Assembly: GCA_934090735.1 (NCBI GenBank)
Contig: CAKOJR010000005.1
Span: 4,524 to 68,523, forward strand
Reading direction: 5' to 3'
Length of the DNA: 64,000 nucleotides
From: an uncultured Bacilli bacterium
Lineage (GTDB): Bacteria > Bacillota_I > Bacilli_A > RF39 > UBA660
This document shows, piece after piece, positions 1-64,000 of this stretch. The translations under genes were made by a program, and so were the position numbers. Numbering within the stretch: the stretch's first letter is position 1; each line of letters begins with the position of its first letter. The notes under the pieces were generated by a model. That model did no database searches and was not told where the DNA came from. It was given only the letters and a program-made list of their open reading frames with translations.

Positions 1-993
1 ATTACTAGAAGCATTTTTAATAGTCTTAGTAACAAAAATAAAATATGTTCTTGTATTACTATTTTCATCTTTAAGTCTTATCTCTACTACATTATCACCA
101 TTTATAAGCTTTATAGTTTGCTTCCCATAATTTTTAACAAATTCTCCAAATTCAATATCTGGACTAATTTCTAATTCAGTTACACTTGAATTAACATTTA
201 AGTAATATTCATAAGTATCAGGTTTAAAATCAAGAATCAAATTATTATTTTTATTATCTTTAATTAAAATACCTTTTAAACTAGCATTTTGAATATTATC
301 GTTTTTATAAAATCTTAATATTACTATTTTCTGATTTCCATTTTCTGAAAGAACACTTATAGGAACAATAAGTTCATTAGTATCTTTTCCAAAAGTATAA
401 TTACCATCACCAGTTATCTTAGCAAATTCATTTTCTAACACTACTTCAATATTTATTTTTTCATCAGAAGCTTGAATATTATAAAGCTTTTCTGAATTAG
501 TAAAACCATCAAGAACTTTACTATTTATTTTTATCTCTTTAATATTATTATTTGTAGAAATTATCTTTACATCATTTGTCACGTCATCAAATAATTTCTC
601 GGCATTTTCACCAGAATTTTTGGATTTTATATTGGTTAATTTTATAGAATGAATTCCATCATTTTTTGCCTTAAAAAGTAAAATGCCATATTCCTGTAAG
701 CCACTTTCTAATGAATCACTTTTAGTTTTAGCACTTATAACTTGATTTTCATTTGATATCTGCCACACCTTTTCATAATTACTTCTTACATCAACAAGTT
801 CAATTCCATCATCAAATTCATAGTTAAAATCAATTTCATCATAGGCGACTTCTTGATTTATTGAAACTCTGCAAATAAATTGATCATCTACATAATAATT
901 CCCTTTATCACAAGTTAAAATAAATTCATCTTTTGCAAAAACCATAATTGGAAACATTAAAAATGATAGTAAAAAAAAGAATTTCTTTGACAT
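1..993 (-). CDS. secreted surface protein, partial (3' end lies outside the window); signal peptide plus cadherin-like beta-sandwich region
   Basis: Not in the ORF track because there is no stop in the window. Manual translation from the ATG at 993 gives MSKKFFFLLSFLMFPIMVFAKDEF... and stays open for 331 codons to position 1. An AGGTGAG RBS lies upstream. The motif LDFKPDTYEYYLNV resembles cadherin-like beta-sandwich domains. Confidence 0.55.
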   Translation of the reverse strand, partial: MSKKFFFLLSFLMFPIMVFAKDEFILTCDKGNYYVDDQFICRVSINQEVAYDEIDFNYEFDDGIELVDVRSNYEKVWQISNENQVISAKTKSDSLESGLQEYGILLFKAKNDGIHSIKLTNIKSKNSGENAEKLFDDVTNDVKIISTNNNIKEIKINSKVLDGFTNSEKLYNIQASDEKINIEVVLENEFAKITGDGNYTFGKDTNELIVPISVLSENGNQKIVILRFYKNDNIQNASLKGILIKDNKNNNLILDFKPDTYEYYLNVNSSVTELEISPDIEFGEFVKNYGKQTIKLINGDNVVEIRLKDENSNTRTYFIFVTKTIKNASSN

Positions 994-1026
994 AATCTCA
1001 CCTAAGAAAATTATATCATAAAATTC

Positions 1027-1416
1027 TTATTTATATTCAAAAATATATTTAGTTTTTTTATCAATTCCATATAAAACTAATTCTTCATCAGCTAAAACAA
1101 ATATATCTTGAGAAACTTTAGCTTCATCTATCTTCCCATTACCATCTATAGAATAAAAATATTTATTAGCCCTAAGTTTTAAATAAGTCTTATCAACATT
1201 CATTACTTCAAAATCAGTTTTACAAGATTCACTTTTATCAAAAGTTAATTCATAACCCGTTAAAATATTATAGTTATCATTTTTATTTTCACAAGAAATA
1301 TACAACTTCTTTGTATCATTAATCGGCTTAATTTTGTACCAAATAAACATACCAGCCAAAACAACTACTACACATATTAAAGCTATTTTTAAAATTTTCT
1401 TCATATTATACCTCAT
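1027..1416 (-). CDS. hypothetical membrane-anchored protein (single N-terminal TM)
   Basis: 129-aa ORF with a hydrophobic N-terminal segment (ILKIALICVVVVLAGMFIW). No recognisable domain. Confidence 0.45.
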   Translation of the reverse strand: MRYNMKKILKIALICVVVVLAGMFIWYKIKPINDTKKLYISCENKNDNYNILTGYELTFDKSESCKTDFEVMNVDKTYLKLRANKYFYSIDGNGKIDEAKVSQDIFVLADEELVLYGIDKKTKYIFEYK

Positions 1417-1458
1417 ACTAACTATATCATAAATAAAACTTATTTAATAGTATAATTT

Positions 1459-2214
1459 TTATTTTTTTACTTTTAGTAAATCTAAAATTTTTAAAATAAA
1501 CGCCCATATTTTTTCAAATAATGTTTTAGTATTTTCTTCTATTTTATCTTTAGTAACGCTTGGCTTTATATCTTCATCCTTTTTATCTATATCAGGCTCC
1601 TGAACTTTAGAATCATCAATTTTAGGTTCTTCTGCCTTAGGCTCATCTTTTATTTCTTCTTTCTCTTCGGTAACAGGTTCATCTACAACATAAGATAACC
1701 ATTTACTTTTAGTCCAAGTCTTCCAAGGTCTATCACTTAAATTAGAAACACACACTTTTCCATATTTTACCCCAGATATTTTTTGATTAGATGTACACTC
1801 AACAACTTTACCATCACCAATATACACTCCGCAGTGTCCTTTCATATATAAAAGTACTCCTTCTTCTTCAGGAAGCGATGATATATCACCTTTCTCACTA
1901 GCAGTGCCAACTGTTATTCCATAAGCATCTTTATCATAACTAACTATATAATTTACTTTTTTATTACCATAATCACTCATAAAATATGACTTAATTAACC
2001 CAGCACAATCATAAGCATAATAATTTTTACCTACCAAACTTTTCAAATACTTAACCTTCGTATCATCATAATGACTAGGATATTGTTTCTTCTTACCATC
2101 AATCGTATTATTAGTAACAAGTCTGCCAAACTCGCCCCACATATAAACTGTATTTCTATTAAGTAAAGTTTTTAAATAACTTACAAATTCTTTATTCGTT
2201 TTTATTCTTATCAC
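1459..2214 (-). CDS. NlpC/P60-family peptidoglycan hydrolase (endolysin-like)
   Basis: Catalytic Cys context YAYDCAGLIKSYF and His context GHCGVYIGDGKVVECT. No signal peptide. Overlaps the 3' end of the holin-like ORF upstream. Has an E/K-rich C-terminal tail. Confidence 0.7.
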   Translation of the reverse strand: MIRIKTNKEFVSYLKTLLNRNTVYMWGEFGRLVTNNTIDGKKKQYPSHYDDTKVKYLKSLVGKNYYAYDCAGLIKSYFMSDYGNKKVNYIVSYDKDAYGITVGTASEKGDISSLPEEEGVLLYMKGHCGVYIGDGKVVECTSNQKISGVKYGKVCVSNLSDRPWKTWTKSKWLSYVVDEPVTEEKEEIKDEPKAEEPKIDDSKVQEPDIDKKDEDIKPSVTKDKIEENTKTLFEKIWAFILKILDLLKVKK

Positions 2215-2452
2215 CTCCTACTTTCAAGGCATCATAAGCTCCACCTGCTGATAAAGCCCCTATCAAACACAAAACTATCGAGCGAAATAGAGTTGTTTCT
2301 ATTTCTGCAAAATAAACGATTACTCCAGAAACAACTCCAATAACTACATTTTGTAATGGAATATACTTCTTATCTACAATTTTCAATTTTTTACTAACAA
2401 AACCTATAATAAGTGTCACCAAAGAAATAACACTAAATGCAGTCAGTTCCAT
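2192..2452 (-). CDS. phage holin, A118/Hol118-like
   Basis: 86 aa counted from the ATG at 2452, which has an AGGGAG RBS. Two to three TM segments. KKxxIVDKKYIPLQNVVIGVVSG...GALSAGGAYD parallels Hol118 ([23 protein letters not shown]...GAGGTGLFE). Charged C-terminal tail. Confidence 0.6.
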   Translation of the reverse strand: MELTAFSVISLVTLIIGFVSKKLKIVDKKYIPLQNVVIGVVSGVIVYFAEIETTLFRSIVLCLIGALSAGGAYDALKVGGDKNKNE

Positions 2453-2648
2453 CTTTCTTTCTCCCTTCAAGCACACTTACTCTTTTATCAAGACTAGATG
2501 ACATTTTGGTTAATTCATCAACTTTATCAGTAAGTAGTTTAGTATTCATATTAAGCTTAGTAATTGATGTATTTAGTTTTAGTAAAGGTGTAATTATCGC
2601 TATAAGTGACACAACAAGACCAGCAATTTTAATAATTTGACTATCCAT
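2433..2648 (-). CDS. small TM plus coiled-coil protein of the lysis cassette (XhlA-like role is only a guess)
   Basis: 71 aa counted from the ATG at 2648 (RBS AGGTGAGG). One N-terminal TM followed by a coiled-coil-like stretch. Sits immediately upstream of the holin. Confidence 0.4.
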   Translation of the reverse strand: MDSQIIKIAGLVVSLIAIITPLLKLNTSITKLNMNTKLLTDKVDELTKMSSSLDKRVSVLEGRKKDGTDCI

Positions 2649-2670
2649 AACCTCACCTATTTTATTATAT

Positions 2671-2695
2671 AAAAAAAGCACTCATAACGAGTGTT
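2671..2695 (-). terminator. rho-independent terminator after glmM
   Basis: On the minus strand: AACACTC-gttat-GAGTGCT followed by a run of seven T. Lies directly after the glmM stop. Confidence 0.6.
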
Positions 2696-2703
2696 CCTTT
2701 AAC

Positions 2704-4035
2704 CTATATACCAAACTTTTTATTAATTAAAGTGGCAACACCATTTGCCATCTTATCAATCTCTTCAGTGTTTTTACCTTCAATCATAACTCTAATTAAG
2801 TTTTCCGTGCCACTAGCCCTGATTAATATACGACCATCACCATTAAGTTCATTTTCGTATTTTTTAATCAAAGCATTAATTTCAGCATCCTCACCAAATA
2901 AAGCTTTACCTTCCTTTGTAACATTAACATTTACTAAAACTTGCGGATACTTATTCATAATACTAGCAAGTTCACTTAACTTACACTTCTTTTCACTTAA
3001 TATATTTAAAACCATAAGAGAAGTAAGTTCTCCATCACCGGTATTTGCATACTCTTTAAAAATAATATGACCTGACTGCTCACCACCAATCATATAATCT
3101 TTATCAAGCATCTCTTCTAAAACATATCTATCGCCAACTTTAGTAGCTACAAAATTAATATTCTCACTTTCACAAAATTTCCTTAACCCTAAATTTGACA
3201 TTACAGTTCCAACTATCGCATTATTATTAAGTTTTCCCTTTTCTTTTAAATCTTTACCACAAATTGCTAGTATATAGTCACCATCAATAACTTCACCCAT
3301 ACCACTTACAAGTAGGCATCTATCAGCATCTCCATCATAAGCAATACCTAAATCAGCATGAGTTTCTTTAACTTTACTAATCAAAGACTCTAAATGCGTT
3401 GAACCACAATTTTCATTAATATTTACTCCATCTGGATTATCAAAAATAATTTCAGCATTAATATTTAACTTTTCAAATAATGTTGGTGCTGTCGCAGAAG
3501 CAGAACCATTCGCACAATCAACTACAACTTTAAGATCATTATAATCATTTGCTAAAGAATATAAGAAATCAACATATTGATTTTTTAAATCTTCATTTCT
3601 TTCATAACTTCCAATATTCATGCGCTCTGGTAACTTTTCATCTAAAATGTAATGTTCTATCTTTTCCTCTATCTCATCAGCAAGTTTATAACCCTTATTA
3701 TTAAATAATTTAATTCCATTATACTTAGCCGGATTATGACTTGCAGATATCATTACACCCATATCAGCACTTAAATGTGTTACCAAAAAAGAAACTGCAG
3801 GAGTTGGCACAACCCCAACAAAAATAACATCAGCTCCCATACTAAGAAGTCCAGCATTGACAGCACAAGCAAGCATATCACCAGAATATCTTGTATCCAT
3901 ACCAACAATAACTTTAATCTTTTTATTCTCACCTAACACATAAGCAGCACTTGCACCTATCTTCATTGCTAAATCAGCAGTAAGCTCATTTCCAGCAATT
4001 CCTCTAGCACCATCAGTTCCAAATAATCTTCCCAT
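2704..4035 (-). CDS. glmM: phosphoglucosamine mutase
   Basis: 443 aa. N-terminal FGTDGARG and the active-site serine loop SASHNP. Full-length alpha-D-phosphohexomutase architecture. Confidence 0.95.
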   Translation of the reverse strand: MGRLFGTDGARGIAGNELTADLAMKIGASAAYVLGENKKIKVIVGMDTRYSGDMLACAVNAGLLSMGADVIFVGVVPTPAVSFLVTHLSADMGVMISASHNPAKYNGIKLFNNKGYKLADEIEEKIEHYILDEKLPERMNIGSYERNEDLKNQYVDFLYSLANDYNDLKVVVDCANGSASATAPTLFEKLNINAEIIFDNPDGVNINENCGSTHLESLISKVKETHADLGIAYDGDADRCLLVSGMGEVIDGDYILAICGKDLKEKGKLNNNAIVGTVMSNLGLRKFCESENINFVATKVGDRYVLEEMLDKDYMIGGEQSGHIIFKEYANTGDGELTSLMVLNILSEKKCKLSELASIMNKYPQVLVNVNVTKEGKALFGEDAEINALIKKYENELNGDGRILIRASGTENLIRVMIEGKNTEEIDKMANGVATLINKKFGI

Positions 4036-4697
4036 TATCTTTGCTCCTTATCTACAATATTATCCATAGATTTAACTATCTTCCAATCACCAATCACACC
4101 TCTTACCATAGTAAGCGGATACACATTAGTATGAGCACCAATTATAGTTCCAGGACATAATACACTATTGCACCCAATATCAGCATAATCACCTAAAATT
4201 GCACTCATTTTCCTAAACCCAGTTTCATGTTTCTCATCATCTTTTATAACAACATTACTTTTATCACTCTTAACATTAGATAAAATAACACCAGCACCAG
4301 TATGAGCATGATCTCCTAAGATTGCATCACCTACATAATTATAATGAGGACACTGACAATTATCAAAAATAATCGCATTTTTTACCTCAGTACTATTACC
4401 AATTACACAGTTCTTGCCAATAATTGCACTACCTCTAATAAATGCACCGGGTCTTATTTCAGTATCCTCACCAATAATTACTGGAGCATTTATATCAGCT
4501 TTATCACTTATCTTTACACTTTTATGAACCCATACATTATCCTTATATAATATATATTCATCCGATAATGTTGGCCCTATTTTCAAAATAAAGTCCTTAA
4601 TAAGAGGCAACACTTCCCAAGGATAATTAACTTCATTAAATAGTTCTTTAGCAATAGTAGCATCTAAATTTAACAAATTTTCATATCTCTTTAACAT
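4035..4697 (-). CDS. left-handed beta-helix (hexapeptide-repeat) acyltransferase, GlmU C-terminal-domain-like
   Basis: Hexapeptide repeats (IGKNCVIGNSTEVKNAIIFDN..., GDHAHTGAGVILSN...). Start moved to the ATG at 4697 (MLKRYENLL), which has an AAGGAGA RBS; the longer track ORF would overlap the divergent gene. The stop overlaps the glmM start. Confidence 0.55.
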   Translation of the reverse strand: MLKRYENLLNLDATIAKELFNEVNYPWEVLPLIKDFILKIGPTLSDEYILYKDNVWVHKSVKISDKADINAPVIIGEDTEIRPGAFIRGSAIIGKNCVIGNSTEVKNAIIFDNCQCPHYNYVGDAILGDHAHTGAGVILSNVKSDKSNVVIKDDEKHETGFRKMSAILGDYADIGCNSVLCPGTIIGAHTNVYPLTMVRGVIGDWKIVKSMDNIVDKEQR

Positions 4698-4792
4698 TTT
4701 CTTCACATTCTCCTTAGCTCCATAATACCACAAACATTGATAAATGTGCACTTTTTTGCTATAATCTTCATTGACAAAAAGAGGTAATTCAA

Positions 4793-7700
4793 ATGAAAAA
4801 ATTAGAAAAAAAAGATTACTTATTAATAGGAACATTATTTATTCCTATAATATCTTTAATAATATATTTAATTTGTAAAGGACAGATATTTGGTTCTACT
4901 GTTGACTGGGCAAACCAGCATATTGTTTTACCAGAATACTTTAGAAACTTATTTTATAGTAGTGGTAAAATTATTCCATCATTTGCTTTTAATCTTGGAA
5001 TGGGACAAAATATTTTTAATTATTCATACTATGGCCTACTTAGCCCAATTATCTTATCATCATATTTACTCCCATTTATACCAATGTATATATACATGCC
5101 AGCAATCTCAATAATCATGTATTTTACAAGCACCGTAATGTTTTATATATGGATTAAAGACAAATATAATACTAAAATTGCTTACATTTCATCATTAATC
5201 TTTGCTTTAAATGCACCATTTACTTATCACTTCCATAGACACTTAATGTTTGTTATATACATGCCATTTATGATTGGAGCTCTTAAAAGCATCGACTTAT
5301 ATTTTGAAAAAGGTAAAAAGATACCACTTATAATTTATACAATTTTATTAATCTTAACAAGTTACTATTTTAGTGTATCTGGAATTATTACAATTGGTAT
5401 TTACACAATTTACAAAATATTAAAAACTACAAAAAAAGACTTTACTAAACTTAGAAATATTATATTCTTTGTAACTACCGCAATATTAACAACTGCCGTA
5501 CTACTACTCCCAACTGCATACGCACTAATAAATGGCCGAATCGAAACATTAACTAGCTCTCAATTAACATTCTTAGACTTAATAAACCCAATGAAAAACT
5601 ATCAATACACTTTTTATAATTCATATTATTCATGGGGTGTAACTTTTATCTACATCATTGCTATTATAAATGGCATTCTATCTAAGAGAAAAGAACAAAT
5701 ATTTTTAAGTATAATAACTGCTCTATTCATCATATTCCCATTAAGTAGCTACATATTAAATGGCTTTATGTATATAGACGGCAAATGCTTTATTCCCTTC
5801 TTACCACTAGCAATTCTGCAAATTAGTGAACTTCTAAAAAATATATTTGATAATAAGTTAAAATTCAAAAAAATATTACCATATATCTTACTTAGTGGAG
5901 CAATACTAATCTACTTTGCACTTGGTAAAAATAACATATACCTTTTACTTGCCGATATCATCTTAATGTTAATAAGCCTTTACTTATGCACAAAAAAGCA
6001 AAATAATGTCTTGCTTTATATCACAATAACAGGTATTTCTCTTGCATCTTTCATCGCAAGCTCATCAAGTGAAACATACATGAAAATATCAGATATTAAA
6101 AATATAAATAGTACAACATATAAAGAACTTATAAGTAAAATAAATGATAAAAATATTTTCCGTACGAGCAATGAAGACTACATTCTCTATAATCCAAACA
6201 AAATATATGATATAAACGAAAATATAACTACAACGTATTCATCTTTATCAAACAAATACTACATGTCATTTATCAGAAATATTTTCCAAAATGAAATAAT
6301 TAACAGAGATAATACAACAGTTACCCAAACATCTAATGTCTTATTTAATATCTATAGTGGCACAAAATACTTAATATCAAGCGGAAATGCTGAAATAGGT
6401 TATGCCGAAATCGAAAACATCGATGGAACAAAACTATACGTAAATGAAAATGTTCTACCTATTGCATACGCATCAAATAAAATTATGAGTCAGCGCGAAT
6501 TTGATACACTAGAATACCCCTACACAATAGATGCTTTACTAAATTATATAATAGTCGATAAATCATTAGATAACGTATATAAAAGTAATATAAATGAATA
6601 CAAAAAAGGCTACAAAATCAAAGAAATAAATAACTTAACTTACAATGAAGAAAATGGTCACTATATAATTGAAGCGGATAAAAATGCAAACTTAAAAATC
6701 AAATTAAACTCAAAGATTCAAAATAAAATATTAATAATAAGTTTTAATATGAATAAAGCCAAAGAAGGATTTGCATGTAGCAGTGACATCACCATAAATA
6801 ATGTTAAAAATGCCCTATCATGTTCAAATTGGAAATATAACAATAACAACAATACATTTGAATATGTACTTTCATCAAATAATCCAATAGATACATTAAA
6901 TATTGAACTAACTAAAGGAACATTTGATATAGATGATATAAAAATTTATACAATGGATTATAATAAAGTAAGTTCAATCAAAAATAATGTTGATGAAATG
7001 ACAATAAACAAAGCTAAAACCGAAGATAATCACATTTCAGGTGAAATAACTGTTAAAGAAGATGGTTATCTAAAAATAACTATCCCATACGACAAAGGCT
7101 TTAAAATTTATATAGATGGTGAAAGAGTTGGAAAAGTCTTAACAGACAAAACATTCTTGGGTGCACAAATTACCAAAGGAACACATAAAATAGATATTAA
7201 ATATACTCCGCCTCTACTAAAAGCTGGAGCAATAACCTCTCTTGTTGGTATATTTTTACTTATTAACATTGCAATATATCCTAAAACAAAAAACAAATTA
7301 CAAAAAATTAATAATAAAATTTTAAATATATTACAAAAAACAAAAACCATAATTAAAGACTTCTGTAAAACAAATAAAAACTACATATACCTATTCATAT
7401 CTTTATTAATATTAGACTTAGCATTAAGAATATTCTTATCAAATCAAATAAGCTTCTATCATTGGTTCATGCCAATTCCAAACTTATTCACAATCTTATG
7501 GATAACAACTATCTTATACATAACTAAAAATCTTAAAAATCCATACAACAAAATATTCTATATAATATGCTACATCATAAGTATTGCCCTATTCTTAACC
7601 CACGCAATATACTTCTCATACTTCAAAATATTCTTTGATTTTAGTGTATTAAGTGTTGCAGGTGAAGGAGCTGCATACTTCAGTTCAGTATTTAATAATA

Positions 7701-9178
7701 TAAAGTTATGGGTAGTAATAACTACATTAGTAAGTTTAAGCCTAACAATAATTGGCCTAAAAAAGACAAAAAAACAATCTAAAAACAACTACCTTAAAAT
7801 ATTAATTGCACTTATTATTTTCACAGTTATCCACAGTTTACTTCCACTATGCCTAGGTAAATCAAGTACCGAACTAAACTGGGATGAATGGCGTAACCCA
7901 AGAAGTATCTATCGTTCATTTAATGACAATAATAAAAGTTTAATGGTTAGTGGAATGTATGAATACAACATCAGAAACTTTATATTTACCTACTTTAAAG
8001 ACAGTAATTCACTAACTGATAATGAACAAAAAGTCCTTGATGAAAACTTTGCAAACAGCACCGAAGCCAAAGAAAATGAATATACTGGTGCATTCAAAGG
8101 TAAAAACTTAATAATTGTTCAGTTAGAAAGCGTAGATAACTTCCTATTAGATAAAGACATCATGCCTACATTCTATAAACTAAGTCAAAACTCAATCAAC
8201 TTTGTTAATCACTATTCCTTCACTTCTGGTGGTGGTTCAACATTCAACTCAGAATTTATGATTAACACAGGCTACTCTACTGCCTACAACTACAATATGA
8301 ATGCCTATTCATTTAGTAAAAATGCCTATCCTTATAGCTTACCAAACCTACTAAAAGAAGAAGGCTACACATCAAATGTATTCCACATGAATTCAGCAGA
8401 ATACTACTCAAGAGGTGCTAACTATAAATCATTTGGTTACAATGAATACTACGGCTTAAAAGATTTAGGTATCTATAAAGATAACGAATTCTGGCTAGAC
8501 ACTGAACTAATAAAAAACGAAACATTCAACAAAGAAATATTCAAACATACTGGTCTAAACCTATCATACATAATTACCTACTCAGCACATATGCCATTTA
8601 GTTCAAGTAAAGGAACTTGCTCAAAATTAACAAATGAAACAGGTTTAACAGAATTCGAATGTCTAAAAATTCAAGCAAAAGAAACTGATGACATGATTAA
8701 ATTATTAATGGAAAATCTAGAAAAAAATGGTGAACTAGATAACACTATTGTAGTTCTAATAAGCGACCACTACCTATACACACTTGAAGATAAAACATTA
8801 CTAGACAAATACAAAGAAACAAATACAAACCTAATAAATCATACACCATTCATTATCTGGAGTAATGGTCAAATCAAAAAAACAGTAAAAGATGTTAATT
8901 CTCAATTAGACGTGCTTCCAACACTGCTAAATCTATTTGGAGTAAAATATAACGAAGCAAACTACATCGGTAGAGACATCTTCTCAAAAGATTATGATCC
9001 ACTAGTATTCTTCCCAGACGGAAGTTGGTACAATGGCAGTACATACGTTGCAAATGGAGAATACCTAAAAGGCAAAAAAATGTCATCTGAAAAAATTGAA
9101 TACTACAACAAGTTAGTTAAAGACAAAATGAATCTAAATGATGCAGTCTTAAAATCTAACTACTTTGCCAATAAATAA
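4793..9178 (+). CDS. fusion membrane protein: N-terminal YfhO-family glycosyltransferase-like domain plus C-terminal LtaS-type (sulfatase-fold) lipoteichoic acid synthase domain
   Basis: 1461 aa. The N-terminal ~830 aa are multi-TM and YfhO-like (STVDWANQHIVLPEYF..., GMGQNIFNYSYYGLLSPI). A second TM block follows, then an extracellular LtaS-like domain (IIVQLESVDNF, GGSTFNSEFMINTGY, LISDHY). Confidence 0.8.
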   Translation: MKKLEKKDYLLIGTLFIPIISLIIYLICKGQIFGSTVDWANQHIVLPEYFRNLFYSSGKIIPSFAFNLGMGQNIFNYSYYGLLSPIILSSYLLPFIPMYIYMPAISIIMYFTSTVMFYIWIKDKYNTKIAYISSLIFALNAPFTYHFHRHLMFVIYMPFMIGALKSIDLYFEKGKKIPLIIYTILLILTSYYFSVSGIITIGIYTIYKILKTTKKDFTKLRNIIFFVTTAILTTAVLLLPTAYALINGRIETLTSSQLTFLDLINPMKNYQYTFYNSYYSWGVTFIYIIAIINGILSKRKEQIFLSIITALFIIFPLSSYILNGFMYIDGKCFIPFLPLAILQISELLKNIFDNKLKFKKILPYILLSGAILIYFALGKNNIYLLLADIILMLISLYLCTKKQNNVLLYITITGISLASFIASSSSETYMKISDIKNINSTTYKELISKINDKNIFRTSNEDYILYNPNKIYDINENITTTYSSLSNKYYMSFIRNIFQNEIINRDNTTVTQTSNVLFNIYSGTKYLISSGNAEIGYAEIENIDGTKLYVNENVLPIAYASNKIMSQREFDTLEYPYTIDALLNYIIVDKSLDNVYKSNINEYKKGYKIKEINNLTYNEENGHYIIEADKNANLKIKLNSKIQNKILIISFNMNKAKEGFACSSDITINNVKNALSCSNWKYNNNNNTFEYVLSSNNPIDTLNIELTKGTFDIDDIKIYTMDYNKVSSIKNNVDEMTINKAKTEDNHISGEITVKEDGYLKITIPYDKGFKIYIDGERVGKVLTDKTFLGAQITKGTHKIDIKYTPPLLKAGAITSLVGIFLLINIAIYPKTKNKLQKINNKILNILQKTKTIIKDFCKTNKNYIYLFISLLILDLALRIFLSNQISFYHWFMPIPNLFTILWITTILYITKNLKNPYNKIFYIICYIISIALFLTHAIYFSYFKIFFDFSVLSVAGEGAAYFSSVFNNIKLWVVITTLVSLSLTIIGLKKTKKQSKNNYLKILIALIIFTVIHSLLPLCLGKSSTELNWDEWRNPRSIYRSFNDNNKSLMVSGMYEYNIRNFIFTYFKDSNSLTDNEQKVLDENFANSTEAKENEYTGAFKGKNLIIVQLESVDNFLLDKDIMPTFYKLSQNSINFVNHYSFTSGGGSTFNSEFMINTGYSTAYNYNMNAYSFSKNAYPYSLPNLLKEEGYTSNVFHMNSAEYYSRGANYKSFGYNEYYGLKDLGIYKDNEFWLDTELIKNETFNKEIFKHTGLNLSYIITYSAHMPFSSSKGTCSKLTNETGLTEFECLKIQAKETDDMIKLLMENLEKNGELDNTIVVLISDHYLYTLEDKTLLDKYKETNTNLINHTPFIIWSNGQIKKTVKDVNSQLDVLPTLLNLFGVKYNEANYIGRDIFSKDYDPLVFFPDGSWYNGSTYVANGEYLKGKKMSSEKIEYYNKLVKDKMNLNDAVLKSNYFANK

Positions 9179-9260
9179 GTCGTAAAACCGGCTTATTTTT
9201 TTATTAAAATATTTATAATTAAAATAAAATAGTGTATAATCAGAATATAGGTGCATAAAA

Positions 9261-11192
9261 ATGAAGAAGAATAAAAAGAGAAAATTTGGAAACTTATTTA
9301 AAAAACTTAAAAAAACAACACCAGGATTTCACTTCATGTACATCGTTGTACTTGTTCTTTTTATAATGAGTGTATTCTCACTAACATACAGTTTAATACT
9401 TTTAAATGGTATTGAAACCTTTATTAGAGTTTTATTTATAATTGCTATGACAACATACGCTATACTATTCTTCTTTATCGGTAGTGCTTTACTAATAACT
9501 AAAAAACACACAATACTAGTTATAACAAGTATAATTACAACAATTTTTACAATCATTAACGGCTTCGGTTACTACTATATTCAAAAAACATACAACGTAG
9601 TAGACAACATCAGTAAAGAAGAAATAATATATACAACAAACCTTACAACCTTAAATAAAGACGAACCCATAAAAACAGTTGGTATCTTAAAAAATGAAAA
9701 CAGTCCAGAAGGTTATATTCTACCTCAAGAATATTTAGTAAAAAATAATAAAAAATGGAAAATTGAAAATTATGAAACAAATGATGACCTAATAAAAGCA
9801 CTTATTAACAAAGATATTGATGCAATCTTTATCACCGCAAACTTTAAACTTCTATATGCAGCAAATTATCCAGAATTAGATAATGCTGTAATACTTGATA
9901 CCTACAGTAAAAAGCTAGGAAACAATGATACAGTTGCTTCAACAAATAAAGACATAACCGAACCATTTACAATGCTTCTTCTAGGTGTAGACTCAGAATA
10001 TGATGGCCTAGCAAATAATGCCGCATTTAATGGTGACTCAATCATGTTAATAACATTCAATCCTAAAACATTATCAGCAACAGTATTTAGCATCCCAAGA
10101 GATACATATGTACCAATAGCTTGCAACAATAATAAACAAAATAAAATAAATTCAGCTGCAGCATATGGAACAAAATGTATGATTAACACAATTGAAAATT
10201 TAACAGATATCACAATTGACTATTTCGTAAAAATCAATTTTAAAGGCGTGGTTAATTTAGTAGATGCCTTAGGTGGCATAGATGTTAACATAGATGAACC
10301 AGACTTTAAAAAGAATGGCACAGTAGATTGCAAAGGAATGGTCTGCGAACAAAACTCTAATCGTCAGTTTGGTGAACACATCGTATATATTAAACCAGGA
10401 ATGCAGCATCTAGATGGTGAACAAGCACTAGCATATGCAAGAAACAGACACCAATGGGCACTATCAGACTTCAAAAGAGTTGAACATCAACAAGCAATCG
10501 TAACCGCAATCGCAAATAAAGCAAAAACAATTAGAAACATTAACACATTCTATAAAGTTCTTAACGCTGTATCAAATAATATGGATACCAACATGGAAAC
10601 AAATCAAATGTTAAATTTCTACAACGTTGGTAAAAATATCCTACTAAAAAGTAACTTTGGCGAAGGAGAATTCATCAATATTCAAAAAACATTCCTATCA
10701 GGTTACGATCAAACAATATATCAAGGATACGACATGTATACTTATCAGTACTATGAAGAAAGTCTAACTGAAATAGTTAAAGCTATGAAAGTAAATTTAG
10801 AATTAGAAAAACCCGAAATCATAAAAACATTTAGTTTCTCAGTTAATGAACCATACGAAGTACCAACAATAGGTCGTATGTATACTGGTATAAGAAAAAA
10901 TGAAACACTACCTAACTTTGTAGGTCAAAACATTAACTATTTAGAATCATGGATAAGCACAAGAAATATAACACTAAATAAAAATTATACAGAAAGTAAT
11001 TCATGCATCGAAGGAAATATCCTAGAGCAAAACGTTCATTCTGGAGTAATTGTCTCAAGCATATCTAGTCTATCAGTAAACGTGTGCAAAAACGTACATG
11101 TTAATGAACCAACAACACCTGAAGAACCAGAAAATAATAATGAAGAAAATAATAATCAAATAGATGATCCAATTGAAGATATGCTAAACTAA
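9261..11192 (+). CDS. LCP (LytR-CpsA-Psr) family cell-wall polymer transferase with extended C-terminal region
   Basis: 643 aa with N-terminal TMs. LCP motifs LLLGVDS, SIPRDTYV, INSAAAYG and ALAYARNRH. Confidence 0.85.
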   Translation: MKKNKKRKFGNLFKKLKKTTPGFHFMYIVVLVLFIMSVFSLTYSLILLNGIETFIRVLFIIAMTTYAILFFFIGSALLITKKHTILVITSIITTIFTIINGFGYYYIQKTYNVVDNISKEEIIYTTNLTTLNKDEPIKTVGILKNENSPEGYILPQEYLVKNNKKWKIENYETNDDLIKALINKDIDAIFITANFKLLYAANYPELDNAVILDTYSKKLGNNDTVASTNKDITEPFTMLLLGVDSEYDGLANNAAFNGDSIMLITFNPKTLSATVFSIPRDTYVPIACNNNKQNKINSAAAYGTKCMINTIENLTDITIDYFVKINFKGVVNLVDALGGIDVNIDEPDFKKNGTVDCKGMVCEQNSNRQFGEHIVYIKPGMQHLDGEQALAYARNRHQWALSDFKRVEHQQAIVTAIANKAKTIRNINTFYKVLNAVSNNMDTNMETNQMLNFYNVGKNILLKSNFGEGEFINIQKTFLSGYDQTIYQGYDMYTYQYYEESLTEIVKAMKVNLELEKPEIIKTFSFSVNEPYEVPTIGRMYTGIRKNETLPNFVGQNINYLESWISTRNITLNKNYTESNSCIEGNILEQNVHSGVIVSSISSLSVNVCKNVHVNEPTTPEEPENNNEENNNQIDDPIEDMLN

Positions 11193-11222
11193 AAGCCGCT
11201 TACATAAAAGCGACTTTTTTAA
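11193..11222. terminator. bidirectional terminator between convergent genes
   Basis: AAGCCGCTT-acataa-AAGCGACTT (one mismatch), flanked by an A-run and a T-run. Confidence 0.55.
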
Positions 11223-11249
11223 TTAAATAACTCGTACTATAAGCACGGA

Positions 11250-12188
11250 TTAACTCGGTACTATCAATCTTTGCCCAATACTCAAAACATTAGATTTTAA
11301 ACCATTTAAACTCTTAATCTCATCAACCGTACTATTAAACATTCTAGCTATACTCCAAAGAGAGTCTCCACTCTTTACTACATACACATTAGTTTCCTCA
11401 TTCTTCTTATTACTATAAGGTGGTATCTTTAAAGTCATGCCGATACTTAAATTATTAGAACTAAGATTATTCAAAGACTTAATCTCATCCACACTAACAT
11501 TAAACTTTCTTGCAATAGCCCATAGCGTGTCTCCAGCACTGACCACATAATCATTAGAAGGACCTTTTCCAACAATAAGTCTCTGTCCAACACTAAGAAC
11601 ATTACTACTCAAATTATTTAACGCCTTTAATTCATTAACAGATAAATTATATTTCCTAGCAATACTCCATAAAGTATCACCACTCTTTACAACATAATAA
11701 GTATCATTCCCATCATCGTCCGTGCTATCAGCACTGCTTATTAGTAAAGTATCACCCACATGTAATACATTACTACTTAGATTATTTAATGCTTTTAACT
11801 CATCAACGGTAAGACCATTTGCTCTCGCAATACTCCATAGTGAATCACCCTTTTTAACAACATAATAATTAGAACCGCTTACTGGAACATACTTATATCC
11901 TCCATACAAAGTAACTGCTCTTACCACAGCTTCAGCATATTTCTTATAATTACTCTTAAGCCTCTCAGCATCAGCTGCATTATCTAAAAACCCATACTCA
12001 ACTATCAATGTCTCATTATTAGGTGTATTACGAATTATATAATAATAGTCCTTAGAAGAATCACTAGGAAGCCTTCTCTGATAATACTTTCTAACTACCT
12101 GCCCACTCTTTTCAAGCTCATTTAAAATACTTGAAGCAAGCTTATCATTATTACGAAGAGCATATATTACTTCTGCACCCTCGCCACC
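11250..12188 (-). pseudogene. 3' part of a split N-acetylmuramoyl-L-alanine amidase gene (C-terminal half of Amidase_3 plus four LysM repeats)
   Basis: The frame of the 252-aa LysM ORF remains open upstream to about 12197. It encodes GGEGAEVIYALRNNDKLASSILNELEKSGQ...LIVEYGFLDNAADAE, followed by four repeats of the form YVVKxGDxLWSIAR...LSxG. Confidence 0.8.
12179..12188. repeat. island junction core (left junction on the plus strand)
   Basis: Plus strand CCTCGCCACC (minus strand GGTGGCGAGG). Matches 9 of 10 positions of the core at 30186..30195 and sits in the same codon phase of the amidase frame. Confidence 0.6.
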
Positions 12189-12199
12189 TCGGGAAAGAT

Positions 12200-12213
12200 T
12201 TTATGTGATTAGA
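12200..12213. repeat. 14-bp direct repeat TTTATGTGATTAGA (copy inside the island)
   Basis: Identical 14-mer at 30200..30213, which lies in the amidase coding sequence (SNHI codons). Confidence 0.7.
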
Positions 12214-12268
12214 CTATCATTTTTCCTTTATTTTACTGCGTTTCTATTTTTTCTAAAAATAGTATAGA

Positions 12269-12306
12269 GGATGGTAAGATTGTGTGATTACCAAATTTTA
12301 CCATCC
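12269..12306 (-). terminator. hairpin downstream of the recombinase gene
   Basis: GGATGGTAA ... TTACCATCC: a 9-bp stem with a 20-nt loop. T-rich sequence follows on the minus strand. Confidence 0.4.
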
Positions 12307-12318
12307 TATTTTTATTAT

Positions 12319-13944
12319 TTAATTTATTTCTTCATAATTAGTTTTTATATCATCTAGCACCTTAAATCTATATTGAATTTCTATATTTCTATCTTTATCA
12401 ATATAAATTTTTTTTACTAAAGTTTTTATGAGTTCTCTGTTAGGTTCATCTAAATTTAAAAGTGATTTTATTTGTTCTTCATATTTAGCTATTTCTTTTG
12501 TATCTTCTTTAATCTGATTTTCTTCATTATCTATTTCATAAATTCTATAATTTAAGGCTGATATTTGTTTTTCAGTTTGTGTAGAGATTCTTGTATAAGT
12601 ATCAACACTTATTATTCCATTAAATTTATCATCATATAAAGCATCAGATTTTCTTTTTAATTCATCAATCTCGCGTAATAACTGTTGCTTTTCTTTTTGT
12701 CTATCATTCTTTTCCTTTGTTCTATCTTGTAATACTTTTTCAGACAGCTCTTTAATATTTAAACTATCTAAATATTTTTGACAAGTAGTTTTAATAACAC
12801 TCATTATTTTTTCTTCCAACTTATCGTAAGGAAAAAAATGTGGATAACATAAATGTCTTCTTGGATCTCTTGCGTATTTATTACAATTAACACTCCAATA
12901 TTTTCCATCTTTATAGTTTTTATTTTTTCTATAAAGAACACTTAAGGAGTTGCCACATTCTTTGCATACAAGTAGATTTTCTAATAATCTTTTTTCTCTA
13001 TTGCAATGGGTTGTTCTTACTCTTGCAGGAGCATTTTGTATTGCTTCAAATACTATCTTGCTAACTAGAGGCTCATGTGTATCTTCAACTATTATCCAAA
13101 ACTCTTTTTCTAAAGCAACTTTCTTCTGAGATTTATAACTTAACTTAGTTTGAACATTTTGTACCATATCTCCTGTATACATTCTATTTTTCAATAATTT
13201 ATTTACTGAAGATATTGTCCATACATTCACTTTTCGTCTTGAAGATGATTTAGTATTTTTATACATACTAGGACTTAATATCTTATTATCATTTAGGTAT
13301 GATACAATATCACTTACTCCAATTCCAGAATGAGCCATTTTAAATATCTTTTTAACAACAGGAGCAACTTCGGGATCAGGTATTAAATGTCCTTTATCAA
13401 GTGGATCTCTCATATAACCATAGCATGGCTTACTACCTATAAATTTACCTTGTTCTTTTTTATTTTTTAGTATTGAACGAATCTTCTTAGAAGTATCTTT
13501 ACTAGTCATATCATTAAACAAAGCTTTAAATGGAGCAATATCATTATTAGCACTTTCTAAAAATGTATCAACTTGATCTAATATAGAAATATATCTAATT
13601 TTCTTTTGTGGAAAATATTGTTCTACATAATATCCACATTGTATATAATCTCTACCTAATCTTGATAAGTCTTTCGTGATTACACAATTGATTCGACCAC
13701 TTTCAATATCCTTTAATAATCTTTGAAAAGAAGGTCTATCAAAGTTAGTTCCTGTAAATCCGTCATCTACATACTCATCAACCAAAGTAAATCCACTCAT
13801 TTTTACATAATCCATCAATAAATTTCTTTGATTGATTATACTTTCACTCTCTGACTCATAAGTTTTATCTTCATCACTTTCTGATAATCTGATATATAAA
13901 CCTACTCTATAAAAACTTGGTGCTTGTATTATATTGTTATACAC
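12319..13944 (-). CDS. large serine recombinase (integrase)
   Basis: 541 aa. N-terminal resolvase catalytic domain (VGLYIRLSESDED..., IINQRNLL, DDGFTGTNFDRPSFQRLL, KDLSRLGRD). Recombinase domain, a Zn-ribbon (CKECGNSL...CNKY) and a C-terminal coiled coil. Confidence 0.9.
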   Translation of the reverse strand: MYNNIIQAPSFYRVGLYIRLSESDEDKTYESESESIINQRNLLMDYVKMSGFTLVDEYVDDGFTGTNFDRPSFQRLLKDIESGRINCVITKDLSRLGRDYIQCGYYVEQYFPQKKIRYISILDQVDTFLESANNDIAPFKALFNDMTSKDTSKKIRSILKNKKEQGKFIGSKPCYGYMRDPLDKGHLIPDPEVAPVVKKIFKMAHSGIGVSDIVSYLNDNKILSPSMYKNTKSSSRRKVNVWTISSVNKLLKNRMYTGDMVQNVQTKLSYKSQKKVALEKEFWIIVEDTHEPLVSKIVFEAIQNAPARVRTTHCNREKRLLENLLVCKECGNSLSVLYRKNKNYKDGKYWSVNCNKYARDPRRHLCYPHFFPYDKLEEKIMSVIKTTCQKYLDSLNIKELSEKVLQDRTKEKNDRQKEKQQLLREIDELKRKSDALYDDKFNGIISVDTYTRISTQTEKQISALNYRIYEIDNEENQIKEDTKEIAKYEEQIKSLLNLDEPNRELIKTLVKKIYIDKDRNIEIQYRFKVLDDIKTNYEEIN

Positions 13945-14220
13945 TTACTACTCCTTCCAACGTGTATAACTTCAATAAGCAATATCATTATATCACAAAC
14001 TTTTACTGCTTACTATTTTCTAACATCAATTTTAAGTACTCCTCTATTAAGTCAACCAAGTTTTTATCTTTATCGAAAGTTTCAGTTATATTCACTAATC
14101 TACACCTCTCCTTTCATTTTATGAAATAAGAACGACTATAAGACTTTATTATCAAAATTAGGGCATAAAAAAATTAGTTATATTTCAAACTAATCTAGTA
14201 ATAGAAACTATTATATTCCT

Positions 14221-14766
14221 TTAATCCATTTCGTTTCGCTTAACATTTTGGAGTTCTAATTTATAAAATTCTAATATTTTTAGATAATCTTTACGGAAAT
14301 AGTTTTCGCTTAACCATTTAACACCTTCTTTAGAAATTATTACTTTACCATCTTTTAAATACTTAAATGATTGATTATTTCTTTTTTCCATCCTATTAAC
14401 TGCAACGCCAATAGCATTTTTACTCTTATTAAAATAACTTTTTAAATCATATAATGATATATCTTTATATTCAAATTCATTATGAGGAAAATTCAGTTCG
14501 TCTTCTAATTTTAATATTTGTTTTCTAAAGAAATTTATTTCAGCATCCAAATAAAATAGATTGTTGTTGAAATAAACTTCTTCTATCCACTCTACAAATT
14601 CTAATTTTAGATATACTACTCTTTCACCATTTTGAGCAAAATGTTCATCAATCCATCTCTCATTAGGATGTCTTCTTTTTAATCTTTTCACTAATCTCTT
14701 ATACTGTTTTTCGCTAATTTTAAACTTCTGTAAAACACGCCACTTCTCCATTGACTTAAATTCCAT
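14221..14766 (-). CDS. hypothetical basic protein; candidate DNA-binding or recombination directionality factor
   Basis: 181 aa, K/R-rich (KRLVKRLKRRHP). AAAGGAGA RBS. Sits directly upstream of the recombinase gene in the same orientation. No domain recognised. Confidence 0.4.
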   Translation of the reverse strand: MEFKSMEKWRVLQKFKISEKQYKRLVKRLKRRHPNERWIDEHFAQNGERVVYLKLEFVEWIEEVYFNNNLFYLDAEINFFRKQILKLEDELNFPHNEFEYKDISLYDLKSYFNKSKNAIGVAVNRMEKRNNQSFKYLKDGKVIISKEGVKWLSENYFRKDYLKILEFYKLELQNVKRNEMD

Positions 14767-15084
14767 ATTTCTCCTTTCATTTCATACCAAATTTCAGATT
14801 ACCATTAAATCCTATTTTGAGGTTACATACCCGTGTAATACAATATATCAAGCATGGTGTATACACACCCATCTAGCTTGTTAGGGAATATCCCTAAAAC
14901 CCACTAATAGTCTCCGACAGTTTAGAAATTTTTTAATCAAATTTTCATTTAATATTTCAACTATTTCATAAAATTCATTATCAATTTTTAAAAATATAAC
15001 TCACCCTCTTTCTTTGATGAAAATAAAAATGGACATGAAAAAAGAGAGATAAAAAATCCCTCAATTAGTCCTTCTTTATAACTA

Positions 15085-15125
15085 TCCTATATTACCATAA
15101 TACCACAAAATAATAGGAATTGCAA
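15085..15125 (-). promoter_or_regulatory. sigma-A-like promoter unit A with flanking inverted repeat TCCTAT-N22-ATAGGA
   Basis: Minus strand TTGCAA-17 nt-TATTAT (15125..15097). The inverted repeat arms at 15085..15090 and 15113..15118 bracket the -10 element. Confidence 0.4.
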
Positions 15126-15230
15126 TGGCACGATTTTCGTCAAATGCTTCACTATCCGTTATAAAATAAGGGTTTGTAAAAGAAAAAATAATTTGCAAAA
15201 ATACAAATTATTTCTATCATCTTACAACTT

Positions 15231-15271
15231 TCCTATATTATCATTTTAGCACAAAATCATAGGACAGTCAA
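15231..15271 (-). promoter_or_regulatory. sigma-A-like promoter unit B, paralogous to unit A
   Basis: Minus strand TTGACT-17 nt-TAAAAT (15271..15243). The same TCCTAT-N22-ATAGGA geometry occurs at 15231..15236 and 15259..15264. Roughly 70 percent identical to unit A over about 50 nt (aligned by eye). Confidence 0.4.
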
Positions 15272-15329
15272 CGGACATGATGCAATATTAACCTTCTTTT
15301 CCTGAAATTCTATTGAATTTATATATTAT

Positions 15330-18300
15330 TTAATGCACTCTAAATTCATCAATTAATACACCTGCAATTTCATTATCATGAGCTATCAATATACATAAAA
15401 TATCTTCATAAGACTTAATTAATTCTTCATCTAATTTTATTTTATCGCTATATTTTGTAAATGATTTAATAATTATCATATTAATAATAATATCTACATC
15501 ACCTTTTAATTCTTTTTCTAGAATATTATAGTTACTATTGTTGTAAGATAAGATTTCTTTTACACTAATTAAAATTTCAGGTAGTAATTCATCAACATTC
15601 AGTAAATATAAAGATTTAATAGCATCTCTTATATAATAAATTCCGTACTTTGAAAACTGCCTGTTTAAAAACATTTTATCTTCATAGCTATAACTTGTTT
15701 TTATCTCCGAAGGATTCCACTTACAATCTCTTGATGCATTAAAGAAAAGACATTTATATAATTGCTTTTTTACTTTTTCATTTTTAATATTAACAATTCT
15801 TTTTTCAACTTCTGATATCTTCTTTTTACAGATATTTCTCCTAGAAGCATTATTATAAGAATCATAAAATTCAGCAATAAAACCACCCATAATTTTCTGA
15901 TAAAATTCTATTGCTTCCTCTTGAAATATTTCAAAATTAATATCTTTAAACAAAAAATCAATCACATTTTCATTATATTCTAATGTGTAAATTAATTCTT
16001 TTTGTATAAAAGAAACTAATTCAAATTCACTATATGTATCAATGATTTCATAATATAGCCTATCTTCTTTACAAGAGTCATATATATTTATCATGCATTT
16101 CAACAATTCTTTTAGAATTTTTTCAAAAGATTTGTTACTTAAAGTCATTCCACAATTAACAATTTTAAATAGTAATTGTATATCATAATCATCAATATTG
16201 AACTGATCTAAATTTAATTTTTTTTCATCAAACAAATAATCTTGTATAACTTGTTCTTTTAAGCTTTCATACTTTTTTTCGCTATTTTCTTCAAGTTGAT
16301 AGTCCACACCAGAAAGCCTTGGCACAAAATTAGGCTTAAATACAAATCCAGACTCTTTAACGTACGTAGCATTATATTTTTGATGATTCATTTCGTCTTC
16401 TGAAAGTTTGATGATAGTATTAAATATAATTCTAGATAAGTTAGAATTACCTAACAGATACTGAGATATTTTTAATTGTATTTGTTTAATAATACCATCA
16501 TGTGTATCATTTATAATGCATTTCAAAATTATTTTTTTAATTTTATTTTTTATTTCATCACTTGTATCTTCATATAATTGATCTAATAAAATATTAATTA
16601 ATTGTGGTTCAAAAATAAAAACTTCGTTTTCAAATATTTTTTCCAGTCCAGTAATCCAGAAATCACAAAAATTATTTCTTTCTAATGTAGATAATTTTTC
16701 TTCTTTTAGGGCTATGGAGATAAAACATATTAAGATGGATTCATATCCACTAGTTCTATCACTATTGCTATTTATAATACCATTTAATTCTTCAATACAA
16801 TTTAGGAGCTTATCTCTATAGTTTTTTCCTCTTTGTCTATCTCTAATATAATTATCAATTTTATTTTCTAATTCAACATAAATTTCATTTTGTTTTTCAT
16901 GTGAATCTGTCACTTTTTTTGCTTCACCAGTAATTTTAGTTTCAATCATTGACGTATTTTTATCAACTTCAGTTATTACGGCATTTCGCATATCCATTTT
17001 TTGTATTTGAAGATAATTAGTTGCATTATCCTCAGTATTAGTAATAATAGTATATAAATAATCCAAAATTTTAAAAACCCGTTTTTGAAAATCAACACCA
17101 AAACTAATTTGCAAACTTATAGCATAATTTTCAATATGGATTGCACATTTTTTATCTAATTGATATCTATATTTTATTTCTGGCAATCCAATTTTTAATA
17201 ATAATTGTTTTTCTAGCATTTGTAATTGAGGATTATTTAAATATAAGGAATATCTATGAGTATCCCAATTTATAATATCAATACTCGTAACTAAATCTAA
17301 GGCATATCCAGGAAACTCATTTTGAAAATGTAGTCCTATATTCTCTATTACTGTCAATAAAATTACATTATTTGACTTTGAATAAATTTTATTTTTAATA
17401 TTTAATAGTATCTTTTCAACATTTTCTTTATCAGATAAATTTTGCTGAATAAAATTAATTATGGAATCTTTAATATAAAATACAATATCACTTAATAAAT
17501 CAGGAACATATCCGTCCCTTGTACCAGCCAGCCACATATTATTATTTCCATAATATTGCTTAATTTCATTTGTATCAACAAATTTTATTTTTACTTTAAG
17601 AACATTGTCGGGTGAGTTTTCTGCATAAGCGTCAACAGAATTATTTATAAAATCAATTGCCCAATCTAATCCAATATAAAAGTTTACTCTAAAAAGATTC
17701 CACAACAAAACATTTTTATTTGGTGTTTGAAATGAATACTTATAATCTTCACATAATCCATAATCATTCTCGACATTACTATGATAATAAAATTCATTAT
17801 TTGAGTTTTTTTTAATCCACAGAGTATTAGCAATGAAACACATTTCATGTGGCAATTCTTTAACAAGATTATAGTGTGCATTTTCTGAAATCCATTGTAA
17901 TATTTCTTCCGACATTCTCTGATTTTTTTTACTTTTGCTGTTATAACTCTCTAATAATTTAGTGAAAAAATTCTTTAACCATTCAGAACAAGTTTCTGAA
18001 AGTTTGAAAAGTACAACAAGATATTTATCAATATATTCAATGACATTGAACCGCTCTTTATCGACTTTTTGGAAAACTTCATCAACAAAAAATTCTAAGA
18101 TTGAACAAACAAGTATATCAATTTCTTTTAACCTGTTATTGTTTTGATTTGTATAGTCTAAACAAAGTTTTGCAACTTTAGACTCATTAATAGTATTTTT
18201 TAAATATAACTTTTCTTGAGCAATTATTTTTATTATATTTTTACGACTTCCACCAGTTGGAATCAATATAACTTTTGGAAATTCATTATTAAAATCAACT

Positions 18301-20081
18301 AATTTCAAATCGAAGCAATAAATATTGCAAATATCTATAAATTCATCTAATAAATTATTATCTAAAATATTAAATATATTTTTTTCAAAGAAATTGTCAT
18401 TATAATTTGATTTTAATATTCCAATTTCAGTTTGCTTTTTCCACTCATTAGATACGCAATTAGAAAATACCAAATTATTTATAAATTTATCCTGATTTTC
18501 TTTAGTAAATAATTTATTAGAAATCCATATTTGATATCTTCTATAGACACATCTACCCATTTTTTCTATTTTTTTATAAAAATTATCATATTTTCCCTTA
18601 CAAGAGATAAACTGTTCATCAAAAAATTGTTCAAAACATATGTCTTCAAATATATCATATTTTAAACGAATACCCTCTTTATTGCGTATAACTATTTCTT
18701 CTGAAATTAAAGCAGAAATAATATTAGAATCAATATCTTTCTCACTGACTCCTAAAACAAATTTTTTTGCTCTGTCAAAAACTATTTTTTCTATTGCCTT
18801 TCTAACATTAGATACTTTAATATTATATTTTTTAGTTTTAGACTTCAAACAAATTATATTTTCCCAAATATAATATCGGAGTTTATTAATATCATCTATA
18901 CAATCTGGATTAATATTATATGACATAATGATATTTATATAAAAAGGTATTTTAAGCAAATCGTTATAGCTATTATTTTGTGCTAACTTGTTTATAATTG
19001 GGTATTTTTCTTTAATTAGATTTAACTCTTTTGATGAAATTTCGTCTATCTCATACAATTTAATCATATAGTTAGATTCAAGTTTTATAAATGCATTATT
19101 ATCATTTGATCTACATGAAGTTATTATATATGCATTCTCATATTTTGATACTATGGAATATAATGATTCTAATAATTCTAGTTTAGTTTTTGACGCATCA
19201 GCAATAAATTCTAAAGCATCTATAAAGAATACAATTCTTTTACCATTTAGAAAATCTAACATAGTTTTAATATCAAAATCCCAAATACTATTTAGATGAG
19301 TTTCTTCAACAAATCTTTCAGCACGTGCAAATAAGACCAATTTCTCATCATCAAGGTATTTTTTGCATAAAACTGACTTCCCGCTACCAGCCATTCCTTG
19401 AATGGATATAAATTTATTATTATCATCTTTTATTCTTTTCAAAAAATCTGATCTATCAATTTCATATTCGCCATTTATTTTTACATCTATATTTTTTATA
19501 CCAACATTTTTACTAATATCTAAGGCTTCACTAAATTTTAGTGATATTTCGTTGTAATTTTCAAATTCTTGTTTAAGTAATATAAAGATATCTTCTTGAA
19601 ATTTTATATCATTTTTTGATCGTGTTACAATGTCTAGAGTAGTTATTAAATTCTTGCTTTTATCAAAGGGAATATTACCAATTTGCTTTTTCCCAGTATA
19701 ATTTTTAATTTTTGTAATTTTATCATTATGTAAAACAAAAAAATAGACTTCTGTAATTTCAGAATATTTATTATCCTTGTTATCTCTGACATTTTCTAAA
19801 GTACTTTTAATCTTATTTTCCACATCAAGAGTTGTACTTACTTGAATATATATTTTTTTATCTTCTGATATCAAATCAAAATAAGGAAAATTACATCTCT
19901 CATCATTTAAATTATAAAATTTTTGATTAAAGTATAGTCCACAAATATTCTGCGCAAATAATTCAAACATTTTTGCATTATCAAATAAGCCATTTTTATT
20001 AGCTAATTTTATCTTTTGTTCATATGCAGACATATAATCTATAATAAAATCCATTCTCTCTTTTGAATACATCATAATCAC
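15330..20081 (-). CDS. giant NLR/STAND-like P-loop NTPase with N-terminal effector-like domain and long helical C-terminal region
   Basis: 1583 aa. Walker A IQGMAGSGKSVL (aa 229-236, nt 19374..19397), Walker B IVFFIDALE (aa 283-291), and a NACHT-like YIITSCRS motif. The N-terminal ~180 aa contain FPYFDLISEDKKIYIQVSTT. The rest is helical. The track start at 20081 is GTG; the ATGs at 20075 and 20072 are more likely. Confidence 0.75.
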   Translation of the reverse strand: MIMMYSKERMDFIIDYMSAYEQKIKLANKNGLFDNAKMFELFAQNICGLYFNQKFYNLNDERCNFPYFDLISEDKKIYIQVSTTLDVENKIKSTLENVRDNKDNKYSEITEVYFFVLHNDKITKIKNYTGKKQIGNIPFDKSKNLITTLDIVTRSKNDIKFQEDIFILLKQEFENYNEISLKFSEALDISKNVGIKNIDVKINGEYEIDRSDFLKRIKDDNNKFISIQGMAGSGKSVLCKKYLDDEKLVLFARAERFVEETHLNSIWDFDIKTMLDFLNGKRIVFFIDALEFIADASKTKLELLESLYSIVSKYENAYIITSCRSNDNNAFIKLESNYMIKLYEIDEISSKELNLIKEKYPIINKLAQNNSYNDLLKIPFYINIIMSYNINPDCIDDINKLRYYIWENIICLKSKTKKYNIKVSNVRKAIEKIVFDRAKKFVLGVSEKDIDSNIISALISEEIVIRNKEGIRLKYDIFEDICFEQFFDEQFISCKGKYDNFYKKIEKMGRCVYRRYQIWISNKLFTKENQDKFINNLVFSNCVSNEWKKQTEIGILKSNYNDNFFEKNIFNILDNNLLDEFIDICNIYCFDLKLVDFNNEFPKVILIPTGGSRKNIIKIIAQEKLYLKNTINESKVAKLCLDYTNQNNNRLKEIDILVCSILEFFVDEVFQKVDKERFNVIEYIDKYLVVLFKLSETCSEWLKNFFTKLLESYNSKSKKNQRMSEEILQWISENAHYNLVKELPHEMCFIANTLWIKKNSNNEFYYHSNVENDYGLCEDYKYSFQTPNKNVLLWNLFRVNFYIGLDWAIDFINNSVDAYAENSPDNVLKVKIKFVDTNEIKQYYGNNNMWLAGTRDGYVPDLLSDIVFYIKDSIINFIQQNLSDKENVEKILLNIKNKIYSKSNNVILLTVIENIGLHFQNEFPGYALDLVTSIDIINWDTHRYSLYLNNPQLQMLEKQLLLKIGLPEIKYRYQLDKKCAIHIENYAISLQISFGVDFQKRVFKILDYLYTIITNTEDNATNYLQIQKMDMRNAVITEVDKNTSMIETKITGEAKKVTDSHEKQNEIYVELENKIDNYIRDRQRGKNYRDKLLNCIEELNGIINSNSDRTSGYESILICFISIALKEEKLSTLERNNFCDFWITGLEKIFENEVFIFEPQLINILLDQLYEDTSDEIKNKIKKIILKCIINDTHDGIIKQIQLKISQYLLGNSNLSRIIFNTIIKLSEDEMNHQKYNATYVKESGFVFKPNFVPRLSGVDYQLEENSEKKYESLKEQVIQDYLFDEKKLNLDQFNIDDYDIQLLFKIVNCGMTLSNKSFEKILKELLKCMINIYDSCKEDRLYYEIIDTYSEFELVSFIQKELIYTLEYNENVIDFLFKDINFEIFQEEAIEFYQKIMGGFIAEFYDSYNNASRRNICKKKISEVEKRIVNIKNEKVKKQLYKCLFFNASRDCKWNPSEIKTSYSYEDKMFLNRQFSKYGIYYIRDAIKSLYLLNVDELLPEILISVKEILSYNNSNYNILEKELKGDVDIIINMIIIKSFTKYSDKIKLDEELIKSYEDILCILIAHDNEIAGVLIDEFRVH

Positions 20082-20216
20082 CCTAACAACTTATTTAATA
20101 ATATAGAAAAAATTTTTTAATTTTGATTTATCACTAAAGATTTAGTATTTACTTTTTCTAGCCTTTTTTACAAAGGATATCTCGAATATAAAATCTATAC
20201 CATTTTTTATAAAAAT

Positions 20217-22871
20217 CTAATCAACTTTGTATTGTTCAGTTAAATATTTAAAAGTTGAATTAGTTTGTATCTTACTTGAAGGTATCAAAACATATTCCCA
20301 ATGTTTATTACCTGTTGAATCTGCCCATTTTGATACTAATTGACAATATGAAAGTGCTCTTTCCTGTTTTGCTAAAACATCAACATCATCTAATTTATTA
20401 TCAGCTTTTACTTCAACTAAATATACAATAGATTCTGTTTCCACTACAAAGTCAGGTTCATAACGCTTTCCACCATTATATGTAATATTAAACTCATTTG
20501 GACTAGGTCTTAACCATGTACGCACAAAATTATCTTCTCTTTCAAGCTGTCTGGCAAGTATAAGTTCTGGTTCACTATCAAATTTTGCTGAACTAAATAC
20601 ACCTCTCTTTATTCCATCAAATAATATTGAAGTTATTTTTCCATCATTTTTAGAATCATATGAATCAAAAATATTCTTTACTTTACTATAACTGTAATTT
20701 GATTGAAAATTTATATTACTATTACTAAAAACTTCTTCCTTTATCAATCCTTCATTTCTAATAAAATGTCTTAACATTTGAGAATAAATTTCTGATGTTA
20801 TTTCATTTTTATACATCATAACTATGTTTTTTGTTCCGTCTACACCATATTGTTGTTCATAATAATCTGTCAACTGACTTATTAATTTAAATAATAGCTC
20901 TGAACTTTTTTCATAATCAACTTCTGCTTTTTTTCGTAACTCATCGACAATCGACTTTTTAGGATTCAATATATCAAAAGTAATATAACCTTTTTCTATT
21001 TTTTCTTCATCTGAGGAATCTAATAAATTTCTTAAAATTAATTCATTTTCTATAGGTTGCTGATTAAATTTAGTTAAATCCAAATCAAAATCATCAAAGT
21101 AGTATTCACCTTCTTCTCTTTCTACCTTAATCTTTGGTATTAAAATAAATTTATTAAGAATTTGATCGTGTGTCTTAATAATATTTTCTTTTATCCAATT
21201 TTCAATTGGATTTTTATTTTCATCATAAATTTTACCATAATCCTTATCTTTTTTTATTTCATATTCTATAGCATCTTTTATTTTAATTTTTCCTTCATCC
21301 GTAAAATTATTATTAGAACTTAAAGTGTAATTTTCAACATTCTTTACTAATAAATCATTTATTCTATTTGCAAAACCATATTTTTCGCTTTCCTCACATA
21401 CAACAAGTTTATCACACAATTCATCATCTGAGGGGTATTCCAGAGGTAAGCGCGTAAAAATTATTTTTTCCTTTTCTAGTTCTTCAGCTTTTATAATATT
21501 ACCTTTGTTAAAAATTGAATTACCTTTTTGGGCTTCTTCTATAATTTCCTTAAATTTATCATGTGCTGTAAGCATAACAGAGTCAATATCCTTATCACCA
21601 GTTCTTTCACCATAAGGTAATCGTAGTCCTCTTCCTACCATTTGTTCCCTTAATATTTTTGAACTTGCTGTCCTTAAAGGCACAATTGTATAAAGATTAT
21701 TTACATCCCATCCTTCTTTTAACATATTAACATGAATTACTATTTCAATTGGATTATCAACTTTTTCAACATCCAAAAGCAGCTTTGTATTAACTTCAGT
21801 TTCAATGCCTGACATTTTTGAATTTATTGTTATTGTTTTAAATTTATAATGTCCATTCTGAAAGTCATCAGATTTTATATACTTTTCTATTTTTGAAGCA
21901 TGTTCAGTGTCTTTACATACAACTAACATAAATGGTTTTATTAAATCCTTTTTCATACTTCTAGAATAATAAAATAATTTTTCCTTAATGCGTTTATGAC
22001 ATAAAATTCCATCATTTAACATCAATTTATCTATCTCATCATCACCAAAATTATAAAAATTAATATCCGTTCTAGTAACTGCAAAAGGAACTCTTGTATA
22101 TCCGTCTTTTATTGCTTCAGATAATGGATATTCGTACACAACATTTTTAAATGGAATTTGCTTACCTTTTACATTTACTAAAGGTGTGGCAGTCAATTCT
22201 AAGCCTAAAATTGGTTTCAGATTGTTTATAGTTTCCATTCCTCTATCTGCTCTATAATGATGTGATTCATCCATAATAATGACTAAATCTTTCATTTCTG
22301 CTAACTCATCATAAAAAGACATTCCTCTTACTTCACTGAAAGCTTTCATTTTTGTATTTTCTTTATCAAATTTACTTATATTATAAACATAAATTGTTAC
22401 TTCAGAATCAAATAAATTTATCATTCTATTAAAATCATCATCAGCGACTACTCTTGGAGGATTATTAAAACATCCAATTCCTTTAAACACATATTTAGAA
22501 TTATCTGGATTTCCTAGGTCTCTTTTTAATTTTTCATATATAGTTGTAGATGGAGCAATTACTAAAAAATTTTTAATATTATAGTTTGTATAAAGATATG
22601 TTATGAATGCTCCCATAAGTCTAGTTTTACCAACACCTGTTGCTAATGCAAATGTTAATGAAGTAAATGCTCTTTCAAATTCAGTAAATATTGGATATTT
22701 TGAATTAATTACCTTTAAATTATTAATATTATCTTGGTTATATTCATTCATTAAATTCGTACTTTTTAATATATCATCCAATATTTGCAATGACTTTTCT
22801 TGCGGGTTTCTTAACGACATTATACCAGATATATAATCAATAGAATACTTCATACTATTTACATCATTCAT
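20217..22871 (-). CDS. res: type III restriction-modification system, restriction (Res) subunit
   Basis: SF2 helicase motifs ATGVGKT and IIMDESHH. C-terminal PD-(D/E)xK-like motif YEPDFVVE...VYLVEVKAD. The preferred start at 22871 (GGAGG 9 nt upstream) overlaps the mod stop. Confidence 0.9.
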   Translation of the reverse strand: MNDVNSMKYSIDYISGIMSLRNPQEKSLQILDDILKSTNLMNEYNQDNINNLKVINSKYPIFTEFERAFTSLTFALATGVGKTRLMGAFITYLYTNYNIKNFLVIAPSTTIYEKLKRDLGNPDNSKYVFKGIGCFNNPPRVVADDDFNRMINLFDSEVTIYVYNISKFDKENTKMKAFSEVRGMSFYDELAEMKDLVIIMDESHHYRADRGMETINNLKPILGLELTATPLVNVKGKQIPFKNVVYEYPLSEAIKDGYTRVPFAVTRTDINFYNFGDDEIDKLMLNDGILCHKRIKEKLFYYSRSMKKDLIKPFMLVVCKDTEHASKIEKYIKSDDFQNGHYKFKTITINSKMSGIETEVNTKLLLDVEKVDNPIEIVIHVNMLKEGWDVNNLYTIVPLRTASSKILREQMVGRGLRLPYGERTGDKDIDSVMLTAHDKFKEIIEEAQKGNSIFNKGNIIKAEELEKEKIIFTRLPLEYPSDDELCDKLVVCEESEKYGFANRINDLLVKNVENYTLSSNNNFTDEGKIKIKDAIEYEIKKDKDYGKIYDENKNPIENWIKENIIKTHDQILNKFILIPKIKVEREEGEYYFDDFDLDLTKFNQQPIENELILRNLLDSSDEEKIEKGYITFDILNPKKSIVDELRKKAEVDYEKSSELLFKLISQLTDYYEQQYGVDGTKNIVMMYKNEITSEIYSQMLRHFIRNEGLIKEEVFSNSNINFQSNYSYSKVKNIFDSYDSKNDGKITSILFDGIKRGVFSSAKFDSEPELILARQLEREDNFVRTWLRPSPNEFNITYNGGKRYEPDFVVETESIVYLVEVKADNKLDDVDVLAKQERALSYCQLVSKWADSTGNKHWEYVLIPSSKIQTNSTFKYLTEQYKVD

Positions 22872-24612
22872 AAAATTCATCCTCCATATCATTGGAAATA
22901 TCATTTACAACATTTAGATTATAATTATTTACATTAAAAACACATTTATTTAATAACATCTCTGGTATTTTTTTTATCATTATATTTTTGTACTTATTTA
23001 ACAGTTCTTCATCATAAGCAGTACACGCAATAACAAGATACTCTTCAGGAAGCATAGAACCCTTTATTTTTTCTAGTGTCATTGAATTTAAAAATTGAGT
23101 TGTTACATATAAATAACTATTTTCATTTCCTATTGATTGTTTCCAAAAAATCTCTTTATCAGGATTGTATTCAAAACCTTCATGGAGTGCAACTGATCTT
23201 GCTAGCATTTCTGGATTGTAGTTTTTATTAATAACCATTTCCCCAAAAGAATCTTCATTTATTAAAGTTGGTGCAAGTTCATAAAAATTGTAACCTCCTC
23301 CACCATTCCAATTAACAATCGAGGTAATTCCACCATTATCTTTTCCATCAATGATTAAATTTAATCTTTTTATACAATGCGTATATACATGTTCACCCAT
23401 CTCAATTCCTATCCAATTTCTATTCATTTTATGGGCAACCGCTGCTGTAGTACCACTACCTAAAAATGAGTCTAAAACATAATCTCCTTCATTTGTACTC
23501 ATTTCTATTATCCTGTTTAACAATAATTCTGGTTTTTTACCATTAGGAAATTCTACTTGACCTTCTTTTGTTAAATTATTAAGATTTATTCCATCCCATA
23601 AAGTTCCTTGTAAGTCTTTCTTTAACCATTTTCCATCTTTATATTCCGTTACATCTTTTAGCCAAGTAAGTAATCTAAATTTATCGCCTTTATAGAATTG
23701 CTCATATTCATTTCCTTTGTTTTTACCAGTCTTAGGAATATATTTGATGCTAATTACATCTGAATGTTTAATGCCTTCTAATCTTTCCATTACTCTTGGT
23801 CTAATTGAAGATTGTGGCATTGCAGTTGTATGAATTCGATCCATATACTTATAATATACTTCATTTTCTGAAATATTTTCTTGCTTTGCAATTTGAGATA
23901 TTGACATAAATTTTGCATTTGGACGATTATATATTTTAATTTCATTTCCATCGCCATCTACTGTTGATGCTAGATATTCAGGGTCTCCTTTTTCATATAA
24001 TACCGACGTATATTTCCAGCTAATACCTTCATCTTTATATTTTTTTACCAATTCACATATTTCTGTATACGCATATGCATTTTGTAGCCATTTAAAATTA
24101 TCATATTTTTTAGTATATGTAAGGATAAATTCAATATTCTTTTTTAATCTTTTATCTTCTCCTCCACCACTTGCACCTGCAATATTCTTCATTTTAACTG
24201 TTATAGTATTCAAATAATTATTTCTACCAAAAATTTCATCACATAATACTTTCAAATATGCATATTCATTATCATCAATTTGAATAAATATTATACCATC
24301 CTCTCTCAATAATCTCTGCAAAATAACTAAACGTTCCTTCATTAGGTTTAGCCAAATACTATGTTCTAGATTATCATTATAATGTTCAAATGCACTTCCA
24401 GTATTATATGGAGGATCTATATAAATACATTTTATCCTTTCTGAATAATTCTTTTCTAATGCTTTCAACGCTAAAAGATTGTCCCCATGAATGAGAATAT
24501 TTCGAGAATTTTTATCACCATAACTTCTTTCATCATCCTTAATCAATATTCTAGGTTCTACCTTTTCTTCATTGTTTTTTCCTATCCATGTTAATTCTAA
24601 TTTACCTTTCAT
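22864..24612 (-). CDS. mod: type III restriction-modification system, DNA methyltransferase (Mod) subunit
   Basis: Beta-class motif order: IYIDPPYNTG (motif IV) near the N-terminus and VLDSFLGSGTTAAVA (motif I) near the C-terminus. Overlaps the res start. The start is either the ATG at 24612 or the GTG at 24624. Confidence 0.9.
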   Translation of the reverse strand: MKGKLELTWIGKNNEEKVEPRILIKDDERSYGDKNSRNILIHGDNLLALKALEKNYSERIKCIYIDPPYNTGSAFEHYNDNLEHSIWLNLMKERLVILQRLLREDGIIFIQIDDNEYAYLKVLCDEIFGRNNYLNTITVKMKNIAGASGGGEDKRLKKNIEFILTYTKKYDNFKWLQNAYAYTEICELVKKYKDEGISWKYTSVLYEKGDPEYLASTVDGDGNEIKIYNRPNAKFMSISQIAKQENISENEVYYKYMDRIHTTAMPQSSIRPRVMERLEGIKHSDVISIKYIPKTGKNKGNEYEQFYKGDKFRLLTWLKDVTEYKDGKWLKKDLQGTLWDGINLNNLTKEGQVEFPNGKKPELLLNRIIEMSTNEGDYVLDSFLGSGTTAAVAHKMNRNWIGIEMGEHVYTHCIKRLNLIIDGKDNGGITSIVNWNGGGGYNFYELAPTLINEDSFGEMVINKNYNPEMLARSVALHEGFEYNPDKEIFWKQSIGNENSYLYVTTQFLNSMTLEKIKGSMLPEEYLVIACTAYDEELLNKYKNIMIKKIPEMLLNKCVFNVNNYNLNVVNDISNDMEDEFYE

Positions 24613-24753
24613 AATATACACCACACTTATAATTTCTCTTCTAATCTTAAATACTTATTTTTATCTAATTAAAAATTTTTTAAATTACAATTTTTTGGAT
24701 AATTGCTAATATTAATTATACTATAAAAACTGGCAAAAATCGACTTTTTATGA

Positions 24754-25779
24754 TTAATTAGTATCAATTATTGTTTTTCTTAATTCTTCTTCTAAAGAAT
24801 GCGATAATTGTATTAAATATTGTTCATTAAAATCAATATCAGTTCGATTTGACATCTTTTTTTCAATAAGATCAAATATTTCATTTCTATCTTTTTGAAT
24901 AGCAATTCTATCAAAAATTAATCCAGCCCATGAATTATCAAAATAATGGCAGCCCATAAATATTAATTTTAAATTTTTATCATTTGTTGCAAAGAAAACT
25001 TCTTTATCTGAAAAATGGTATTGAAAATTATTGATTGATGACAAATAAGAGATATCCCAAGCCTGATTTTTACATCCTCTAATAATTTTTTCAAAATCTT
25101 TACTTTTAATATTTTTTGGTGCCTTAATAGTCGAATAGTTAGTGAATAATAAAATTGCATAGGTAATATCATACATAGATAATTTTAAATTATCATAATA
25201 CCAATCAAGATACTTTAAAATTTTGTTTTTTGTAGATAATTTAGTTAAAAAAACCTCTGCAATTTTTAAAACCGAACAATAACTAAGTAAATATGTAATA
25301 CTTTTATTTTTATAATTTGCATGGCGGTGAAATTTTACTGATATATCAAATTTTTGTAATTTATAGTTCCCATTTTTTAAATGATTTAAAAAAACTAAAC
25401 TTGGAATTTCAGATAGATAAGTCAACAACTCATTTAATTGCCTAATGACTTCTGAATTTTCTGTTAAATCTCCATATTCATTCATTGCCAATCCAATATT
25501 ATATTGTAATCCATTACAATTACAAAACATCAAAAATGATAGTAGCATTATCATATTATCTTCTTCTTTTAATTCACCATTTTTAAGATAATCAAACAAC
25601 ATTGAAGTTATATTTCTATCTAGTACAATAATTTTGTCTTTCTTATTCATCAAATATTCTTTGTAATGAGTAAATTTTCCTTCCATAGCATAATAAGGAT
25701 GAAAAATAATTTGAAAAGAATTAACTAAATCAAATATATCATTTAAATCATTATCCTCTAAAATAATCAAATCGTTCAT
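24754..25779 (-). CDS. hypothetical protein (possible PIN-like nuclease; weak inference)
   Basis: 341 aa from the ATG at 25779 (GAGGTGA RBS). Acidic motifs IIVLDRNI, AWDISYL and FFATNDKNL loosely resemble PIN-domain signatures. No confident domain. Confidence 0.45.
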   Translation of the reverse strand: MNDLIILEDNDLNDIFDLVNSFQIIFHPYYAMEGKFTHYKEYLMNKKDKIIVLDRNITSMLFDYLKNGELKEEDNMIMLLSFLMFCNCNGLQYNIGLAMNEYGDLTENSEVIRQLNELLTYLSEIPSLVFLNHLKNGNYKLQKFDISVKFHRHANYKNKSITYLLSYCSVLKIAEVFLTKLSTKNKILKYLDWYYDNLKLSMYDITYAILLFTNYSTIKAPKNIKSKDFEKIIRGCKNQAWDISYLSSINNFQYHFSDKEVFFATNDKNLKLIFMGCHYFDNSWAGLIFDRIAIQKDRNEIFDLIEKKMSNRTDIDFNEQYLIQLSHSLEEELRKTIIDTN

Positions 25780-25960
25780 ACAAATCACCTCAAAACATTA
25801 GCATAGCTATTCTTATAATAATTAAACAGTTAATTATATTATACCATGTCTATATGGTTTTATCGTCTTTATCTATTTGTTTTAATAATTGATTTTAAAT
25901 AATTTATTATGAATTAAAAACCGTATTCGGAAATCCACATACCCGTAATGGTGCACTGGA

Positions 25961-26257
25961 TTAATTTTCATATGGTTTTTCATAAATTATATATTCATAA
26001 TCAAATCTGCCATTTTCATCTCTAGTTTCAATAACTTTTAAATATTTATTAACTTTTAATTCATTTAATATTTTTCTAATAGTATCTCTACTTTCAACAC
26101 AAATACTTGATAATCCTAATATAGAATAGTCCCAATTATCTGGTAATGATAACATTAAAGATAATAAACCCTTTGCCTTTAAACTTAATCTTCTATCCTT
26201 CAAATGATAATTTCCCATAACTATATATCCTTCTTCTCTATTTGATTTTATTTTCAT
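25961..26257 (-). CDS. small winged-helix DNA-binding protein of the type common on Firmicutes mobile elements
   Basis: 98 aa. The pattern LSLKAKGLLSLMLSLPDNWDYSILGLSSI...RDTIRKILNELKVNKYL...GRFDYEYIIYEKP matches the widespread HTH family found on plasmids and phages. Confidence 0.55.
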   Translation of the reverse strand: MKIKSNREEGYIVMGNYHLKDRRLSLKAKGLLSLMLSLPDNWDYSILGLSSICVESRDTIRKILNELKVNKYLKVIETRDENGRFDYEYIIYEKPYEN

Positions 26258-26284
26258 ATTCTCATATCCTTTCTTTTCTCAAAA

Positions 26285-26310
26285 TAAAAAAGCCTATATA
26301 AATAGACTTT
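26285..26310 (-). terminator. rho-independent terminator after the rnlB-like gene
   Basis: Minus strand AAGTCTAT-ttata-ATAGGCTT (one mismatch) followed by TTTTTT. Confidence 0.5.
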
Positions 26311-26335
26311 ACGCTCAACAAACAATTTCATAAAT

Positions 26336-26689
26336 CTAATTGTTTAATACATAATTTATTGTTGATTTTGTTAATGTACCATTATTTAATATATCAACAT
26401 GTTCTTTTAAATATTGTTTAACAGTTTTTTTACTTGATTCTGATACATCATTTGGATTTATGATTATACTATTATAGCTTCCTTCTTCAAAGTTTAATAA
26501 TACATACCTATTAAATGAATATCCATTTCGCAAAAACAAATCTACAATAACAGAGAATTTATTTCCTTGAGTTTTTGAAAGTTCATTGTATATATCTTCA
26601 GTAAAAAAATATAAGTCATCAATATTGTTCAAAAAAATATAATTTTTATTTATATCCTCTTCAAAATTAAAAATTTCATAATCGTTCAT
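26336..26689 (-). CDS. rnlB: RnlB-like antitoxin
   Basis: 117 aa (E. coli RnlB is 123 aa), immediately downstream of the RnlA-like gene with an AAGGAGA RBS. VIVDLFLRNGYSFNRYVLLNFEEG parallels RnlB ILFDLLCANGPEWNRFVTLEMKYG. Confidence 0.6.
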   Translation of the reverse strand: MNDYEIFNFEEDINKNYIFLNNIDDLYFFTEDIYNELSKTQGNKFSVIVDLFLRNGYSFNRYVLLNFEEGSYNSIIINPNDVSESSKKTVKQYLKEHVDILNNGTLTKSTINYVLNN

Positions 26690-26701
26690 AAATATTCTCC
26701 T

Positions 26702-27748
26702 TTATTTATAAAAAACATTATAAGATTTTTCAATATTTTCAATAATTTCATCAACTATTTCTTTTGCTTCTTGCCAATTTTCAATTATTCTTGTTTGTGA
26801 TGGTTCAATTGTTGCATGCAAGAACACATTTCTCTTATTTGAATATATTTTATTTAATTTTATTAAATATTCTTTTTCATCATTACTTATTAATTTATCA
26901 TTTTCAATTTTACTTGAATTTCCTCTATCTTTATAAAACATTGAAAATTTATTTTTTTTATCAATCTTATATGAATACTTATTCACTAATACTTTTGTTA
27001 AGTAACCTTCTAATGTTTTAAATGCACCTGTAACACAACAAGTATAATCCTCACTTTCTTTTATTGTTTTAAGTGATGTGATTGATCCTGAAAGAGATTT
27101 TATCAATGCTTCATCTAAAAAAGTATATGAATTTGATAAATTTGCTTTAATTGTTTCTCTTATATCAGCTGTTGAAATTTTTGTTGTTGTAAACATGTTG
27201 TTTATTTCTATAATACTATCAAGAGATACAGAAGATAATTGAGATAATAAGGTCATTATTATACCAAAAGTTTTAAAAGGTCTACCTTGAATCATAACTT
27301 TATTAGTTTGAGGGTAAAATGTTATATCAATATGATCTTTATTATACCCAATAAAACGAATTCTATTATTACTATAATATTTAATTTGAATTTCAGAAGA
27401 AAACTCATCTTCAACACATTTAATAAGTTCTTCAATTGTTTCTTTATTACATGAAAACACTGTTTGTTTGGGTTGAGCACTATCAATAGGATAACCTAAT
27501 TCAGCTAAATATTTTATCAATTTATTAGATTCTTCAGCATTTTTTCCAATAGGCATCATTTTTACAGACATCTTTTTAACCTTAACATAGAATTTAACTT
27601 TACATTGTTTTCCTGATATAAAAAAGTTGCATGTATATTCTTCTTTACCTTGAACTTTAATATAATTACTAAATACAAAATCAATATTTTTTTTAGAATA
27701 ATCTTTGATATAAGTTTCTATATCATCTGGATTTATATATACTTCCAT
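26702..27748 (-). CDS. rnlA: RnlA-family HEPN endoribonuclease toxin
   Basis: 348 aa (E. coli RnlA is 357 aa). QTNKVMIQGRPFKTF parallels RnlA TTGKLQIQGRPLSCY. AFKTLEGYLTKVL parallels ELRTIEGVLKSKM. A C-terminal HEPN Rx4H motif is present (KRNVFLH versus ERHSLFH). Confidence 0.8.
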   Translation of the reverse strand: MEVYINPDDIETYIKDYSKKNIDFVFSNYIKVQGKEEYTCNFFISGKQCKVKFYVKVKKMSVKMMPIGKNAEESNKLIKYLAELGYPIDSAQPKQTVFSCNKETIEELIKCVEDEFSSEIQIKYYSNNRIRFIGYNKDHIDITFYPQTNKVMIQGRPFKTFGIIMTLLSQLSSVSLDSIIEINNMFTTTKISTADIRETIKANLSNSYTFLDEALIKSLSGSITSLKTIKESEDYTCCVTGAFKTLEGYLTKVLVNKYSYKIDKKNKFSMFYKDRGNSSKIENDKLISNDEKEYLIKLNKIYSNKRNVFLHATIEPSQTRIIENWQEAKEIVDEIIENIEKSYNVFYK

Positions 27749-27750
27749 TA

Positions 27751-29064
27751 CTACTTCACTCCTTCAACACAAATTGCTTCTGTTTTTTCATTATCATTTA
27801 TTATTACTTTATATTTGACTCTTTTACCCTTTTGTAATAATTGTTTATTGCCAATAACACTACGCATATTAAAATATATATTATCTTCATTATTATCTTG
27901 CTTTATAAATCCCGAATGCCCATTTTTCAATATATTATCTATTTTACCAAATAAATATTCATTATCATTTTGTTCAATATATTCTCTTGCTATAGATTTT
28001 AATTGATACATATTTGGTTTTTTGGTAACATCTAAATCATATTCAGATATATAATATTGTAATTCCTCTGATAAATTCCAACCCATTAAATTTCTAAAGT
28101 AAGCACATGCATGATAATATTTTATAGCATTATCATTTTTACCCTGCGATTCCCAACATAATCCCAAGTTATATAATAAAGTTACTTTTGTTTCATCAAT
28201 TAATTCATTATAAATAGCTTTGCAATTATACAGTAAACTCTCTTTAAACTTCCCAAAACTATAGCAAATATTTGCAAGTTTATGCCATAAAAACCAGTAA
28301 TTTTCTTTTTCAGCAAATGTTTTATAATTTTGAAAATCAATTTCTCTATTACTAGAAATCATACATTTTGAATATAATATTCTACCTGTAATCCAAATTT
28401 TATTCTTATAATGAAACTTTTTAATTATTTTTAATGCTTCTTCACCAATTAAAATACATTTTTCATATTGTCCTATTTTTTCATATGACTTAACCATGTT
28501 TTGATAATAAAATTCCTTGGATGATGCTTGTTCAAATTCGCCTTCTCCTATTTTTGTTGTAAAACATTCTTCAGATAATATTGTTGGATTAAGTTTCTCT
28601 AACCATTGGACTATTTTTTCTTGATTACTTCTGGATGTTCGTGAAGATAGCTTATTATTATATACTTTTACAACTTTTTTGATAGTTAAAACATATGGTG
28701 TAAGAATTTCATTAGTTGCTTCTCTTTGCACAGAGTGATTAATTATTATTTCTGCCATTTTTATAAACTCTTCAAAGTTAGATTCCTCAGTATCTATATA
28801 ATTTTTAATATAAACATCATATACACACCAACATAAAACTGATATTACATAATTACTTTTTCTTATATATGAATCTTTTGGTATTTTAGAAAACTCATTT
28901 AAAAAAATATCTGATTTATTACATTTACGTAATGAATTACCATACTCTGCAAAAAGGTTATGATCATCCTTATTCGACGAATTCCATAATTTATCATATA
29001 TCAATAATGCTTTTTCAAAGTCTTTATTATTATAAAATTCTTTTGCTTGATTCCTTTCATTCAT
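27751..29064 (-). CDS. TPR-like repeat protein with C-terminal cold-shock (CSD/OB) domain
   Basis: 437 aa. The body is TPR-like and helical. The last ~65 aa, GKIDNILKNGHSGFIKQDNNEDNIYFNMRSV...KGKRVKYKVI...AICVE, parallel CspA-type [31 protein letters not shown]...EGQKVEFEI. The stop lies 2 nt before the rnlA-like ATG, and the GAAGGAG RBS for that gene sits in its own last codons. Confidence 0.65.
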   Translation of the reverse strand: MNERNQAKEFYNNKDFEKALLIYDKLWNSSNKDDHNLFAEYGNSLRKCNKSDIFLNEFSKIPKDSYIRKSNYVISVLCWCVYDVYIKNYIDTEESNFEEFIKMAEIIINHSVQREATNEILTPYVLTIKKVVKVYNNKLSSRTSRSNQEKIVQWLEKLNPTILSEECFTTKIGEGEFEQASSKEFYYQNMVKSYEKIGQYEKCILIGEEALKIIKKFHYKNKIWITGRILYSKCMISSNREIDFQNYKTFAEKENYWFLWHKLANICYSFGKFKESLLYNCKAIYNELIDETKVTLLYNLGLCWESQGKNDNAIKYYHACAYFRNLMGWNLSEELQYYISEYDLDVTKKPNMYQLKSIAREYIEQNDNEYLFGKIDNILKNGHSGFIKQDNNEDNIYFNMRSVIGNKQLLQKGKRVKYKVIINDNEKTEAICVEGVK

Positions 29065-29156
29065 AATATCAGTCCCTCACACAAATTAATATAATTATAA
29101 CATATATATTGCAAATTTTATTTTTTTTGCAAAAAATACATATTAAAATTTTAATT

Positions 29157-30068
29157 TTACAATTCTTTAGGACAATTAGGTTTATAATTAACATCATTAA
29201 ATCCATAAATCTTTTTACAATCATTACAAACTATTGCAATAAAATATAAACCATTAATATTGTGTCCTTCACCTTTTTCTATAACTATATTATCTCCTTT
29301 ACATACAGGGCAATATTTATAATCTTTTTGACTACATGCATCTCTAACTATTTCATAACCATTATGAAAATCGTATTTGGGTATAAATTCACCAGTATCA
29401 ACACTTTTAATTCTTCCAAACATAAACTCTAACTTATCCACAGTTTTTTCTAAATGATAATGTCCACAATACCATTTATTATAATTTACTTTTTGATCTA
29501 CGTCATTTAGAAAATACTCCATAGATTTATCTACTGCAATTTGTGGCAAACTTAATTTAAAACTTTCTTTTGGTTCATATCTTAACGGACAAGTATGAGA
29601 TAGAATTATATCAACGTATTTTCCAGAATACTTATCCAATATATCTATTCTTTCTTGTTCAGTTAATTGTTCATCTTTAAACCACGGATATCCTTTACTT
29701 ATTCTATAGTCTTTATCAATAGAATAAGCACCACCTATCACTAAAATACTTTTGCCATCAATATTATAAAGTTCTCCATTTTTAGCAAATATTAAGTTAG
29801 GATATTCATCTTCTATAAATACTTTACCGCCAAACATTTCTACTTCACGATAACTAGAAATATTTTCTGGTCTTTCTTCATGATTTCCTTGAATACAGAA
29901 AAATTTGAAATTATATCTTTTTAATCTTTCCTTTAATTTTTTATCATATTCATCCAAATAATAATTAATACCCACATCACCTAAAATAATCATAATATCT
30001 TCATCATTTAATCCTAAATGACCGAATCTATAAAAATCTCCATGAGTATCACCAGTTATATATAACAT
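29157..30068 (-). CDS. calcineurin-like metallophosphoesterase with C-terminal Cys4 zinc-ribbon
   Basis: Motifs ITGDTHGD, IILGDVG, QGNHE, LSHTCP and CGHYH. C-terminal CPVCKGDN...CNDCKK. Start taken at the ATG at 30068 (AGAGGTGA RBS). Confidence 0.8.
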   Translation of the reverse strand: MLYITGDTHGDFYRFGHLGLNDEDIMIILGDVGINYYLDEYDKKLKERLKRYNFKFFCIQGNHEERPENISSYREVEMFGGKVFIEDEYPNLIFAKNGELYNIDGKSILVIGGAYSIDKDYRISKGYPWFKDEQLTEQERIDILDKYSGKYVDIILSHTCPLRYEPKESFKLSLPQIAVDKSMEYFLNDVDQKVNYNKWYCGHYHLEKTVDKLEFMFGRIKSVDTGEFIPKYDFHNGYEIVRDACSQKDYKYCPVCKGDNIVIEKGEGHNINGLYFIAIVCNDCKKIYGFNDVNYKPNCPKEL

Positions 30069-30185
30069 TTTTTCACCTCTCATCTTTAAAGTATTTTGAT
30101 ATATCTATTATACCATTATATCCAGTAAAATAAGAAGCTTATTAAAGTTATACACTATGCCTATAATTAACCACATATTACGCGT

Positions 30186-30195
30186 CCTCGCCTCC
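30186..30195. repeat. island junction core (right junction on the plus strand)
   Basis: Plus strand CCTCGCCTCC (minus strand GGAGGCGAGG). Partner of the core at 12179..12188. Confidence 0.6.
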
Positions 30196-30199
30196 TGCA

Positions 30200-30213
30200 T
30201 TTATGTGATTAGA
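30200..30213. repeat. 14-bp direct repeat TTTATGTGATTAGA (copy in the amidase coding sequence)
   Basis: Identical to 12200..12213. Confidence 0.7.
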
Positions 30214-30626
30214 TATTACCACAACACCCTTACCATCACCAAACTTATCTAAAACCACTCCAGGTCTATCATTCGGTTCCAAATCCACATCACTAGTTCT
30301 CGTCATTTTTACCGGTACTCCAAGTTCTTTAAACCTATCATACATATACTGACTTATCTTTAAAGTTAGCTCCTTCTCAATTATTCCATTTCCAGAAGAG
30401 CCTTGATCATTTCCACCATGTCCACTATCCAAAACTACCCCTTTTAAAGCCATATTAAATCACCTAATCTATTTTATTCGTTTATTAAAAATTAGGTTCT
30501 TATTATGTGTCAATGATTTTCTCCCCATCACTATTTATTATAAAAACAAAAGCAGTACAACCTCTACTGCTTTTGTAAATACAACAAAAAATATGCAAAC
30601 AATCATAAAAATGATATAATTAAATA

Positions 30627-31475
30627 GTGAATAGTATGAAAAAGAGAAAAAAAATTAGAATAAAATGGATTAATTTATTCCTTTTAATAATCATTATAAT
30701 ATGCATTATTAAATTTACCTCTTCAACCATCCAAATTTTAAAATGGACAAGTGATAACAAAAAAACAGACTCGCAAACTAATAAAATAATAGAAGTTACC
30801 AAAATCACTGAAATTGAAGATAACGAAAACACCGAAATTGTAAATAATGAAATTACAATAGATAAAAATGCTCCATACTGGAACTTTATTAAAATGAATA
30901 TGATTGATGCCGATTTTAATGAACTTAAAAAAATTAATAAAGACGTCAAAGGGTGGATTGAAGTAAATGGTACAACAATCAACTATCCTTATGTTCAAAC
31001 AAATAACAATGATTTTTACTTAAATCATACATTTGACAAAACATCTAACGGGGCCGGCTGGATCTTCTTAGACTACCGAAATAACACAAACTTCGAAGAT
31101 AAAAACACCATTATCTATGGCCATGGCAGATCAAATTCAGCAATGTTTGGTTCTCTTAAAAATATTACTAAATCTTCTTGGTTTGATAATACTAACAACT
31201 ACGTAATCAAAGTAGCAACTGAAAAATCAAACACCCTATGGGAAGTATTTAGTGTCTATCATATTCCAACAACATCAGACTATTTACAAATATCCTTTAA
31301 TTCAGACGATGAATTTTTGGATTTTGCAAATAAATTAAAAGAAAGAAGCTACCACAAATTTAACACCGACATTTTTAAAACAGATAAAATAATCACATTA
31401 TCTACCTGTTACAATGACGATGAAAAAGTTGTCATGCATGCAAGACTAATTAAAATCCAAAACAAAAACGCCTAA
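30627..31475 (+). CDS. srtB: class B sortase
   Basis: N-terminal TM anchor, INYPYVQTNNNDFYLNH, IIYGHGR and the catalytic TLSTC motif. The start is uncertain (GTG at 30627 or ATG at 30636). Confidence 0.8.
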   Translation: MNSMKKRKKIRIKWINLFLLIIIIICIIKFTSSTIQILKWTSDNKKTDSQTNKIIEVTKITEIEDNENTEIVNNEITIDKNAPYWNFIKMNMIDADFNELKKINKDVKGWIEVNGTTINYPYVQTNNNDFYLNHTFDKTSNGAGWIFLDYRNNTNFEDKNTIIYGHGRSNSAMFGSLKNITKSSWFDNTNNYVIKVATEKSNTLWEVFSVYHIPTTSDYLQISFNSDDEFLDFANKLKERSYHKFNTDIFKTDKIITLSTCYNDDEKVVMHARLIKIQNKNA

Positions 31476-31487
31476 CAAGCGTTTTTT
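31466..31487. terminator. terminator between convergent genes
   Basis: AAACGC-ctaacaa-GCGTTT followed by a T-run. Overlaps the srtB stop. Confidence 0.55.
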
Positions 31488-32226
31488 ATAATAAGAATAT
31501 ATAACATAAAATAAACACAAACAAATTATTTAAAAGATTTACTGCATCATTATTCATCCAATATAAACCTTTAACTAATTCAGTTGGTTCACCACAATGC
31601 TCATATTCTTCAACTTCTTTTTTACATTTAGAACAAACAAACTTACCTTGCAAAGAATCACCTAATAAACTATCTGCAATAGACCCAAACAAGCCCATAA
31701 GAATAATTAACAAATAATTCATTGAATTTAACTTTTCTGTATAATAAATAAGACCCAAAATAATGCCACCAGCTAAAGAAGCATTAATTCCCAAAAAAGA
31801 AACTGCACCACTAGTACCCGCTGGTACTCTTTTTAAAGTAAAAATACTCACCGGTTTCTTTTTAGAAAGCGTTCCAATGCTACTTGCTAAAGTATCCGCT
31901 AAACTAGAAGAAAGAACAGCATAATACATTACATAAAACTTATCATTTAAAGTAAAGTGATATAACACTATACAAATCGTTGGTAACAACACATTACTAA
32001 ACATCTGATATATAGTTCTGCATTCATCATTAGTTTTCTTCTTTAATTTATCACTTAATATCGTAAGCACAAACGTAAGAGCAAGAGCACCAAAAGCATA
32101 AAGCCCACCAAAATAAGTAATTATTACTCCCATTAACCAAGCAGCAACAATCCCAGGCTTTGTAACCTTCTTCTTCCATAGTGCAAAAAGTGCAAACACA
32201 CTAGGCAATAAAATAGATAAATACAT
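31486..32226 (-). CDS. DUF92 (TMEM19/VTE6-like) integral membrane protein with C-terminal Cys-rich ribbon
   Basis: 246 aa, multi-TM. The pattern VPAGTSGAVSFLG...GSIADSLLGDSLQG is typical of DUF92. Also contains CSKCKK...HCGEP. Confidence 0.65.
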   Translation of the reverse strand: MYLSILLPSVFALFALWKKKVTKPGIVAAWLMGVIITYFGGLYAFGALALTFVLTILSDKLKKKTNDECRTIYQMFSNVLLPTICIVLYHFTLNDKFYVMYYAVLSSSLADTLASSIGTLSKKKPVSIFTLKRVPAGTSGAVSFLGINASLAGGIILGLIYYTEKLNSMNYLLIILMGLFGSIADSLLGDSLQGKFVCSKCKKEVEEYEHCGEPTELVKGLYWMNNDAVNLLNNLFVFILCYIFLL

Positions 32227-32871
32227 TTAAATCACTTCCATTAAATATACAACCAATGAAACCCCCAAAGGTAAAAATAAATTATCTAAACCTTTTCTAT
32301 CAAATAACTCTAAAGCTGCCGCAACTACACTTACTAAAATCATATCAATAACATTAAAATTAAATTTAAAGTAATAATTAAATATAACAATAATAACTAA
32401 ACTAAATGCAAACACAGTCGCTGTTCCACTAATCGTCTTATGATTATATATTTGTCTTGATTTCAAATATCCAGCAACTAAAGGTGCAAAACCATCTCCA
32501 AATGCCATACAAAACAAACCAACACCAAATGCCCCATAAAACTCTGGAACAAAATAAGTTACTAGTGCCATAATAAACACACTTATTGGATAATAAATAG
32601 TCCCTAAATTACCACTACCATCCTCCATTGACTTAAATAATTTAAACTTATAAGAAAGTATATTTATCACAATAAACGAAAGTGGTGGAATAATAATATG
32701 AATGCTACTACCAAAATATTTATACAATATCAAATAACAAAAAGATATCATAATATGTATAAACTTCTTCGTAAACAAAGTTCTTAAATTAAATATTTTT
32801 CTAAGACCAAAAGCAAGAAGTAAAATAACTATTAAATATCCATAAGTAAACAAATATCCTTTTAAAATCAT
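32227..32871 (-). CDS. polyprenol/phytol/dolichol kinase-family (CTP-dependent, CTP_transf_1-like) membrane protein
   Basis: 214 aa, multi-TM. The FGDGFAPLVAGYLKSRQIYNHKTISGT motif is characteristic of the DGK1/SEC59/VTE5 family. Confidence 0.6.
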   Translation of the reverse strand: MILKGYLFTYGYLIVILLLAFGLRKIFNLRTLFTKKFIHIMISFCYLILYKYFGSSIHIIIPPLSFIVINILSYKFKLFKSMEDGSGNLGTIYYPISVFIMALVTYFVPEFYGAFGVGLFCMAFGDGFAPLVAGYLKSRQIYNHKTISGTATVFAFSLVIIVIFNYYFKFNFNVIDMILVSVVAAALELFDRKGLDNLFLPLGVSLVVYLMEVI

Positions 32872-34400
32872 AAAGCAACGCTAGTTCCTATACCAAGTGG
32901 TAATCCTATTAAATAGAATAATATTAATACTACAACCCACATAACTAATGTATAAAAACTATAAGGAACTAAATACTTAGTATTACCCCAAAGACCATCT
33001 TTATCAGTATTCGTACTATAAAGTTCCATAAATGCTAAATAAATAACAAAGTAAGCCATAATTGGCGTTAACGCATAAGTCACACATTCACCAGCTCTAA
33101 ATACTAACTGAGCAAGCTCTGGACTAAGTCCAGCATTCATAAATACCGGAACAACACTACCACTCATTATAGCCCACTTACTAACACTACTTGGAAGTAA
33201 CAATGTAGCAAGTGCAGTAAATCCAAGTGTAAGCATTACAAGTGAAATTCCTGTAAAATTAGTTTTACTAATAACACTAGCAAGATATGCTGTAAACACA
33301 GTTCCAATATTCGTTTTCTTAAATATAAATATAAATGCTGATGCAAAGAATATAAGTACTAACACTTTACCAATATAATCTAATGAATAACTTAATCCAT
33401 TACATAAATCTTTAACATTCTTAATTGACTTATTAACAATACCATATACTAAACCTAATATAATAAATAATATTGTTACAACAAATACAAATCCTTGATT
33501 AAAGAAGGAATTATACCCAAATAACTTATCAATATATAAAGTTTGTGAATAATCTAGTAGTGCTCCACCTAAAGGTGCATTTGGAATAATATTATAAACA
33601 AATATTAACAAATAAATAACCCCTGCAAAAAGAGAAACTACTAAAGCTCTTCTTTCTGTCTTAGTAAAATAATCTTCCTCATCATCAAGTAAAGCATACT
33701 TACCAAGTTTAGGCACAATCACTCTTTCAGTAATACTTGTAACAATACAAGCTAAAACTAAAGCACATACAAGCATTATAAGCACATAACTAAATGTACT
33801 CATTTGATAATCAGGAGATAACAAATTTGCACTAGATAATGTATAACTCATTAAAGCACTATCTATTGAGTTCATAAAAATATTAATACCAATGCCACAA
33901 CTTAAACTAGCAAAAGCACAAATAATACCTGCTTTAGGATGTCTCTTACCATATTTAAATAATACTGCAGCTAGTGGAATAAGCACTATATAACTTAAAT
34001 CACCACCTATAGACGCAAGTATACATACTAAAGATAAAATAAAAGTTACAACTCTCTTGCTCACTCTTTTAGTAAGTACATAAAAGAAACTATCTAAAAA
34101 GCCACTCTTATCCATTACACCAAAACCAATTAAAGTAATAATAAGCATAGATAAAGGTGTAAAAGATGCAAAACTTGATACTGCATTACTAAAAATAAAC
34201 TTAAGGCCACTTAAACTAAATAAATTTTCTACATATACTGAATCACTAACATACGATCCTATATTAGAAACCTTATTATAATTAGCACTAACATTAAAAA
34301 GAGTAAGAACTCCACTTAAGATAATTGTTCCAAAAATAAGTAAACAAAAAGTCATTATCGGATGGAGCATCACCTTTTCATATTTCCTCTTAATCTTCAT
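32868..34400 (-). CDS. AbgT-family transporter
   Basis: 510 aa, multi-TM. The N-terminal pattern LFSLSGLKFIFSNAVSSFASFTPLSMLIITLIGFGVMDKSGFL matches the AbgT signature region. Confidence 0.7.
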   Translation of the reverse strand: MKIKRKYEKVMLHPIMTFCLLIFGTIILSGVLTLFNVSANYNKVSNIGSYVSDSVYVENLFSLSGLKFIFSNAVSSFASFTPLSMLIITLIGFGVMDKSGFLDSFFYVLTKRVSKRVVTFILSLVCILASIGGDLSYIVLIPLAAVLFKYGKRHPKAGIICAFASLSCGIGINIFMNSIDSALMSYTLSSANLLSPDYQMSTFSYVLIMLVCALVLACIVTSITERVIVPKLGKYALLDDEEDYFTKTERRALVVSLFAGVIYLLIFVYNIIPNAPLGGALLDYSQTLYIDKLFGYNSFFNQGFVFVVTILFIILGLVYGIVNKSIKNVKDLCNGLSYSLDYIGKVLVLIFFASAFIFIFKKTNIGTVFTAYLASVISKTNFTGISLVMLTLGFTALATLLLPSSVSKWAIMSGSVVPVFMNAGLSPELAQLVFRAGECVTYALTPIMAYFVIYLAFMELYSTNTDKDGLWGNTKYLVPYSFYTLVMWVVVLILFYLIGLPLGIGTSVAL

Positions 34401-34578
34401 GTAAAACTCTCCTTAGTTTCTTCTCAAACTCAAGTCTATCCATCATAATCTCATGATTACAATTTACACATTTAAGTTTTATATCAACCCCAACACGTGT
34501 AATAAGCCATAAATTAGTCCCACATGCATGGTCTTTCTTCATCACAACTTTATCCCCCAAATTATATTTTGCTTCCAT
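34390..34578 (-). CDS. DUF951 family small protein (YyzM-like)
   Basis: KKDHACGTNLWLITRVGVDIKLKCVNCNHEIMMDRLEFEKK is the typical DUF951 pattern. Lies in a ParB-proximal context. Confidence 0.7.
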   Translation of the reverse strand: MEAKYNLGDKVVMKKDHACGTNLWLITRVGVDIKLKCVNCNHEIMMDRLEFEKKLRRVLHED

Positions 34579-35380
34579 TATGCACCTCAATCTGATTATA
34601 AGGAATCTTTATATTATTCTTATCATAAGCATCCTTAACAAGAGTAAGAATCGCTCTTCTAACGGCATATTCACTTCCTTGCTTACACTTGACACTAATT
34701 AAATAATTTACTGCACTATCTCCAAGTTCATTAACTCCAAGATAACTACATTCCTTATCATCAACATCTTTTATTTTTTTTACGTCCTCTAAAACATCAA
34801 GTAAAACACTTTTAACCTTCTCTTCCGTAACTTCATAACAAGTCGGAATGTTAAGTAAAACAACATGTTTTTCTTGACTTAAATTTACTATCTTATCAAT
34901 GTTTCTGTTAGACACAACCATTACATTACCATTAAAATCTTTAATTTTAGTAGTCTTTAATCCAAAAGAAATAACCTGACCTGTAAAATCATTATATTTA
35001 ACATAATCACCAACAACATAATAATTATCCATGATTATATTAATACCACCAATAATATCCTTTAAAGCATCCTGAAGAGCAAGACCAATAACAACACTTG
35101 CAACACCTAATCCAGCAATTAAAGAACTAGTATCAACTCCAAAAATATCTAAAATCATAAGAGCAGCAATAATTAAACATACATACTTAGTAATATTTTT
35201 AAATAATACTAAAACTGTAACTCTCTTTTTCTTCTCAAACTCTGTCGTTCCCCTAATAGTAGTTTTATTAAGAATAGAAATAATTATTTTATATATAAAT
35301 ATAACTCCAATAACAACTACAATTGGTCCATAAAATTTTTTAGATGATACTATATCAGCAATCTTTACCCAAAATTCCAT
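34562..35380 (-). CDS. MscS-family mechanosensitive channel
   Basis: 272 aa. Three N-terminal TMs followed by the MscS beta domain (GDYVKYNDFTGQVISFGLKTTKIKDFNGNVMVVSN). Confidence 0.8.
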   Translation of the reverse strand: MEFWVKIADIVSSKKFYGPIVVVIGVIFIYKIIISILNKTTIRGTTEFEKKKRVTVLVLFKNITKYVCLIIAALMILDIFGVDTSSLIAGLGVASVVIGLALQDALKDIIGGINIIMDNYYVVGDYVKYNDFTGQVISFGLKTTKIKDFNGNVMVVSNRNIDKIVNLSQEKHVVLLNIPTCYEVTEEKVKSVLLDVLEDVKKIKDVDDKECSYLGVNELGDSAVNYLISVKCKQGSEYAVRRAILTLVKDAYDKNNIKIPYNQIEVHNGSKI

Positions 35381-36267
35381 TATTCCTCACTCACATCAAT
35401 ATCTAAAATTTCTAAAATACGCGCTAAATCTCCCTCACTATCAAAAGGAATTAAAATCTTATTCTTATTAATTTGAACTTTAGTTCCAATCTTATCGCGC
35501 ATTACACTTTCATAAATTGAAAACTTAAGAGGTTTAATATTAACTCTAGTTACTGGTTGTTTCTTGCCAACAGATTTCATAGAGCACAACTTTTCAAGTT
35601 CTCTTACTGAGATTCCATCACTAACAATTCTCTCAGCTAAAGTAATAATTAAATCATCATCATCTAACTTTGATAAAGTACGCGCATGACTCATTGAAAT
35701 CTTACCTAAATTAATTTGTTCACGAACACTTTTAGGTAAACTAAGAAGTCCAAGTAAATTAGTAATATAACTTCTGCTCTTACCAAACTTTTTTGCAATT
35801 TCATCTTGAGTTAAACCTGTATGATTGATGTAATTTTGAAAACCCTCAGCAAGCTCAATTGGTGAAAGATCCTCTCTTTGAATATTTTCTAAAATAGCAA
35901 TATCCATCATTTGTTCATCAGTAAAATCTCTTACAATAGCAGGTATCGTTTTCATACCAGCAAGTGCAGATGCTTTAGTTCTACGTTCACCAGCAACAAG
36001 CTCATATCCATGTAAACTCTTCTTAACTATAATTGGCTCAATAACACCATGCTCTTTAATTGACTCAGCAAGCTCTAATAAAGCATCTTGATCAAAATGC
36101 TCTCTAGGTTGATATGGATTACTACGAATCTCAGCAACTGGAATTTGCTGAATATCACTTTCACTAGAGTTCTCAACAATATTTTGCTCTATAGTGTCAA
36201 AATTTATTTGTTCACTATTAAATAATTGTTCTAACCCCTTTCCTAATGCTTTTCTCTTAGTTTCCAT
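35380..36267 (-). CDS. parB: chromosome partitioning protein ParB/Spo0J
   Basis: NPYQPREHF, PIIVKK...YELVAGERRTKAS and an HTH segment. Overlaps the parA stop. Confidence 0.9.
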   Translation of the reverse strand: METKRKALGKGLEQLFNSEQINFDTIEQNIVENSSESDIQQIPVAEIRSNPYQPREHFDQDALLELAESIKEHGVIEPIIVKKSLHGYELVAGERRTKASALAGMKTIPAIVRDFTDEQMMDIAILENIQREDLSPIELAEGFQNYINHTGLTQDEIAKKFGKSRSYITNLLGLLSLPKSVREQINLGKISMSHARTLSKLDDDDLIITLAERIVSDGISVRELEKLCSMKSVGKKQPVTRVNIKPLKFSIYESVMRDKIGTKVQINKNKILIPFDSEGDLARILEILDIDVSEE

Positions 36268-37042
36268 CTCTCTCTATAACCTCCTTGGCTAAATTAGTAT
36301 AAGCCTCAGCCGCTCTACTAGTTGGATCATATTCATTAATTGGTTCACCATGACTTGGAGCTTCAACTAATCTTATTAAACGTGGAATAATTGTATTAAA
36401 CACTTTATCTTTAAAAAACTTTCTAACTTCTTCAACTACTTCTAATCCTAAATTAGTTCTAGAATCTAATAATGTCAATAATACGCCTTCAATTTTTAAA
36501 TTAGGATTTAATCTAGTTTGTGTCATAATAATTGTGTTAAGTAGTTGGGTAATTCCCTCAAGTGCAAAGAACTCACACTGAACTGGAATAATAACTGAAT
36601 CACTAGCTACTAATGCATTTGTAGTAAGTAATCCTAGTGATGGTGGACAATCAATAATCATATAATCATAATTATCCATAATCGTTGCTAGTGCATTCCT
36701 TAACTGCTCATTCTTCTTAAACTCAACATTTTGATATCCTTTTTCCATAAGTTCAATATCAATACCTGCTAAATTAATTGTTGCTGGAATAATGGAAAGA
36801 TTAGTAAAGCCAGTCTTTCTAACTGCTTTCTTAGCCTCACAAGACCCATTTAATACATCATAAACACTATAATTTATATTACCCTTATTAACCCCTAATC
36901 CAGTTGTCGCATTACCCTGTGGATCAAGGTCAATAATAAGCGTTTTTTTCCCTAATTTACCTAAAGACGCAGCTAGATTTATACTAGTTGTTGTCTTACC
37001 AACACCACCTTTTTGATTTACTAAAGATATAATCTTTGTCAT
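36257..37042 (-). CDS. parA: chromosome partitioning ATPase ParA/Soj
   Basis: Deviant Walker A NQKGGVGKTTT, plus DLDPQGN and IIDCPPSLG. Confidence 0.9.
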   Translation of the reverse strand: MTKIISLVNQKGGVGKTTTSINLAASLGKLGKKTLIIDLDPQGNATTGLGVNKGNINYSVYDVLNGSCEAKKAVRKTGFTNLSIIPATINLAGIDIELMEKGYQNVEFKKNEQLRNALATIMDNYDYMIIDCPPSLGLLTTNALVASDSVIIPVQCEFFALEGITQLLNTIIMTQTRLNPNLKIEGVLLTLLDSRTNLGLEVVEEVRKFFKDKVFNTIIPRLIRLVEAPSHGEPINEYDPTSRAAEAYTNLAKEVIERDGN

Positions 37043-37210
37043 ATAATATCACTGCCTTCTTTACTTCTATAAAATATTTTATCATATATAATAATATTTG
37101 TCTAAATAAAAAATACTATTTTTCGTAACGAGATAACCTTTTCTTTCAAACATAAAAGTAGTGTTAATAAATAAACTAAAAAATTATTAAGCATTAACTA
37201 AAAAAAGATT

Positions 37211-39181
37211 CTATTTACTAGAATCTTCTGCTTTTTCTATAGCTTCTTTTAACTCTTCATCAGTCATCTTAGTATAACCTTTAACGCCAAGAACCTTAGC
37301 TCTTTCTTTTAAACTAACAGTATCTTCACTAGGTGTAAAGTTATCACTAATATGTCCAGTTTCAACAAGTTCTTCAATTTCTTCCTTAGTAATAGTTTCT
37401 CTTTCAATAAGAGTATCAGCAAGCAATCTAACTAATTTCTCATTCTCTTTTAAAATTCTAGTAGCTTCACTATAACATTGATTCATAATTTTTCTAACTT
37501 CTTGATCAATCTCAAGTGCTACAGCATCACTAAAGTTCTTACTCTTATTATAATCTCTACCTAAGAATACGCCCTCACTCTTTTGTTCTAACTGAACTGG
37601 TCCTAAATCACTCATACCATATTCAGTAACCATAGATCTAGCAATCTTAGTTGCTTTACTAAAGTCATCACTAGCACCTGTAGTAATCTCACCAAAGAAT
37701 AACTCTTCACTAACTCTACCACCAAGTAAACCAGTAATAGTTGAAAGAAGTTCACTCTTAGTCATAATAGCAATCTTCTCTTCCTTAGGAAGCATCATCG
37801 TATAACCACCAGCTACGCCTCTAGGAATAATTGTAATCTTATGTACTACTTCAGCATCCGGAACTTTCATACCAATAACAGCATGTCCACTTTCATGAAG
37901 TGCAATTAACTCTTTTTCTTTTGGAGTAATTGTATGGCTAACCTTAGCTGGTCCCATCAATACTCTATCAGTAGCTTCATCAATCTCAGCCATAGTAATA
38001 GCTGGTAAATTTCTTCTAACAGCAAGAAGTGCAGCTTCATTAAGTAAATTCTCTAAATCAGCTCCACTAAAACCTGGAGTACGCTTAGAAATATTCTCTA
38101 AATTAACACTCTTATCAAAAACTTTATTACGTGCATGTACTTCTAAAATAGCTTTTCTTTCCTTTTGATCTGGTAAACTAACTGTAACTTGTCTATCAAA
38201 TCTTCCTGGTCTAAGTAATGCTGGGTCAAGTACGTCCGGTCTATTTGTTGCAGCAATAATGATAATTCCTTCATTAGCTCCAAAACCATCCATTTCAGTT
38301 AATAACTGATTTAATGTTTGCTCTCTCTCATCATGTCCACCGCCTAAACCAGTACCTCTTTGACGTCCAACCGCATCAATCTCATCAATAAAGATTAAGC
38401 ATGGTGCAGATTGCTTAGCTTGTTTAAACATATCACGAACACGTGAAGCACCAACACCAACAAATAACTCTACAAAATCTGAACCACTTATATAATAAAA
38501 TGGTACATTTGCTTCACCAGCAACAGCCTTAGCAAGTAAAGTCTTACCAGTTCCTGGAGGCCCTACAAGTAATACACCTTTAGGAATTCTAGCACCAAGC
38601 TTTTGAAATTTCTTAGGATTCTTTAAGAAATCAATTAACTCAGCAACTTCTTCTTTTTCTTCAACAAGTCCAGCAACATCACTAAACTTAGCTTTAGCTT
38701 CTTCATTTAGTTTAGCACGGCTTCTTCCAAAATCCATACTATTTTTATTGCTTCCACTTATCTTAGAAAATAACCAAATAGTTGCACCAATTAACACAAC
38801 AGTTGGTACTACATTTATTAATACAGTAACAAAACCACTATTCTCCGGATTAGGACTAGTAATAACTTCAATTTCGTCTTCATCAACATACTTCATTACC
38901 TTATCAAGTACAGTTTCAGCAAGTGGAACATTTACTCTAAAGCTTTCAGTACTCTTATAATCCTTTAATTGTCCATTTATAACATAAACTCCAGATGCAT
39001 TCTTTGGTGTTATCTCTAATTTAGATACATCACCCTCAGATAGTTTTTTAATAAACTCATCATAAGAATAATCATAAACTTTATATTGTGATAAATTAAA
39101 AAAAACTAACACTCCAATAATAACAATTAATAAAATTGCATAAGGAACAGTTTGCTTTGTATAATTCTTTTTCTTCTTCAT
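37211..39181 (-). CDS. ftsH: ATP-dependent zinc metalloprotease FtsH
   Basis: [18 protein letters not shown], second region of homology, and the HESGHA zinc motif. N-terminal TMs. Confidence 0.95.
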
Positions 39182-39182
39182 A

Positions 39183-40496
39183 CTATTTCTCCTTCTTTAT
39201 ATACTTAAGTATTATATCATAACTTTCATCACTTTGTTTATCAAATTTACTTTTTTTTACGCCGGGAATCCACAAAATATTTCCATCATCATCACAAACC
39301 AAAGGATAACTATCACGTATCTTTAACGGAACCTTTTCATCAATAAAAATACTCTTAATCTTTTTAGTTCCATTCATATTTTTAACATCCATAAAATCCC
39401 CTGGTTTTCTTGTTCTTACATGAAGCGGAAGCTTAATCTCATCACTACATAATCTGATATAGTAATTACTCTTCCCATCATAAGACGATGCTTCCTCAAT
39501 TACACCTAAAGGAACCTCTATCCTTTTATTAAATATATAATCATAAGTAAGAACTAACTCATCTTCATTAAAAATAAGACTATTGTAATATTTATAAACT
39601 TTAATCCCATTAGGTAAACAAATATACCCATTAGGTTTTCCATCAATTAAATTAAAGATTAGATTTAAATGTTTATCGTTAATATAGGTAATATCATCAC
39701 GATACATCTCAGAAAGAATTGTGCACAAAGTATGCTTTTTAAGTAGAAGGGGTAGAGAATTAAACCCATCTAAATCTAATCTATTATTTGAATACAATCT
39801 ATCAAGTAAAGAAATAACTTCTTTCTCAACATAATCATTATATTCATCTATAGTATGACTGAACTTTATGAATTTTTCGTGAATTTTCGGATTAATTTCC
39901 TTTAAAACAGGCAAAACATCTAATCTTATCTTATTTCTAGTATGTACCCTTTCAAAATTAGTATAATCATTCGCATACTTTATCCCATATTTTTCATTAT
40001 ATTCTAAAATATCTTTCTTAGTAACAAAAATAAGTGGTCTAACAATTTTTTTACCTCTAAACTCGGATTCTTCACTAAAACCAGCATACCCACCAAAAGA
40101 TGCTCCTCTAGCAAGCCTCATCAAGACTGTTTCTACTAAATCATCGCCATGATGTGCTGTAAACAAATAATTTGCCTTATACTTAGTTAATATTTCATCA
40201 AAAAAATTATATCTTATTTCCCTAGCCTTAGACTCAAAATTACCATCAATTTCTTCTAAAATACTCATTCCCTCAAAAGGAATATTATTCTTCTTAGAAT
40301 ACTCTTCTAATAATTTATACTCTTCATCACTTTCACTTCTAACCTTATGATTAACATGAACTACAACTACCTTTAACTCACACTTACGCAAAAGATCAAG
40401 TAAACACATTGAATCAGGTCCATAAGAACAAGCAAGAACAACATATTCATCTTTAGAAATATTTAAATTATTTATAAAATTAATAACCTCTCTCAT
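39183..40496 (-). CDS. tilS: tRNA(Ile)-lysidine synthase
   Basis: PP-loop ACSYGPDS and a TilS substrate-binding C-terminal region. ATG at 40496 with a GGAGGG RBS. Conserved tilS-ftsH neighbourhood. Confidence 0.85.
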   Translation of the reverse strand: MREVINFINNLNISKDEYVVLACSYGPDSMCLLDLLRKCELKVVVVHVNHKVRSESDEEYKLLEEYSKKNNIPFEGMSILEEIDGNFESKAREIRYNFFDEILTKYKANYLFTAHHGDDLVETVLMRLARGASFGGYAGFSEESEFRGKKIVRPLIFVTKKDILEYNEKYGIKYANDYTNFERVHTRNKIRLDVLPVLKEINPKIHEKFIKFSHTIDEYNDYVEKEVISLLDRLYSNNRLDLDGFNSLPLLLKKHTLCTILSEMYRDDITYINDKHLNLIFNLIDGKPNGYICLPNGIKVYKYYNSLIFNEDELVLTYDYIFNKRIEVPLGVIEEASSYDGKSNYYIRLCSDEIKLPLHVRTRKPGDFMDVKNMNGTKKIKSIFIDEKVPLKIRDSYPLVCDDDGNILWIPGVKKSKFDKQSDESYDIILKYIKKEK

Positions 40497-40579
40497 AAAC
40501 CCTCCAATCACAAATAGTTTACCCTACAATTAACGAATAATCAACAAATTTTCAAAATTTGATAGTCCCTATAAAATGC

Positions 40580-40606
40580 AAAAACCTTGAGATAAACTCC
40601 CAAGGT
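40580..40606 (-). terminator. rho-independent terminator after rpsI
   Basis: Minus strand CCTTGGGAG-tttat-CTCAAGG (one bulge) followed by TTTTT. Confidence 0.6.
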
Positions 40607-40618
40607 ATAAGAAACAAA

Positions 40619-41035
40619 TTAACGTTTACTAAATTGTGGTGCTCTACGAGCCTTCTTAAGACCATATTTCTTACGTTCTTTAACTCTAGGATCACGAGTT
40701 AAGAAACCAGCTTCTCTAAGAACTTTCTTATAAGCGTCTTCTCTAGCTTGATCAGCCTCAGCATCAAACTCAACTAATGCTTTAGTAATAGCAAGCCTAA
40801 TAGCTCCAGCTTGTCCAGAGAATCCACCACCATTAACCTTAACATCAATATCAAAAGTATTTTCGTTATTAGTTAATACAAGTGGTTGTTTTAAATCCAT
40901 TACTAATGTAGGAAAAGGCATGTATTCATTTACATCTCTACCATTAACAGTAATCTTTCCCTTACCAGTAACTAGTTTAACTTGTGCAACTGAACGTTTT
41001 CTTCTTCCAGTAGCAGTAACTTCACTTTTCTTCAT
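40619..41035 (-). CDS. rpsI: 30S ribosomal protein S9
   Basis: GRRKRSVA..., [15 protein letters not shown] and C-terminal [15 protein letters not shown] at 41035 with an AGGAGAG RBS. Confidence 0.95.
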
Positions 41036-41045
41036 AATCTCTCTC

Positions 41046-41477
41046 CTAATCAATTGTTATTGTAGTTGGCTTTTGAGCCTCATGTTTATGTTCACTACCA
41101 GCATAAACGAATAGCTTACGATACATTTGTCTTCCTAAAGGTCCATTTGGAAGCATACCATTAACAGCTCTTTCAACCATTTCTACAGGATAACTTTCTA
41201 ACATAGTTTTAGCATTACGAGTTCTTAGTCCACCTGGGAATCCAGAATGATTATAGTACATCTTATCATTAATCTTATTACCAGTTAATTTAACCTTATC
41301 AGCATTAATAATAATTACATAATCTCCACAATCAATATGAGGTGTAAAAGTTGCTTTATGTTTTCCTCTTAAAATAGTAGCAGCTTTAGTAGCTACACGT
41401 CCTAGAGGTTTATCTGCAGCATCAATTACATACCACGTGCGTTCTACAGTTTCTTTTGTTTGCATAAATGTTTTCAT
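41046..41477 (-). CDS. rplM: 50S ribosomal protein L13
   Basis: [30 protein letters not shown], typical of L13. Start probably the ATG at 41477. Confidence 0.95.
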
Positions 41478-41634
41478 AAAATAATTCCTTTCATCACTCA
41501 ATTATCATTTGACGTCCCAAATCAGCAAATAATTAAGCAAATCAAAATGTACCAATATGAATTATATGAAACCTTGCCCCTAAAGTCAATAAAAACTTAC
41601 TCAAAAACAAGAAAAAATGTGAATAACTATCAAA

Positions 41635-43302
41635 TTATCCACATATTTTACTAAATCTAGCCCTAACTTCAGCAACACCTAATATATTAATAATCTCATA
41701 TAAATCAGGTGTAGTAAGTTTAGTAGTTAGTGCTACTCTTATAACATTACTTATATCAGCAGTACTACCTCTATAATTATCTGGGTTTTCTTTATACTCT
41801 TTCATATTAGAACAATAACCCATTTTATCAGTTAACTCTTTAATCTTATTAAACCAAGTATCCTTATCATCATTAATATCAAAATACTCATTTAAATAAG
41901 TGGAAATAATTTTCTTCGCATCCTCTTCATACTTTAAGAAACAAAAATCAAATATAGCGCTATCAAATAATTCATTATACATATACCAAATATTATCTTT
42001 AACTTCACTAAAACAAGCAAAATCTTTTCTCGGTTTCTTCTGCTCCCTTTCAATATTTAGCACGTTAATTGTATAATCCTTATGTTTATTAATTAAAGCA
42101 TTAAAATCAGCATCATAAATCTTAGACCACCCATCTAATCCATCAAATACTTCACTAGCTTTTAACTTACTTAAATAATTCTTAGAAATATTATCAAGCT
42201 TATCTAAATCAAACAATGCTCCAGCAGAGCTCATCTTCTTAGGAGAAAACTCAAACTCAGTAAAATCAGCATCAGGATGTCCCTCTCTCCACTGTTCATA
42301 GTTAGAGTTTGCTATTGTCATGATTGCTTCAATCAATGAATAAACTGGATACCCCTTTTCCTCATAATAGGTCATTCTTGCTTCTGGATCTAATCTCTTA
42401 GATATCTTTCTAATCTTATCTCCATCTTTCTTTAATATTAAAGGAGTATGAATATACTTAGGCATCTTAAATCCGAATGTTTTAAATAACTCATAATGAA
42501 CCGGCACACTACTCATCCACTCTTGACCACGCACAACATGTGTTGTTCTCATTAAATGATCATCAACCAAATGAGCAAAATGATATGTTGGAAGTAAATT
42601 ACTAGACTTCATAATTGGAATATCTATATCATTTTCTGGAAACTCCATCTCACCAAATACTAAATCATTAAACTTAAACTTATTAAAGAAATTACCAGAG
42701 CTCTTTAATCTAACAGTATACTTCTCGCCACTCTTAATTCTTTCCATGGCTTCTAAAGGACTTAAATCACGGTACTTAGCATACTTACCATAAATACCAA
42801 TTCTCTTCTTACCAGATGTTTGAGTTGCTCTAATTTCATCCATCTCTTCCTGAGTTAAAAAACATGGATAAGCCTTACCTTGACTTACTAACTCTTTTAT
42901 AAAAGCATGATAAATCTCTTTTCTCTCTGACTGAATATAAGGTCCATAATTACCAGCAGTCTCTCCAGTATCACGGTACTCATATTCGTCTGGATTAATA
43001 TGATAATGCTCTAACACATGACGGATATACTCAACTGCTCCACTAAGCTCTCTAGATGAATCAGTGTCTTCATTTCTTAAAAAGAACACTCCACCACTTT
43101 GCTTAGCAAGTACATAATTAATAACAGAAGAATAGAAATTACCAATATGCATAAATCCCGTTGGACTAGGTGCATATCTTGTAACCTTAGCTCCCTCTTT
43201 TAAATCTCTCTCAGGATACTCTTTCTCATAATCAGCTACAGTTTTCTTTATATCCGGAAATATCAAATCCGCAAGTTTTTTATAATCATCCATAAAATTC
43301 AC
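41635..43302 (-). CDS. gltX: glutamate--tRNA ligase (long form)
   Basis: HIGH-type motif PSPTGFMHIGN, LRNEDTD and the KMSKS-type motif KISKR. The start is ambiguous (GTG at 43302 or ATG at 43293). Confidence 0.9.
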   Translation of the reverse strand: MNFMDDYKKLADLIFPDIKKTVADYEKEYPERDLKEGAKVTRYAPSPTGFMHIGNFYSSVINYVLAKQSGGVFFLRNEDTDSSRELSGAVEYIRHVLEHYHINPDEYEYRDTGETAGNYGPYIQSERKEIYHAFIKELVSQGKAYPCFLTQEEMDEIRATQTSGKKRIGIYGKYAKYRDLSPLEAMERIKSGEKYTVRLKSSGNFFNKFKFNDLVFGEMEFPENDIDIPIMKSSNLLPTYHFAHLVDDHLMRTTHVVRGQEWMSSVPVHYELFKTFGFKMPKYIHTPLILKKDGDKIRKISKRLDPEARMTYYEEKGYPVYSLIEAIMTIANSNYEQWREGHPDADFTEFEFSPKKMSSAGALFDLDKLDNISKNYLSKLKASEVFDGLDGWSKIYDADFNALINKHKDYTINVLNIEREQKKPRKDFACFSEVKDNIWYMYNELFDSAIFDFCFLKYEEDAKKIISTYLNEYFDINDDKDTWFNKIKELTDKMGYCSNMKEYKENPDNYRGSTADISNVIRVALTTKLTTPDLYEIINILGVAEVRARFSKICG

Positions 43303-43349
43303 TCGTCTTTCTTCCCTACAATTCTAACAAAATAATCAGTTAAAATCAA

Positions 43350-43883
43350 CTATGCATGATAATTATTACCAAGCCAAATTCTTGAAACCGCATCAATTAT
43401 AAATAATACAAAAATCACATAATACAAAAAATTAACTTTCTTATTTTTAACATTTGCTAATTTCAAACATAAAGGATAAACATAATAAATACTAAGAAGG
43501 GCTAAAATTCCAAATCGTAGTCCCGGAACAAGTGCTATTCTTCCTTCAAAATTCATAAACTTATCACTATAATCCCATAAACTTCTAAAATCAATAATAT
43601 AAGTCGCAATAAGCTCCACAAGCACACAAATAATCGTTGTCTCAAAAAATAGCACAAGTGGTCTAAGATTAACATTACCTATCATAATCTTCTTATCTTT
43701 ATACTTATAAAAAAGGAAAATTACAGCAAAACCACCAAATCCATATATTGGAAGCCATGGTCCCCATAAAGAACCCCTATTAACTAACACATGATCTTCT
43801 ACTATAAAAAGGAACTCCTCATATAGCCATCCACAAATCGCAAAAACGATAAATGTCAAAAAATACTTCTTTAAATTCTTCAC
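43350..43883 (-). CDS. membrane protein of the putative ABC-transporter type IV family (PF06541-like)
   Basis: CGWLYEEFLFIV...VNRGSLWGPWLPIYGFG pattern. Multi-TM. Confidence 0.55.
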   Translation of the reverse strand: MKNLKKYFLTFIVFAICGWLYEEFLFIVEDHVLVNRGSLWGPWLPIYGFGGFAVIFLFYKYKDKKIMIGNVNLRPLVLFFETTIICVLVELIATYIIDFRSLWDYSDKFMNFEGRIALVPGLRFGILALLSIYYVYPLCLKLANVKNKKVNFLYYVIFVLFIIDAVSRIWLGNNYHA

Positions 43884-43896
43884 TACTTACCACCTA

Positions 43897-44415
43897 TTAT
43901 TCTTCAGTATGCCCTTCTTTTCCATATTTATTAGATATTGGATCTTTAAATAAAAAGTTATGAACAGGCTCTAAAGTTCCAACCATATAAGTTCCAAATA
44001 CTATAAACAATATTATAACAGAAACATATTGATAAACAAAACTAAATGCCTCCATATTTACAATATAATTAAAAACATACTGTGAGCAGAAAATAGTAAT
44101 ATAAAAATAAATAATATCAAACCAAAGCACCGCCTTTTTAGTAATTGCTGTATAAGAATAAAATATTATAGGTATTAAAAACACAATAACTAGTAAACTA
44201 GCACTCTTTGCTATAAAATAATTAGGACTTGCCCCATACTTAAAACCATCTAACAAACTCCACAAAAAAGTTGGCGTTAAAGCAATCTTAATATGCTCCC
44301 AAGTGCTTTCATTAACTGCTGCAAATATAGCAACCACCTTATTATGACCACTCATCTCATATAAAAAATGTAAAAGTGTTCCAATAATCGAAATAACAAT
44401 AAAACCTATCCACAT
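43897..44415 (-). CDS. hypothetical integral membrane protein (DUF6512-like)
   Basis: 172 aa with about 5 TMs. Pattern GTLLHFLYEMSGHNK...AAVNESTWEHIKI. Confidence 0.45.
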   Translation of the reverse strand: MWIGFIVISIIGTLLHFLYEMSGHNKVVAIFAAVNESTWEHIKIALTPTFLWSLLDGFKYGASPNYFIAKSASLLVIVFLIPIIFYSYTAITKKAVLWFDIIYFYITIFCSQYVFNYIVNMEAFSFVYQYVSVIILFIVFGTYMVGTLEPVHNFLFKDPISNKYGKEGHTEE

Positions 44416-44417
44416 AA

Positions 44418-46451
44418 CTAACTATCCTTTTCTATTCCAATTTTATTTGTGATTCTTAAAGTATTTAATATAGCAAGAAGCGTTACTCCCGTATCAGCAA
44501 ATACTGCAAACCACATATTAGCAAGTCCAAACACCGAAAGAAGTAAAATAATAACTTTTACAGATATTGCAAATATCAAATCCTCTTTAATTATCCTTTT
44601 CGTATACTGAGAAATTCTAATTCCTAAAGGTATCTTATCTAAGTCATCATTCATAAGAACAATATCACTAGCTTCTATCGCAGACTCAGATCCAATACCA
44701 CCCATTGATACTCCAATATCAGCTCTCTTTAATACAGGAGCATCATTTATTCCATCACCTACAAAAGCAGTTATACCACTCTTATTAACATTATCAAACT
44801 CATTAAACTTATCAGTTGGAAGCATCTCATATCTAATCTCATCAATGCCTAATTTTTTCCCAGTAAGCACCGCAATGTCTTTTTTATCACCAGTAAACAT
44901 ATAAGTCTTAACGCCAAGAGCTTTAAGCTCACTTATAACATCACTAGCATTCTCTTTAATACCATCATTTAACATAATAGAAGCCTCATGCTTACCATCA
45001 ATAACTACATGAATATCAGCATTCTTCTTACACTCACATATCTTCTTATTACCAATAAGTACTTCTAAATCATCATAAACAAAACTAATACCCTTACCAT
45101 CAATCTCTTTAAACTTAGTAATCTTCTTACCACTACTTTCGCCTAGTGCCTTAAGCGAACTAGCAAGTGGATGATTACTCATTTCCTCTCCACTAACAAC
45201 AATATCAATAATTTCATCTTTACTATACTTACTATTCTTACTAATTTCTATATTATTAACCTTAAATTCCCCACTAGTAAGCGTTCCAGTTTTATCAAAA
45301 ACGATATTTTTTATATCAGATAAACCATCTAAATAATTACTACCCTTAATCAAAATACCATTCTTACTTGCTGCACCTATTCCTGTAAAATAAGATAAAG
45401 GGACTGATATCGCAATTGCACAAGGGCAAGAAATAACTAAAAATGTAAGCCCCCTATAAAAACTTTCTTTAGCAGATACTCCAAAAAGTGGAAGAATCAA
45501 AATTACTAAAATCGCTAATCCCAAAATTATTGGCGTATAGTATCTACTTAATTTACTAACAGTAGTTTCTAATTTGGTTTTCTTATCAGTCGCATTATCA
45601 AGTAACTCTAATATCTTCGCAACAGTTGAATCGGCATACTCTGCACTAGCTTTAACTCTAATAACATCACCTTTATTTATAGAGCCAGATAATACCTCAT
45701 CACCATCTTTAACAAAACGTAAAGCAGACTCTCCAGTAAGAGCAGATTCATCTAAATTAGTCTCTCCACTTATCACGATCCCATCAACTGGAATACGTTC
45801 CCCCTTCTTGATAACAAGATCATCTCCAGACTTAACAGCCTCAACACTTGTCTTAACGATTCTTCCATCACTAACCACATTAGCATAACCCTGTTTAATC
45901 TCCAAAATCCCCTTAATAGACTTTCTACTATTATTTAAAGCTTTCTCCTCTAAAACCTTACCAATAGTATATAACCCTATAACCATAGCTCCTTCCATAA
46001 CCTTATCAATACATAATGCACCAACACAAGATATAGTCAAAAGCATATTCTCATTAATAACATGGCTTTTAAATAAAAGCTTCATTGCCTTAACAAAAGT
46101 CTTATATAAAAGAAAACAGTAACTAATAATATATAGAATAATTCTTATGGTATCACCAACTGGCAAATACATTCCAATAAAAAGAATAACTAAACCAATG
46201 ATTAAAAAATAAATATTAGTTTCCTTCTTAACCTCTTCATCAGTACTAACACTCGCATCAGGTTCAATCGCCTTAACTAATTTATTAAGCTCACTTAAAC
46301 TAAAATCTTTATCAGACTCATAACTAATTTTACCCGAACTAAAATTAACTACAACATTCTTAAAATCTTTATTCTTATTTAAAGCAATTTCAACCTGTTT
46401 CGCACATCCAGCACAATCTAAATTATTTATATTATATTTATATTTTTTCAT
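44418..46451 (-). CDS. cadA: heavy-metal (Cd/Zn-type) translocating P1B-type ATPase
   Basis: N-terminal HMA domain with CAGCA, the membrane CPC motif (SCPCAIAIS), DKTGTLT and GDGINDAP. Confidence 0.9.
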   Translation of the reverse strand: MKKYKYNINNLDCAGCAKQVEIALNKNKDFKNVVVNFSSGKISYESDKDFSLSELNKLVKAIEPDASVSTDEEVKKETNIYFLIIGLVILFIGMYLPVGDTIRIILYIISYCFLLYKTFVKAMKLLFKSHVINENMLLTISCVGALCIDKVMEGAMVIGLYTIGKVLEEKALNNSRKSIKGILEIKQGYANVVSDGRIVKTSVEAVKSGDDLVIKKGERIPVDGIVISGETNLDESALTGESALRFVKDGDEVLSGSINKGDVIRVKASAEYADSTVAKILELLDNATDKKTKLETTVSKLSRYYTPIILGLAILVILILPLFGVSAKESFYRGLTFLVISCPCAIAISVPLSYFTGIGAASKNGILIKGSNYLDGLSDIKNIVFDKTGTLTSGEFKVNNIEISKNSKYSKDEIIDIVVSGEEMSNHPLASSLKALGESSGKKITKFKEIDGKGISFVYDDLEVLIGNKKICECKKNADIHVVIDGKHEASIMLNDGIKENASDVISELKALGVKTYMFTGDKKDIAVLTGKKLGIDEIRYEMLPTDKFNEFDNVNKSGITAFVGDGINDAPVLKRADIGVSMGGIGSESAIEASDIVLMNDDLDKIPLGIRISQYTKRIIKEDLIFAISVKVIILLLSVFGLANMWFAVFADTGVTLLAILNTLRITNKIGIEKDS

Positions 46452-46812
46452 CTAAAATCTCCTTTACATGAGATAACGCTACCTCATAAACCTCTTTAAC
46501 ATGTTCATCATCTAAAGAATAATAAACTTCTTTACCAACTCTCTTAAACTTTACAATTCTCTCTTCCCTCAAAACCGAAAGCTGATGAGAAACAGCCGAC
46601 TTCGTCATATTTAATACATTTGCAATATCACACACACACATCTCATTAGAATCTAAAGCAAAAAGAATTCTTGCCCTAGTATTATCCCCAATAACCTTAA
46701 AAAAATTAGCTATTTTATTTATCACAACATTATTAGGCATTACTTTTAAAGTATTATTAACAACCGCGTCATGAATAATATTACAATCACATTCTAAACA
46801 TTTACAATCCAT
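46438..46812 (-). CDS. cadC: ArsR/SmtB-family metal-sensing repressor (CadC-like)
   Basis: EMCVCDIANVLNMTKSAVSHQLSVLRE and an N-terminal Cys cluster. ATG at 46812 with a GGAGG RBS. Overlaps the cadA start. Confidence 0.8.
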   Translation of the reverse strand: MDCKCLECDCNIIHDAVVNNTLKVMPNNVVINKIANFFKVIGDNTRARILFALDSNEMCVCDIANVLNMTKSAVSHQLSVLREERIVKFKRVGKEVYYSLDDEHVKEVYEVALSHVKEILDEKI

Positions 46813-46866
46813 ATTGCCTCCACTATTATTATAGTTGAATATCTGTTCAACTGTCAAGCGAAAAAA

Positions 46867-47268
46867 TTAAATATTTTTAACTAGTGTTAAATTCCCATCA
46901 TATTTAATTTTAATTAAATCATCATAAACCTCAAAATTTACATTAATTTTACCATCTTTAATATCATTTATCTTAATTTTAATCTCACATTCAATCTCAG
47001 AGTCTAAAAACTTCACTGTATCAAACACCTCAAAAAAAATAAAAGGATATGTATCAAAATTAAGCCCAGAGTAATGTCTATTAAGAAATAAATTAATATC
47101 CTTATCCTTTTCAAAGCCAGTATCTAAATTAATGTACCCTTTTTTCTCTCCATCTATAAAACGCAATTCAAATCTTATATTATACCCATTTACCTTGTTA
47201 TAGCTGATATCACCTAAAAAAGCCGTTTCTTCAGTTACTTCAAATTCTTTTCCATCAATTAAAAGCAT
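46867..47268 (-). CDS. hypothetical protein
   Basis: 133-aa ORF with no recognisable domain. Confidence 0.4.
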   Translation of the reverse strand: MLLIDGKEFEVTEETAFLGDISYNKVNGYNIRFELRFIDGEKKGYINLDTGFEKDKDINLFLNRHYSGLNFDTYPFIFFEVFDTVKFLDSEIECEIKIKINDIKDGKINVNFEVYDDLIKIKYDGNLTLVKNI

Positions 47269-47306
47269 TTAATCGCTTCGTTTTACAAAATCAACATATT
47301 TTTCTT

Positions 47307-47477
47307 TCATCGAAATCCTATTAACCTTATACCATACATCTCTAATTCCTTTTTATATTTCAAAAAAGAATGATCAATTTCAGACCCTAAATTACTCTTA
47401 ATTTCTTCAAAACTTAATCTACAATTATCTTTATTAAATCCCACAATATAATCCCATAATTTACTATATTTACTCAT
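47307..47477 (-). CDS. small ORF (56 aa), possibly truncated by a frameshift
   Basis: Manual translation gives MSKYSKLWDYIVGFNKDNCRLSFEEIKSNLGSEIDHSFLKYKKELEMYGIRLIGFR*. A different frame continues as ISMKEKYVDFVKRSD* and ends at 47269. Below the ORF track size cutoff. Confidence 0.3.
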   Translation of the reverse strand: MSKYSKLWDYIVGFNKDNCRLSFEEIKSNLGSEIDHSFLKYKKELEMYGIRLIGFR

Positions 47478-47512
47478 TAAATCACCTACATATATCTTAT
47501 CATTTAAACATT

Positions 47513-47536
47513 AAAAAAACGAGATTAAACTCGTTT
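47513..47536 (-). terminator. rho-independent terminator after tRNA-Glu
   Basis: Minus strand AAACGAG-tttaat-CTCGTTT followed by a T-run. Confidence 0.6.
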
Positions 47537-47546
47537 AATTATCAAC

Positions 47547-47622
47547 TGGTGACCTATATGGGATTCGAACCCATGAATGTTGCCTTGAGAGGGCAATGTG
47601 TTAACCATTTCACCAATAGGCC
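47547..47622 (-). tRNA. tRNA-Glu (anticodon CUC), CCA-encoded
   Basis: Minus strand GGCCTATTGGTGAAATGGTTAACACATTGCCCTCTCAAGGCAACATTCATGGGTTCGAATCCCATATAGGTCACCA. Folds as a cloverleaf: acceptor GGCCTAT/ATAGGTC, anticodon stem TTGCC/GGCAA with loop CTCTCAA, and T-arm ATGGG-TTCGAAT-CCCAT. Closely resembles Bacillus tRNA-Glu. Confidence 0.85.
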
Positions 47623-47684
47623 TTGCAACAAACATTATACACAAAAAATAATGTTTATGCAATAACTATAATAAAAATTACTTC

Positions 47685-48023
47685 TTAATCAAATAGTCTA
47701 ATGATAAGCAAAATATTAAAAATATATAGAAAAAAGCCAGTAACTAATAATGCTCTCATCCACTTGATATTATTATTTTTAAATAAAAAATAATTAACAA
47801 TCACAAAAATAATATAAAAGACAGCAGCATATAAAGCTCCAACGCCAAAAAAAGAAAGACACTGTTTAGAAAACGCTTCAAGATCAGTTTCAATTATAAT
47901 TTTATTTGCAGATGAAATAAAAAATAAAGCAATAGATAAAGCACCTCCATAAAACATTATCGCCAATGATATTAATCCCAATAATATATTATTAATTAAA
48001 AATAATTTTTTACAATCTTTCAT
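47685..48023 (-). CDS. hypothetical small membrane protein
   Basis: 112 aa with 3-4 TM segments. Confidence 0.4.
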   Translation of the reverse strand: MKDCKKLFLINNILLGLISLAIMFYGGALSIALFFISSANKIIIETDLEAFSKQCLSFFGVGALYAAVFYIIFVIVNYFLFKNNNIKWMRALLVTGFFLYIFNILLIIRLFD

Positions 48024-48043
48024 CTTTTTTACTCCAAATAATT

Positions 48044-49273
48044 TTATCTCTGTTTCAAATACTTACCAATATCTTTCAAGCTAAACTTATTACCATAATT
48101 CAAGATAGCATTAGAATAAACCTTAACAGAAATATACCCAATAAGCGTAGCAGTTAACACAAGAATAATAAGTGAAACAATCACATCACTCACACTAGCA
48201 AGCCCAAGCATATATCTTGATGGCATACTAAATGGTGAAGAAAAAGGAAATAATGAAGCAAACACACTAACACTACTTTTAGAATTCATCATTGAAAAAT
48301 ATGCTAGATAAAAGGCAAACACCGAAAGCATTGATACTGGACTATTTGCACTTTGAATATCCTCTGGTTTTTGCACCAAAGATCCAGTAAGAGCAAATAT
48401 AAGTGCATATAAAGCATAGCCTAAAACAAAATAAAGCAAAATAATAACCCAAACTCCTAAAGTAATTGAATCCAAATTAATTACACCCTTTAAAATATCA
48501 CTAGGTAAAAATGCCTTTGCACAAATCACTCCAAAAATAAGTAGTACAGCAAGCTGACATAATCCAGTAATACCTACACCTAAAGTTTTACCTAAAACAA
48601 TATTTTTTGGACTAGTAGACGTTGTTAAGCTCTCTATAATCTTTGATGTCTTCTCTGTTGTTACGGATGAAGAAACCTGACTAGCGCAAAAGAATACTGC
48701 ATAAAATAATACTATTGAAAACATCATCATCGCAAATGTACTATTTCCGCTATCTGAATTAGATAAATAATTAGTATTAAGCTCGAAATTTACATTAAGT
48801 GAATTTAACTCATCCTGAGACAAACCTAAAGATTTAAGTTTCATATTATAATAAGTACTAGTAACTTGATTAACAATAACTTCAGCACTTGAACCAACCA
48901 AGCTCATATCAGCTTGATAATCTTCAAATAAAATTGTATTGTTATCTAAATGAAAACTCAATACTTCATCATATTCATCATTATCAAGAGCTTTTTGAGC
49001 ATCACTCTTATTATACTTACCAGAAATAACTTTAATCTTATAACCATAATCTTTATTATTTTCTAAAATAGATAAATAATTACTCATGATATTATCTTCA
49101 TCAACTAAAAGTAATCTAGACATATCATCATCTTTACTGATACTTTCCATAATTCTTGGAATATTAGTCCCTAAAAGAATAACTACAAGAAAAATAATAT
49201 TTGTAACAATAAAACTTTTTCTCTTAACCATATCCTTAATTGTAAACTTTGCAACAGTTATTAAATCTTTCAT
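48044..49273 (-). CDS. ABC-2 type transporter permease (NatB-like)
   Basis: 409 aa. An N-terminal TM, a large extracytoplasmic loop and a C-terminal multi-TM block. Directly follows the ATPase gene. Confidence 0.7.
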   Translation of the reverse strand: MKDLITVAKFTIKDMVKRKSFIVTNIIFLVVILLGTNIPRIMESISKDDDMSRLLLVDEDNIMSNYLSILENNKDYGYKIKVISGKYNKSDAQKALDNDEYDEVLSFHLDNNTILFEDYQADMSLVGSSAEVIVNQVTSTYYNMKLKSLGLSQDELNSLNVNFELNTNYLSNSDSGNSTFAMMMFSIVLFYAVFFCASQVSSSVTTEKTSKIIESLTTSTSPKNIVLGKTLGVGITGLCQLAVLLIFGVICAKAFLPSDILKGVINLDSITLGVWVIILLYFVLGYALYALIFALTGSLVQKPEDIQSANSPVSMLSVFAFYLAYFSMMNSKSSVSVFASLFPFSSPFSMPSRYMLGLASVSDVIVSLIILVLTATLIGYISVKVYSNAILNYGNKFSLKDIGKYLKQR

Positions 49274-50161
49274 CTATTCACCAGCTTTCTCTATAAATAT
49301 CTCGTGTAAACTAGGTTTAACTATACTAAATGTTTTAACACATATTTTATCTTTAACTAGTTCCTTAAGAAGTTTTTCTCTAGAGTCTTCATCAGCACTA
49401 ATCGTATAAACACCTTCATTTTCATTAATAACTTCTAACTTAAATTTATTTAATATACCTTTGATATTATCATCAGTTTCTATCATAACTTTATTTGTTT
49501 CATAACTATCCTTAATCTTCTTTAGATTACCTTTTAAAACAGTTTTACCTCTATTTAATATAACTAAGTCAGAACAAAACTCTTCAATAACACCCATCTG
49601 ATGAGATGACATAATAATATATTTTCCTTTACTAACAAGTTCCTTCATAATATTACTTAAAACCTCAGTATTAACAGGATCAAGTCCACTAAAAGGTTCA
49701 TCTAATACTATTAAATCAGGATTATGGAGCATTGCTGTAACAAACTGTACTTTTTGCTGATTACCCTTAGATAACTTCTCAGCCGGACTATTTATATACT
49801 CCATTAAGTTAAGTTTATCAAGCCAGTAACGAACCGCTTCATCTGCTTCTTTTTTATCTAAACCTTTTAAATTAGCAAAATAGACTAATTGATCATAAAC
49901 AGTGCTTTTTGGATATAACCCTCTTTCTTCAGGCAAATACCCAAAATTAACATTACCTCTGGTAACAGTCTTACCATTCCAAGTAATTTCACCACTATCT
50001 TTCTTAATAATACCTAAAATCATTCTTATAGTAGTAGTTTTTCCTGCACCATTCGTACCAAGTAACCCAAATACTCCTGGCTTTTTTAATTCAAAAGAAA
50101 TATTATCTACAACATGCTTATTTCCAAAAGACTTATTAACATTCTTTACTACTAAACTCAT
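49274..50161 (-). CDS. ABC transporter ATP-binding protein (NatA-like)
   Basis: Walker A GTNGAGKTT, signature LSKGNQQK and Walker B LIVLDEPFSGLD. Confidence 0.9.
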   Translation of the reverse strand: MSLVVKNVNKSFGNKHVVDNISFELKKPGVFGLLGTNGAGKTTTIRMILGIIKKDSGEITWNGKTVTRGNVNFGYLPEERGLYPKSTVYDQLVYFANLKGLDKKEADEAVRYWLDKLNLMEYINSPAEKLSKGNQQKVQFVTAMLHNPDLIVLDEPFSGLDPVNTEVLSNIMKELVSKGKYIIMSSHQMGVIEEFCSDLVILNRGKTVLKGNLKKIKDSYETNKVMIETDDNIKGILNKFKLEVINENEGVYTISADEDSREKLLKELVKDKICVKTFSIVKPSLHEIFIEKAGE

Positions 50162-50235
50162 CTTATCATCTCCTACACCAAAAGTATATAAACCAAATAA
50201 AAATTAGTCAACAAAAAAACTAGCAATTTCGCTAG

Positions 50236-50631
50236 TTATTTAATTTCAATATATTTTTTATTTTCTTGGATTTCTTTCTTTGGAACGGTAATATTTAAAA
50301 TGCCATTTTCAAATTTAGCATCTATATTTTCAATATCAACATCACCTAAAGCAAATGATCTTGAATACTCTCCATAATATCTTTCTTTTCTAATATAATT
50401 TTTCTTTTCATCTTTGCTCTCTTCTTTTTTATGAGCTTTTACTGTAAGGTATCCATCTTTTACTTCAATATTGATATCTTTCTTATCAAAACCTGGAGCA
50501 TCTAATTCAATATAATATTTATTATCTTTTTCATAAATATCACATTTCATTTCACCTCTTTTACTAGGTTTGGTTACAAAGAAATCCTCCAAATCATCAT
50601 CAAATAAAAAATTTCTTGGGATTAAATTCAT
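50236..50631 (-). CDS. Hsp20/alpha-crystallin family small heat-shock protein
   Basis: Alpha-crystallin domain (DIYEKDNKYYIELDAPGFDKKDINIEVKDGYLTV...FENGILNITVPK). The ATG at 50631 has AAAGGAAG 9 nt upstream. Confidence 0.9.
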   Translation of the reverse strand: MNLIPRNFLFDDDLEDFFVTKPSKRGEMKCDIYEKDNKYYIELDAPGFDKKDINIEVKDGYLTVKAHKKEESKDEKKNYIRKERYYGEYSRSFALGDVDIENIDAKFENGILNITVPKKEIQENKKYIEIK

Positions 50632-50652
50632 AAATCTCATCTTCCTTTCACA

Positions 50653-50699
50653 ATTATAATTATACCACTATTTTAGCACTTGTCAATAGAAAGTGCCAA
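50653..50699 (-). promoter_or_regulatory. sigma-A promoter overlapped by a CIRCE-like inverted repeat (hsp20)
   Basis: Plus strand TTAGCACTT-N9-AAGTGCCAA at 50673..50699. On the minus strand, TTGACA (50686..50681), a 16-nt spacer and TATAAT (50664..50659). Confidence 0.65.
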
Positions 50700-50750
50700 C
50701 TTTTTTTATTTTCCCACAAGTTTATTATATTTCAAATATTAAAAAAAATA

Positions 50751-51047
50751 CTAGATATCAAAATCTAGTAAATCACAAATATCGTTATTAATAATAAATA
50801 CTATTAATTTTTCATCATACTTGCCAATTTGTTCCTTCAAATATTTCTCATCCATAAAACACAAATCGCATCTATATAAAATAAGATTCTTAAAATTAGT
50901 AACGCCAATACTCTGAAAATAATCAAGAACTTCCATAACATTATTTTTCATAATTCCAAAGTTATAAATAAACTCTGAATCAAAATGACCCTTTATCTCT
51001 AAAATATCATCTTTACTAAGATTATACTTACTTAAAAAATCTATCAT
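50751..51047 (-). CDS. hypothetical protein (third gene of an unknown three-gene operon)
   Basis: 98 aa, helical. Overlaps the stop of the upstream ORF by 4 nt. Confidence 0.45.
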   Translation of the reverse strand: MIDFLSKYNLSKDDILEIKGHFDSEFIYNFGIMKNNVMEVLDYFQSIGVTNFKNLILYRCDLCFMDEKYLKEQIGKYDEKLIVFIINNDICDLLDFDI

Positions 51048-52822
51048 ATCTTCTTCACCTCATCACTTAAGTGAAGCATCTTTAAAATACTTTTTTCTTC
51101 ACTCTCTTCAAGTGGCAAATTAAACATTAACGCCTTAGCAATAGCTTCTTCCGGTTTTACACCAGCTCTTACTAAACAATCAAAAACTCTATAAGTTTTA
51201 AGTCTAGAAATAACAATTCTATCAAACACAAATTCTGTTTTCCTTTTAATTTGTGCATACGTAGTATCAGAGTATATTGCCAGTCTGTGTCCTTCTTCTA
51301 AATACATTAGTATCGGATAATCATTAATAAGAGGTATAATTTCATCTTCTGTTGGACAAGGAACTCCACTAATTAAACTATAACTGTCTTTACTCTCCCA
51401 AACAGGAAGTTCATTTTTAAAAGCATAGAAAATTCTTCTAACCATTAAATCTTTAATACCTTTTAATTCCTTACTACCACTATGAACATGTTCATTTATC
51501 CCTAGTTCAATAAATTGATCAATAACACCGGCTAAATCAAAAGTTGTAAGGACGCTTGAAGCACCTTTATCTTCTCCCAAACTAAACCCATAAAGAGATA
51601 AACTTTCTAAATTATTAAGAACCCTTTCACTATCATAAAGTACCCCAATATTCTCACTAATAAAATCAGTTATATTAATATCTTTAGGTAATTTAGAAAT
51701 AAGCTTCTTATTCTTCTTATAATCGTTAATTAAAAACAAAATACCTCTTGTAACAATAACACTATTTGAAACATTATATTCTCTCAAAAGTTCCATATTA
51801 TGTTTAAAATTTTCAAAACCATCTTTAGTAAATATCACAGTTCCTCTTTTAAGTAAACTATTTATATCCTGTTCAGTAAACTTATAATACTCTTTAAGAA
51901 CATTAACAATTTCTTTAAACTCATCTAAACTAGCTCCGCTTAAAATCTCACAAACACCCAAATAATTATTACTACCAATAATATCTATATATCTATTATC
52001 ATAAAGATATTTAGCACGTTTACTTAAACCATCTAAATCACACTTCAAAAGTTTATCAGCACTAATTTTATCAAACTTATCAAAATCAAATCCGATAGAT
52101 GCAATAACTTCCTTAACTCCCTGTCTTACTTCATGTTCCTCTATCTTACAAACTGGTTTAAATGTACTTTTCATCATATCATGATGCTTAAAAATATCTT
52201 CATCTGGATTTTTAAAATTGGCTCTTTCTAAAAGCCTACCTCGTAATTTATCTTCACCAAGTTTCTTTAACTTCCCACCATTATATCCATTTAAATAAGT
52301 GATAACTTTATCCCAGTTAATATCTCCATTACTAGGATTAGCACATTTAACTATCTTTTCTGTAATTAATATATCTTCAGGAGTAAATATTTCACCACGT
52401 GATAACCTTTCCTTTATTCTCATAACATCTTCATTAGTAATACTAGAATTCGTTATTAAAGTAACTTTATCATTAAGATTATTAATTACTTTTTTTAAAA
52501 GTACTACAACTTTAGCAAGTTCATCAATTTCTTTAGTTGTTAAAGCGTAATCACTAATAGTTAAAGAAGATGTCTTAATAGCAAGTACTTTTCTTCTAAG
52601 TAGTACACTATCATTATCATCTTCAATATAATCCAAACAAAGATTAAATAAGCGTTCCAAATGGCAAAGCTTATTTACAAATTGCAAATATTCACCTTTA
52701 TCATAAAGAGCAAGTAATTCTTCACTCTCACTAATTTCTTCCTTCATACTTTCTGCAAGTGCTAATGAAGAAGTTACCGCACTACCATTTAAAATTTGTA
52801 ATAAAATTTCCTTTCCTTCCAT
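51044..52822 (-). CDS. hypothetical protein, helical-repeat-like
   Basis: 592 aa with no catalytic motif recognised. The start overlaps the stop of the upstream ORF by 1 nt. Confidence 0.5.
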   Translation of the reverse strand: MEGKEILLQILNGSAVTSSLALAESMKEEISESEELLALYDKGEYLQFVNKLCHLERLFNLCLDYIEDDNDSVLLRRKVLAIKTSSLTISDYALTTKEIDELAKVVVLLKKVINNLNDKVTLITNSSITNEDVMRIKERLSRGEIFTPEDILITEKIVKCANPSNGDINWDKVITYLNGYNGGKLKKLGEDKLRGRLLERANFKNPDEDIFKHHDMMKSTFKPVCKIEEHEVRQGVKEVIASIGFDFDKFDKISADKLLKCDLDGLSKRAKYLYDNRYIDIIGSNNYLGVCEILSGASLDEFKEIVNVLKEYYKFTEQDINSLLKRGTVIFTKDGFENFKHNMELLREYNVSNSVIVTRGILFLINDYKKNKKLISKLPKDINITDFISENIGVLYDSERVLNNLESLSLYGFSLGEDKGASSVLTTFDLAGVIDQFIELGINEHVHSGSKELKGIKDLMVRRIFYAFKNELPVWESKDSYSLISGVPCPTEDEIIPLINDYPILMYLEEGHRLAIYSDTTYAQIKRKTEFVFDRIVISRLKTYRVFDCLVRAGVKPEEAIAKALMFNLPLEESEEKSILKMLHLSDEVKKI

Positions 52823-54420
52823 TATGCACTCCTATTAATTGCCGCTTTCAAATCTATTCTTAAATCAACTTGACTATCGTAAACTTTCTCTTTATCATTT
52901 AATACTTCTTTTATAAAAATTTCATCATTTGCAGCAAGTTTAAACTCTCCTAAATAAGCATGTAGTATAAATAAGTAATTATCAGCAAGCCTCATAAATG
53001 AAACATTTACATCCTTATAACTAGAAAAATAAATATTATAAGATAGGTTATCCAACTTAGTAGCTTCACTAAAATCTCCTAAAGAAAGCTTTTTATAAAC
53101 TTTTTTAAAAGAACTCAAATTCTTTTTATCTAAAGCATTAACTTCACCGGCAATACTCTCCAAATAAATAATATGTTCTCCAGAATCCCCATCAGGATCA
53201 CCCTTTAATAAATTATAAGTTTCAATATATTTATTCATATTATTTATGCAAGAAGTAAGAACGCCTTCATCTGGATGACCATCAAATAATTTAACTTTAT
53301 CCATCGATGCATTAACTTCTCGTGAAAGCTCAATTAAAATAGAAACTATCTTATATTTATTATCCTTATCATCAGAAGTAACACTATTAATTAAAAACAT
53401 TTGAAGTTCTTCTGGTTTAACACTATCAACAAGCTCTTTTTCGCTAGTTATTATTTCTTTAGCTTTACCTACTACTTCATCAAACTCTTTCATTTTATCA
53501 TCAGGAGTTTCCTCTTTACTTTCAGAAACCACTTCCTTTTTCCTTGATAAGATAAGAACTTCTTCCATTTCACTTTTTAAGTTTAACAAATTATCATAAA
53601 CACCATTTCGAACCCCCAAACTCATGAGTAATTCCTGATATTTTTTCAAATCCCCTTCTAATAACTTAATAAACAAAACTTGCCTAACATCATTATAATC
53701 AAGTTTTCTATCATGAGATATCTCTTTGGCTTTATGATTTATATCTGAACTCTCGGTGCTTTCTTCAGCAAGCAAATTATAAATCTCACTATATTTTTCC
53801 TTTTTATTTTTAATAATAGATATGTATTTATCTATAAAAAGTTTATCTTCATTACTCATTTGATGAGCTACTAAATTAAAACTTTGTATATATAATTCTT
53901 CCTTTAGCTCTCCTCTTTCCTTACTTGAAAGTCCTAAAGAAAGCTTATCTATATCACTATAATCAAAAATAGGGCTTTTCAAACTTCCATTACTAAAAAG
54001 ATCTAAAACTCTCTTTGGTAATTCAATCATCTCCCTTTGACTATCAATATATTCTTTATCTCTTTTTAAACAACTACTTAAATCCTGAGTAATTCTCCCT
54101 GCAATTTGTTCTAAATAAACATATGCTCCCTCATTACCAGCATTTTTGATATTATTTATATTTCGTGTTGCTATATCTTTAATCTCATCAGTATTTTCGC
54201 CATATATAAAATCAATTATTAAATAAAGATCATCTATAGAAGTTGATGCTATCTTTAATAAATCTTCGGCACTTATATTTCTTTTATTAAGTCCATATTT
54301 TAAAATTATATTATCTATCTCTAAAAGAGTATTTTTTTTGTTTTCAAAATCTATTGTTTGTAAAGCAGTACTATCTATTCTTTTTTGTAACTCTTCCAAA
54401 AAAACTGAAACAGCCTTCAT
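52822..54420 (-). CDS. hypothetical protein, predominantly helical
   Basis: 532 aa with no domain recognised with confidence. Confidence 0.5.
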   Translation of the reverse strand: MKAVSVFLEELQKRIDSTALQTIDFENKKNTLLEIDNIILKYGLNKRNISAEDLLKIASTSIDDLYLIIDFIYGENTDEIKDIATRNINNIKNAGNEGAYVYLEQIAGRITQDLSSCLKRDKEYIDSQREMIELPKRVLDLFSNGSLKSPIFDYSDIDKLSLGLSSKERGELKEELYIQSFNLVAHQMSNEDKLFIDKYISIIKNKKEKYSEIYNLLAEESTESSDINHKAKEISHDRKLDYNDVRQVLFIKLLEGDLKKYQELLMSLGVRNGVYDNLLNLKSEMEEVLILSRKKEVVSESKEETPDDKMKEFDEVVGKAKEIITSEKELVDSVKPEELQMFLINSVTSDDKDNKYKIVSILIELSREVNASMDKVKLFDGHPDEGVLTSCINNMNKYIETYNLLKGDPDGDSGEHIIYLESIAGEVNALDKKNLSSFKKVYKKLSLGDFSEATKLDNLSYNIYFSSYKDVNVSFMRLADNYLFILHAYLGEFKLAANDEIFIKEVLNDKEKVYDSQVDLRIDLKAAINRSA

Positions 54421-54532
54421 GAAATCACCCTCTTTACAATAAACATTTTACCATATTATCGTATTTTTAACAAGAAACATTGAAGTTAACACGTCAAATA
54501 TGATATAATATTTAAAATAAATGGAGGCTCAT

Positions 54533-55066
54533 ATGAATGAAGAAGAAAAATTCAAAAAAAGAGTAGTAAAAGAAGATGGTACAAAATTACCAGATCCTAA
54601 TCCCGAAAAAAAAGCAAACAAAATAATCAACTTTCTATCATCTTTGCTTATATTAATAGTTATTGGTTTTGGTATATACTTTTTAATGGACAAAGGTGTA
54701 CTACCAAACCCATTTGAAATTAAAAATGATAACCCTATAATACCTATTGATCAAATAACAACTCAGAAAACAACGCAAAAAAACACTGACCCAAATTTAA
54801 AAATATATGAAAGTAATTCAACAAACTGTTCCCTAGGTAAACCTCGCATAGAAATTAATTTACAGGAAAACACATTCAGCTTTGTAACATATAACAGTTC
54901 ATGTGATAAAATAGAACTTACAGGTAAATCAGAATATGATATTAGTTCTAATTCATATAAATTAACAACAACCGATGGCAATATCTTAACTGGTAAATTT
55001 AATAACCGCACTTTTGTATTAAATAACAACGGTACCATCTACGAAATGGAAGACTTAAATGAGTAA
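54533..55066 (+). CDS. hypothetical membrane-anchored extracytoplasmic protein
   Basis: ATG at 54533 preceded by GGAGG. One TM (LSSLLILIVIGFGIYFL) followed by a soluble domain. Confidence 0.45.
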   Translation: MNEEEKFKKRVVKEDGTKLPDPNPEKKANKIINFLSSLLILIVIGFGIYFLMDKGVLPNPFEIKNDNPIIPIDQITTQKTTQKNTDPNLKIYESNSTNCSLGKPRIEINLQENTFSFVTYNSSCDKIELTGKSEYDISSNSYKLTTTDGNILTGKFNNRTFVLNNNGTIYEMEDLNE

Positions 55067-55325
55067 AGAATATAACATTAAAGAACTTCTTAACTCTATT
55101 GACTTTGAAAAAAATAAATTATCTAAAGTGAATGATAAACTAATGCTCACAAATTATCAAATAGAAGTTTTAAAAAGATTTGATATTAATCCAGAAAACT
55201 ATCATAGTTTATCAAGTATTATCTGTGATGCGGAAGAAGTATATGAAGAATCTTTAGATGAAGAACTAGATACAATTTTAAATGAACTTCAAGAAAGAAA
55301 CTATTACGAAAATACAAATAAATAA
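55059..55325 (+). CDS. hypothetical small acidic protein
   Basis: 88 aa. The start overlaps the upstream stop. Confidence 0.4.
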   Translation: MSKEYNIKELLNSIDFEKNKLSKVNDKLMLTNYQIEVLKRFDINPENYHSLSSIICDAEEVYEESLDEELDTILNELQERNYYENTNK

Positions 55326-55377
55326 AAAGACCTTAATTTAAAGTAAACCACAATAATTCACAATTAAGGTCTTTTTT

Positions 55378-56379
55378 CTATCTACTAAGTTTATTTTTAA
55401 GATTAAGTAAATACTGTTTACTCATAATTGGCAAAAATGTGTTTACAACACTCATTGTCATCTCACTATTTTTATCTGATATGAATATATCCCTAATTTC
55501 ATCTGGAATTTCATCAGCATATCCATCACCACTATCAAAAAGTGAAATTCCCGTAATAATTATATAATCTCTCATAACGCGCAAACTATTTTTAATAAAA
55601 TTGTTAATTTCATCATAAAATATTTCTTCCCTATTAACTAGCAATTTAAACCATATAAATCTATCATATATACTATTATCTATCAAAAAAACTTTATTAT
55701 CATTTATTATTTGATATAATTCATTGCCATCTAATGTTAACTTAATTAAACTATCTCTTATTTTCGTTGATAGACCTAATTCTCCACCAATCCGAAGATT
55801 AAAAGAACTATTAAAAAACTCTTGCAATATCTCATCATATTTTAACCTTCCGGCTTCCTCACTAATCATTACAATATAAGGAGTAGAAGTATTAAATACC
55901 CGTTTTACATAATCTAAATTTAATTTTCTTTTTAATGTATTAACTCCAAATACTTCATTAACACATGTATCAAAAAGTAAATTAATATAATCAAATGAAA
56001 TCAAACCTAACACTCTCTTATATTCATCTAATGAAATATCTTCAAAAACAAGATTAGCAAGTAAATCAGCACATATAAATGCTTTCATATTTCCACTTAA
56101 ACCATCAAAGTATTTTTCCAAAGTTCTATCGTTAACACTATAATCTATATTACAAATAAGAATTGCACTTGTAGAGCTTCCGCCAAATATTCTTGAAAGT
56201 TCATCCACACTAAAAAGATTACTCTTAACTAAATCAAGTAAATAACCTGCACAAATTTCTTCGTTATCATAACCATAATACTTAAGTAAATCTCCTCTAT
56301 ATAAAGATTTCAAAACATTAAAATTATGTCTTTTAAAATTACTAAATAAAAAATTAACACATCTATTTAACTTTTCCAT
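55378..56379 (-). CDS. hypothetical protein
   Basis: 333 aa from the ATG at 56379 (GAGGGTG RBS). No domain recognised. Confidence 0.45.
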   Translation of the reverse strand: MEKLNRCVNFLFSNFKRHNFNVLKSLYRGDLLKYYGYDNEEICAGYLLDLVKSNLFSVDELSRIFGGSSTSAILICNIDYSVNDRTLEKYFDGLSGNMKAFICADLLANLVFEDISLDEYKRVLGLISFDYINLLFDTCVNEVFGVNTLKRKLNLDYVKRVFNTSTPYIVMISEEAGRLKYDEILQEFFNSSFNLRIGGELGLSTKIRDSLIKLTLDGNELYQIINDNKVFLIDNSIYDRFIWFKLLVNREEIFYDEINNFIKNSLRVMRDYIIITGISLFDSGDGYADEIPDEIRDIFISDKNSEMTMSVVNTFLPIMSKQYLLNLKNKLSR

Positions 56380-56442
56380 ATTCACCCTCAAAAGAAGAAA
56401 CTATTATATAATAGAAAAGCTATAAAAGTAAATACTTACAAA

Positions 56443-56808
56443 CTAAAAAGTATCTAAATTATTATCGTAACAAATACACTGGCCATTTCTATATTCGAAA
56501 TTATAACTGCACTCTTCATAACAATCAACTGCTCCACCAAAACCATAACTAAATACTACAATGAGTAGTAATACCAAAAGTACTTTTACTATAATACCTA
56601 TTATGCTTCCAATAAGAGATGCTTTAGAAGCCTTTTTCTTATCACTTAAAAATATAAAAAACAAAATAATACCAACTATAGGAAAGCAAAAACCTAAAAT
56701 ACCATAAATAAATCCAGAGGTTTCATTTTTTGTCTCCTCATAAACTTTTTTTCCACAATTTGAACAAAAATTTCCTTTTATTTCACTTCCACAATATTTA
56801 CAGTACAT
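56443..56808 (-). CDS. zinc-ribbon membrane protein
   Basis: N-terminal CKYCGSEIKGNFCSNCGKK, two TMs and a Cys-rich C-terminal tail. ATG at 56808 with a GGAGTGA RBS. Confidence 0.5.
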   Translation of the reverse strand: MYCKYCGSEIKGNFCSNCGKKVYEETKNETSGFIYGILGFCFPIVGIILFFIFLSDKKKASKASLIGSIIGIIVKVLLVLLLIVVFSYGFGGAVDCYEECSYNFEYRNGQCICYDNNLDTF

Positions 56809-56969
56809 TATAATCACTCCATTTTTAGTTATAAGTATTTAACGCACACAACTTATACAATAAGAATTATATCATAAAACAATTAAAAATATTATAAAAA
56901 TTCAAAAATTATTAGACTTATGTCCTAGGTTAAAATAATAAACTCACATACGATAAAGTGGGAGGTATT

Positions 56970-57386
56970 ATGAATACAAATTTTACTAAACTAAAAATGC
57001 AAGATGCTATAAAAACAATTCAAAACAATGACTTATGCACATTAACTTTATGTGATAACGGAACTCCTTTCTGCACACCAATAATCTATGATAGTGACTG
57101 CTATTGCGGAAATATCAAATTAACTTTTGAAACATGTGTAGACGGAAAATTATCAGAACTAATCGAAAATGATAATAATTGTTGTTGTCAGTTAACAAAT
57201 AGATGCAATAACAAAATTGAAGTAATCACAATGGAAGGAACATGTGAAATATTACCTAATGAAAGCACTTGTCCATGTTTACATGAAGAGTCATGCTATG
57301 TAACAGTAGAGTTCACTCCATGCCAAATCACAGGACGCTGCTACTGCAATCAAAGAAGAAGAAATACATCTTGTTGCAATAACTAA
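56970..57386 (+). CDS. cysteine-rich protein, possibly PNPOx-like split-barrel fold
   Basis: 138 aa from the ATG at 56970 (GGGAGG RBS). Contains 19 Cys, including CCC, CPC, CYC and a terminal CC. The N-terminal pattern loosely matches pyridoxamine-5-phosphate-oxidase-family proteins. Confidence 0.5.
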   Translation: MNTNFTKLKMQDAIKTIQNNDLCTLTLCDNGTPFCTPIIYDSDCYCGNIKLTFETCVDGKLSELIENDNNCCCQLTNRCNNKIEVITMEGTCEILPNESTCPCLHEESCYVTVEFTPCQITGRCYCNQRRRNTSCCNN

Positions 57387-57525
57387 ATATCACAAAAATG
57401 GTCTAGTAAAAACTAGACCTTTATTCATAATAAATAGCAGATTTTTACCAGCTAATACCATAAAACAGTATTAAGCAGTGAAAATCAAACATATTCGTAC
57501 ACAAAAAAACGCCATACGGCATTTT

Positions 57526-59409
57526 TTATTTTGCAATCAACTCACAAATTAAATTAGAAATCTCTGTTGGATTATCAATAGACAAGCCCTCAATTAATCT
57601 AGCTTCACTATAAAGAACTTTAGCATACTTCTTAAGTTCATCTTTATCTTCTTTATATAACTTCTCAAGTTTCTTAACAATATCATGCTTCTCATTGATT
57701 TCTAAAACTAATTTAGCTTTAATATTCTCATCAGTAGGCATAGCATTAATAACCTTCTGCATCTCCACACTGATCTCACCTTCACTAGTTAAACAAACTG
57801 GATGACTATCAAGTTTATTAGTAAATCTTACACTAGTAACTTCATCACCAAGTGCATCCTTTATCTCAGCAAGCATATCTTTATTATCTTCATTTAACTT
57901 CTTATTAGCTTCCTTTTCCTCTTCAGTATCTAAATCTAAAGAACTATCACTAACACTCTTAAATGTCTTGCCATCTTCTTCCCTTAAAACACTAATAACA
58001 AATTCATCTAAATAATTAGTTAAATATAAAATATCAAAGCCTTTTTTCTTAATCTGCTCTACTTGAGGCAAACTATCTATTTTACTAACACTCTCACCAG
58101 AAGCATAATAAATATTTTCCTGACCCTCTTTCATATTCTTAACATACTCATCAAGTGTTATTAAATCACCCTTATCTTTAGAATAAAATACAAGTAAATC
58201 CTTAAGCTTATCCTTATTCATTCCATACATGTTGTAAATACCATATTTAATCTGAGAACCAAAAGCCTCAAAGAATTTCTTATAACTCTCAAAATCATTA
58301 GTAAGCATATCCTTTAGTTCATTATGAATCTTAGTCTCTAACCCCTTAGCTATCGCAAGTACATGCTTATCACTCTGAAGTGTTTCCCTAGAAATATTTA
58401 AAGACAAATCATCAGTATCAACAACACCCTTAACAAAACTATAATACTCAGGAACCAACTCCTCACACTTATCCATAATAAGAACTCCATTAGTATAAAG
58501 TTCTAACCCCCTCTTATACTCTTTATAATAATAATCATAAGGAGCATGACTAGGAATAAATAATAAAGCCTTATAACTAGATAATCCTTCAGCACTAGTA
58601 TGAATAACCCTTAAAGGCTTGTCCATATCACTAAACCTAGAAGAATAAAAATTATTATACTCTTCCTCACTAATATCCTTCTTATCCTTCTTCCATAAAG
58701 GAACCATTGTATTTAACGTAACCATCTCTTTATAAGTCTCATACTCATCCTTAGAGCCTTCCTTTAACCTAGAATTCTCCACTTCCATCATAATTGGATA
58801 TTTTAGATAATCACTATACTTACTAACAATACTTCTAATAGTATACTCCTCTAAATAATTAGAATAATTATCATCCTCTGTATCATCTTTCAAATAAAGA
58901 ATAATAGTAGTACCTGTTTCCTCTTTATCACAAGTCTGAATAGTATACCCATCTGCTCCTTCACTAGTCCACTTATAAGCCTTATCAGCATTATACTTCT
59001 TACTAATAACCTCTATTTTCTTAGCAACCATAAATGCTGAATAAAAACCAACACCAAACTGACCAATTATTGAAGTATCTTTTTGATCTTTATTTTCCTC
59101 TTTAAACTTCAAAGAACCAGACTCTGCTATTGTACCTAAATTATGTTCAAGTTCAGCCTCATCCATACCTATACCATTATCACTAATCTTAAGTATCCTA
59201 GCATCCTTATCTCTTTCAATAACAATCTTTAAATCATCACGATTAACTGAAACACTACTATCAGTTAAAGACGTAAAAACAAGCTTATCAATCGCATCAC
59301 TCGCATTACTTAATAATTCCCTTAAAAATATTTCTTTATTCGTATAAATAGAATTAATCATCAAATCTAATACTCTCTTTGATGAACTTTTAAACTCTTT
59401 TTTCTTCAT
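57526..59409 (-). CDS. htpG: molecular chaperone HtpG (Hsp90)
   Basis: Hsp90 signature KEIFLRELLSNASDAIDK plus GQFGVGFYSAFMVA. 627 aa. Confidence 0.95.
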   Translation of the reverse strand: MKKKEFKSSSKRVLDLMINSIYTNKEIFLRELLSNASDAIDKLVFTSLTDSSVSVNRDDLKIVIERDKDARILKISDNGIGMDEAELEHNLGTIAESGSLKFKEENKDQKDTSIIGQFGVGFYSAFMVAKKIEVISKKYNADKAYKWTSEGADGYTIQTCDKEETGTTIILYLKDDTEDDNYSNYLEEYTIRSIVSKYSDYLKYPIMMEVENSRLKEGSKDEYETYKEMVTLNTMVPLWKKDKKDISEEEYNNFYSSRFSDMDKPLRVIHTSAEGLSSYKALLFIPSHAPYDYYYKEYKRGLELYTNGVLIMDKCEELVPEYYSFVKGVVDTDDLSLNISRETLQSDKHVLAIAKGLETKIHNELKDMLTNDFESYKKFFEAFGSQIKYGIYNMYGMNKDKLKDLLVFYSKDKGDLITLDEYVKNMKEGQENIYYASGESVSKIDSLPQVEQIKKKGFDILYLTNYLDEFVISVLREEDGKTFKSVSDSSLDLDTEEEKEANKKLNEDNKDMLAEIKDALGDEVTSVRFTNKLDSHPVCLTSEGEISVEMQKVINAMPTDENIKAKLVLEINEKHDIVKKLEKLYKEDKDELKKYAKVLYSEARLIEGLSIDNPTEISNLICELIAK

Positions 59410-59410
59410 A

Positions 59411-59881
59411 TTATTCCATCACCTTTCCTACATCAACCCACTTAACTGGATTAGAAAACTTCTCTATTTCATCTATGCTTAATTTAATTGCTGAATTAGA
59501 ACTACCACAAGCCGGATACACATACTCATGTTCCTTTAATGACTCATCCAAATAAACAGACACTTCATCATTAAGCCCAAACGGGCAAACCCCACCAGGA
59601 GCATGACCAGTAAGTGCTTCTGTCTCTTCATAAGAAATCATTCTCGCTTTAACATGAAACGTTTCCTTAAACTTATGATTATCTAACTTCCTATCGCCAG
59701 CCAAAACAATAACCACTGGCTTATCATTTATCATAACTGCTATAGACTTTGCAATCGCTCCATCACTAGTATTAAGTGCATGAGCAGCCTCTTTAACCGA
59801 AGCACTGCTCTCATCAAGAACAATTACCCTATCATCAGCATTATATCTCTTTAAATACTCTTTAACTTTAACTAAAGACAT
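59411..59881 (-). CDS. ybaK: YbaK/EbsC-family aminoacyl-tRNA deacylase
   Basis: 156 aa. Contains HAPGGVCPFG and other YbaK-type patterns. Its stop lies 1 nt before the htpG start. Confidence 0.75.
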   Translation of the reverse strand: MSLVKVKEYLKRYNADDRVIVLDESSASVKEAAHALNTSDGAIAKSIAVMINDKPVVIVLAGDRKLDNHKFKETFHVKARMISYEETEALTGHAPGGVCPFGLNDEVSVYLDESLKEHEYVYPACGSSNSAIKLSIDEIEKFSNPVKWVDVGKVME

Positions 59882-59902
59882 ATCATCACCTTCCTTACAA
59901 TC

Positions 59903-59943
59903 ATTATACTATCATTTTAGCACTTGTCAATATTAAGTGCCAG
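59903..59943 (-). promoter_or_regulatory. sigma-A promoter overlapped by a CIRCE-like inverted repeat (ybaK-htpG)
   Basis: Plus strand TTAGCACTT-N9-AAGTGCCAG at 59917..59943. On the minus strand, TTGACA (59930..59925), a 16-nt spacer and TATAAT (59908..59903). The core is the same as in the hsp20 copy. Confidence 0.65.
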
Positions 59944-59951
59944 TTACAAAC

Positions 59952-59989
59952 TAAAAAACTCGGGTAGCCGTATGCAAGAACTACCCGAG
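59952..59989 (-). terminator. rho-independent terminator of the DGR operon
   Basis: Minus strand CTCGGGTAG-13 nt-CTACCCGAG followed by TTTTTT. The left arm includes the RT stop codon. Confidence 0.7.
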
Positions 59990-61090
59990 AACCCCTTTAA
60001 ATACATTACTTCTAGAAAAGAACCCCTTATAACTAATTAAACTTCTTTCATACATTTCACTATCAAACCTCTTAAGATTACGCAAATACCTTCTTACTCT
60101 CCTATAAGTAAAATTATTTATTCTAATAATTAAACCATTACAATTCTTATAAGTATAACCTAAAAAACTAAATCCTCTATCAAAATCAAGAATTCTACTT
60201 TTATCATTTAACTCTAAATCCAAATTCTCAATCTTAACTTTTACCATGTCGAAAATCTTTTTAAGCCTCTTATAATCAGTATCTAAAAACACCAAATCAT
60301 CCATATATCTTATATAATATTTAACCCGTAAATCTTCTTTAATAAAATGATCAATTCCATTCAAATAATAAATTGCAAGTATCTGGCTTGTCATATTTCC
60401 AATACCAAGCCCCTTACCTTTCTTATACACCGGTAATTTCTTTAACTCATCTATCTTTTTTCTCTTCTCTTCAGATGAAATATTTAACTTCCTAATCGAG
60501 CAAATCTTATTATTTCTAACCTTATTTATTTCTTCATTAACATAACCATCATCGGTACTATCTAAAATAATCTTAATAATTCTTAAAGCATCCTTATCTT
60601 TAATATCTTTCTTAATCATTTCAAATAAAATTTCGTGATTAATATTATAAAAGTACTTTTTAATATCTATCTTCAAAACATAAATTTTTTTATTTTCCAA
60701 ATTTAGTATATTTAAATATTTATAAATCAAATCATCAGCAAGTCCACTACCCATATTCTTCCTTGTCGCAACATTACTATAAATAAGCTTATGCTCAAGT
60801 GCCGGAAGCAAAATATAACTACTAACCGCATGATTAACAATCTTATCACTTATACACTCACTCATTATAAGTCTATACTTAGGCTCACTAATTATAAATA
60901 TATGATAATTTGAAAATTCATAATTTTTCTTACACAAACCTTCTAATATCTTATAAATATATAAACTGTAATACCTATCAAATAACCCAACCGCCCTTTT
61001 ATTTCTACATCTTACCCTAATTTTATAATACTCTTTATATAAATTATCAATACTGCAAATGTCTTTATAAAGATTTCCTTTTCTCTTCAA
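59981..61090 (-). CDS. diversity-generating retroelement reverse transcriptase
   Basis: 369 aa. RT motifs include the DGR-typical LGIGNMTSQ (I/LGxxxSQ) and the YMDD box (IRYMDDLVF). Adjacent TR/VR pair. Confidence 0.9.
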   Translation of the reverse strand: MKRKGNLYKDICSIDNLYKEYYKIRVRCRNKRAVGLFDRYYSLYIYKILEGLCKKNYEFSNYHIFIISEPKYRLIMSECISDKIVNHAVSSYILLPALEHKLIYSNVATRKNMGSGLADDLIYKYLNILNLENKKIYVLKIDIKKYFYNINHEILFEMIKKDIKDKDALRIIKIILDSTDDGYVNEEINKVRNNKICSIRKLNISSEEKRKKIDELKKLPVYKKGKGLGIGNMTSQILAIYYLNGIDHFIKEDLRVKYYIRYMDDLVFLDTDYKRLKKIFDMVKVKIENLDLELNDKSRILDFDRGFSFLGYTYKNCNGLIIRINNFTYRRVRRYLRNLKRFDSEMYERSLISYKGFFSRSNVFKGVLG

Positions 61091-61438
61091 CTATTCCCAT
61101 CCTTTAACCATTAACAGTATTTCAGAAAGCAATCTAATCGCACTACTAAATCTTCTTTTCTCCACAATTCCTAAATCATAAAAATAAGTTAAAAGAAAAT
61201 TTAAAAAACTAATATTACATAAAATATTAACCTGATACTTTTTTCTAACATTACCACTTGTATTATTTGCAAGACTAACATTATCAAACAAACTCTTACA
61301 CTCATTAAAATATAATATTTTTAAATGTTTCTTATTCCTTGGAAAGTTTTCATAAATATATGCATCACTATAAACATAAAGTTTTTTTACACATCCCATT
61401 ATTTTAAAATCATCATTAACACATTCATACTTACTCAT
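61091..61438 (-). CDS. avd: Avd-like accessory variability determinant (four-helix-bundle type)
   Basis: 115 aa, basic and helical. The C-terminal LLSEILLMVKGW resembles Avd ends. Positioned immediately upstream of the RT. Confidence 0.55.
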   Translation of the reverse strand: MSKYECVNDDFKIMGCVKKLYVYSDAYIYENFPRNKKHLKILYFNECKSLFDNVSLANNTSGNVRKKYQVNILCNISFLNFLLTYFYDLGIVEKRRFSSAIRLLSEILLMVKGWE

Positions 61439-61781
61439 TAGAAATTTCTTCCTTTAATTCCTTCAAAAAAACAAAAGCCTCACTAGGTGATAAATCATCT
61501 AAATTTAAACTGCTTATTTTATTAATCAATCCACTAGAGTCAAACTCTTTCACTACTTCTATCTTCTCATTCTGAAATAAAAATAAATACTTTTCTAAAG
61601 ACTTAACCGGAAATCCACATTTAACACTTTCACCGAATCCCGTTAATTTAAAACCATACTTATCACTAAAGTACCTAGCATCATCATCCAAAAAATAATA
61701 AAATACCCCACTTTTAAACAAATAACATTTAGTATCATCCTTATTCTTACACTCATGATATAATCCTAATTGCTTTCCCAT
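61431..61781 (-). CDS. MutS-domain-I-like mini protein (DGR accessory, MSL-type)
   Basis: 116 aa from the ATG at 61781 (GAGGTGG RBS). CYLFKSGVFYYFLDDDARYFSDKYGFKLT...GFPVKSLEKYLFLFQNEKIEV parallels E. coli MutS [29 protein letters not shown]...[21 protein letters not shown]. The C-terminal LNLDDLSPSEAFVFLKELK resembles the MutS C-terminal LDPDSLTPRQALEWIYRLK. Confidence 0.6.
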   Translation of the reverse strand: MGKQLGLYHECKNKDDTKCYLFKSGVFYYFLDDDARYFSDKYGFKLTGFGESVKCGFPVKSLEKYLFLFQNEKIEVVKEFDSSGLINKISSLNLDDLSPSEAFVFLKELKEEISNE

Positions 61782-62036
61782 TATCCACCTCTTTATTCTA
61801 AAAAATAAAGCATGGAATTTCTCCCACACTCTAATTACTAAGTACATCACAACTCACTTTCGAAAGTTAAAACTCCTACTAACAAATCATAACTCCTAGT
61901 AAAATTATTTGTAGATTATTTAAAATAACCTAAAGGAACATGCTTGTTTCTCTATCATGTAGTCTCCCTCCATTATCTATAGACATTGCTACGAGTTCAA
62001 CAATATATTTTCCAAATTAATATTTGTATGAGAAAT

Positions 62037-62151
62037 TGGCAGGCCGCAAACCATTGTTGTTGTTCACGTTGTTGTTGTTCAAGTTGCCCGAGTTCACGTT
62101 CCAAACGTTAGCGTTATCGCCATTGAAATTGTTAGGCGACAAAGACCACCA
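62037..62151 (-). repeat. DGR template repeat (TR)
   Basis: 115 bp that aligns without gaps to 62501..62615. On the minus strand it is rich in AAC codons (NNFNGDNANVWNVNSGNLNNNNVNNNN). Confidence 0.9.
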
Positions 62152-62263
62152 AACACAAGGACCCAAGCACAAAAATGCTTACTCACTACTCAGCATAGTT
62201 CCTACTATAATCTATATCAACAATTATAGCCAAATTAAATGTGATTAACCACTAAATCACTGG

Positions 62264-62311
62264 GCGGCAACCGTCATGCTCCAAGCGGAAAATCCGCATG
62301 CCAGTTGCCGC
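62264..62311 (-). other. GC-rich extended hairpin between target gene and TR
   Basis: GCGGCAAC (62264..62271) pairs with GTTGCCGC (62304..62311). Inner pairings are possible (CATGC/GCATG or GCGGA-aaa-TCCGC). Not followed by a T-run. Confidence 0.5.
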
Positions 62312-62432
62312 TTAACCAACATAATTTAGTCTAAATTTTTTATTTCAACCTCGCCCACAATATGTTCCTCGAAAGGTTTCTCGGAACATTCAAAGATCAA
62401 AGATATCGACCTTTCTAAACATTGCCTTGTTT

Positions 62433-64000
62433 CTATTTTACTACATATGGATTATCACTCGTACCATTACCAGTTACGCTGGTCGAAGATACAAGAGAAA
62501 TGGCAGGCCGCAAACCATTGTTGTAGTTCACGTAGTCGTAGCTCAAGTAGCCCGAGCCCACGCCCCAAACGACAGCGTCATCGCCATTGAAGTCGCTAGG
62601 CGACAAAGACCACCACCATGTAGTTCCTGTATTTTCTTGTAAATATGTAGAACGATTATAAGTATAAGCAATAGAACCGGAGAACGCAATCTCATCTGCT
62701 GTTAACAATCCTATTTTATAAGTTAGATTTCCATTTCCATTTGTTGTATCATCAACAGTAAATTTAGATAACTTTCCACCATTATTGTCATTAGGACATT
62801 TTAATGTTGGTTGCTTAGTAGAAGCCAATCTATTATATGCAGCGTAATCCGTTTCATTTGTCCCATAACCGAGTCCACCACTTACTGTACTCTTATCATT
62901 ACACCATATTGTATCTGCTAATTTATCAGCATATGATGCTAAGTTATTTGTGTACCATGTTTCTAAATTAGTAAGTATTGTACTTTTATTTGTATTTGCA
63001 TGTGTACTTGCATAATCAGATGCTCCAGTTGCTCCATACATAAATCCTATATAAGCATTATCATTATAATTATCATTAAATGTGCTCGTATATGAACTTC
63101 CTGAATATCTTGCAAATGCCGCTGTTGTACTATTATTTGATGCAGCACATGGACTAGATGAACTACTCGTATTATCATTATGAAGCACCAATTTAATAGA
63201 ACCATCACCATTAACTCTTACTATTCGCCAACATTTATTAGCAAACTGTACATAATTGTTTTTTACAGCACCTCTAAAATAATAACTTGTTCCATAATCA
63301 TCTTCTGTACTTGCTAAAAGTGCCTCAGTTGTATTTTTGTTTGAAGTGATTTGTTTATATGTATAACTACTCGATGTAGCACTTACTACATAATACACAC
63401 TACTTAAATTAGTTGTTGTTTTCATAGTTCCTGCTGTACTTGAACCATTACTAGAGGCTGATGAACTAACAAAATATTTACCAACTAAACTTGAATATGA
63501 ATTAGCATATGTATCACTTGTTACTGCTGCTCCTGTTAAATTGAATTTTGTACCATTTGCAGTATATCCAGTACCATATGTAAAATAATATGCTTGATAT
63601 GTTGATGATACACTTGTAGTTTGGCTTTCGACATCATCTTTTGTATGTGCACTTACCTCACTGCCAGGCGTTGTAAGTGGTGTTTTTAGTTCATTATTAT
63701 CCCTTATTGATGCAAGCAGTGTGCCACTTCCAGCACTATACCAACCATCCGGTGCAGGTGCTGCTGTAACAAAGGTCGCATTGCATCTCACATTACCATT
63801 TGTTATCTTTGCAGTTAATTCCCACTCTGTACCATTCCAAACTATGCTTTCTTTAGCATTAACTTTTTTACCATTTCTTGTACATTCTACCGTTGCTGTA
63901 TAACCACTTGTCGTTGGAAAACTTGTACTTTCCTCACCATCAATAAGTGCTGCAACAAATAAATCGTCTTTTGGTCTTGTTCTAACAGTACCTACTACAG
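62433..64000 (-). CDS. DGR target protein, partial (5' end outside the window), S/T/N-rich surface-type protein with C-terminal variable region
   Basis: The frame is open from the window edge; the track start at 63791 is only an internal GTG. The C-terminus WWWSLSPSDFNGDDAVVWGVGSGYLSYDYVNYNNGLRPAISL contains the VR. Confidence 0.8.
   Translation of the reverse strand, partial: VVGTVRTRPKDDLFVAALIDGEESTSFPTTSGYTATVECTRNGKKVNAKESIVWNGTEWELTAKITNGNVRCNATFVTAAPAPDGWYSAGSGTLLASIRDNNELKTPLTTPGSEVSAHTKDDVESQTTSVSSTYQAYYFTYGTGYTANGTKFNLTGAAVTSDTYANSYSSLVGKYFVSSSASSNGSSTAGTMKTTTNLSSVYYVVSATSSSYTYKQITSNKNTTEALLASTEDDYGTSYYFRGAVKNNYVQFANKCWRIVRVNGDGSIKLVLHNDNTSSSSSPCAASNNSTTAAFARYSGSSYTSTFNDNYNDNAYIGFMYGATGASDYASTHANTNKSTILTNLETWYTNNLASYADKLADTIWCNDKSTVSGGLGYGTNETDYAAYNRLASTKQPTLKCPNDNNGGKLSKFTVDDTTNGNGNLTYKIGLLTADEIAFSGSIAYTYNRSTYLQENTGTTWWWSLSPSDFNGDDAVVWGVGSGYLSYDYVNYNNGLRPAISLVSSTSVTGNGTSDNPYVVK
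62501..62615 (-). repeat. DGR variable repeat (VR)
   Basis: 16 mismatches to the TR. 15 lie at positions that are A in the TR (minus strand). 12 TR Asn codons read as S, D, D, V, G, G, Y, S, Y, D, Y and Y in the VR. The 3' 24 nt (the IMH-like GC-rich end, minus-strand GGTTTGCGGCCTGCCA) are identical. Confidence 0.9.

Follow-up and report, generated by a model that had tools for sequence, protein, structure and literature searches.

In Listeria prophages of the A118 / φ10403S type, a serine integrase inserts a full prophage into a coding gene, comK, which can then be switched by reversible excision. This 'active lysogeny' is triggered inside host cells. SCC elements use two recombinases and carry mainly resistance genes; their integration at the 3' end of rlmH (orfX) is not known to inactivate that gene. 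SCCmec and the enterococcal cassette chromosome (CcrAB) are chromosomal cassettes with variable cargo and a serine-recombinase module; they have no transfer genes of their own, occupy a single fixed site in the chromosome and pass from one species to another (PMC6222049). Relaxase-less 'iOriT' islands consist of an integrase and cargo that includes defence genes, lack relaxase and mating-pair genes, and form families found in different species (bioRxiv 10.64898/2026.01.13.699239). SPβ in spsM and skin in sigK, an active and a defective prophage, have a serine recombinase at the edge of the gene-splitting element. Precise excision rebuilds their targets, which are proven mother-cell genes, and in SPβ and C. 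difficile skin small, sporulation-controlled directionality factors drive it (PMC4191935, PMC5499854, PMC5025042). The gin element in gerE of Bacillus cereus ATCC 10987 is 28.6 kb long and has three recombinases; its GirX factor and sporulation-specific excision are proven (PMC5595907).

The window, the whole 64,000-nt stretch of DNA that was analysed, contains a gene for an Amidase_3 domain with four LysM repeats that is split in two by an island of 18,004 bp (12187..30190). The island is most probably one copy of a family of small (about 6.5-18 kb) horizontally mobile integrative islands, each with a dedicated large serine recombinase. Like gin, it is a non-phage island of lower G+C (24.6% vs about 29% in the flanks) with a restriction-modification system, lies inside a coding sequence, has a large serine recombinase (GirC in gin), and is predicted to restore the ORF on excision. 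It differs from gin in its single recombinase, amidase target, uncultured RF39 hosts, clear spread between species and swappable cargo. An edge recombinase and predicted gene rebuilding by precise excision are shared with SPβ and skin, which, unlike this island, are prophages. Variable cargo, a fixed site, interspecies spread and the lack of transfer genes recall SCCmec, and the best NCBIfam match of the recombinase is CcrB (3e-28, far below its cutoff), but here a single recombinase disrupts its target gene and the cargo is defensive. The insertion within a coding gene resembles that of the A118 / φ10403S elements, although those are full prophages. The defence genes, occurrence in different species and integrase-plus-cargo layout without relaxase or mating-pair genes are also those of iOriT islands; a conserved block with a hairpin and GTGTGT-ATAC could be an origin of transfer, but in this island the oriT reading is a sequence resemblance to pMV158 only.

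The two gene fragments and the island ends are as follows.
30178..30453, minus strand: amidase N-terminal fragment, a 91-aa ORF whose first 88 residues equal residues 1-88 of P0001, an uninterrupted metagenomic allele
11250..12186, minus strand: amidase C-terminal fragment, residues 89-399, with the remainder of Amidase_3 and four LysM
30161..30222, minus strand: attL, with host B arm …TCTAATCACATAAATGCAGGA, GG at 30192-30191 and island P' arm CGAGGACGCGTAATATGTGGTTAAT…
12157..12218, minus strand: attR, with island P arm …TCTAATCACATAAAATCTTTCCCGA, GG at 12188-12187 and host B' arm TGGCGAGGGTGCAGAAGTAATATATGC…

An earlier note, made from the sequence alone, had described the 91-aa ORF correctly. 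It comprises 88 native codons followed by E-D-A-stop from island DNA, and contains the Amidase_3 metal-ligand motifs GHGG, E and NHIN. The conserved VEYGF glutamate is on the C-terminal fragment, whose frame is open to ~12197, as had also been stated, and which has neither a start codon nor a promoter of its own. Since the conserved motifs are divided between two pieces, the interrupted hydrolase should be inactive. The amidase has no signal peptide, and its Amidase_3 domain begins at residue 6 (Pfam).

The in-frame join suggested earlier (1197 nt, 398 aa) does read through four LysM repeats and aligns colinearly with Pfam Amidase_3 over profile positions 1-173 of 174 (E=4.5e-29), but its register is 3 nt off. 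The two 10-mers proposed as the junction core are present and 9/10 identical because the island arm CGAGGACG resembles the host arm TGGCGAGGGTG at a 3-nt offset. When the empty sites L001-L004 were aligned to both junctions, only GAGG (minus strand, 30194..30191 and 12190..12187) was common to attB, and we infer that crossover takes place at its GG dinucleotide. Joining 30453..30191 to 12186..11250 gives 1200 nt and 399 aa, reading …NAGGGEGAEV…. This protein is 100% identical to P0001, and the 6 nucleotide differences between the joined sequence and the L001 gene all fall in the first 54 nt. Natural uninterrupted alleles likewise have 399 aa, not 398, with three Gly in this stretch, and >100 further intact alleles were found at 94-96% identity. 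For three of the intact alleles (L002-L004), which were read from end to end, the neighbours on either side are the same sortase and LytR-CpsA-Psr / YfhO genes. Precise excision would thus restore the 399-aa gene exactly, as had been predicted apart from the length.

The attL assignment is based on the alignment to the empty sites, and its P' arm is kept in L014 and L019. The attR junction is the same in about 30 loci. Recurrence of the same junction in independent assemblies of at least 20 species is not chance. The central proposal of one gene split by a serine-recombinase island is supported. The arms of attP are symmetric about the GG at 13/30 positions, with a motif equidistant on both sides. 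Two patterns for the attP junction of an excised circle found no match in IMG/VR or JGI metagenome contigs, a result of little weight, since circles that are rare fail to assemble.

Outside the cargo, the island contains the following features.
12319..13944, minus strand: large serine recombinase, 541 aa (Pfam; phrog_95 integrase)
14003..14095, minus strand: conserved micro-ORF of 30 codons, VNITETFDKDKNLVDLIEEYLKLMLENSKQ, just upstream of the recombinase gene
14221..14766, minus strand: p181, a backbone protein restricted to the present element family
14815..14934, minus strand: conserved non-coding block, hairpin TTAGGGA-TAT-TCCCTAA, then …GGGTGTGTATACACC…
15044..15129, minus strand: promoter-like site TTGCAA-17-TG-TATTAT and terminator-like hairpin (15125..15097, 15062..15044)
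25961..26257, minus strand: HTH_36 protein, 98 aa (Pfam; PHROGs replication-initiator families)

The recombinase gene ends 130 bp from the junction, as noted earlier, and its ORF is intact and strongly conserved. It encodes Resolvase, Recombinase and Zn_ribbon_recom domains with a YIRLS motif at residues 17-21, and is <=34% identical to any recombinase in phage or plasmid collections. The micro-ORF has a strong Shine-Dalgarno, and its peptide is kept in L005, L020, L021, L022 and L027. p181 adjoins the recombinase in most relatives but is absent or truncated in several; of its 100 homologues, one has a Pfam domain. Its AlphaFold2 model (mean pLDDT 92) contains winged-helix-like modules, and fold matches were local HTH and excisionase-like only, none significant. 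p181 is a candidate regulator or directionality factor. The non-coding block is 80-100% identical across the family, and two base pairs of its hairpin are changed on both sides with pairing kept. It is a candidate operator or origin of transfer, the latter from a short similarity to the pMV158 oriT nick region, TGTG/TTATAC (PMC5863519). The promoter-like site lies upstream of the p181 / micro-ORF / recombinase module and is kept in relatives with different cargo. The 98-aa HTH_36 protein looks like the N-terminal part of a 252-aa HTH_36 / replication-initiator-like backbone gene, versions of which occur in L008 and L031, with partial to full matches in >12 relatives.

The cargo consists of defence genes (Pfam, PADLOC), which agrees with the earlier description.
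29157..30083, minus strand: calcineurin-like metallophosphoesterase, 308 aa (Pfam Metallophos; phrog_1649)
27751..29064, minus strand: TPR plus cold-shock-domain protein, 437 aa (Pfam TPR, CSD; PADLOC PDLC01170, E=2e-35), a candidate defence gene
26702..27748, minus strand: RnlA-like toxin, 348 aa (Pfam RnlA-toxin_DBD, RnlA_toxin)
26336..26689, minus strand: RnlB-like antitoxin, 117 aa (Pfam RnlB_antitoxin)
24754..25788, minus strand: 344-aa protein with no Pfam, PADLOC, PHROGs or NCBIfam match
22864..24624, minus strand: Type III restriction-modification mod, 586 aa (Pfam N6_N4_Mtase; PADLOC MTase_III, 1.5e-144)
20217..22904, minus strand: Type III restriction-modification res, 895 aa (Pfam ResIII; PADLOC REase_III, 6e-125)
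15330..20081, minus strand: Avs4-like SMEK-domain STAND NTPase, 1583 aa (Pfam SMEK_N; PADLOC Avs4, 1e-32; NCBIfam Avs4, 3e-48, below its cutoff)

No phage structural, relaxase, conjugation or type IV secretion domains were found in the island with Pfam and PHROGs; the lack of phage structural and conjugation genes had been reported before. Going inwards from attL, the metallophosphoesterase gene comes first, and only by analogy with Bxb1 gp47 (PMC11795197) is its product a candidate directionality factor. It is 90% identical in L014, and the annotation of L008 has a Metallophos gene at its edge, but L019 and L031, both complete islands, contain no match to it.

Relatives of the recombinase (62-98% identity) were found in 24 GTDB species-representative genomes, including RF39-order gut Bacilli, and in further metagenome contigs. 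At every locus but one, a 1.8-kb contig that ends within the recombinase gene, an amidase fragment starting at residue 77-88 lies downstream of the recombinase. The distance is ~50-130 bp, except that two cargo genes intervene in one distant relative. In L012, L013, L015, L018 and L026 the recombinase is 96-98% identical to that of the window while the host amidase fragments reach just 57-69% identity. Copies of the Avs4 and Type III restriction genes, 97-99% identical, turn up again in L006, L015, L017, L018 and L036; cargo differs in other relatives, and the smallest members have the recombinase and a restriction system only. The presence of the same cargo, at 97-99% identity, in hosts with such divergent amidases (57-69%) shows, on these comparisons, that the family is a mobile element actively spreading between species.

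We propose that the recombinase would recognize an attP of ~50 bp in the island, with AAYCACATA motifs 14-22 nt either side of the central GG, and an attB in the part of a signal-peptide-less Amidase_3-LysM peptidoglycan hydrolase gene that codes for the conserved S-N-H-I-N-A-G-G-G-E-G-A-E-V. As the sequence shows, integration at GG leaves the 91-aa stub and the promoterless, startless C-terminal piece. The conserved backbone comprises the HTH_36 protein, hairpin block, p181, 30-aa micro-ORF and recombinase, and a variable cargo slot holds anti-phage systems, here the Avs4-like NTPase, Type III restriction-modification, RnlAB, TPR-CSD protein and phosphoesterase. The same recombinase with a putative directionality factor would recreate the 399-aa gene, and cell-to-cell transfer would need a helper, possibly via the oriT-like block. 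The lack of a match to the attP junction (weakly), the absence of the metallophosphoesterase from L019 and L031 and the loss or truncation of p181 in several relatives count against the mobile-island reading.

A developmental intervening element of the skin, SPβ or gin type is unlikely, though it is the best of the alternatives. The island would be kept in the germ line and cut out in the terminal mother cell alone, in the course of sporulation, when the recombinase and a sporulation-expressed factor would rebuild the amidase, a mother-cell lysin like B. subtilis CwlC, just when needed. As for SPβ, this is compatible with mobility too. The island interrupts coding sequence without bringing a substitute end for the gene. 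This amidase has no signal peptide, and CwlC is not known to have one. The motif AC-N16-CATAGNNTA, which we take from the B. subtilis consensus to be a σK-type -35/-10 pair, immediately precedes the amidase gene in L019, L031 and L034, all three other species in which that region is visible. Its background rate is 4.2e-5 per nt, and under a stricter definition 1.1 Mb contains it nowhere but at these three positions. In the window species, the corresponding position has AC-N17-AATAAAATA. AC is the σK -35 element, and mother-cell lysis is carried out by σK-controlled amidases (PMC3789822). However, the motif ends just 15-20 nt before the ATG, so that transcription would start on or inside the Shine-Dalgarno, which makes the promoter reading doubtful. 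The two named hosts belong to order RF39 (PMC8035907), which is predicted to be spore-forming and walled (PMC10868615), and a SleB/CwlJ-type Hydrolase_2 gene lies ~4 kb from the amidase in L005. No sporulation gene was found within the 64-kb window, however, and no directionality factor with a σE or σK promoter. The C-terminal frame is open and full length in every occupied locus readable to its stop, but recent insertion explains this equally well because horizontal spread is clear. L014 has lost the first ~11 amidase codons and the upstream region, and the metagenome searches yielded no excision product. The σK-like motif, the missing signal peptide and the RF39 prediction are weak hints that make sporulation-coupled excision possible.

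The decayed N-fragment of L014 and the missing attP junction would also fit a fixed remnant that no longer excises, with a dispensable autolysin permanently knocked out; an intact paralogue beside the interrupted copy in L035 suggests redundancy. We consider such a dead end improbable. The recombinase ORF, att arms, backbone non-coding blocks and C-fragments are all conserved or intact, near-identical islands occur in divergent hosts, and the insertion is polymorphic within the species, with many intact alleles.

There is similarly little to recommend a degenerate prophage or a phage satellite that relies on a helper phage for packaging and movement. In favour of this reading, serine integrases are common in phages, the phosphoesterase has a match in the phage family phrog_1649, and the HTH_36 protein is similar to replication initiators of phages. 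Against this, Pfam and PHROGs revealed no capsid, terminase, portal, tail, primase or packaging-redirection genes, the 2.9 million IMG/VR contigs contained no relatives, and the smallest members are as minimal as described above.

Finally, an erroneous joining of island and gene halves during assembly or binning, for which only the metagenomic origin of the sources speaks, can be dismissed, as the same two junctions occur in many independent assemblies from different assemblers, among them a 21.6-kb stretch 99.995% identical to the window.

The island at 12187..30190, which carries the 541-aa large serine recombinase, is a real and well-delimited element. It is one member of a previously undescribed family of large-serine-recombinase islands that carry swappable defence cargo and are dedicated to a single codon of an Amidase_3-LysM autolysin gene. 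The hosts of this family are RF39 and related gut Bacilli. The interrupted gene is present as two pieces:

30178..30453, minus strand: N-terminal stub, a 91-aa ORF ending …SNHINAGGEDA and a stop codon
about 12197 down to 11250, minus strand: open frame of the C-terminal fragment, …GGEGAEVIYALRNN…LIVEYGFLDN…, then four LysM repeats

The earlier note had read these from the sequence as two halves of one gene, and that observation stands, since both frames are present and join in frame. The joined ORF is colinear with the Pfam Amidase_3 profile over positions 1-173 of 174 (E=4.5e-29) and contains LysM 4 times. Searching with the joined protein recovered a 399-aa uninterrupted metagenomic allele (P0001) that is 100% identical and >100 other full-length proteins with 94-96% identity. 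The empty site that the note predicted was found in three loci (L002-L004), where the intact gene is flanked just as its halves are in the window, by class B sortase, DUF92 and AbgT genes on one side and LytR-CpsA-Psr and YfhO-sulfatase genes on the other. In a fourth locus with an intact gene, the short contig L001, the sortase side is visible. The proposed 398-aa product had to be lengthened by one residue. Natural alleles carry one more Gly codon than the original join, and …NAGGGEGAEV… was present in 4/4 intact alleles read (P0001, P0002, P0067, P0072). Joining at GG gives a gene of 1200 nt and 399 aa whose protein is identical to P0001, while its DNA has 6 differences from the L001 gene, all in the first 54 nt. 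Since the corrected join equals P0001, precise excision is predicted to give an intact 399-aa ORF.

Junctions were mapped by aligning the empty site to both ends of the island. The N-side tracks attB up to …GCAGGAGG and the C-side does so from GAGGTGGCGAGG… onwards, therefore the common core is GAGG, which occupies minus-strand positions 30194..30191 and 12190..12187. A 10-bp core had been suggested earlier, but GAGG is all that the junctions and attB have in common. The 9/10 match reflects a likeness between the island arm CGAGGACG and the host arm TGGCGAGGG when the two are shifted by 3 nt. attL (30161..30222) and attR (12157..12218) are attB-attP hybrids with a very short common core, and empty attB is present in L001-L004. 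The insert is 18,004 bp with a G+C content of 24.6%, compared with 28.7% and 29.4% for the flanks.

The rebuilt attP, GATAGTCTAATCACATAAAATCTTTCCCGA-GG-CGAGGACGCGTAATATGTGGTTAATTATAG, is an imperfect inverted repeat with AAYCACATA at -22..-14 and +14..+22 about GG. Its arms are symmetric at 13/30 positions, and those of attB at 8/30. The host B arm has the TCTAATCACATAAA motif too, 4 nt nearer the centre, which is reflected in a 26-nt overlap of the BLAST flank alignments. GG is constant across relatives while the preceding bases vary (GA, GG, CA), which points to GG as the crossover dinucleotide. The predicted junction sequences are CACATAAATGCAGGAGGTGGCGAGGGTGCAGAAG for attB and AAAATCTTTCCCGAGGCGAGGACGCGTAATATG for attP.

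The recombinase domains PF00239, PF07508 and PF13408 are colinear over residues 16-384 (Pfam), and YIRLS occurs at residues 17-21, its serine being the presumed nucleophile. Among the matches listed, the best 120 proteins are 81-98% identical to the recombinase. In the metagenome contigs with a relative (L005-L011, L036 and L037), an amidase fragment starting at residue 77-88 lies within ~100-130 bp after the recombinase gene. The GTDB species representatives (L012-L035, 62-98% identity) have such an amidase fragment after the recombinase in 23/24 cases; the exception, L032, is a 1.8-kb contig ending inside the recombinase gene. Two cargo genes lie between recombinase and junction in L034, whose recombinase is a 66% relative. 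A 21.6-kb stretch of L036 matches the window at 99.995% identity. Where both junctions are visible, the islands measure ~11.4 kb (L014), ~6.9 kb (L019), ~9.7 kb (L031) and ~6.5 kb (L034).

The nearest phage and plasmid recombinases in the collections searched, TndX among them, are ≤34% identical, and no relatives were found in viral contigs (IMG/VR). Named hosts of relatives are Candidatus Faecimonas (G+C 28.2%, 1.4 Mb) and 'Acholeplasma sp. CAG:878'. The former (GTDB CAG-877) is classified in order RF39, family CAG-611, and the latter, genus CAG-878, in order RF39, family CAG-822 (PMC8035907). The G+C content of the window, 27.9%, fits the RF39 group. By type, the island can be grouped with the serine-recombinase cassettes and gene-intervening elements already known; a literature search turned up no paper tying gene-intervening elements to an amidase target.

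The window cargo consists of an Avs4-like SMEK-STAND NTPase, Type III mod and res, RnlA and RnlB, a TPR-cold-shock-domain protein (PADLOC PDLC01170), a 344-aa protein and a phage-type metallophosphoesterase. Several anti-phage systems are clustered here, as identified by PADLOC (Avs4, REase_III, MTase_III, TPR-CSD) and Pfam (RnlA, RnlB). Cargo elsewhere in the family includes DUF3644, a D12 methylase, ParB-like proteins, an SNF2 protein and a PIN protein (L005), a RecD-like helicase and an NgoPII restriction system (L008), methylases and a 599-aa protein only (L019), and a Fic-like protein and others (L034). No capsid, terminase, tail or packaging genes were found in the island using Pfam and PHROGs, and no relaxase or type IV secretion domains using Pfam, PHROGs and NCBIfam. 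An exact look-up of the window phosphoesterase protein returned no record.

Recombinase and amidase fragment were compared with those of the window in five species representatives.

Identity to the window of the recombinase and the amidase fragment at the same locus
L012: recombinase 98%, amidase fragment 59%
L013: recombinase 98%, amidase fragment 64%
L015: recombinase 98%, amidase fragment 57%
L026: recombinase 98%, amidase fragment 66%
L018: recombinase 96%, amidase fragment 69%

Genes for the Avs4-like protein and for Type III restriction occur at 97-99% identity in L006, L015, L017, L018 and L036, so the whole island has moved between species in recent times.

A backbone is kept regardless of cargo. 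It comprises the recombinase, the spacer upstream of it, the protein p181 (14221..14766, minus strand), ~350 bp upstream of p181 and an HTH_36 gene. Three smaller features accompany p181:

14003..14095, minus strand: 30-codon micro-ORF VNITETFDKDKNLVDLIEEYLKLMLENSKQ with a strong Shine-Dalgarno, between p181 and the recombinase gene
14815..14934, minus strand: non-coding block, 80-100% conserved, with homologous blocks in L005-L030
15129..15044, minus strand: promoter-like site, then a terminator-like hairpin, within the ~350 bp upstream of p181

The spacer is 276 bp and 79-98% identical among relatives, and the 30-codon peptide is kept in L005, L020, L021, L022 and L027. p181 has 100 homologues, 1 with a Pfam domain, and all those whose context was read lie inside the island family. 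The protein itself matched nothing in Pfam, PHROGs, PADLOC or NCBIfam. AlphaFold2 models it with confidence (mean pLDDT 92); Foldseek searches of PDB and BFVD gave no significant match, the similarity being local, winged-helix and excisionase-like only. The HTH_36 or replication-initiator-like gene encodes 252 aa in L008 and L031 and is truncated to 98 aa in the window.

The non-coding block is more conserved than the adjoining genes. It contains the 7-bp hairpin TTAGGGA-TAT-TCCCTAA, in which two pairs are kept via two-sided changes (G-C to A-U in four sequences, A-U to C-G in one), then …GGGTGTGTATACACC…, including GTGTGTATAC. The oriT of pMV158 consists of a hairpin and the nick region …ATAGTGTG/TTATAC (PMC5863519). 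The island block resembles this layout in sequence; its candidate roles are those of an oriT or of an operator.

The directionality factor of Bxb1, gp47, is a calcineurin-like phosphoesterase (PMC11795197). By analogy, the 308-aa island phosphoesterase (29157..30083, minus strand), the first gene after attL, is a candidate for this role. It lies beside attL in the window and L014, and the edge of L008 has an annotated Metallophos gene; no match was found in L019 or L031, although both islands are complete. This patchy distribution weakens the idea. Further candidates are p181 and the 30-aa micro-ORF.

A long-loop hairpin follows the recombinase gene at 12230..12318 (minus strand) and is kept in L005 and L008. 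Pairing is kept through sequence changes (AGGATGGTAA…TTACCATCCT in the window, GGGAAGGA…TCCTTCCC in L008), and the loop has a second AATCACACAA motif, as in the attP arm. This hairpin could serve as a terminator, as an accessory binding site, or as both.

The C-terminal amidase fragment sits behind a conserved hairpin 3' of the recombinase gene. It retains the conserved VEYGF glutamate and the LysM repeats and is without start codon or promoter, while the stub retains the GHGG, E and NHIN motifs. Going by Amidase_3 structures, the stub motifs include the zinc ligands and the VEYGF glutamate is catalytic. Because these motifs are on separate pieces, neither piece should be active alone. In occupied loci the C-terminal frame is full length and open, 249-450 aa past the junction, wherever it can be read to the stop; in two short contigs (L011, L037) the stop is beyond the contig end. 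In L014 (1..350) the N-terminal fragment lacks the first ~11 codons together with the upstream region, has upstream stop codons, and reads stop-PPHGG in place of IDAGHGG. Either the split gene has decayed there, or a second insertion has hit GHGG. In L035 (7227..8794) an intact full-length Amidase_3 paralogue comes directly after the interrupted amidase, which suggests that the hydrolase is redundant in some hosts. A chromosomal Phage_holin_5_2 holin-like gene adjoins an NlpC/P60 hydrolase gene in the window (1459..2476, minus strand), ~9 kb from the amidase. The pair is also found in the island-free L002-L004 and may bear on the exit of wall hydrolases that have no signal peptide.

A mobile defence island could also be a developmental element of the skin/SPβ/gin type. 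We consider this compatible with the family described here and rather unlikely. The architecture matches these elements, in that a gene is interrupted and precise excision is predicted to restore its ORF. Of the known elements, gin in gerE of B. cereus comes nearest: it is an island of non-phage type that carries restriction-modification genes and a serine recombinase (PMC5595907). Several observations hint at a tie to sporulation. The amidase has no signal peptide, and CwlC, a σK-dependent mother-cell lysin, is not known to have one either. Mother-cell lysis is carried out by σK-dependent amidases (PMC3789822), and a wall and spore formation are predicted (PMC10868615) for the host order RF39 (PMC8035907). 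A hydrolase of SleB/CwlJ type is encoded close to the amidase in L005, and AC-N16-CATAGNNTA is found upstream of the amidase in 3/3 other species with the upstream region visible. Judged by the B. subtilis consensus, this motif is a σK-like -35/-10 pair. The background expectation is 0.0025 per 60 nt, and a stricter form of the motif turned up nowhere in 1.1 Mb but at those three sites; in the window species the corresponding place reads AC-N17-AATAAAATA. Published data give AC as the σK -35 (PMC3789822), confirming the -35 part only.

However, only 15-20 nt separate the end of the σK-like motif from the ATG, which would place the transcription start on or within the Shine-Dalgarno. The 64-kb window was found to have no sporulation genes, and the analysis identified no directionality factor. 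The excised circle was sought with a strict attP pattern and with a degenerate one spanning two clades, with 0 matches in IMG/VR and JGI metagenome contigs. The intact fragments can merely reflect young insertions, because of the L014 decay and the strong horizontal spread. The NCBIfam CwlD model scored the amidase far below its cutoff, and a sigma-70 promoter scan around the amidase start was not above the shuffled background of this 28% G+C DNA. The P' arm has a σE-like ATA-N16-CATAGTGT ahead of the phosphoesterase gene, which was taken as chance because it is not conserved, CATA being CGCA in L014 and TGCA in L019.

Somewhat less probable again is a fuller version in which the island is both spreading defence cassette and developmental switch. 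Its seat would be the gene for a CwlC-like mother-cell lysin in spore-forming RF39 gut bacteria. Excision in the mother cell would restore that gene, and a relaxase-less oriT would let the island pass between species. If this were true, the lysin would be needed only in a cell without descendants, so carrying the island would cost nothing, and the skin/SPβ/gin principle would extend to a new target gene, an uncultured order and a modular defence-island family.

As a family of recombinase-borne defence islands, these elements provide a landing pad and a minimal vehicle for swapping anti-phage systems among RF39 gut bacteria, which are uncultured and genome-reduced. Since a single integrase targets DNA encoding a conserved catalytic motif, many species offer it the same site. 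A new large serine recombinase with predicted attB and attP could become a tool for genome engineering and RF39 genetics, and the backbone contributes new parts in p181, the 30-aa peptide and the hairpin block. An autolysin switched off reversibly by integration would be a candidate mobile-element-controlled gene switch, possibly tied to sporulation.

Elsewhere in the window, an Rfam scan found one tRNA-Glu gene and nothing else. A five-ORF run spans 50751..56391. The four largest ORFs (592, 532, 181 and 337 aa) had no match in Pfam or NCBIfam, the 592-, 532- and 337-aa ORFs none in PADLOC, and the 98-aa ORF none in Pfam. A diversity-generating retroelement occupies 59981..63791 (minus strand). 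Its reverse transcriptase lies at 59981..61090 (Pfam RVT_1; PADLOC RT 2e-28), and small ORFs at 61091..61438 and 61431..61850 are in the usual place of accessory (Avd-like) genes. The 118-nt template repeat (62034..62151) and the variable repeat (62498..62615) have 86% identity, with 16/17 mismatches at template adenines, and the variable repeat falls at residues ~393-432 of a 452-aa target ORF (62433..63791).

Follow-up and report, generated by a model that had tools for sequence, protein, structure and literature searches.

In the window, a 64,000-nucleotide stretch of DNA from an uncultured Bacilli bacterium, a defence island of about 18 kb spans positions 12170..30213, as delimited by Pfam and PADLOC matches, synteny, a direct repeat and a split amidase. 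The island interrupts an amidase-LysM gene, whose reading frame is split, and a 14-bp direct repeat is found at 12200 and 30200. Region 12144-30069 is syntenic with Acholeplasma sp. CAG:878 at 97%. The host of the island is a human-gut bacterium.

The island carries a gene for a large serine recombinase (12319-13944), followed by a 181-aa ORF (14221-14766) and by the Avs4-like gene that we describe here. Beyond it lie the type III restriction-modification (R-M) genes Res (20217-22904) and Mod (22864-24624), unknown ORFs (24754-26689), an RnlA-like toxin (26702-27748), a protein with TPR and a cold-shock domain (27751-29064) and a metallophosphoesterase (29157-30083). The Avs4-like gene thus sits between a recombination module and a type III R-M system, just where a previous sequence-only reading had placed it.

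That reading had also announced an ORF of 1583 codons, and the frame is real: counted from a GTG, it runs uninterrupted through 15330..20081 on the minus strand, with its stop codon at 15330-15332. The likelier start, however, is the ATG at 20075. A Shine-Dalgarno sequence, AGGGTGA (~20079-20085), lies upstream of this codon, and the homologous proteins begin with MMYS or MYS, matching it. The gene (15330..20075, minus strand) is complete, in agreement with its full-length homologues, and its product would have 1,581 aa; our residue numbers are therefore lower by 2 than those counted from the GTG. An intergenic region of 141 nt (20076..20216, minus strand) separates the start codon from the stop of the type III res gene. 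It holds one weak promoter-like site (20213-20185); as the promoter scan returned 60 sites against 57.8 expected, no excess over chance, the promoter of the gene is not established.

The gene is under purifying selection, with dN/dS of 0.18-0.20 against three orthologues (L003, L004 and L005) that are 97-99% identical to it. A disrupted frame had been named as a possible objection to the candidate; no disruption is seen in any of four genomes, those of the window and of the three orthologues.

NTPase and sensor of an Avs4-like protein

The STAND NTPase module, with nucleotide-binding, helical and winged-helix (WHD) parts, occupies aa ~206-485 (18621..19460, minus strand). Walker A GMAGSGKS (aa 227-234; 19374-19397), Walker B IVFFIDALE (aa 281-289; 19209-19235) and IITSCRS, which corresponds to sensor-1 (aa 317-323; 19107-19127), are all present as originally claimed. 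The module further contains the PFYIN motif (18930-18956) and, in the WHD, KYDIFEDICFE (18630-18671), all on the minus strand. Residues G227, G230, G232, K233, D286, E289, C321, R322, D474, E477 and D478 are invariant in 31/31 diverse family members. In Pfam, P-loop and STAND families match only weakly, over aa 207-330, and the profile searches assign no housekeeping family; such an assignment would have spoken against a defence role.

The closest structural relative is EcAvs4, the AVAST type 4 protein (NF041815; PADLOC PDLC02169) solved in complex with the PhiV-1 portal (PDB 8DGF). It is the top Foldseek match of the AF2 model of the N-terminal half (aa 1-485; E 6e-13). The earlier assignment to STAND/NLR-like NTPases is upheld. 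In the family-profile alignment with 8dgf_A, the NTPase motifs pair with GEGGVGKT, VIVVDSAE, TTRN, NPFYLS and THDIYEEW of EcAvs4, so that both proteins share GxxGxGK[ST], hhhhDxxE, (T/C)R, PFY and (H/Y)DI(Y/F)E. The second match, much weaker, is Avs3 (E 3e-7). SeAvs3 (PDB 8DGC), a terminase-sensing protein with a Cap4 nuclease, follows the same tripartite STAND logic; its effector differs from SMEK, and it shows no sensor similarity among the top Foldseek matches to our sensor model.

The rest of the protein, aa 486-1581 (15333..18620, minus strand), is the putative sensor, predicted to be mostly a helical solenoid with a few β-hairpins. A long, helical C-terminal sensor had been expected, and this part of the description stands; its length of more than 1,200 aa does not, since the NTPase module extends to ~aa 485 and leaves ~1,100 aa. 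Nor is the region unnameable, as the sequence-only reading had it: the AF2 model and its best match point to a solenoid of the Avs4 type. The model (aa 481-1581) is of moderate confidence (pLDDT 75.9) and includes two disordered stretches. Foldseek aligns it best with 8dgf_B (E 8.4e-20, TMq 0.57, 1,191 columns, rmsd ~10.6 Å), the runner-up reaching E 6.5e-6 and TM 0.17.

Profile searches name the same relative. PADLOC returns Avs4 (E 1e-32; aa 97-1569 against positions 82-1560 of a 1,570-position model) and nothing else at E ≤ 1, and the only NCBIfam matches are Avs4 (E 3e-48, aa 93-1547) and SMEK_N. Our family profile A3 aligns with 8dgf_A at E 8e-56, collinearly up to aa ~1195, while a narrower family profile gave no 8DGF match. 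With an annotated Avs4 from an E. coli plasmid, hhalign reports 99.9%, E 4e-33 and 1,007 columns, and direct tblastn reaches the same plasmid gene at E 1e-9. The match to "Avs or bNACHT" proteins proposed earlier therefore holds for Avs, specifically Avs4, and fails for bNACHT. The latter identity was rejected, given that PADLOC finds Avs4 only and Pfam no NACHT at E ≤ 1; weak NACHT matches occur in just 4 of the 31 relatives.

Altogether, the NTPase, winged-helix and sensor parts are collinearly homologous to those of EcAvs4 by sequence and by predicted structure, and from profiles and models we take the sensor to be a homologue of its portal-binding sensor. The two proteins also resemble each other in length (1,587 aa for EcAvs4) and in being single-gene systems, and differ in their hosts: Proteobacteria for EcAvs4, Firmicutes and gut Bacilli for the family described here. 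Avs4 orthology and the identity of the trigger stay presumptive, because no more than 16-21% of residues are identical to EcAvs4, while the NCBIfam score, 163.8 bits, misses the equivalog cutoff of NF041815 (1,500 bits).

The same low identity, with the modest superposition of the sensor model (TM 0.57, rmsd ~10.6 Å), leaves room for an alternative that retains the architecture and an abortive-infection logic: the sensor would recognise not the portal but another phage protein, or several proteins, as reported for KpAvs2. The last ~390 residues lie beyond the stretch reported as aligned to the EcAvs4 sequence (family profile against 8dgf_A, and hhalign), and Avs sensors have been shown to shift or broaden their targets (PMC11564622). 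Unrelated families can moreover converge on the portal: Avs11 is a portal-sensing STAND family that reportedly resembles Avs4 neither in sequence nor in structure (PMC13581612). It would have its presumed trigger in common with the present protein, which, unlike Avs11, clearly resembles Avs4. We nonetheless judge a non-portal trigger rather unlikely: the whole sensor is collinear with that of EcAvs4, EcAvs4 is by far its best structural match, and what Avs1-4 recognise in conserved phage proteins is reportedly the fold, not the sequence (PMC13581612).

The N-terminal SMEK domain

Residues 1-170 (19566..20075, minus strand) form a SMEK domain, the predicted PD-(D/E)xK/Mrr-like nuclease effector. 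Pfam PF21941 (SMEK) matches at E 1.1e-27 and 97.1 bits, against a gathering score of 27, with positions 2-138 of its 140 aligned to aa 11-152; NCBIfam SMEK_N gives E 3e-14. The low-confidence suggestion of a SMEK-type, restriction-endonuclease-like N-terminus in the sequence-only reading was thus correct.

The closest solved structure, found with the family profile, is PDB 26bh (E 8e-12; aa 3-171 against 6-170), the nuclease domain of SMEK-APAZ, a short-pAgo partner in Kordia jejudonensis; the entry calls it the "Mrr domain" of an Mrr-APAZ pAgo. The domain family is identical, the positions E, D, Q-x-(S/T) and a downstream K are conserved in both, and in both an N-terminal effector is joined to an immune sensing module. 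That module differs: in Kordia the domain is fused to APAZ and is controlled by a short Argonaute, which recognises nucleic acid with the help of a guide, whereas here the partner is a STAND NTPase presumed to sense protein. Short pAgo systems are listed as having SMEK among their nuclease effectors, and DNA cleavage has been reported for the SMEK-APAZ/pAgo complex of Kordia (PMC10810196).

Residues E38 (19962-19964), D67 (19875-19877), Q78 and K88 (19812-19814) are invariant in 26/26 diverse members; in the conserved Q78-V79-S80 (19836-19844, all minus strand), position 80 is S or T, not Lys, in every one of the 26. The AF2 secondary structure runs α-α-β-β-β-α-β (pLDDT ~70-89), and the predicted α-β-β-β-α-β core order fits PD-(D/E)xK. 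Mrr-type nucleases carry (D/E/Q)-x-K where this domain has Q-x-S/T; without the Lys of Q-x-K, the predicted catalysis must use another Lys, and we can only guess that K88 is the substitute.

This substitution could also mean that SMEK is no DNase, acting instead on RNA or serving as a DNA-binding or adaptor domain, with killing or signalling by another route. Pfam Mrr_cat has no match on the protein at E ≤ 1, and the hhalign match of SMEK to the EcAvs4 N-terminal nuclease profile is not significant (probability 0.6%, E 0.1). We find this reading very improbable in view of the invariant E38, D67, Q78 and K88, the predicted core, and the Kordia domain, which has the same Q-x-T/S and downstream K in a complex reported as a nuclease.

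The protein also differs from EcAvs4 in its predicted nuclease. The effector/NTPase boundary is near aa 170 in both, and aa 1-170 remain unaligned to EcAvs4 in the family-profile, hhalign and BLASTP comparisons; the N-terminal pattern of EcAvs4 is E..E..QxK (alignment A6), that of SMEK here E..D..QxS/T plus K. Since the effectors of Avs proteins are said to vary (PMC11897194), a nuclease unlike that of EcAvs4 does not by itself exclude Avs4 membership. Pfam detects SMEK in 25/31 diverse family members, and in five or six of the 31 the same NTPase and sensor follow a different N-terminus of ~150 aa; such apparent swapping of effectors is the modularity typical of Avs. From sequence profiles and structural models, we regard the protein as a divergent Avs4 relative with a different, SMEK-type predicted nuclease head. 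The immune family is a known one, in which such a member is largely to be expected, and the novelty is modest.

Proposed function and genomic context of the family

The protein is probably an antiviral STAND (Avs) receptor that belongs to the Avs4 lineage, works as a single protein and has a SMEK-type nuclease for its death effector. By homology with EcAvs4 and SeAvs3, the protein would be a latent monomer in the uninfected cell. During infection, the C-terminal solenoid would bind one of the conserved structural proteins of the phage, the portal being the likeliest, after which the nucleotide-bound NTPase modules would oligomerise; EcAvs4 forms a tetramer. The SMEK domains, brought together, would then switch on non-specific DNA cleavage, and the infected cell would die or arrest before releasing phage progeny, an abortive infection. 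[quoted passage not shown]

The family is large: of the candidates scored, 1,232, mainly from Firmicutes, are homologues at E ≤ 1e-5, and the best 120 of them are all full-length (1,570-1,590 aa). The NCBIfam Avs4 model matches only 13 of the 31 diverse members, with a best E of 1e-69 that is still far below the cutoff, so that in NCBI sources the relatives are named just "SMEK domain-containing protein".

Many STAND NTPases are regulators, and the gene is borne on an island that carries a recombinase; the protein might then be a signal-transducing regulator, or have a maintenance or addiction function for the island. This is the explanation to which we give least credit: the protein is without a DNA-binding output domain, its family-level matches are Avs4 and SMEK only, and its homologues are found in a variety of unrelated settings that do not include the recombinase.

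The single-gene defence candidate of the sequence-only reading is supported. No partner gene recurs among 113 nearest neighbours at 29 loci, and the gene of the window lies in a defence island. Homologues often adjoin integrases, R-M and other defence genes, an association whose absence had been put forward as an argument against the candidate. In raw counts without a background control, the most frequent neighbours are AAA_21 (7), Phage_integrase (7), PARIS AriA (5), mad3 (5) and AbiLi (4). Near homologue L001 lie a type I R-M system and a PIN gene, and near homologue L002, smpB/ArdA.

A divergent Avs4-like receptor

The gene is read without interruption on the minus strand, from 20081 to 15330. 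Translation probably does not begin at the GTG at 20081. An ATG lies two codons past it, at 20075, with AGGGTGA ahead at the right spacing, and close homologues begin with MMYS or MYS; we therefore number the protein from this ATG (1,581 aa), so that residue numbers in the earlier sequence-only reading equal the present ones plus 2. A protein database search returned 1,232 homologues at E ≤ 1e-5, of which the best 120 are all full-length (1,570–1,591 aa). In other gut-derived genomes (Acholeplasma sp. CAG:878 and two "uncultured Bacilli" MAGs), three orthologues, 97–99% identical, have dN/dS values of 0.18–0.20; their reading frame, whose possible disruption had been raised beforehand, is intact in all three. 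Given these homologues and the intact orthologues under low dN/dS, the ORF is a true gene and not a chance frame. Counted as 90%-identity cluster representatives, the family exceeds 1,200 proteins at E ≤ 1e-5, found in Clostridia, gut Bacilli/Tenericutes-like lineages and, occasionally, other phyla.

The central region gives weak Pfam matches to P-loop/STAND families (NPHP3_N, NB-ARC, nSTAND_NTPase5). The NTPase motifs quoted in the sequence-only reading are all present: GMAGSGKS at aa 227–234, IVFFIDALE at aa 281–289 and IITSCRS at aa 317–323. Residues G227, G230, G232, K233, D286, E289, C321, R322, D474, E477 and D478 are invariant in 31 of 31 diverse relatives. The structure prediction that the same reading had proposed for the C-terminal region shows about 1,100 residues that are mostly helical, with a few β-hairpins, at a mean pLDDT of 75.9; its low-confidence stretches are model residues 276–303 and 464–569 (the model starts at protein residue 481).

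PADLOC returned a single match, Avs4, and no other family (E 1e-32; aa 97–1569 against model positions 82–1560 of 1,570). The NCBIfam Avs4 model NF041815 aligns over aa 93–1547 (E 3e-48), with a score of 164 bits that lies far below the equivalog cutoff of 1,500. As their scores fall so far under this NCBI threshold, the relatives go by the name "SMEK domain-containing protein" alone. A search of the PDB with the single sequence and with a narrow profile (A1, at least 47% identity) missed Avs4 and found only the SMEK/Mrr domain of Kordia. A broader profile (A3; 31 representatives, from a sensor-only search of 1.84 billion cluster representatives) matched E. coli Avs4, 8dgf_A, collinearly over aa 168–1195 (E 8e-56). 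The two share the NTPase motifs, a "PFY" motif and a winged-helix "(H/Y)DI(Y/F)E". Compared by hhalign with a gene on an E. coli plasmid that bears the annotation "AVAST type 4 anti-phage nuclease Avs4", A3 reached 99.9% probability (E 4e-33, 1,007 columns); plain tblastn found the same gene at E 1e-9.

Structural searches lead to the same protein. The best PDB match of the sensor model is 8DGF (E 8.4e-20, TM 0.57, about 1,190 columns), and its other matches are generic α-solenoids with TM of 0.2 or less; the model of the N-terminal half also finds 8DGF first (E 6e-13), then Avs3 (E 3e-7). Since profile, hhalign and structure matches agree, the NTPase and sensor are Avs4-homologous throughout, at 16–21% identity. 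The sequence-only reading is thus upheld almost in full: it had placed the protein among Avs or bNACHT types, and with Avs4 as the sole PADLOC match we set bNACHT aside in favour of an Avs4-like assignment. The protein is a divergent member already detectable with the PADLOC Avs4 model, and current concepts stand unchanged; the assignment is useful for annotating gut Firmicutes and will not surprise specialists. It ties a large, widespread group of "SMEK domain-containing" proteins to pattern-recognition receptors of the Avs4 type, which are understood from experiments, and gives such genes a testable function in hard-to-culture human-gut bacteria.

The SMEK domain and its place in the receptor

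Residues 11–152 match the SMEK domain PF21941 in Pfam (E 1.1e-27), NCBIfam concurs, and the tentative SMEK call made at first reading is thereby secured. Among solved structures, this module resembles in sequence only 26bh, titled "the Mrr domain from Kordia jejudonensis Mrr-APAZ pAgo", which covers the whole domain (E 7e-5 with the single sequence, E 8e-12 with the family profile). In an AF2 model of aa 1–485, residues 4–114 are predicted to run helix-helix-strand-strand-strand-helix-strand (pLDDT about 70–89), and this modelled order is that expected of a PD-(D/E)xK core.

Across 26 SMEK-bearing relatives, only 24–50% identical to the protein studied here, E38, N57, D67, Q78, V79, K88 and T92 are invariant, and position 80 is S or T in 26 of 26. 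The Kordia domain likewise has the E, D, Q-x-T and K. This pattern of invariance preserves the acidic and Gln positions of a nuclease-type site but not the Lys found in the classical (D/E/Q)-x-K; by our guess, K88 in the next helix would stand in for it. A SMEK domain that has lost this Lys could serve in a role other than that of a DNase. Such a role is very unlikely in our estimate, and SMEK has a precedent as a nuclease effector in short-Argonaute systems (PMC10810196). Short Argonaute/APAZ and STAND NTPases, sensing chassis with no relation to each other, both carry the module, which makes it a further case of effector shuffling in prokaryotic immunity. In the literature searched we found no paper linking SMEK to STAND or Avs proteins, although an earlier description is possible.

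The profile and hhalign alignments to Avs4 leave out aa 1–170, and Pfam finds nothing in the N-terminal domain of the E. coli type. The family alignment of that domain (A6) reads E...E...Q-x-K. A weak local alignment of the two superposes E/E, D/E and Q/Q; as evidence that the EcAvs4 nuclease is a remote SMEK relative it is not significant (hhalign probability 0.6%, E 0.1). Because of this result, we regard SMEK as an effector family of its own, mounted on an Avs4-type chassis.

The same chassis also carries other heads. A non-SMEK N-terminus occurs in 5 of 31 representatives (6 of 31 lack a SMEK match by Pfam scan), and many genomic loci, among them L027, L029–L033, L035, L036 and L050, align only from query residue ~180. 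The five proteins (P0121, P0125, P0127, P0139 and P0144) have the same NTPase and sensor behind an N-terminus of about 150 aa that opens with a hydrophobic helix, MDLxxxxGLxSSxxxIEE. In P0121, the one of the five scanned, this region has no Pfam match; the domain may act on membranes or be a novel effector of another kind. A conserved NTPase and sensor combined with N-terminal effectors that vary is described as a hallmark of Avs proteins (PMC11897194).

Altogether, the protein is very probably an antiviral STAND of the Avs4 lineage with a SMEK effector. Established here are its architecture and homology, its conserved residues of NTPase and nuclease type, purifying selection and the genomic context. 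Avs1–4 bind large terminase or portal folds directly (PMC13581612), and Avs4 is activated by portals, forming tetramers that switch on the N-terminal nucleases (PMC11897194). The path from portal to abortive infection is therefore drawn from these characterised relatives: the C-terminal solenoid would bind a phage portal protomer, the NTPase modules would then oligomerise, and the oligomer would bring SMEK domains together for non-specific DNA degradation, ending in abortive infection. We hold a portal trigger paired with a DNase output, by analogy, to be moderately probable. The SMEK-bearing Firmicutes clade might instead form a functionally separate Avs family and not a plain Avs4 orthologue: its sensor, only 16–21% identical to EcAvs4, would detect another conserved phage protein or several, and its SMEK site, with Q-x-S/T and the Lys missing, would have a substrate or chemistry unlike the dsDNA degradation of EcAvs4. 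This seems unlikely to us. We also judge a shifted or broadened trigger to be unlikely.

A recombinase-borne island and its variable contents

The gene sits in an island of ~18 kb, at about 12.2–30.2 kb of the window, that splits an N-acetylmuramoyl-L-alanine amidase-LysM gene (11250–12213 and 30178–30453, minus strand). The N-terminal amidase part is a 91-aa ORF ending at 30178 with ...ISNHINAGGEDA and a stop; the frame resumes at ~12188 with GGEGAEVIYALRNNDK... (GGEGAEVIYAL...) and runs into four LysM repeats. Both junctions are marked by a 14-bp direct repeat, TTTATGTGATTAGA, at 12200–12213 and 30200–30213, with imperfectly similar flanks. The amidase-LysM gene is split in the loci of all three close orthologues (L003, L004 and L005) as well. 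In this the island resembles elements such as skin, which are borne by a recombinase and interrupt genes.

From its left end, the island comprises a large serine recombinase; a 181-aa ORF (14221–14766, minus) that has no significant Pfam or PADLOC match, its BglII-like match being non-significant (E 0.07); the Avs4-like gene (15330–20081, minus); a type III R-M pair; and a metallophosphoesterase. It also holds an RnlA-like toxin (26702–27748; Pfam RnlA-toxin_DBD, E 2e-12), a TPR/cold-shock-domain protein (27751–29064; PADLOC "TPR" model PDLC01170, E 2e-35) and three ORFs without an assigned family. Among these three is a 344-aa ORF (24754–25788, minus), again lacking a significant match in Pfam or PADLOC. 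A 343-aa gene lying immediately before the homologue in another locus, L001, had raised the suspicion that this ORF is a conserved partner, but BLASTP shows no similarity between the two. The islands of L004 and L005 are syntenic with this one except for the block 26308–29157, which they lack or have replaced and which is thus a variable cassette. Past ~30 kb come housekeeping genes (AbgT, FtsH, TilS, GltX, HtpG), which rules against a prophage context.

Elsewhere, type I R-M genes and a PIN protein flank the homologue in L001; in L002, smpB comes immediately before it, and an ArdA remnant is present. At 29 diverse loci, the families most frequent among the 113 nearest neighbours are AAA_21 ATPases (7), tyrosine integrases (7), PARIS AriA (5), mad3 (5) and AbiLi (4), with no recurrent partner gene; a megablast of plasmid sequences with the gene gave no match. 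These neighbourhoods, in which the enrichment is qualitative, fit a self-contained defence gene travelling in variable islands, and a non-immune STAND or an island-maintenance function is extremely improbable.

At three loci, very large ORFs of 1,600–1,980 aa adjoin the Avs4-like gene (L041:4946–9763, L016:17068–22101, L078:1729–7659), and may be more giant defence proteins or a second STAND; the pooled scan of neighbours covered them. A homologue, 39% identical, is encoded at 405–5075 of MT835780.1 ("UNVERIFIED: Bacteriophage sp.", human faeces); its non-SMEK N-terminus has no match in a Pfam scan. This 20-kb contig carries an integrase, repressors, an invertase and a helicase, and no recognisable structural genes; we therefore do not take it as evidence of phage carriage, and the contig may represent an integrative element instead.

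The window has a G+C content of ~28% and a strong strand skew. In this AT-rich DNA a promoter scan was uninformative (60 sites against 57.8 expected). The sole tRNA noted is tRNA-Glu(CTC), at 47547–47622. Across 1–64000 the plus strand shows a strongly negative G+C skew (cumulatively −10.4 over 64 kb), and from 11 kb onward the minus strand carries nearly all genes, which is consistent with a single replichore in a gut Bacilli/Acholeplasma-like genome of low GC (28%).
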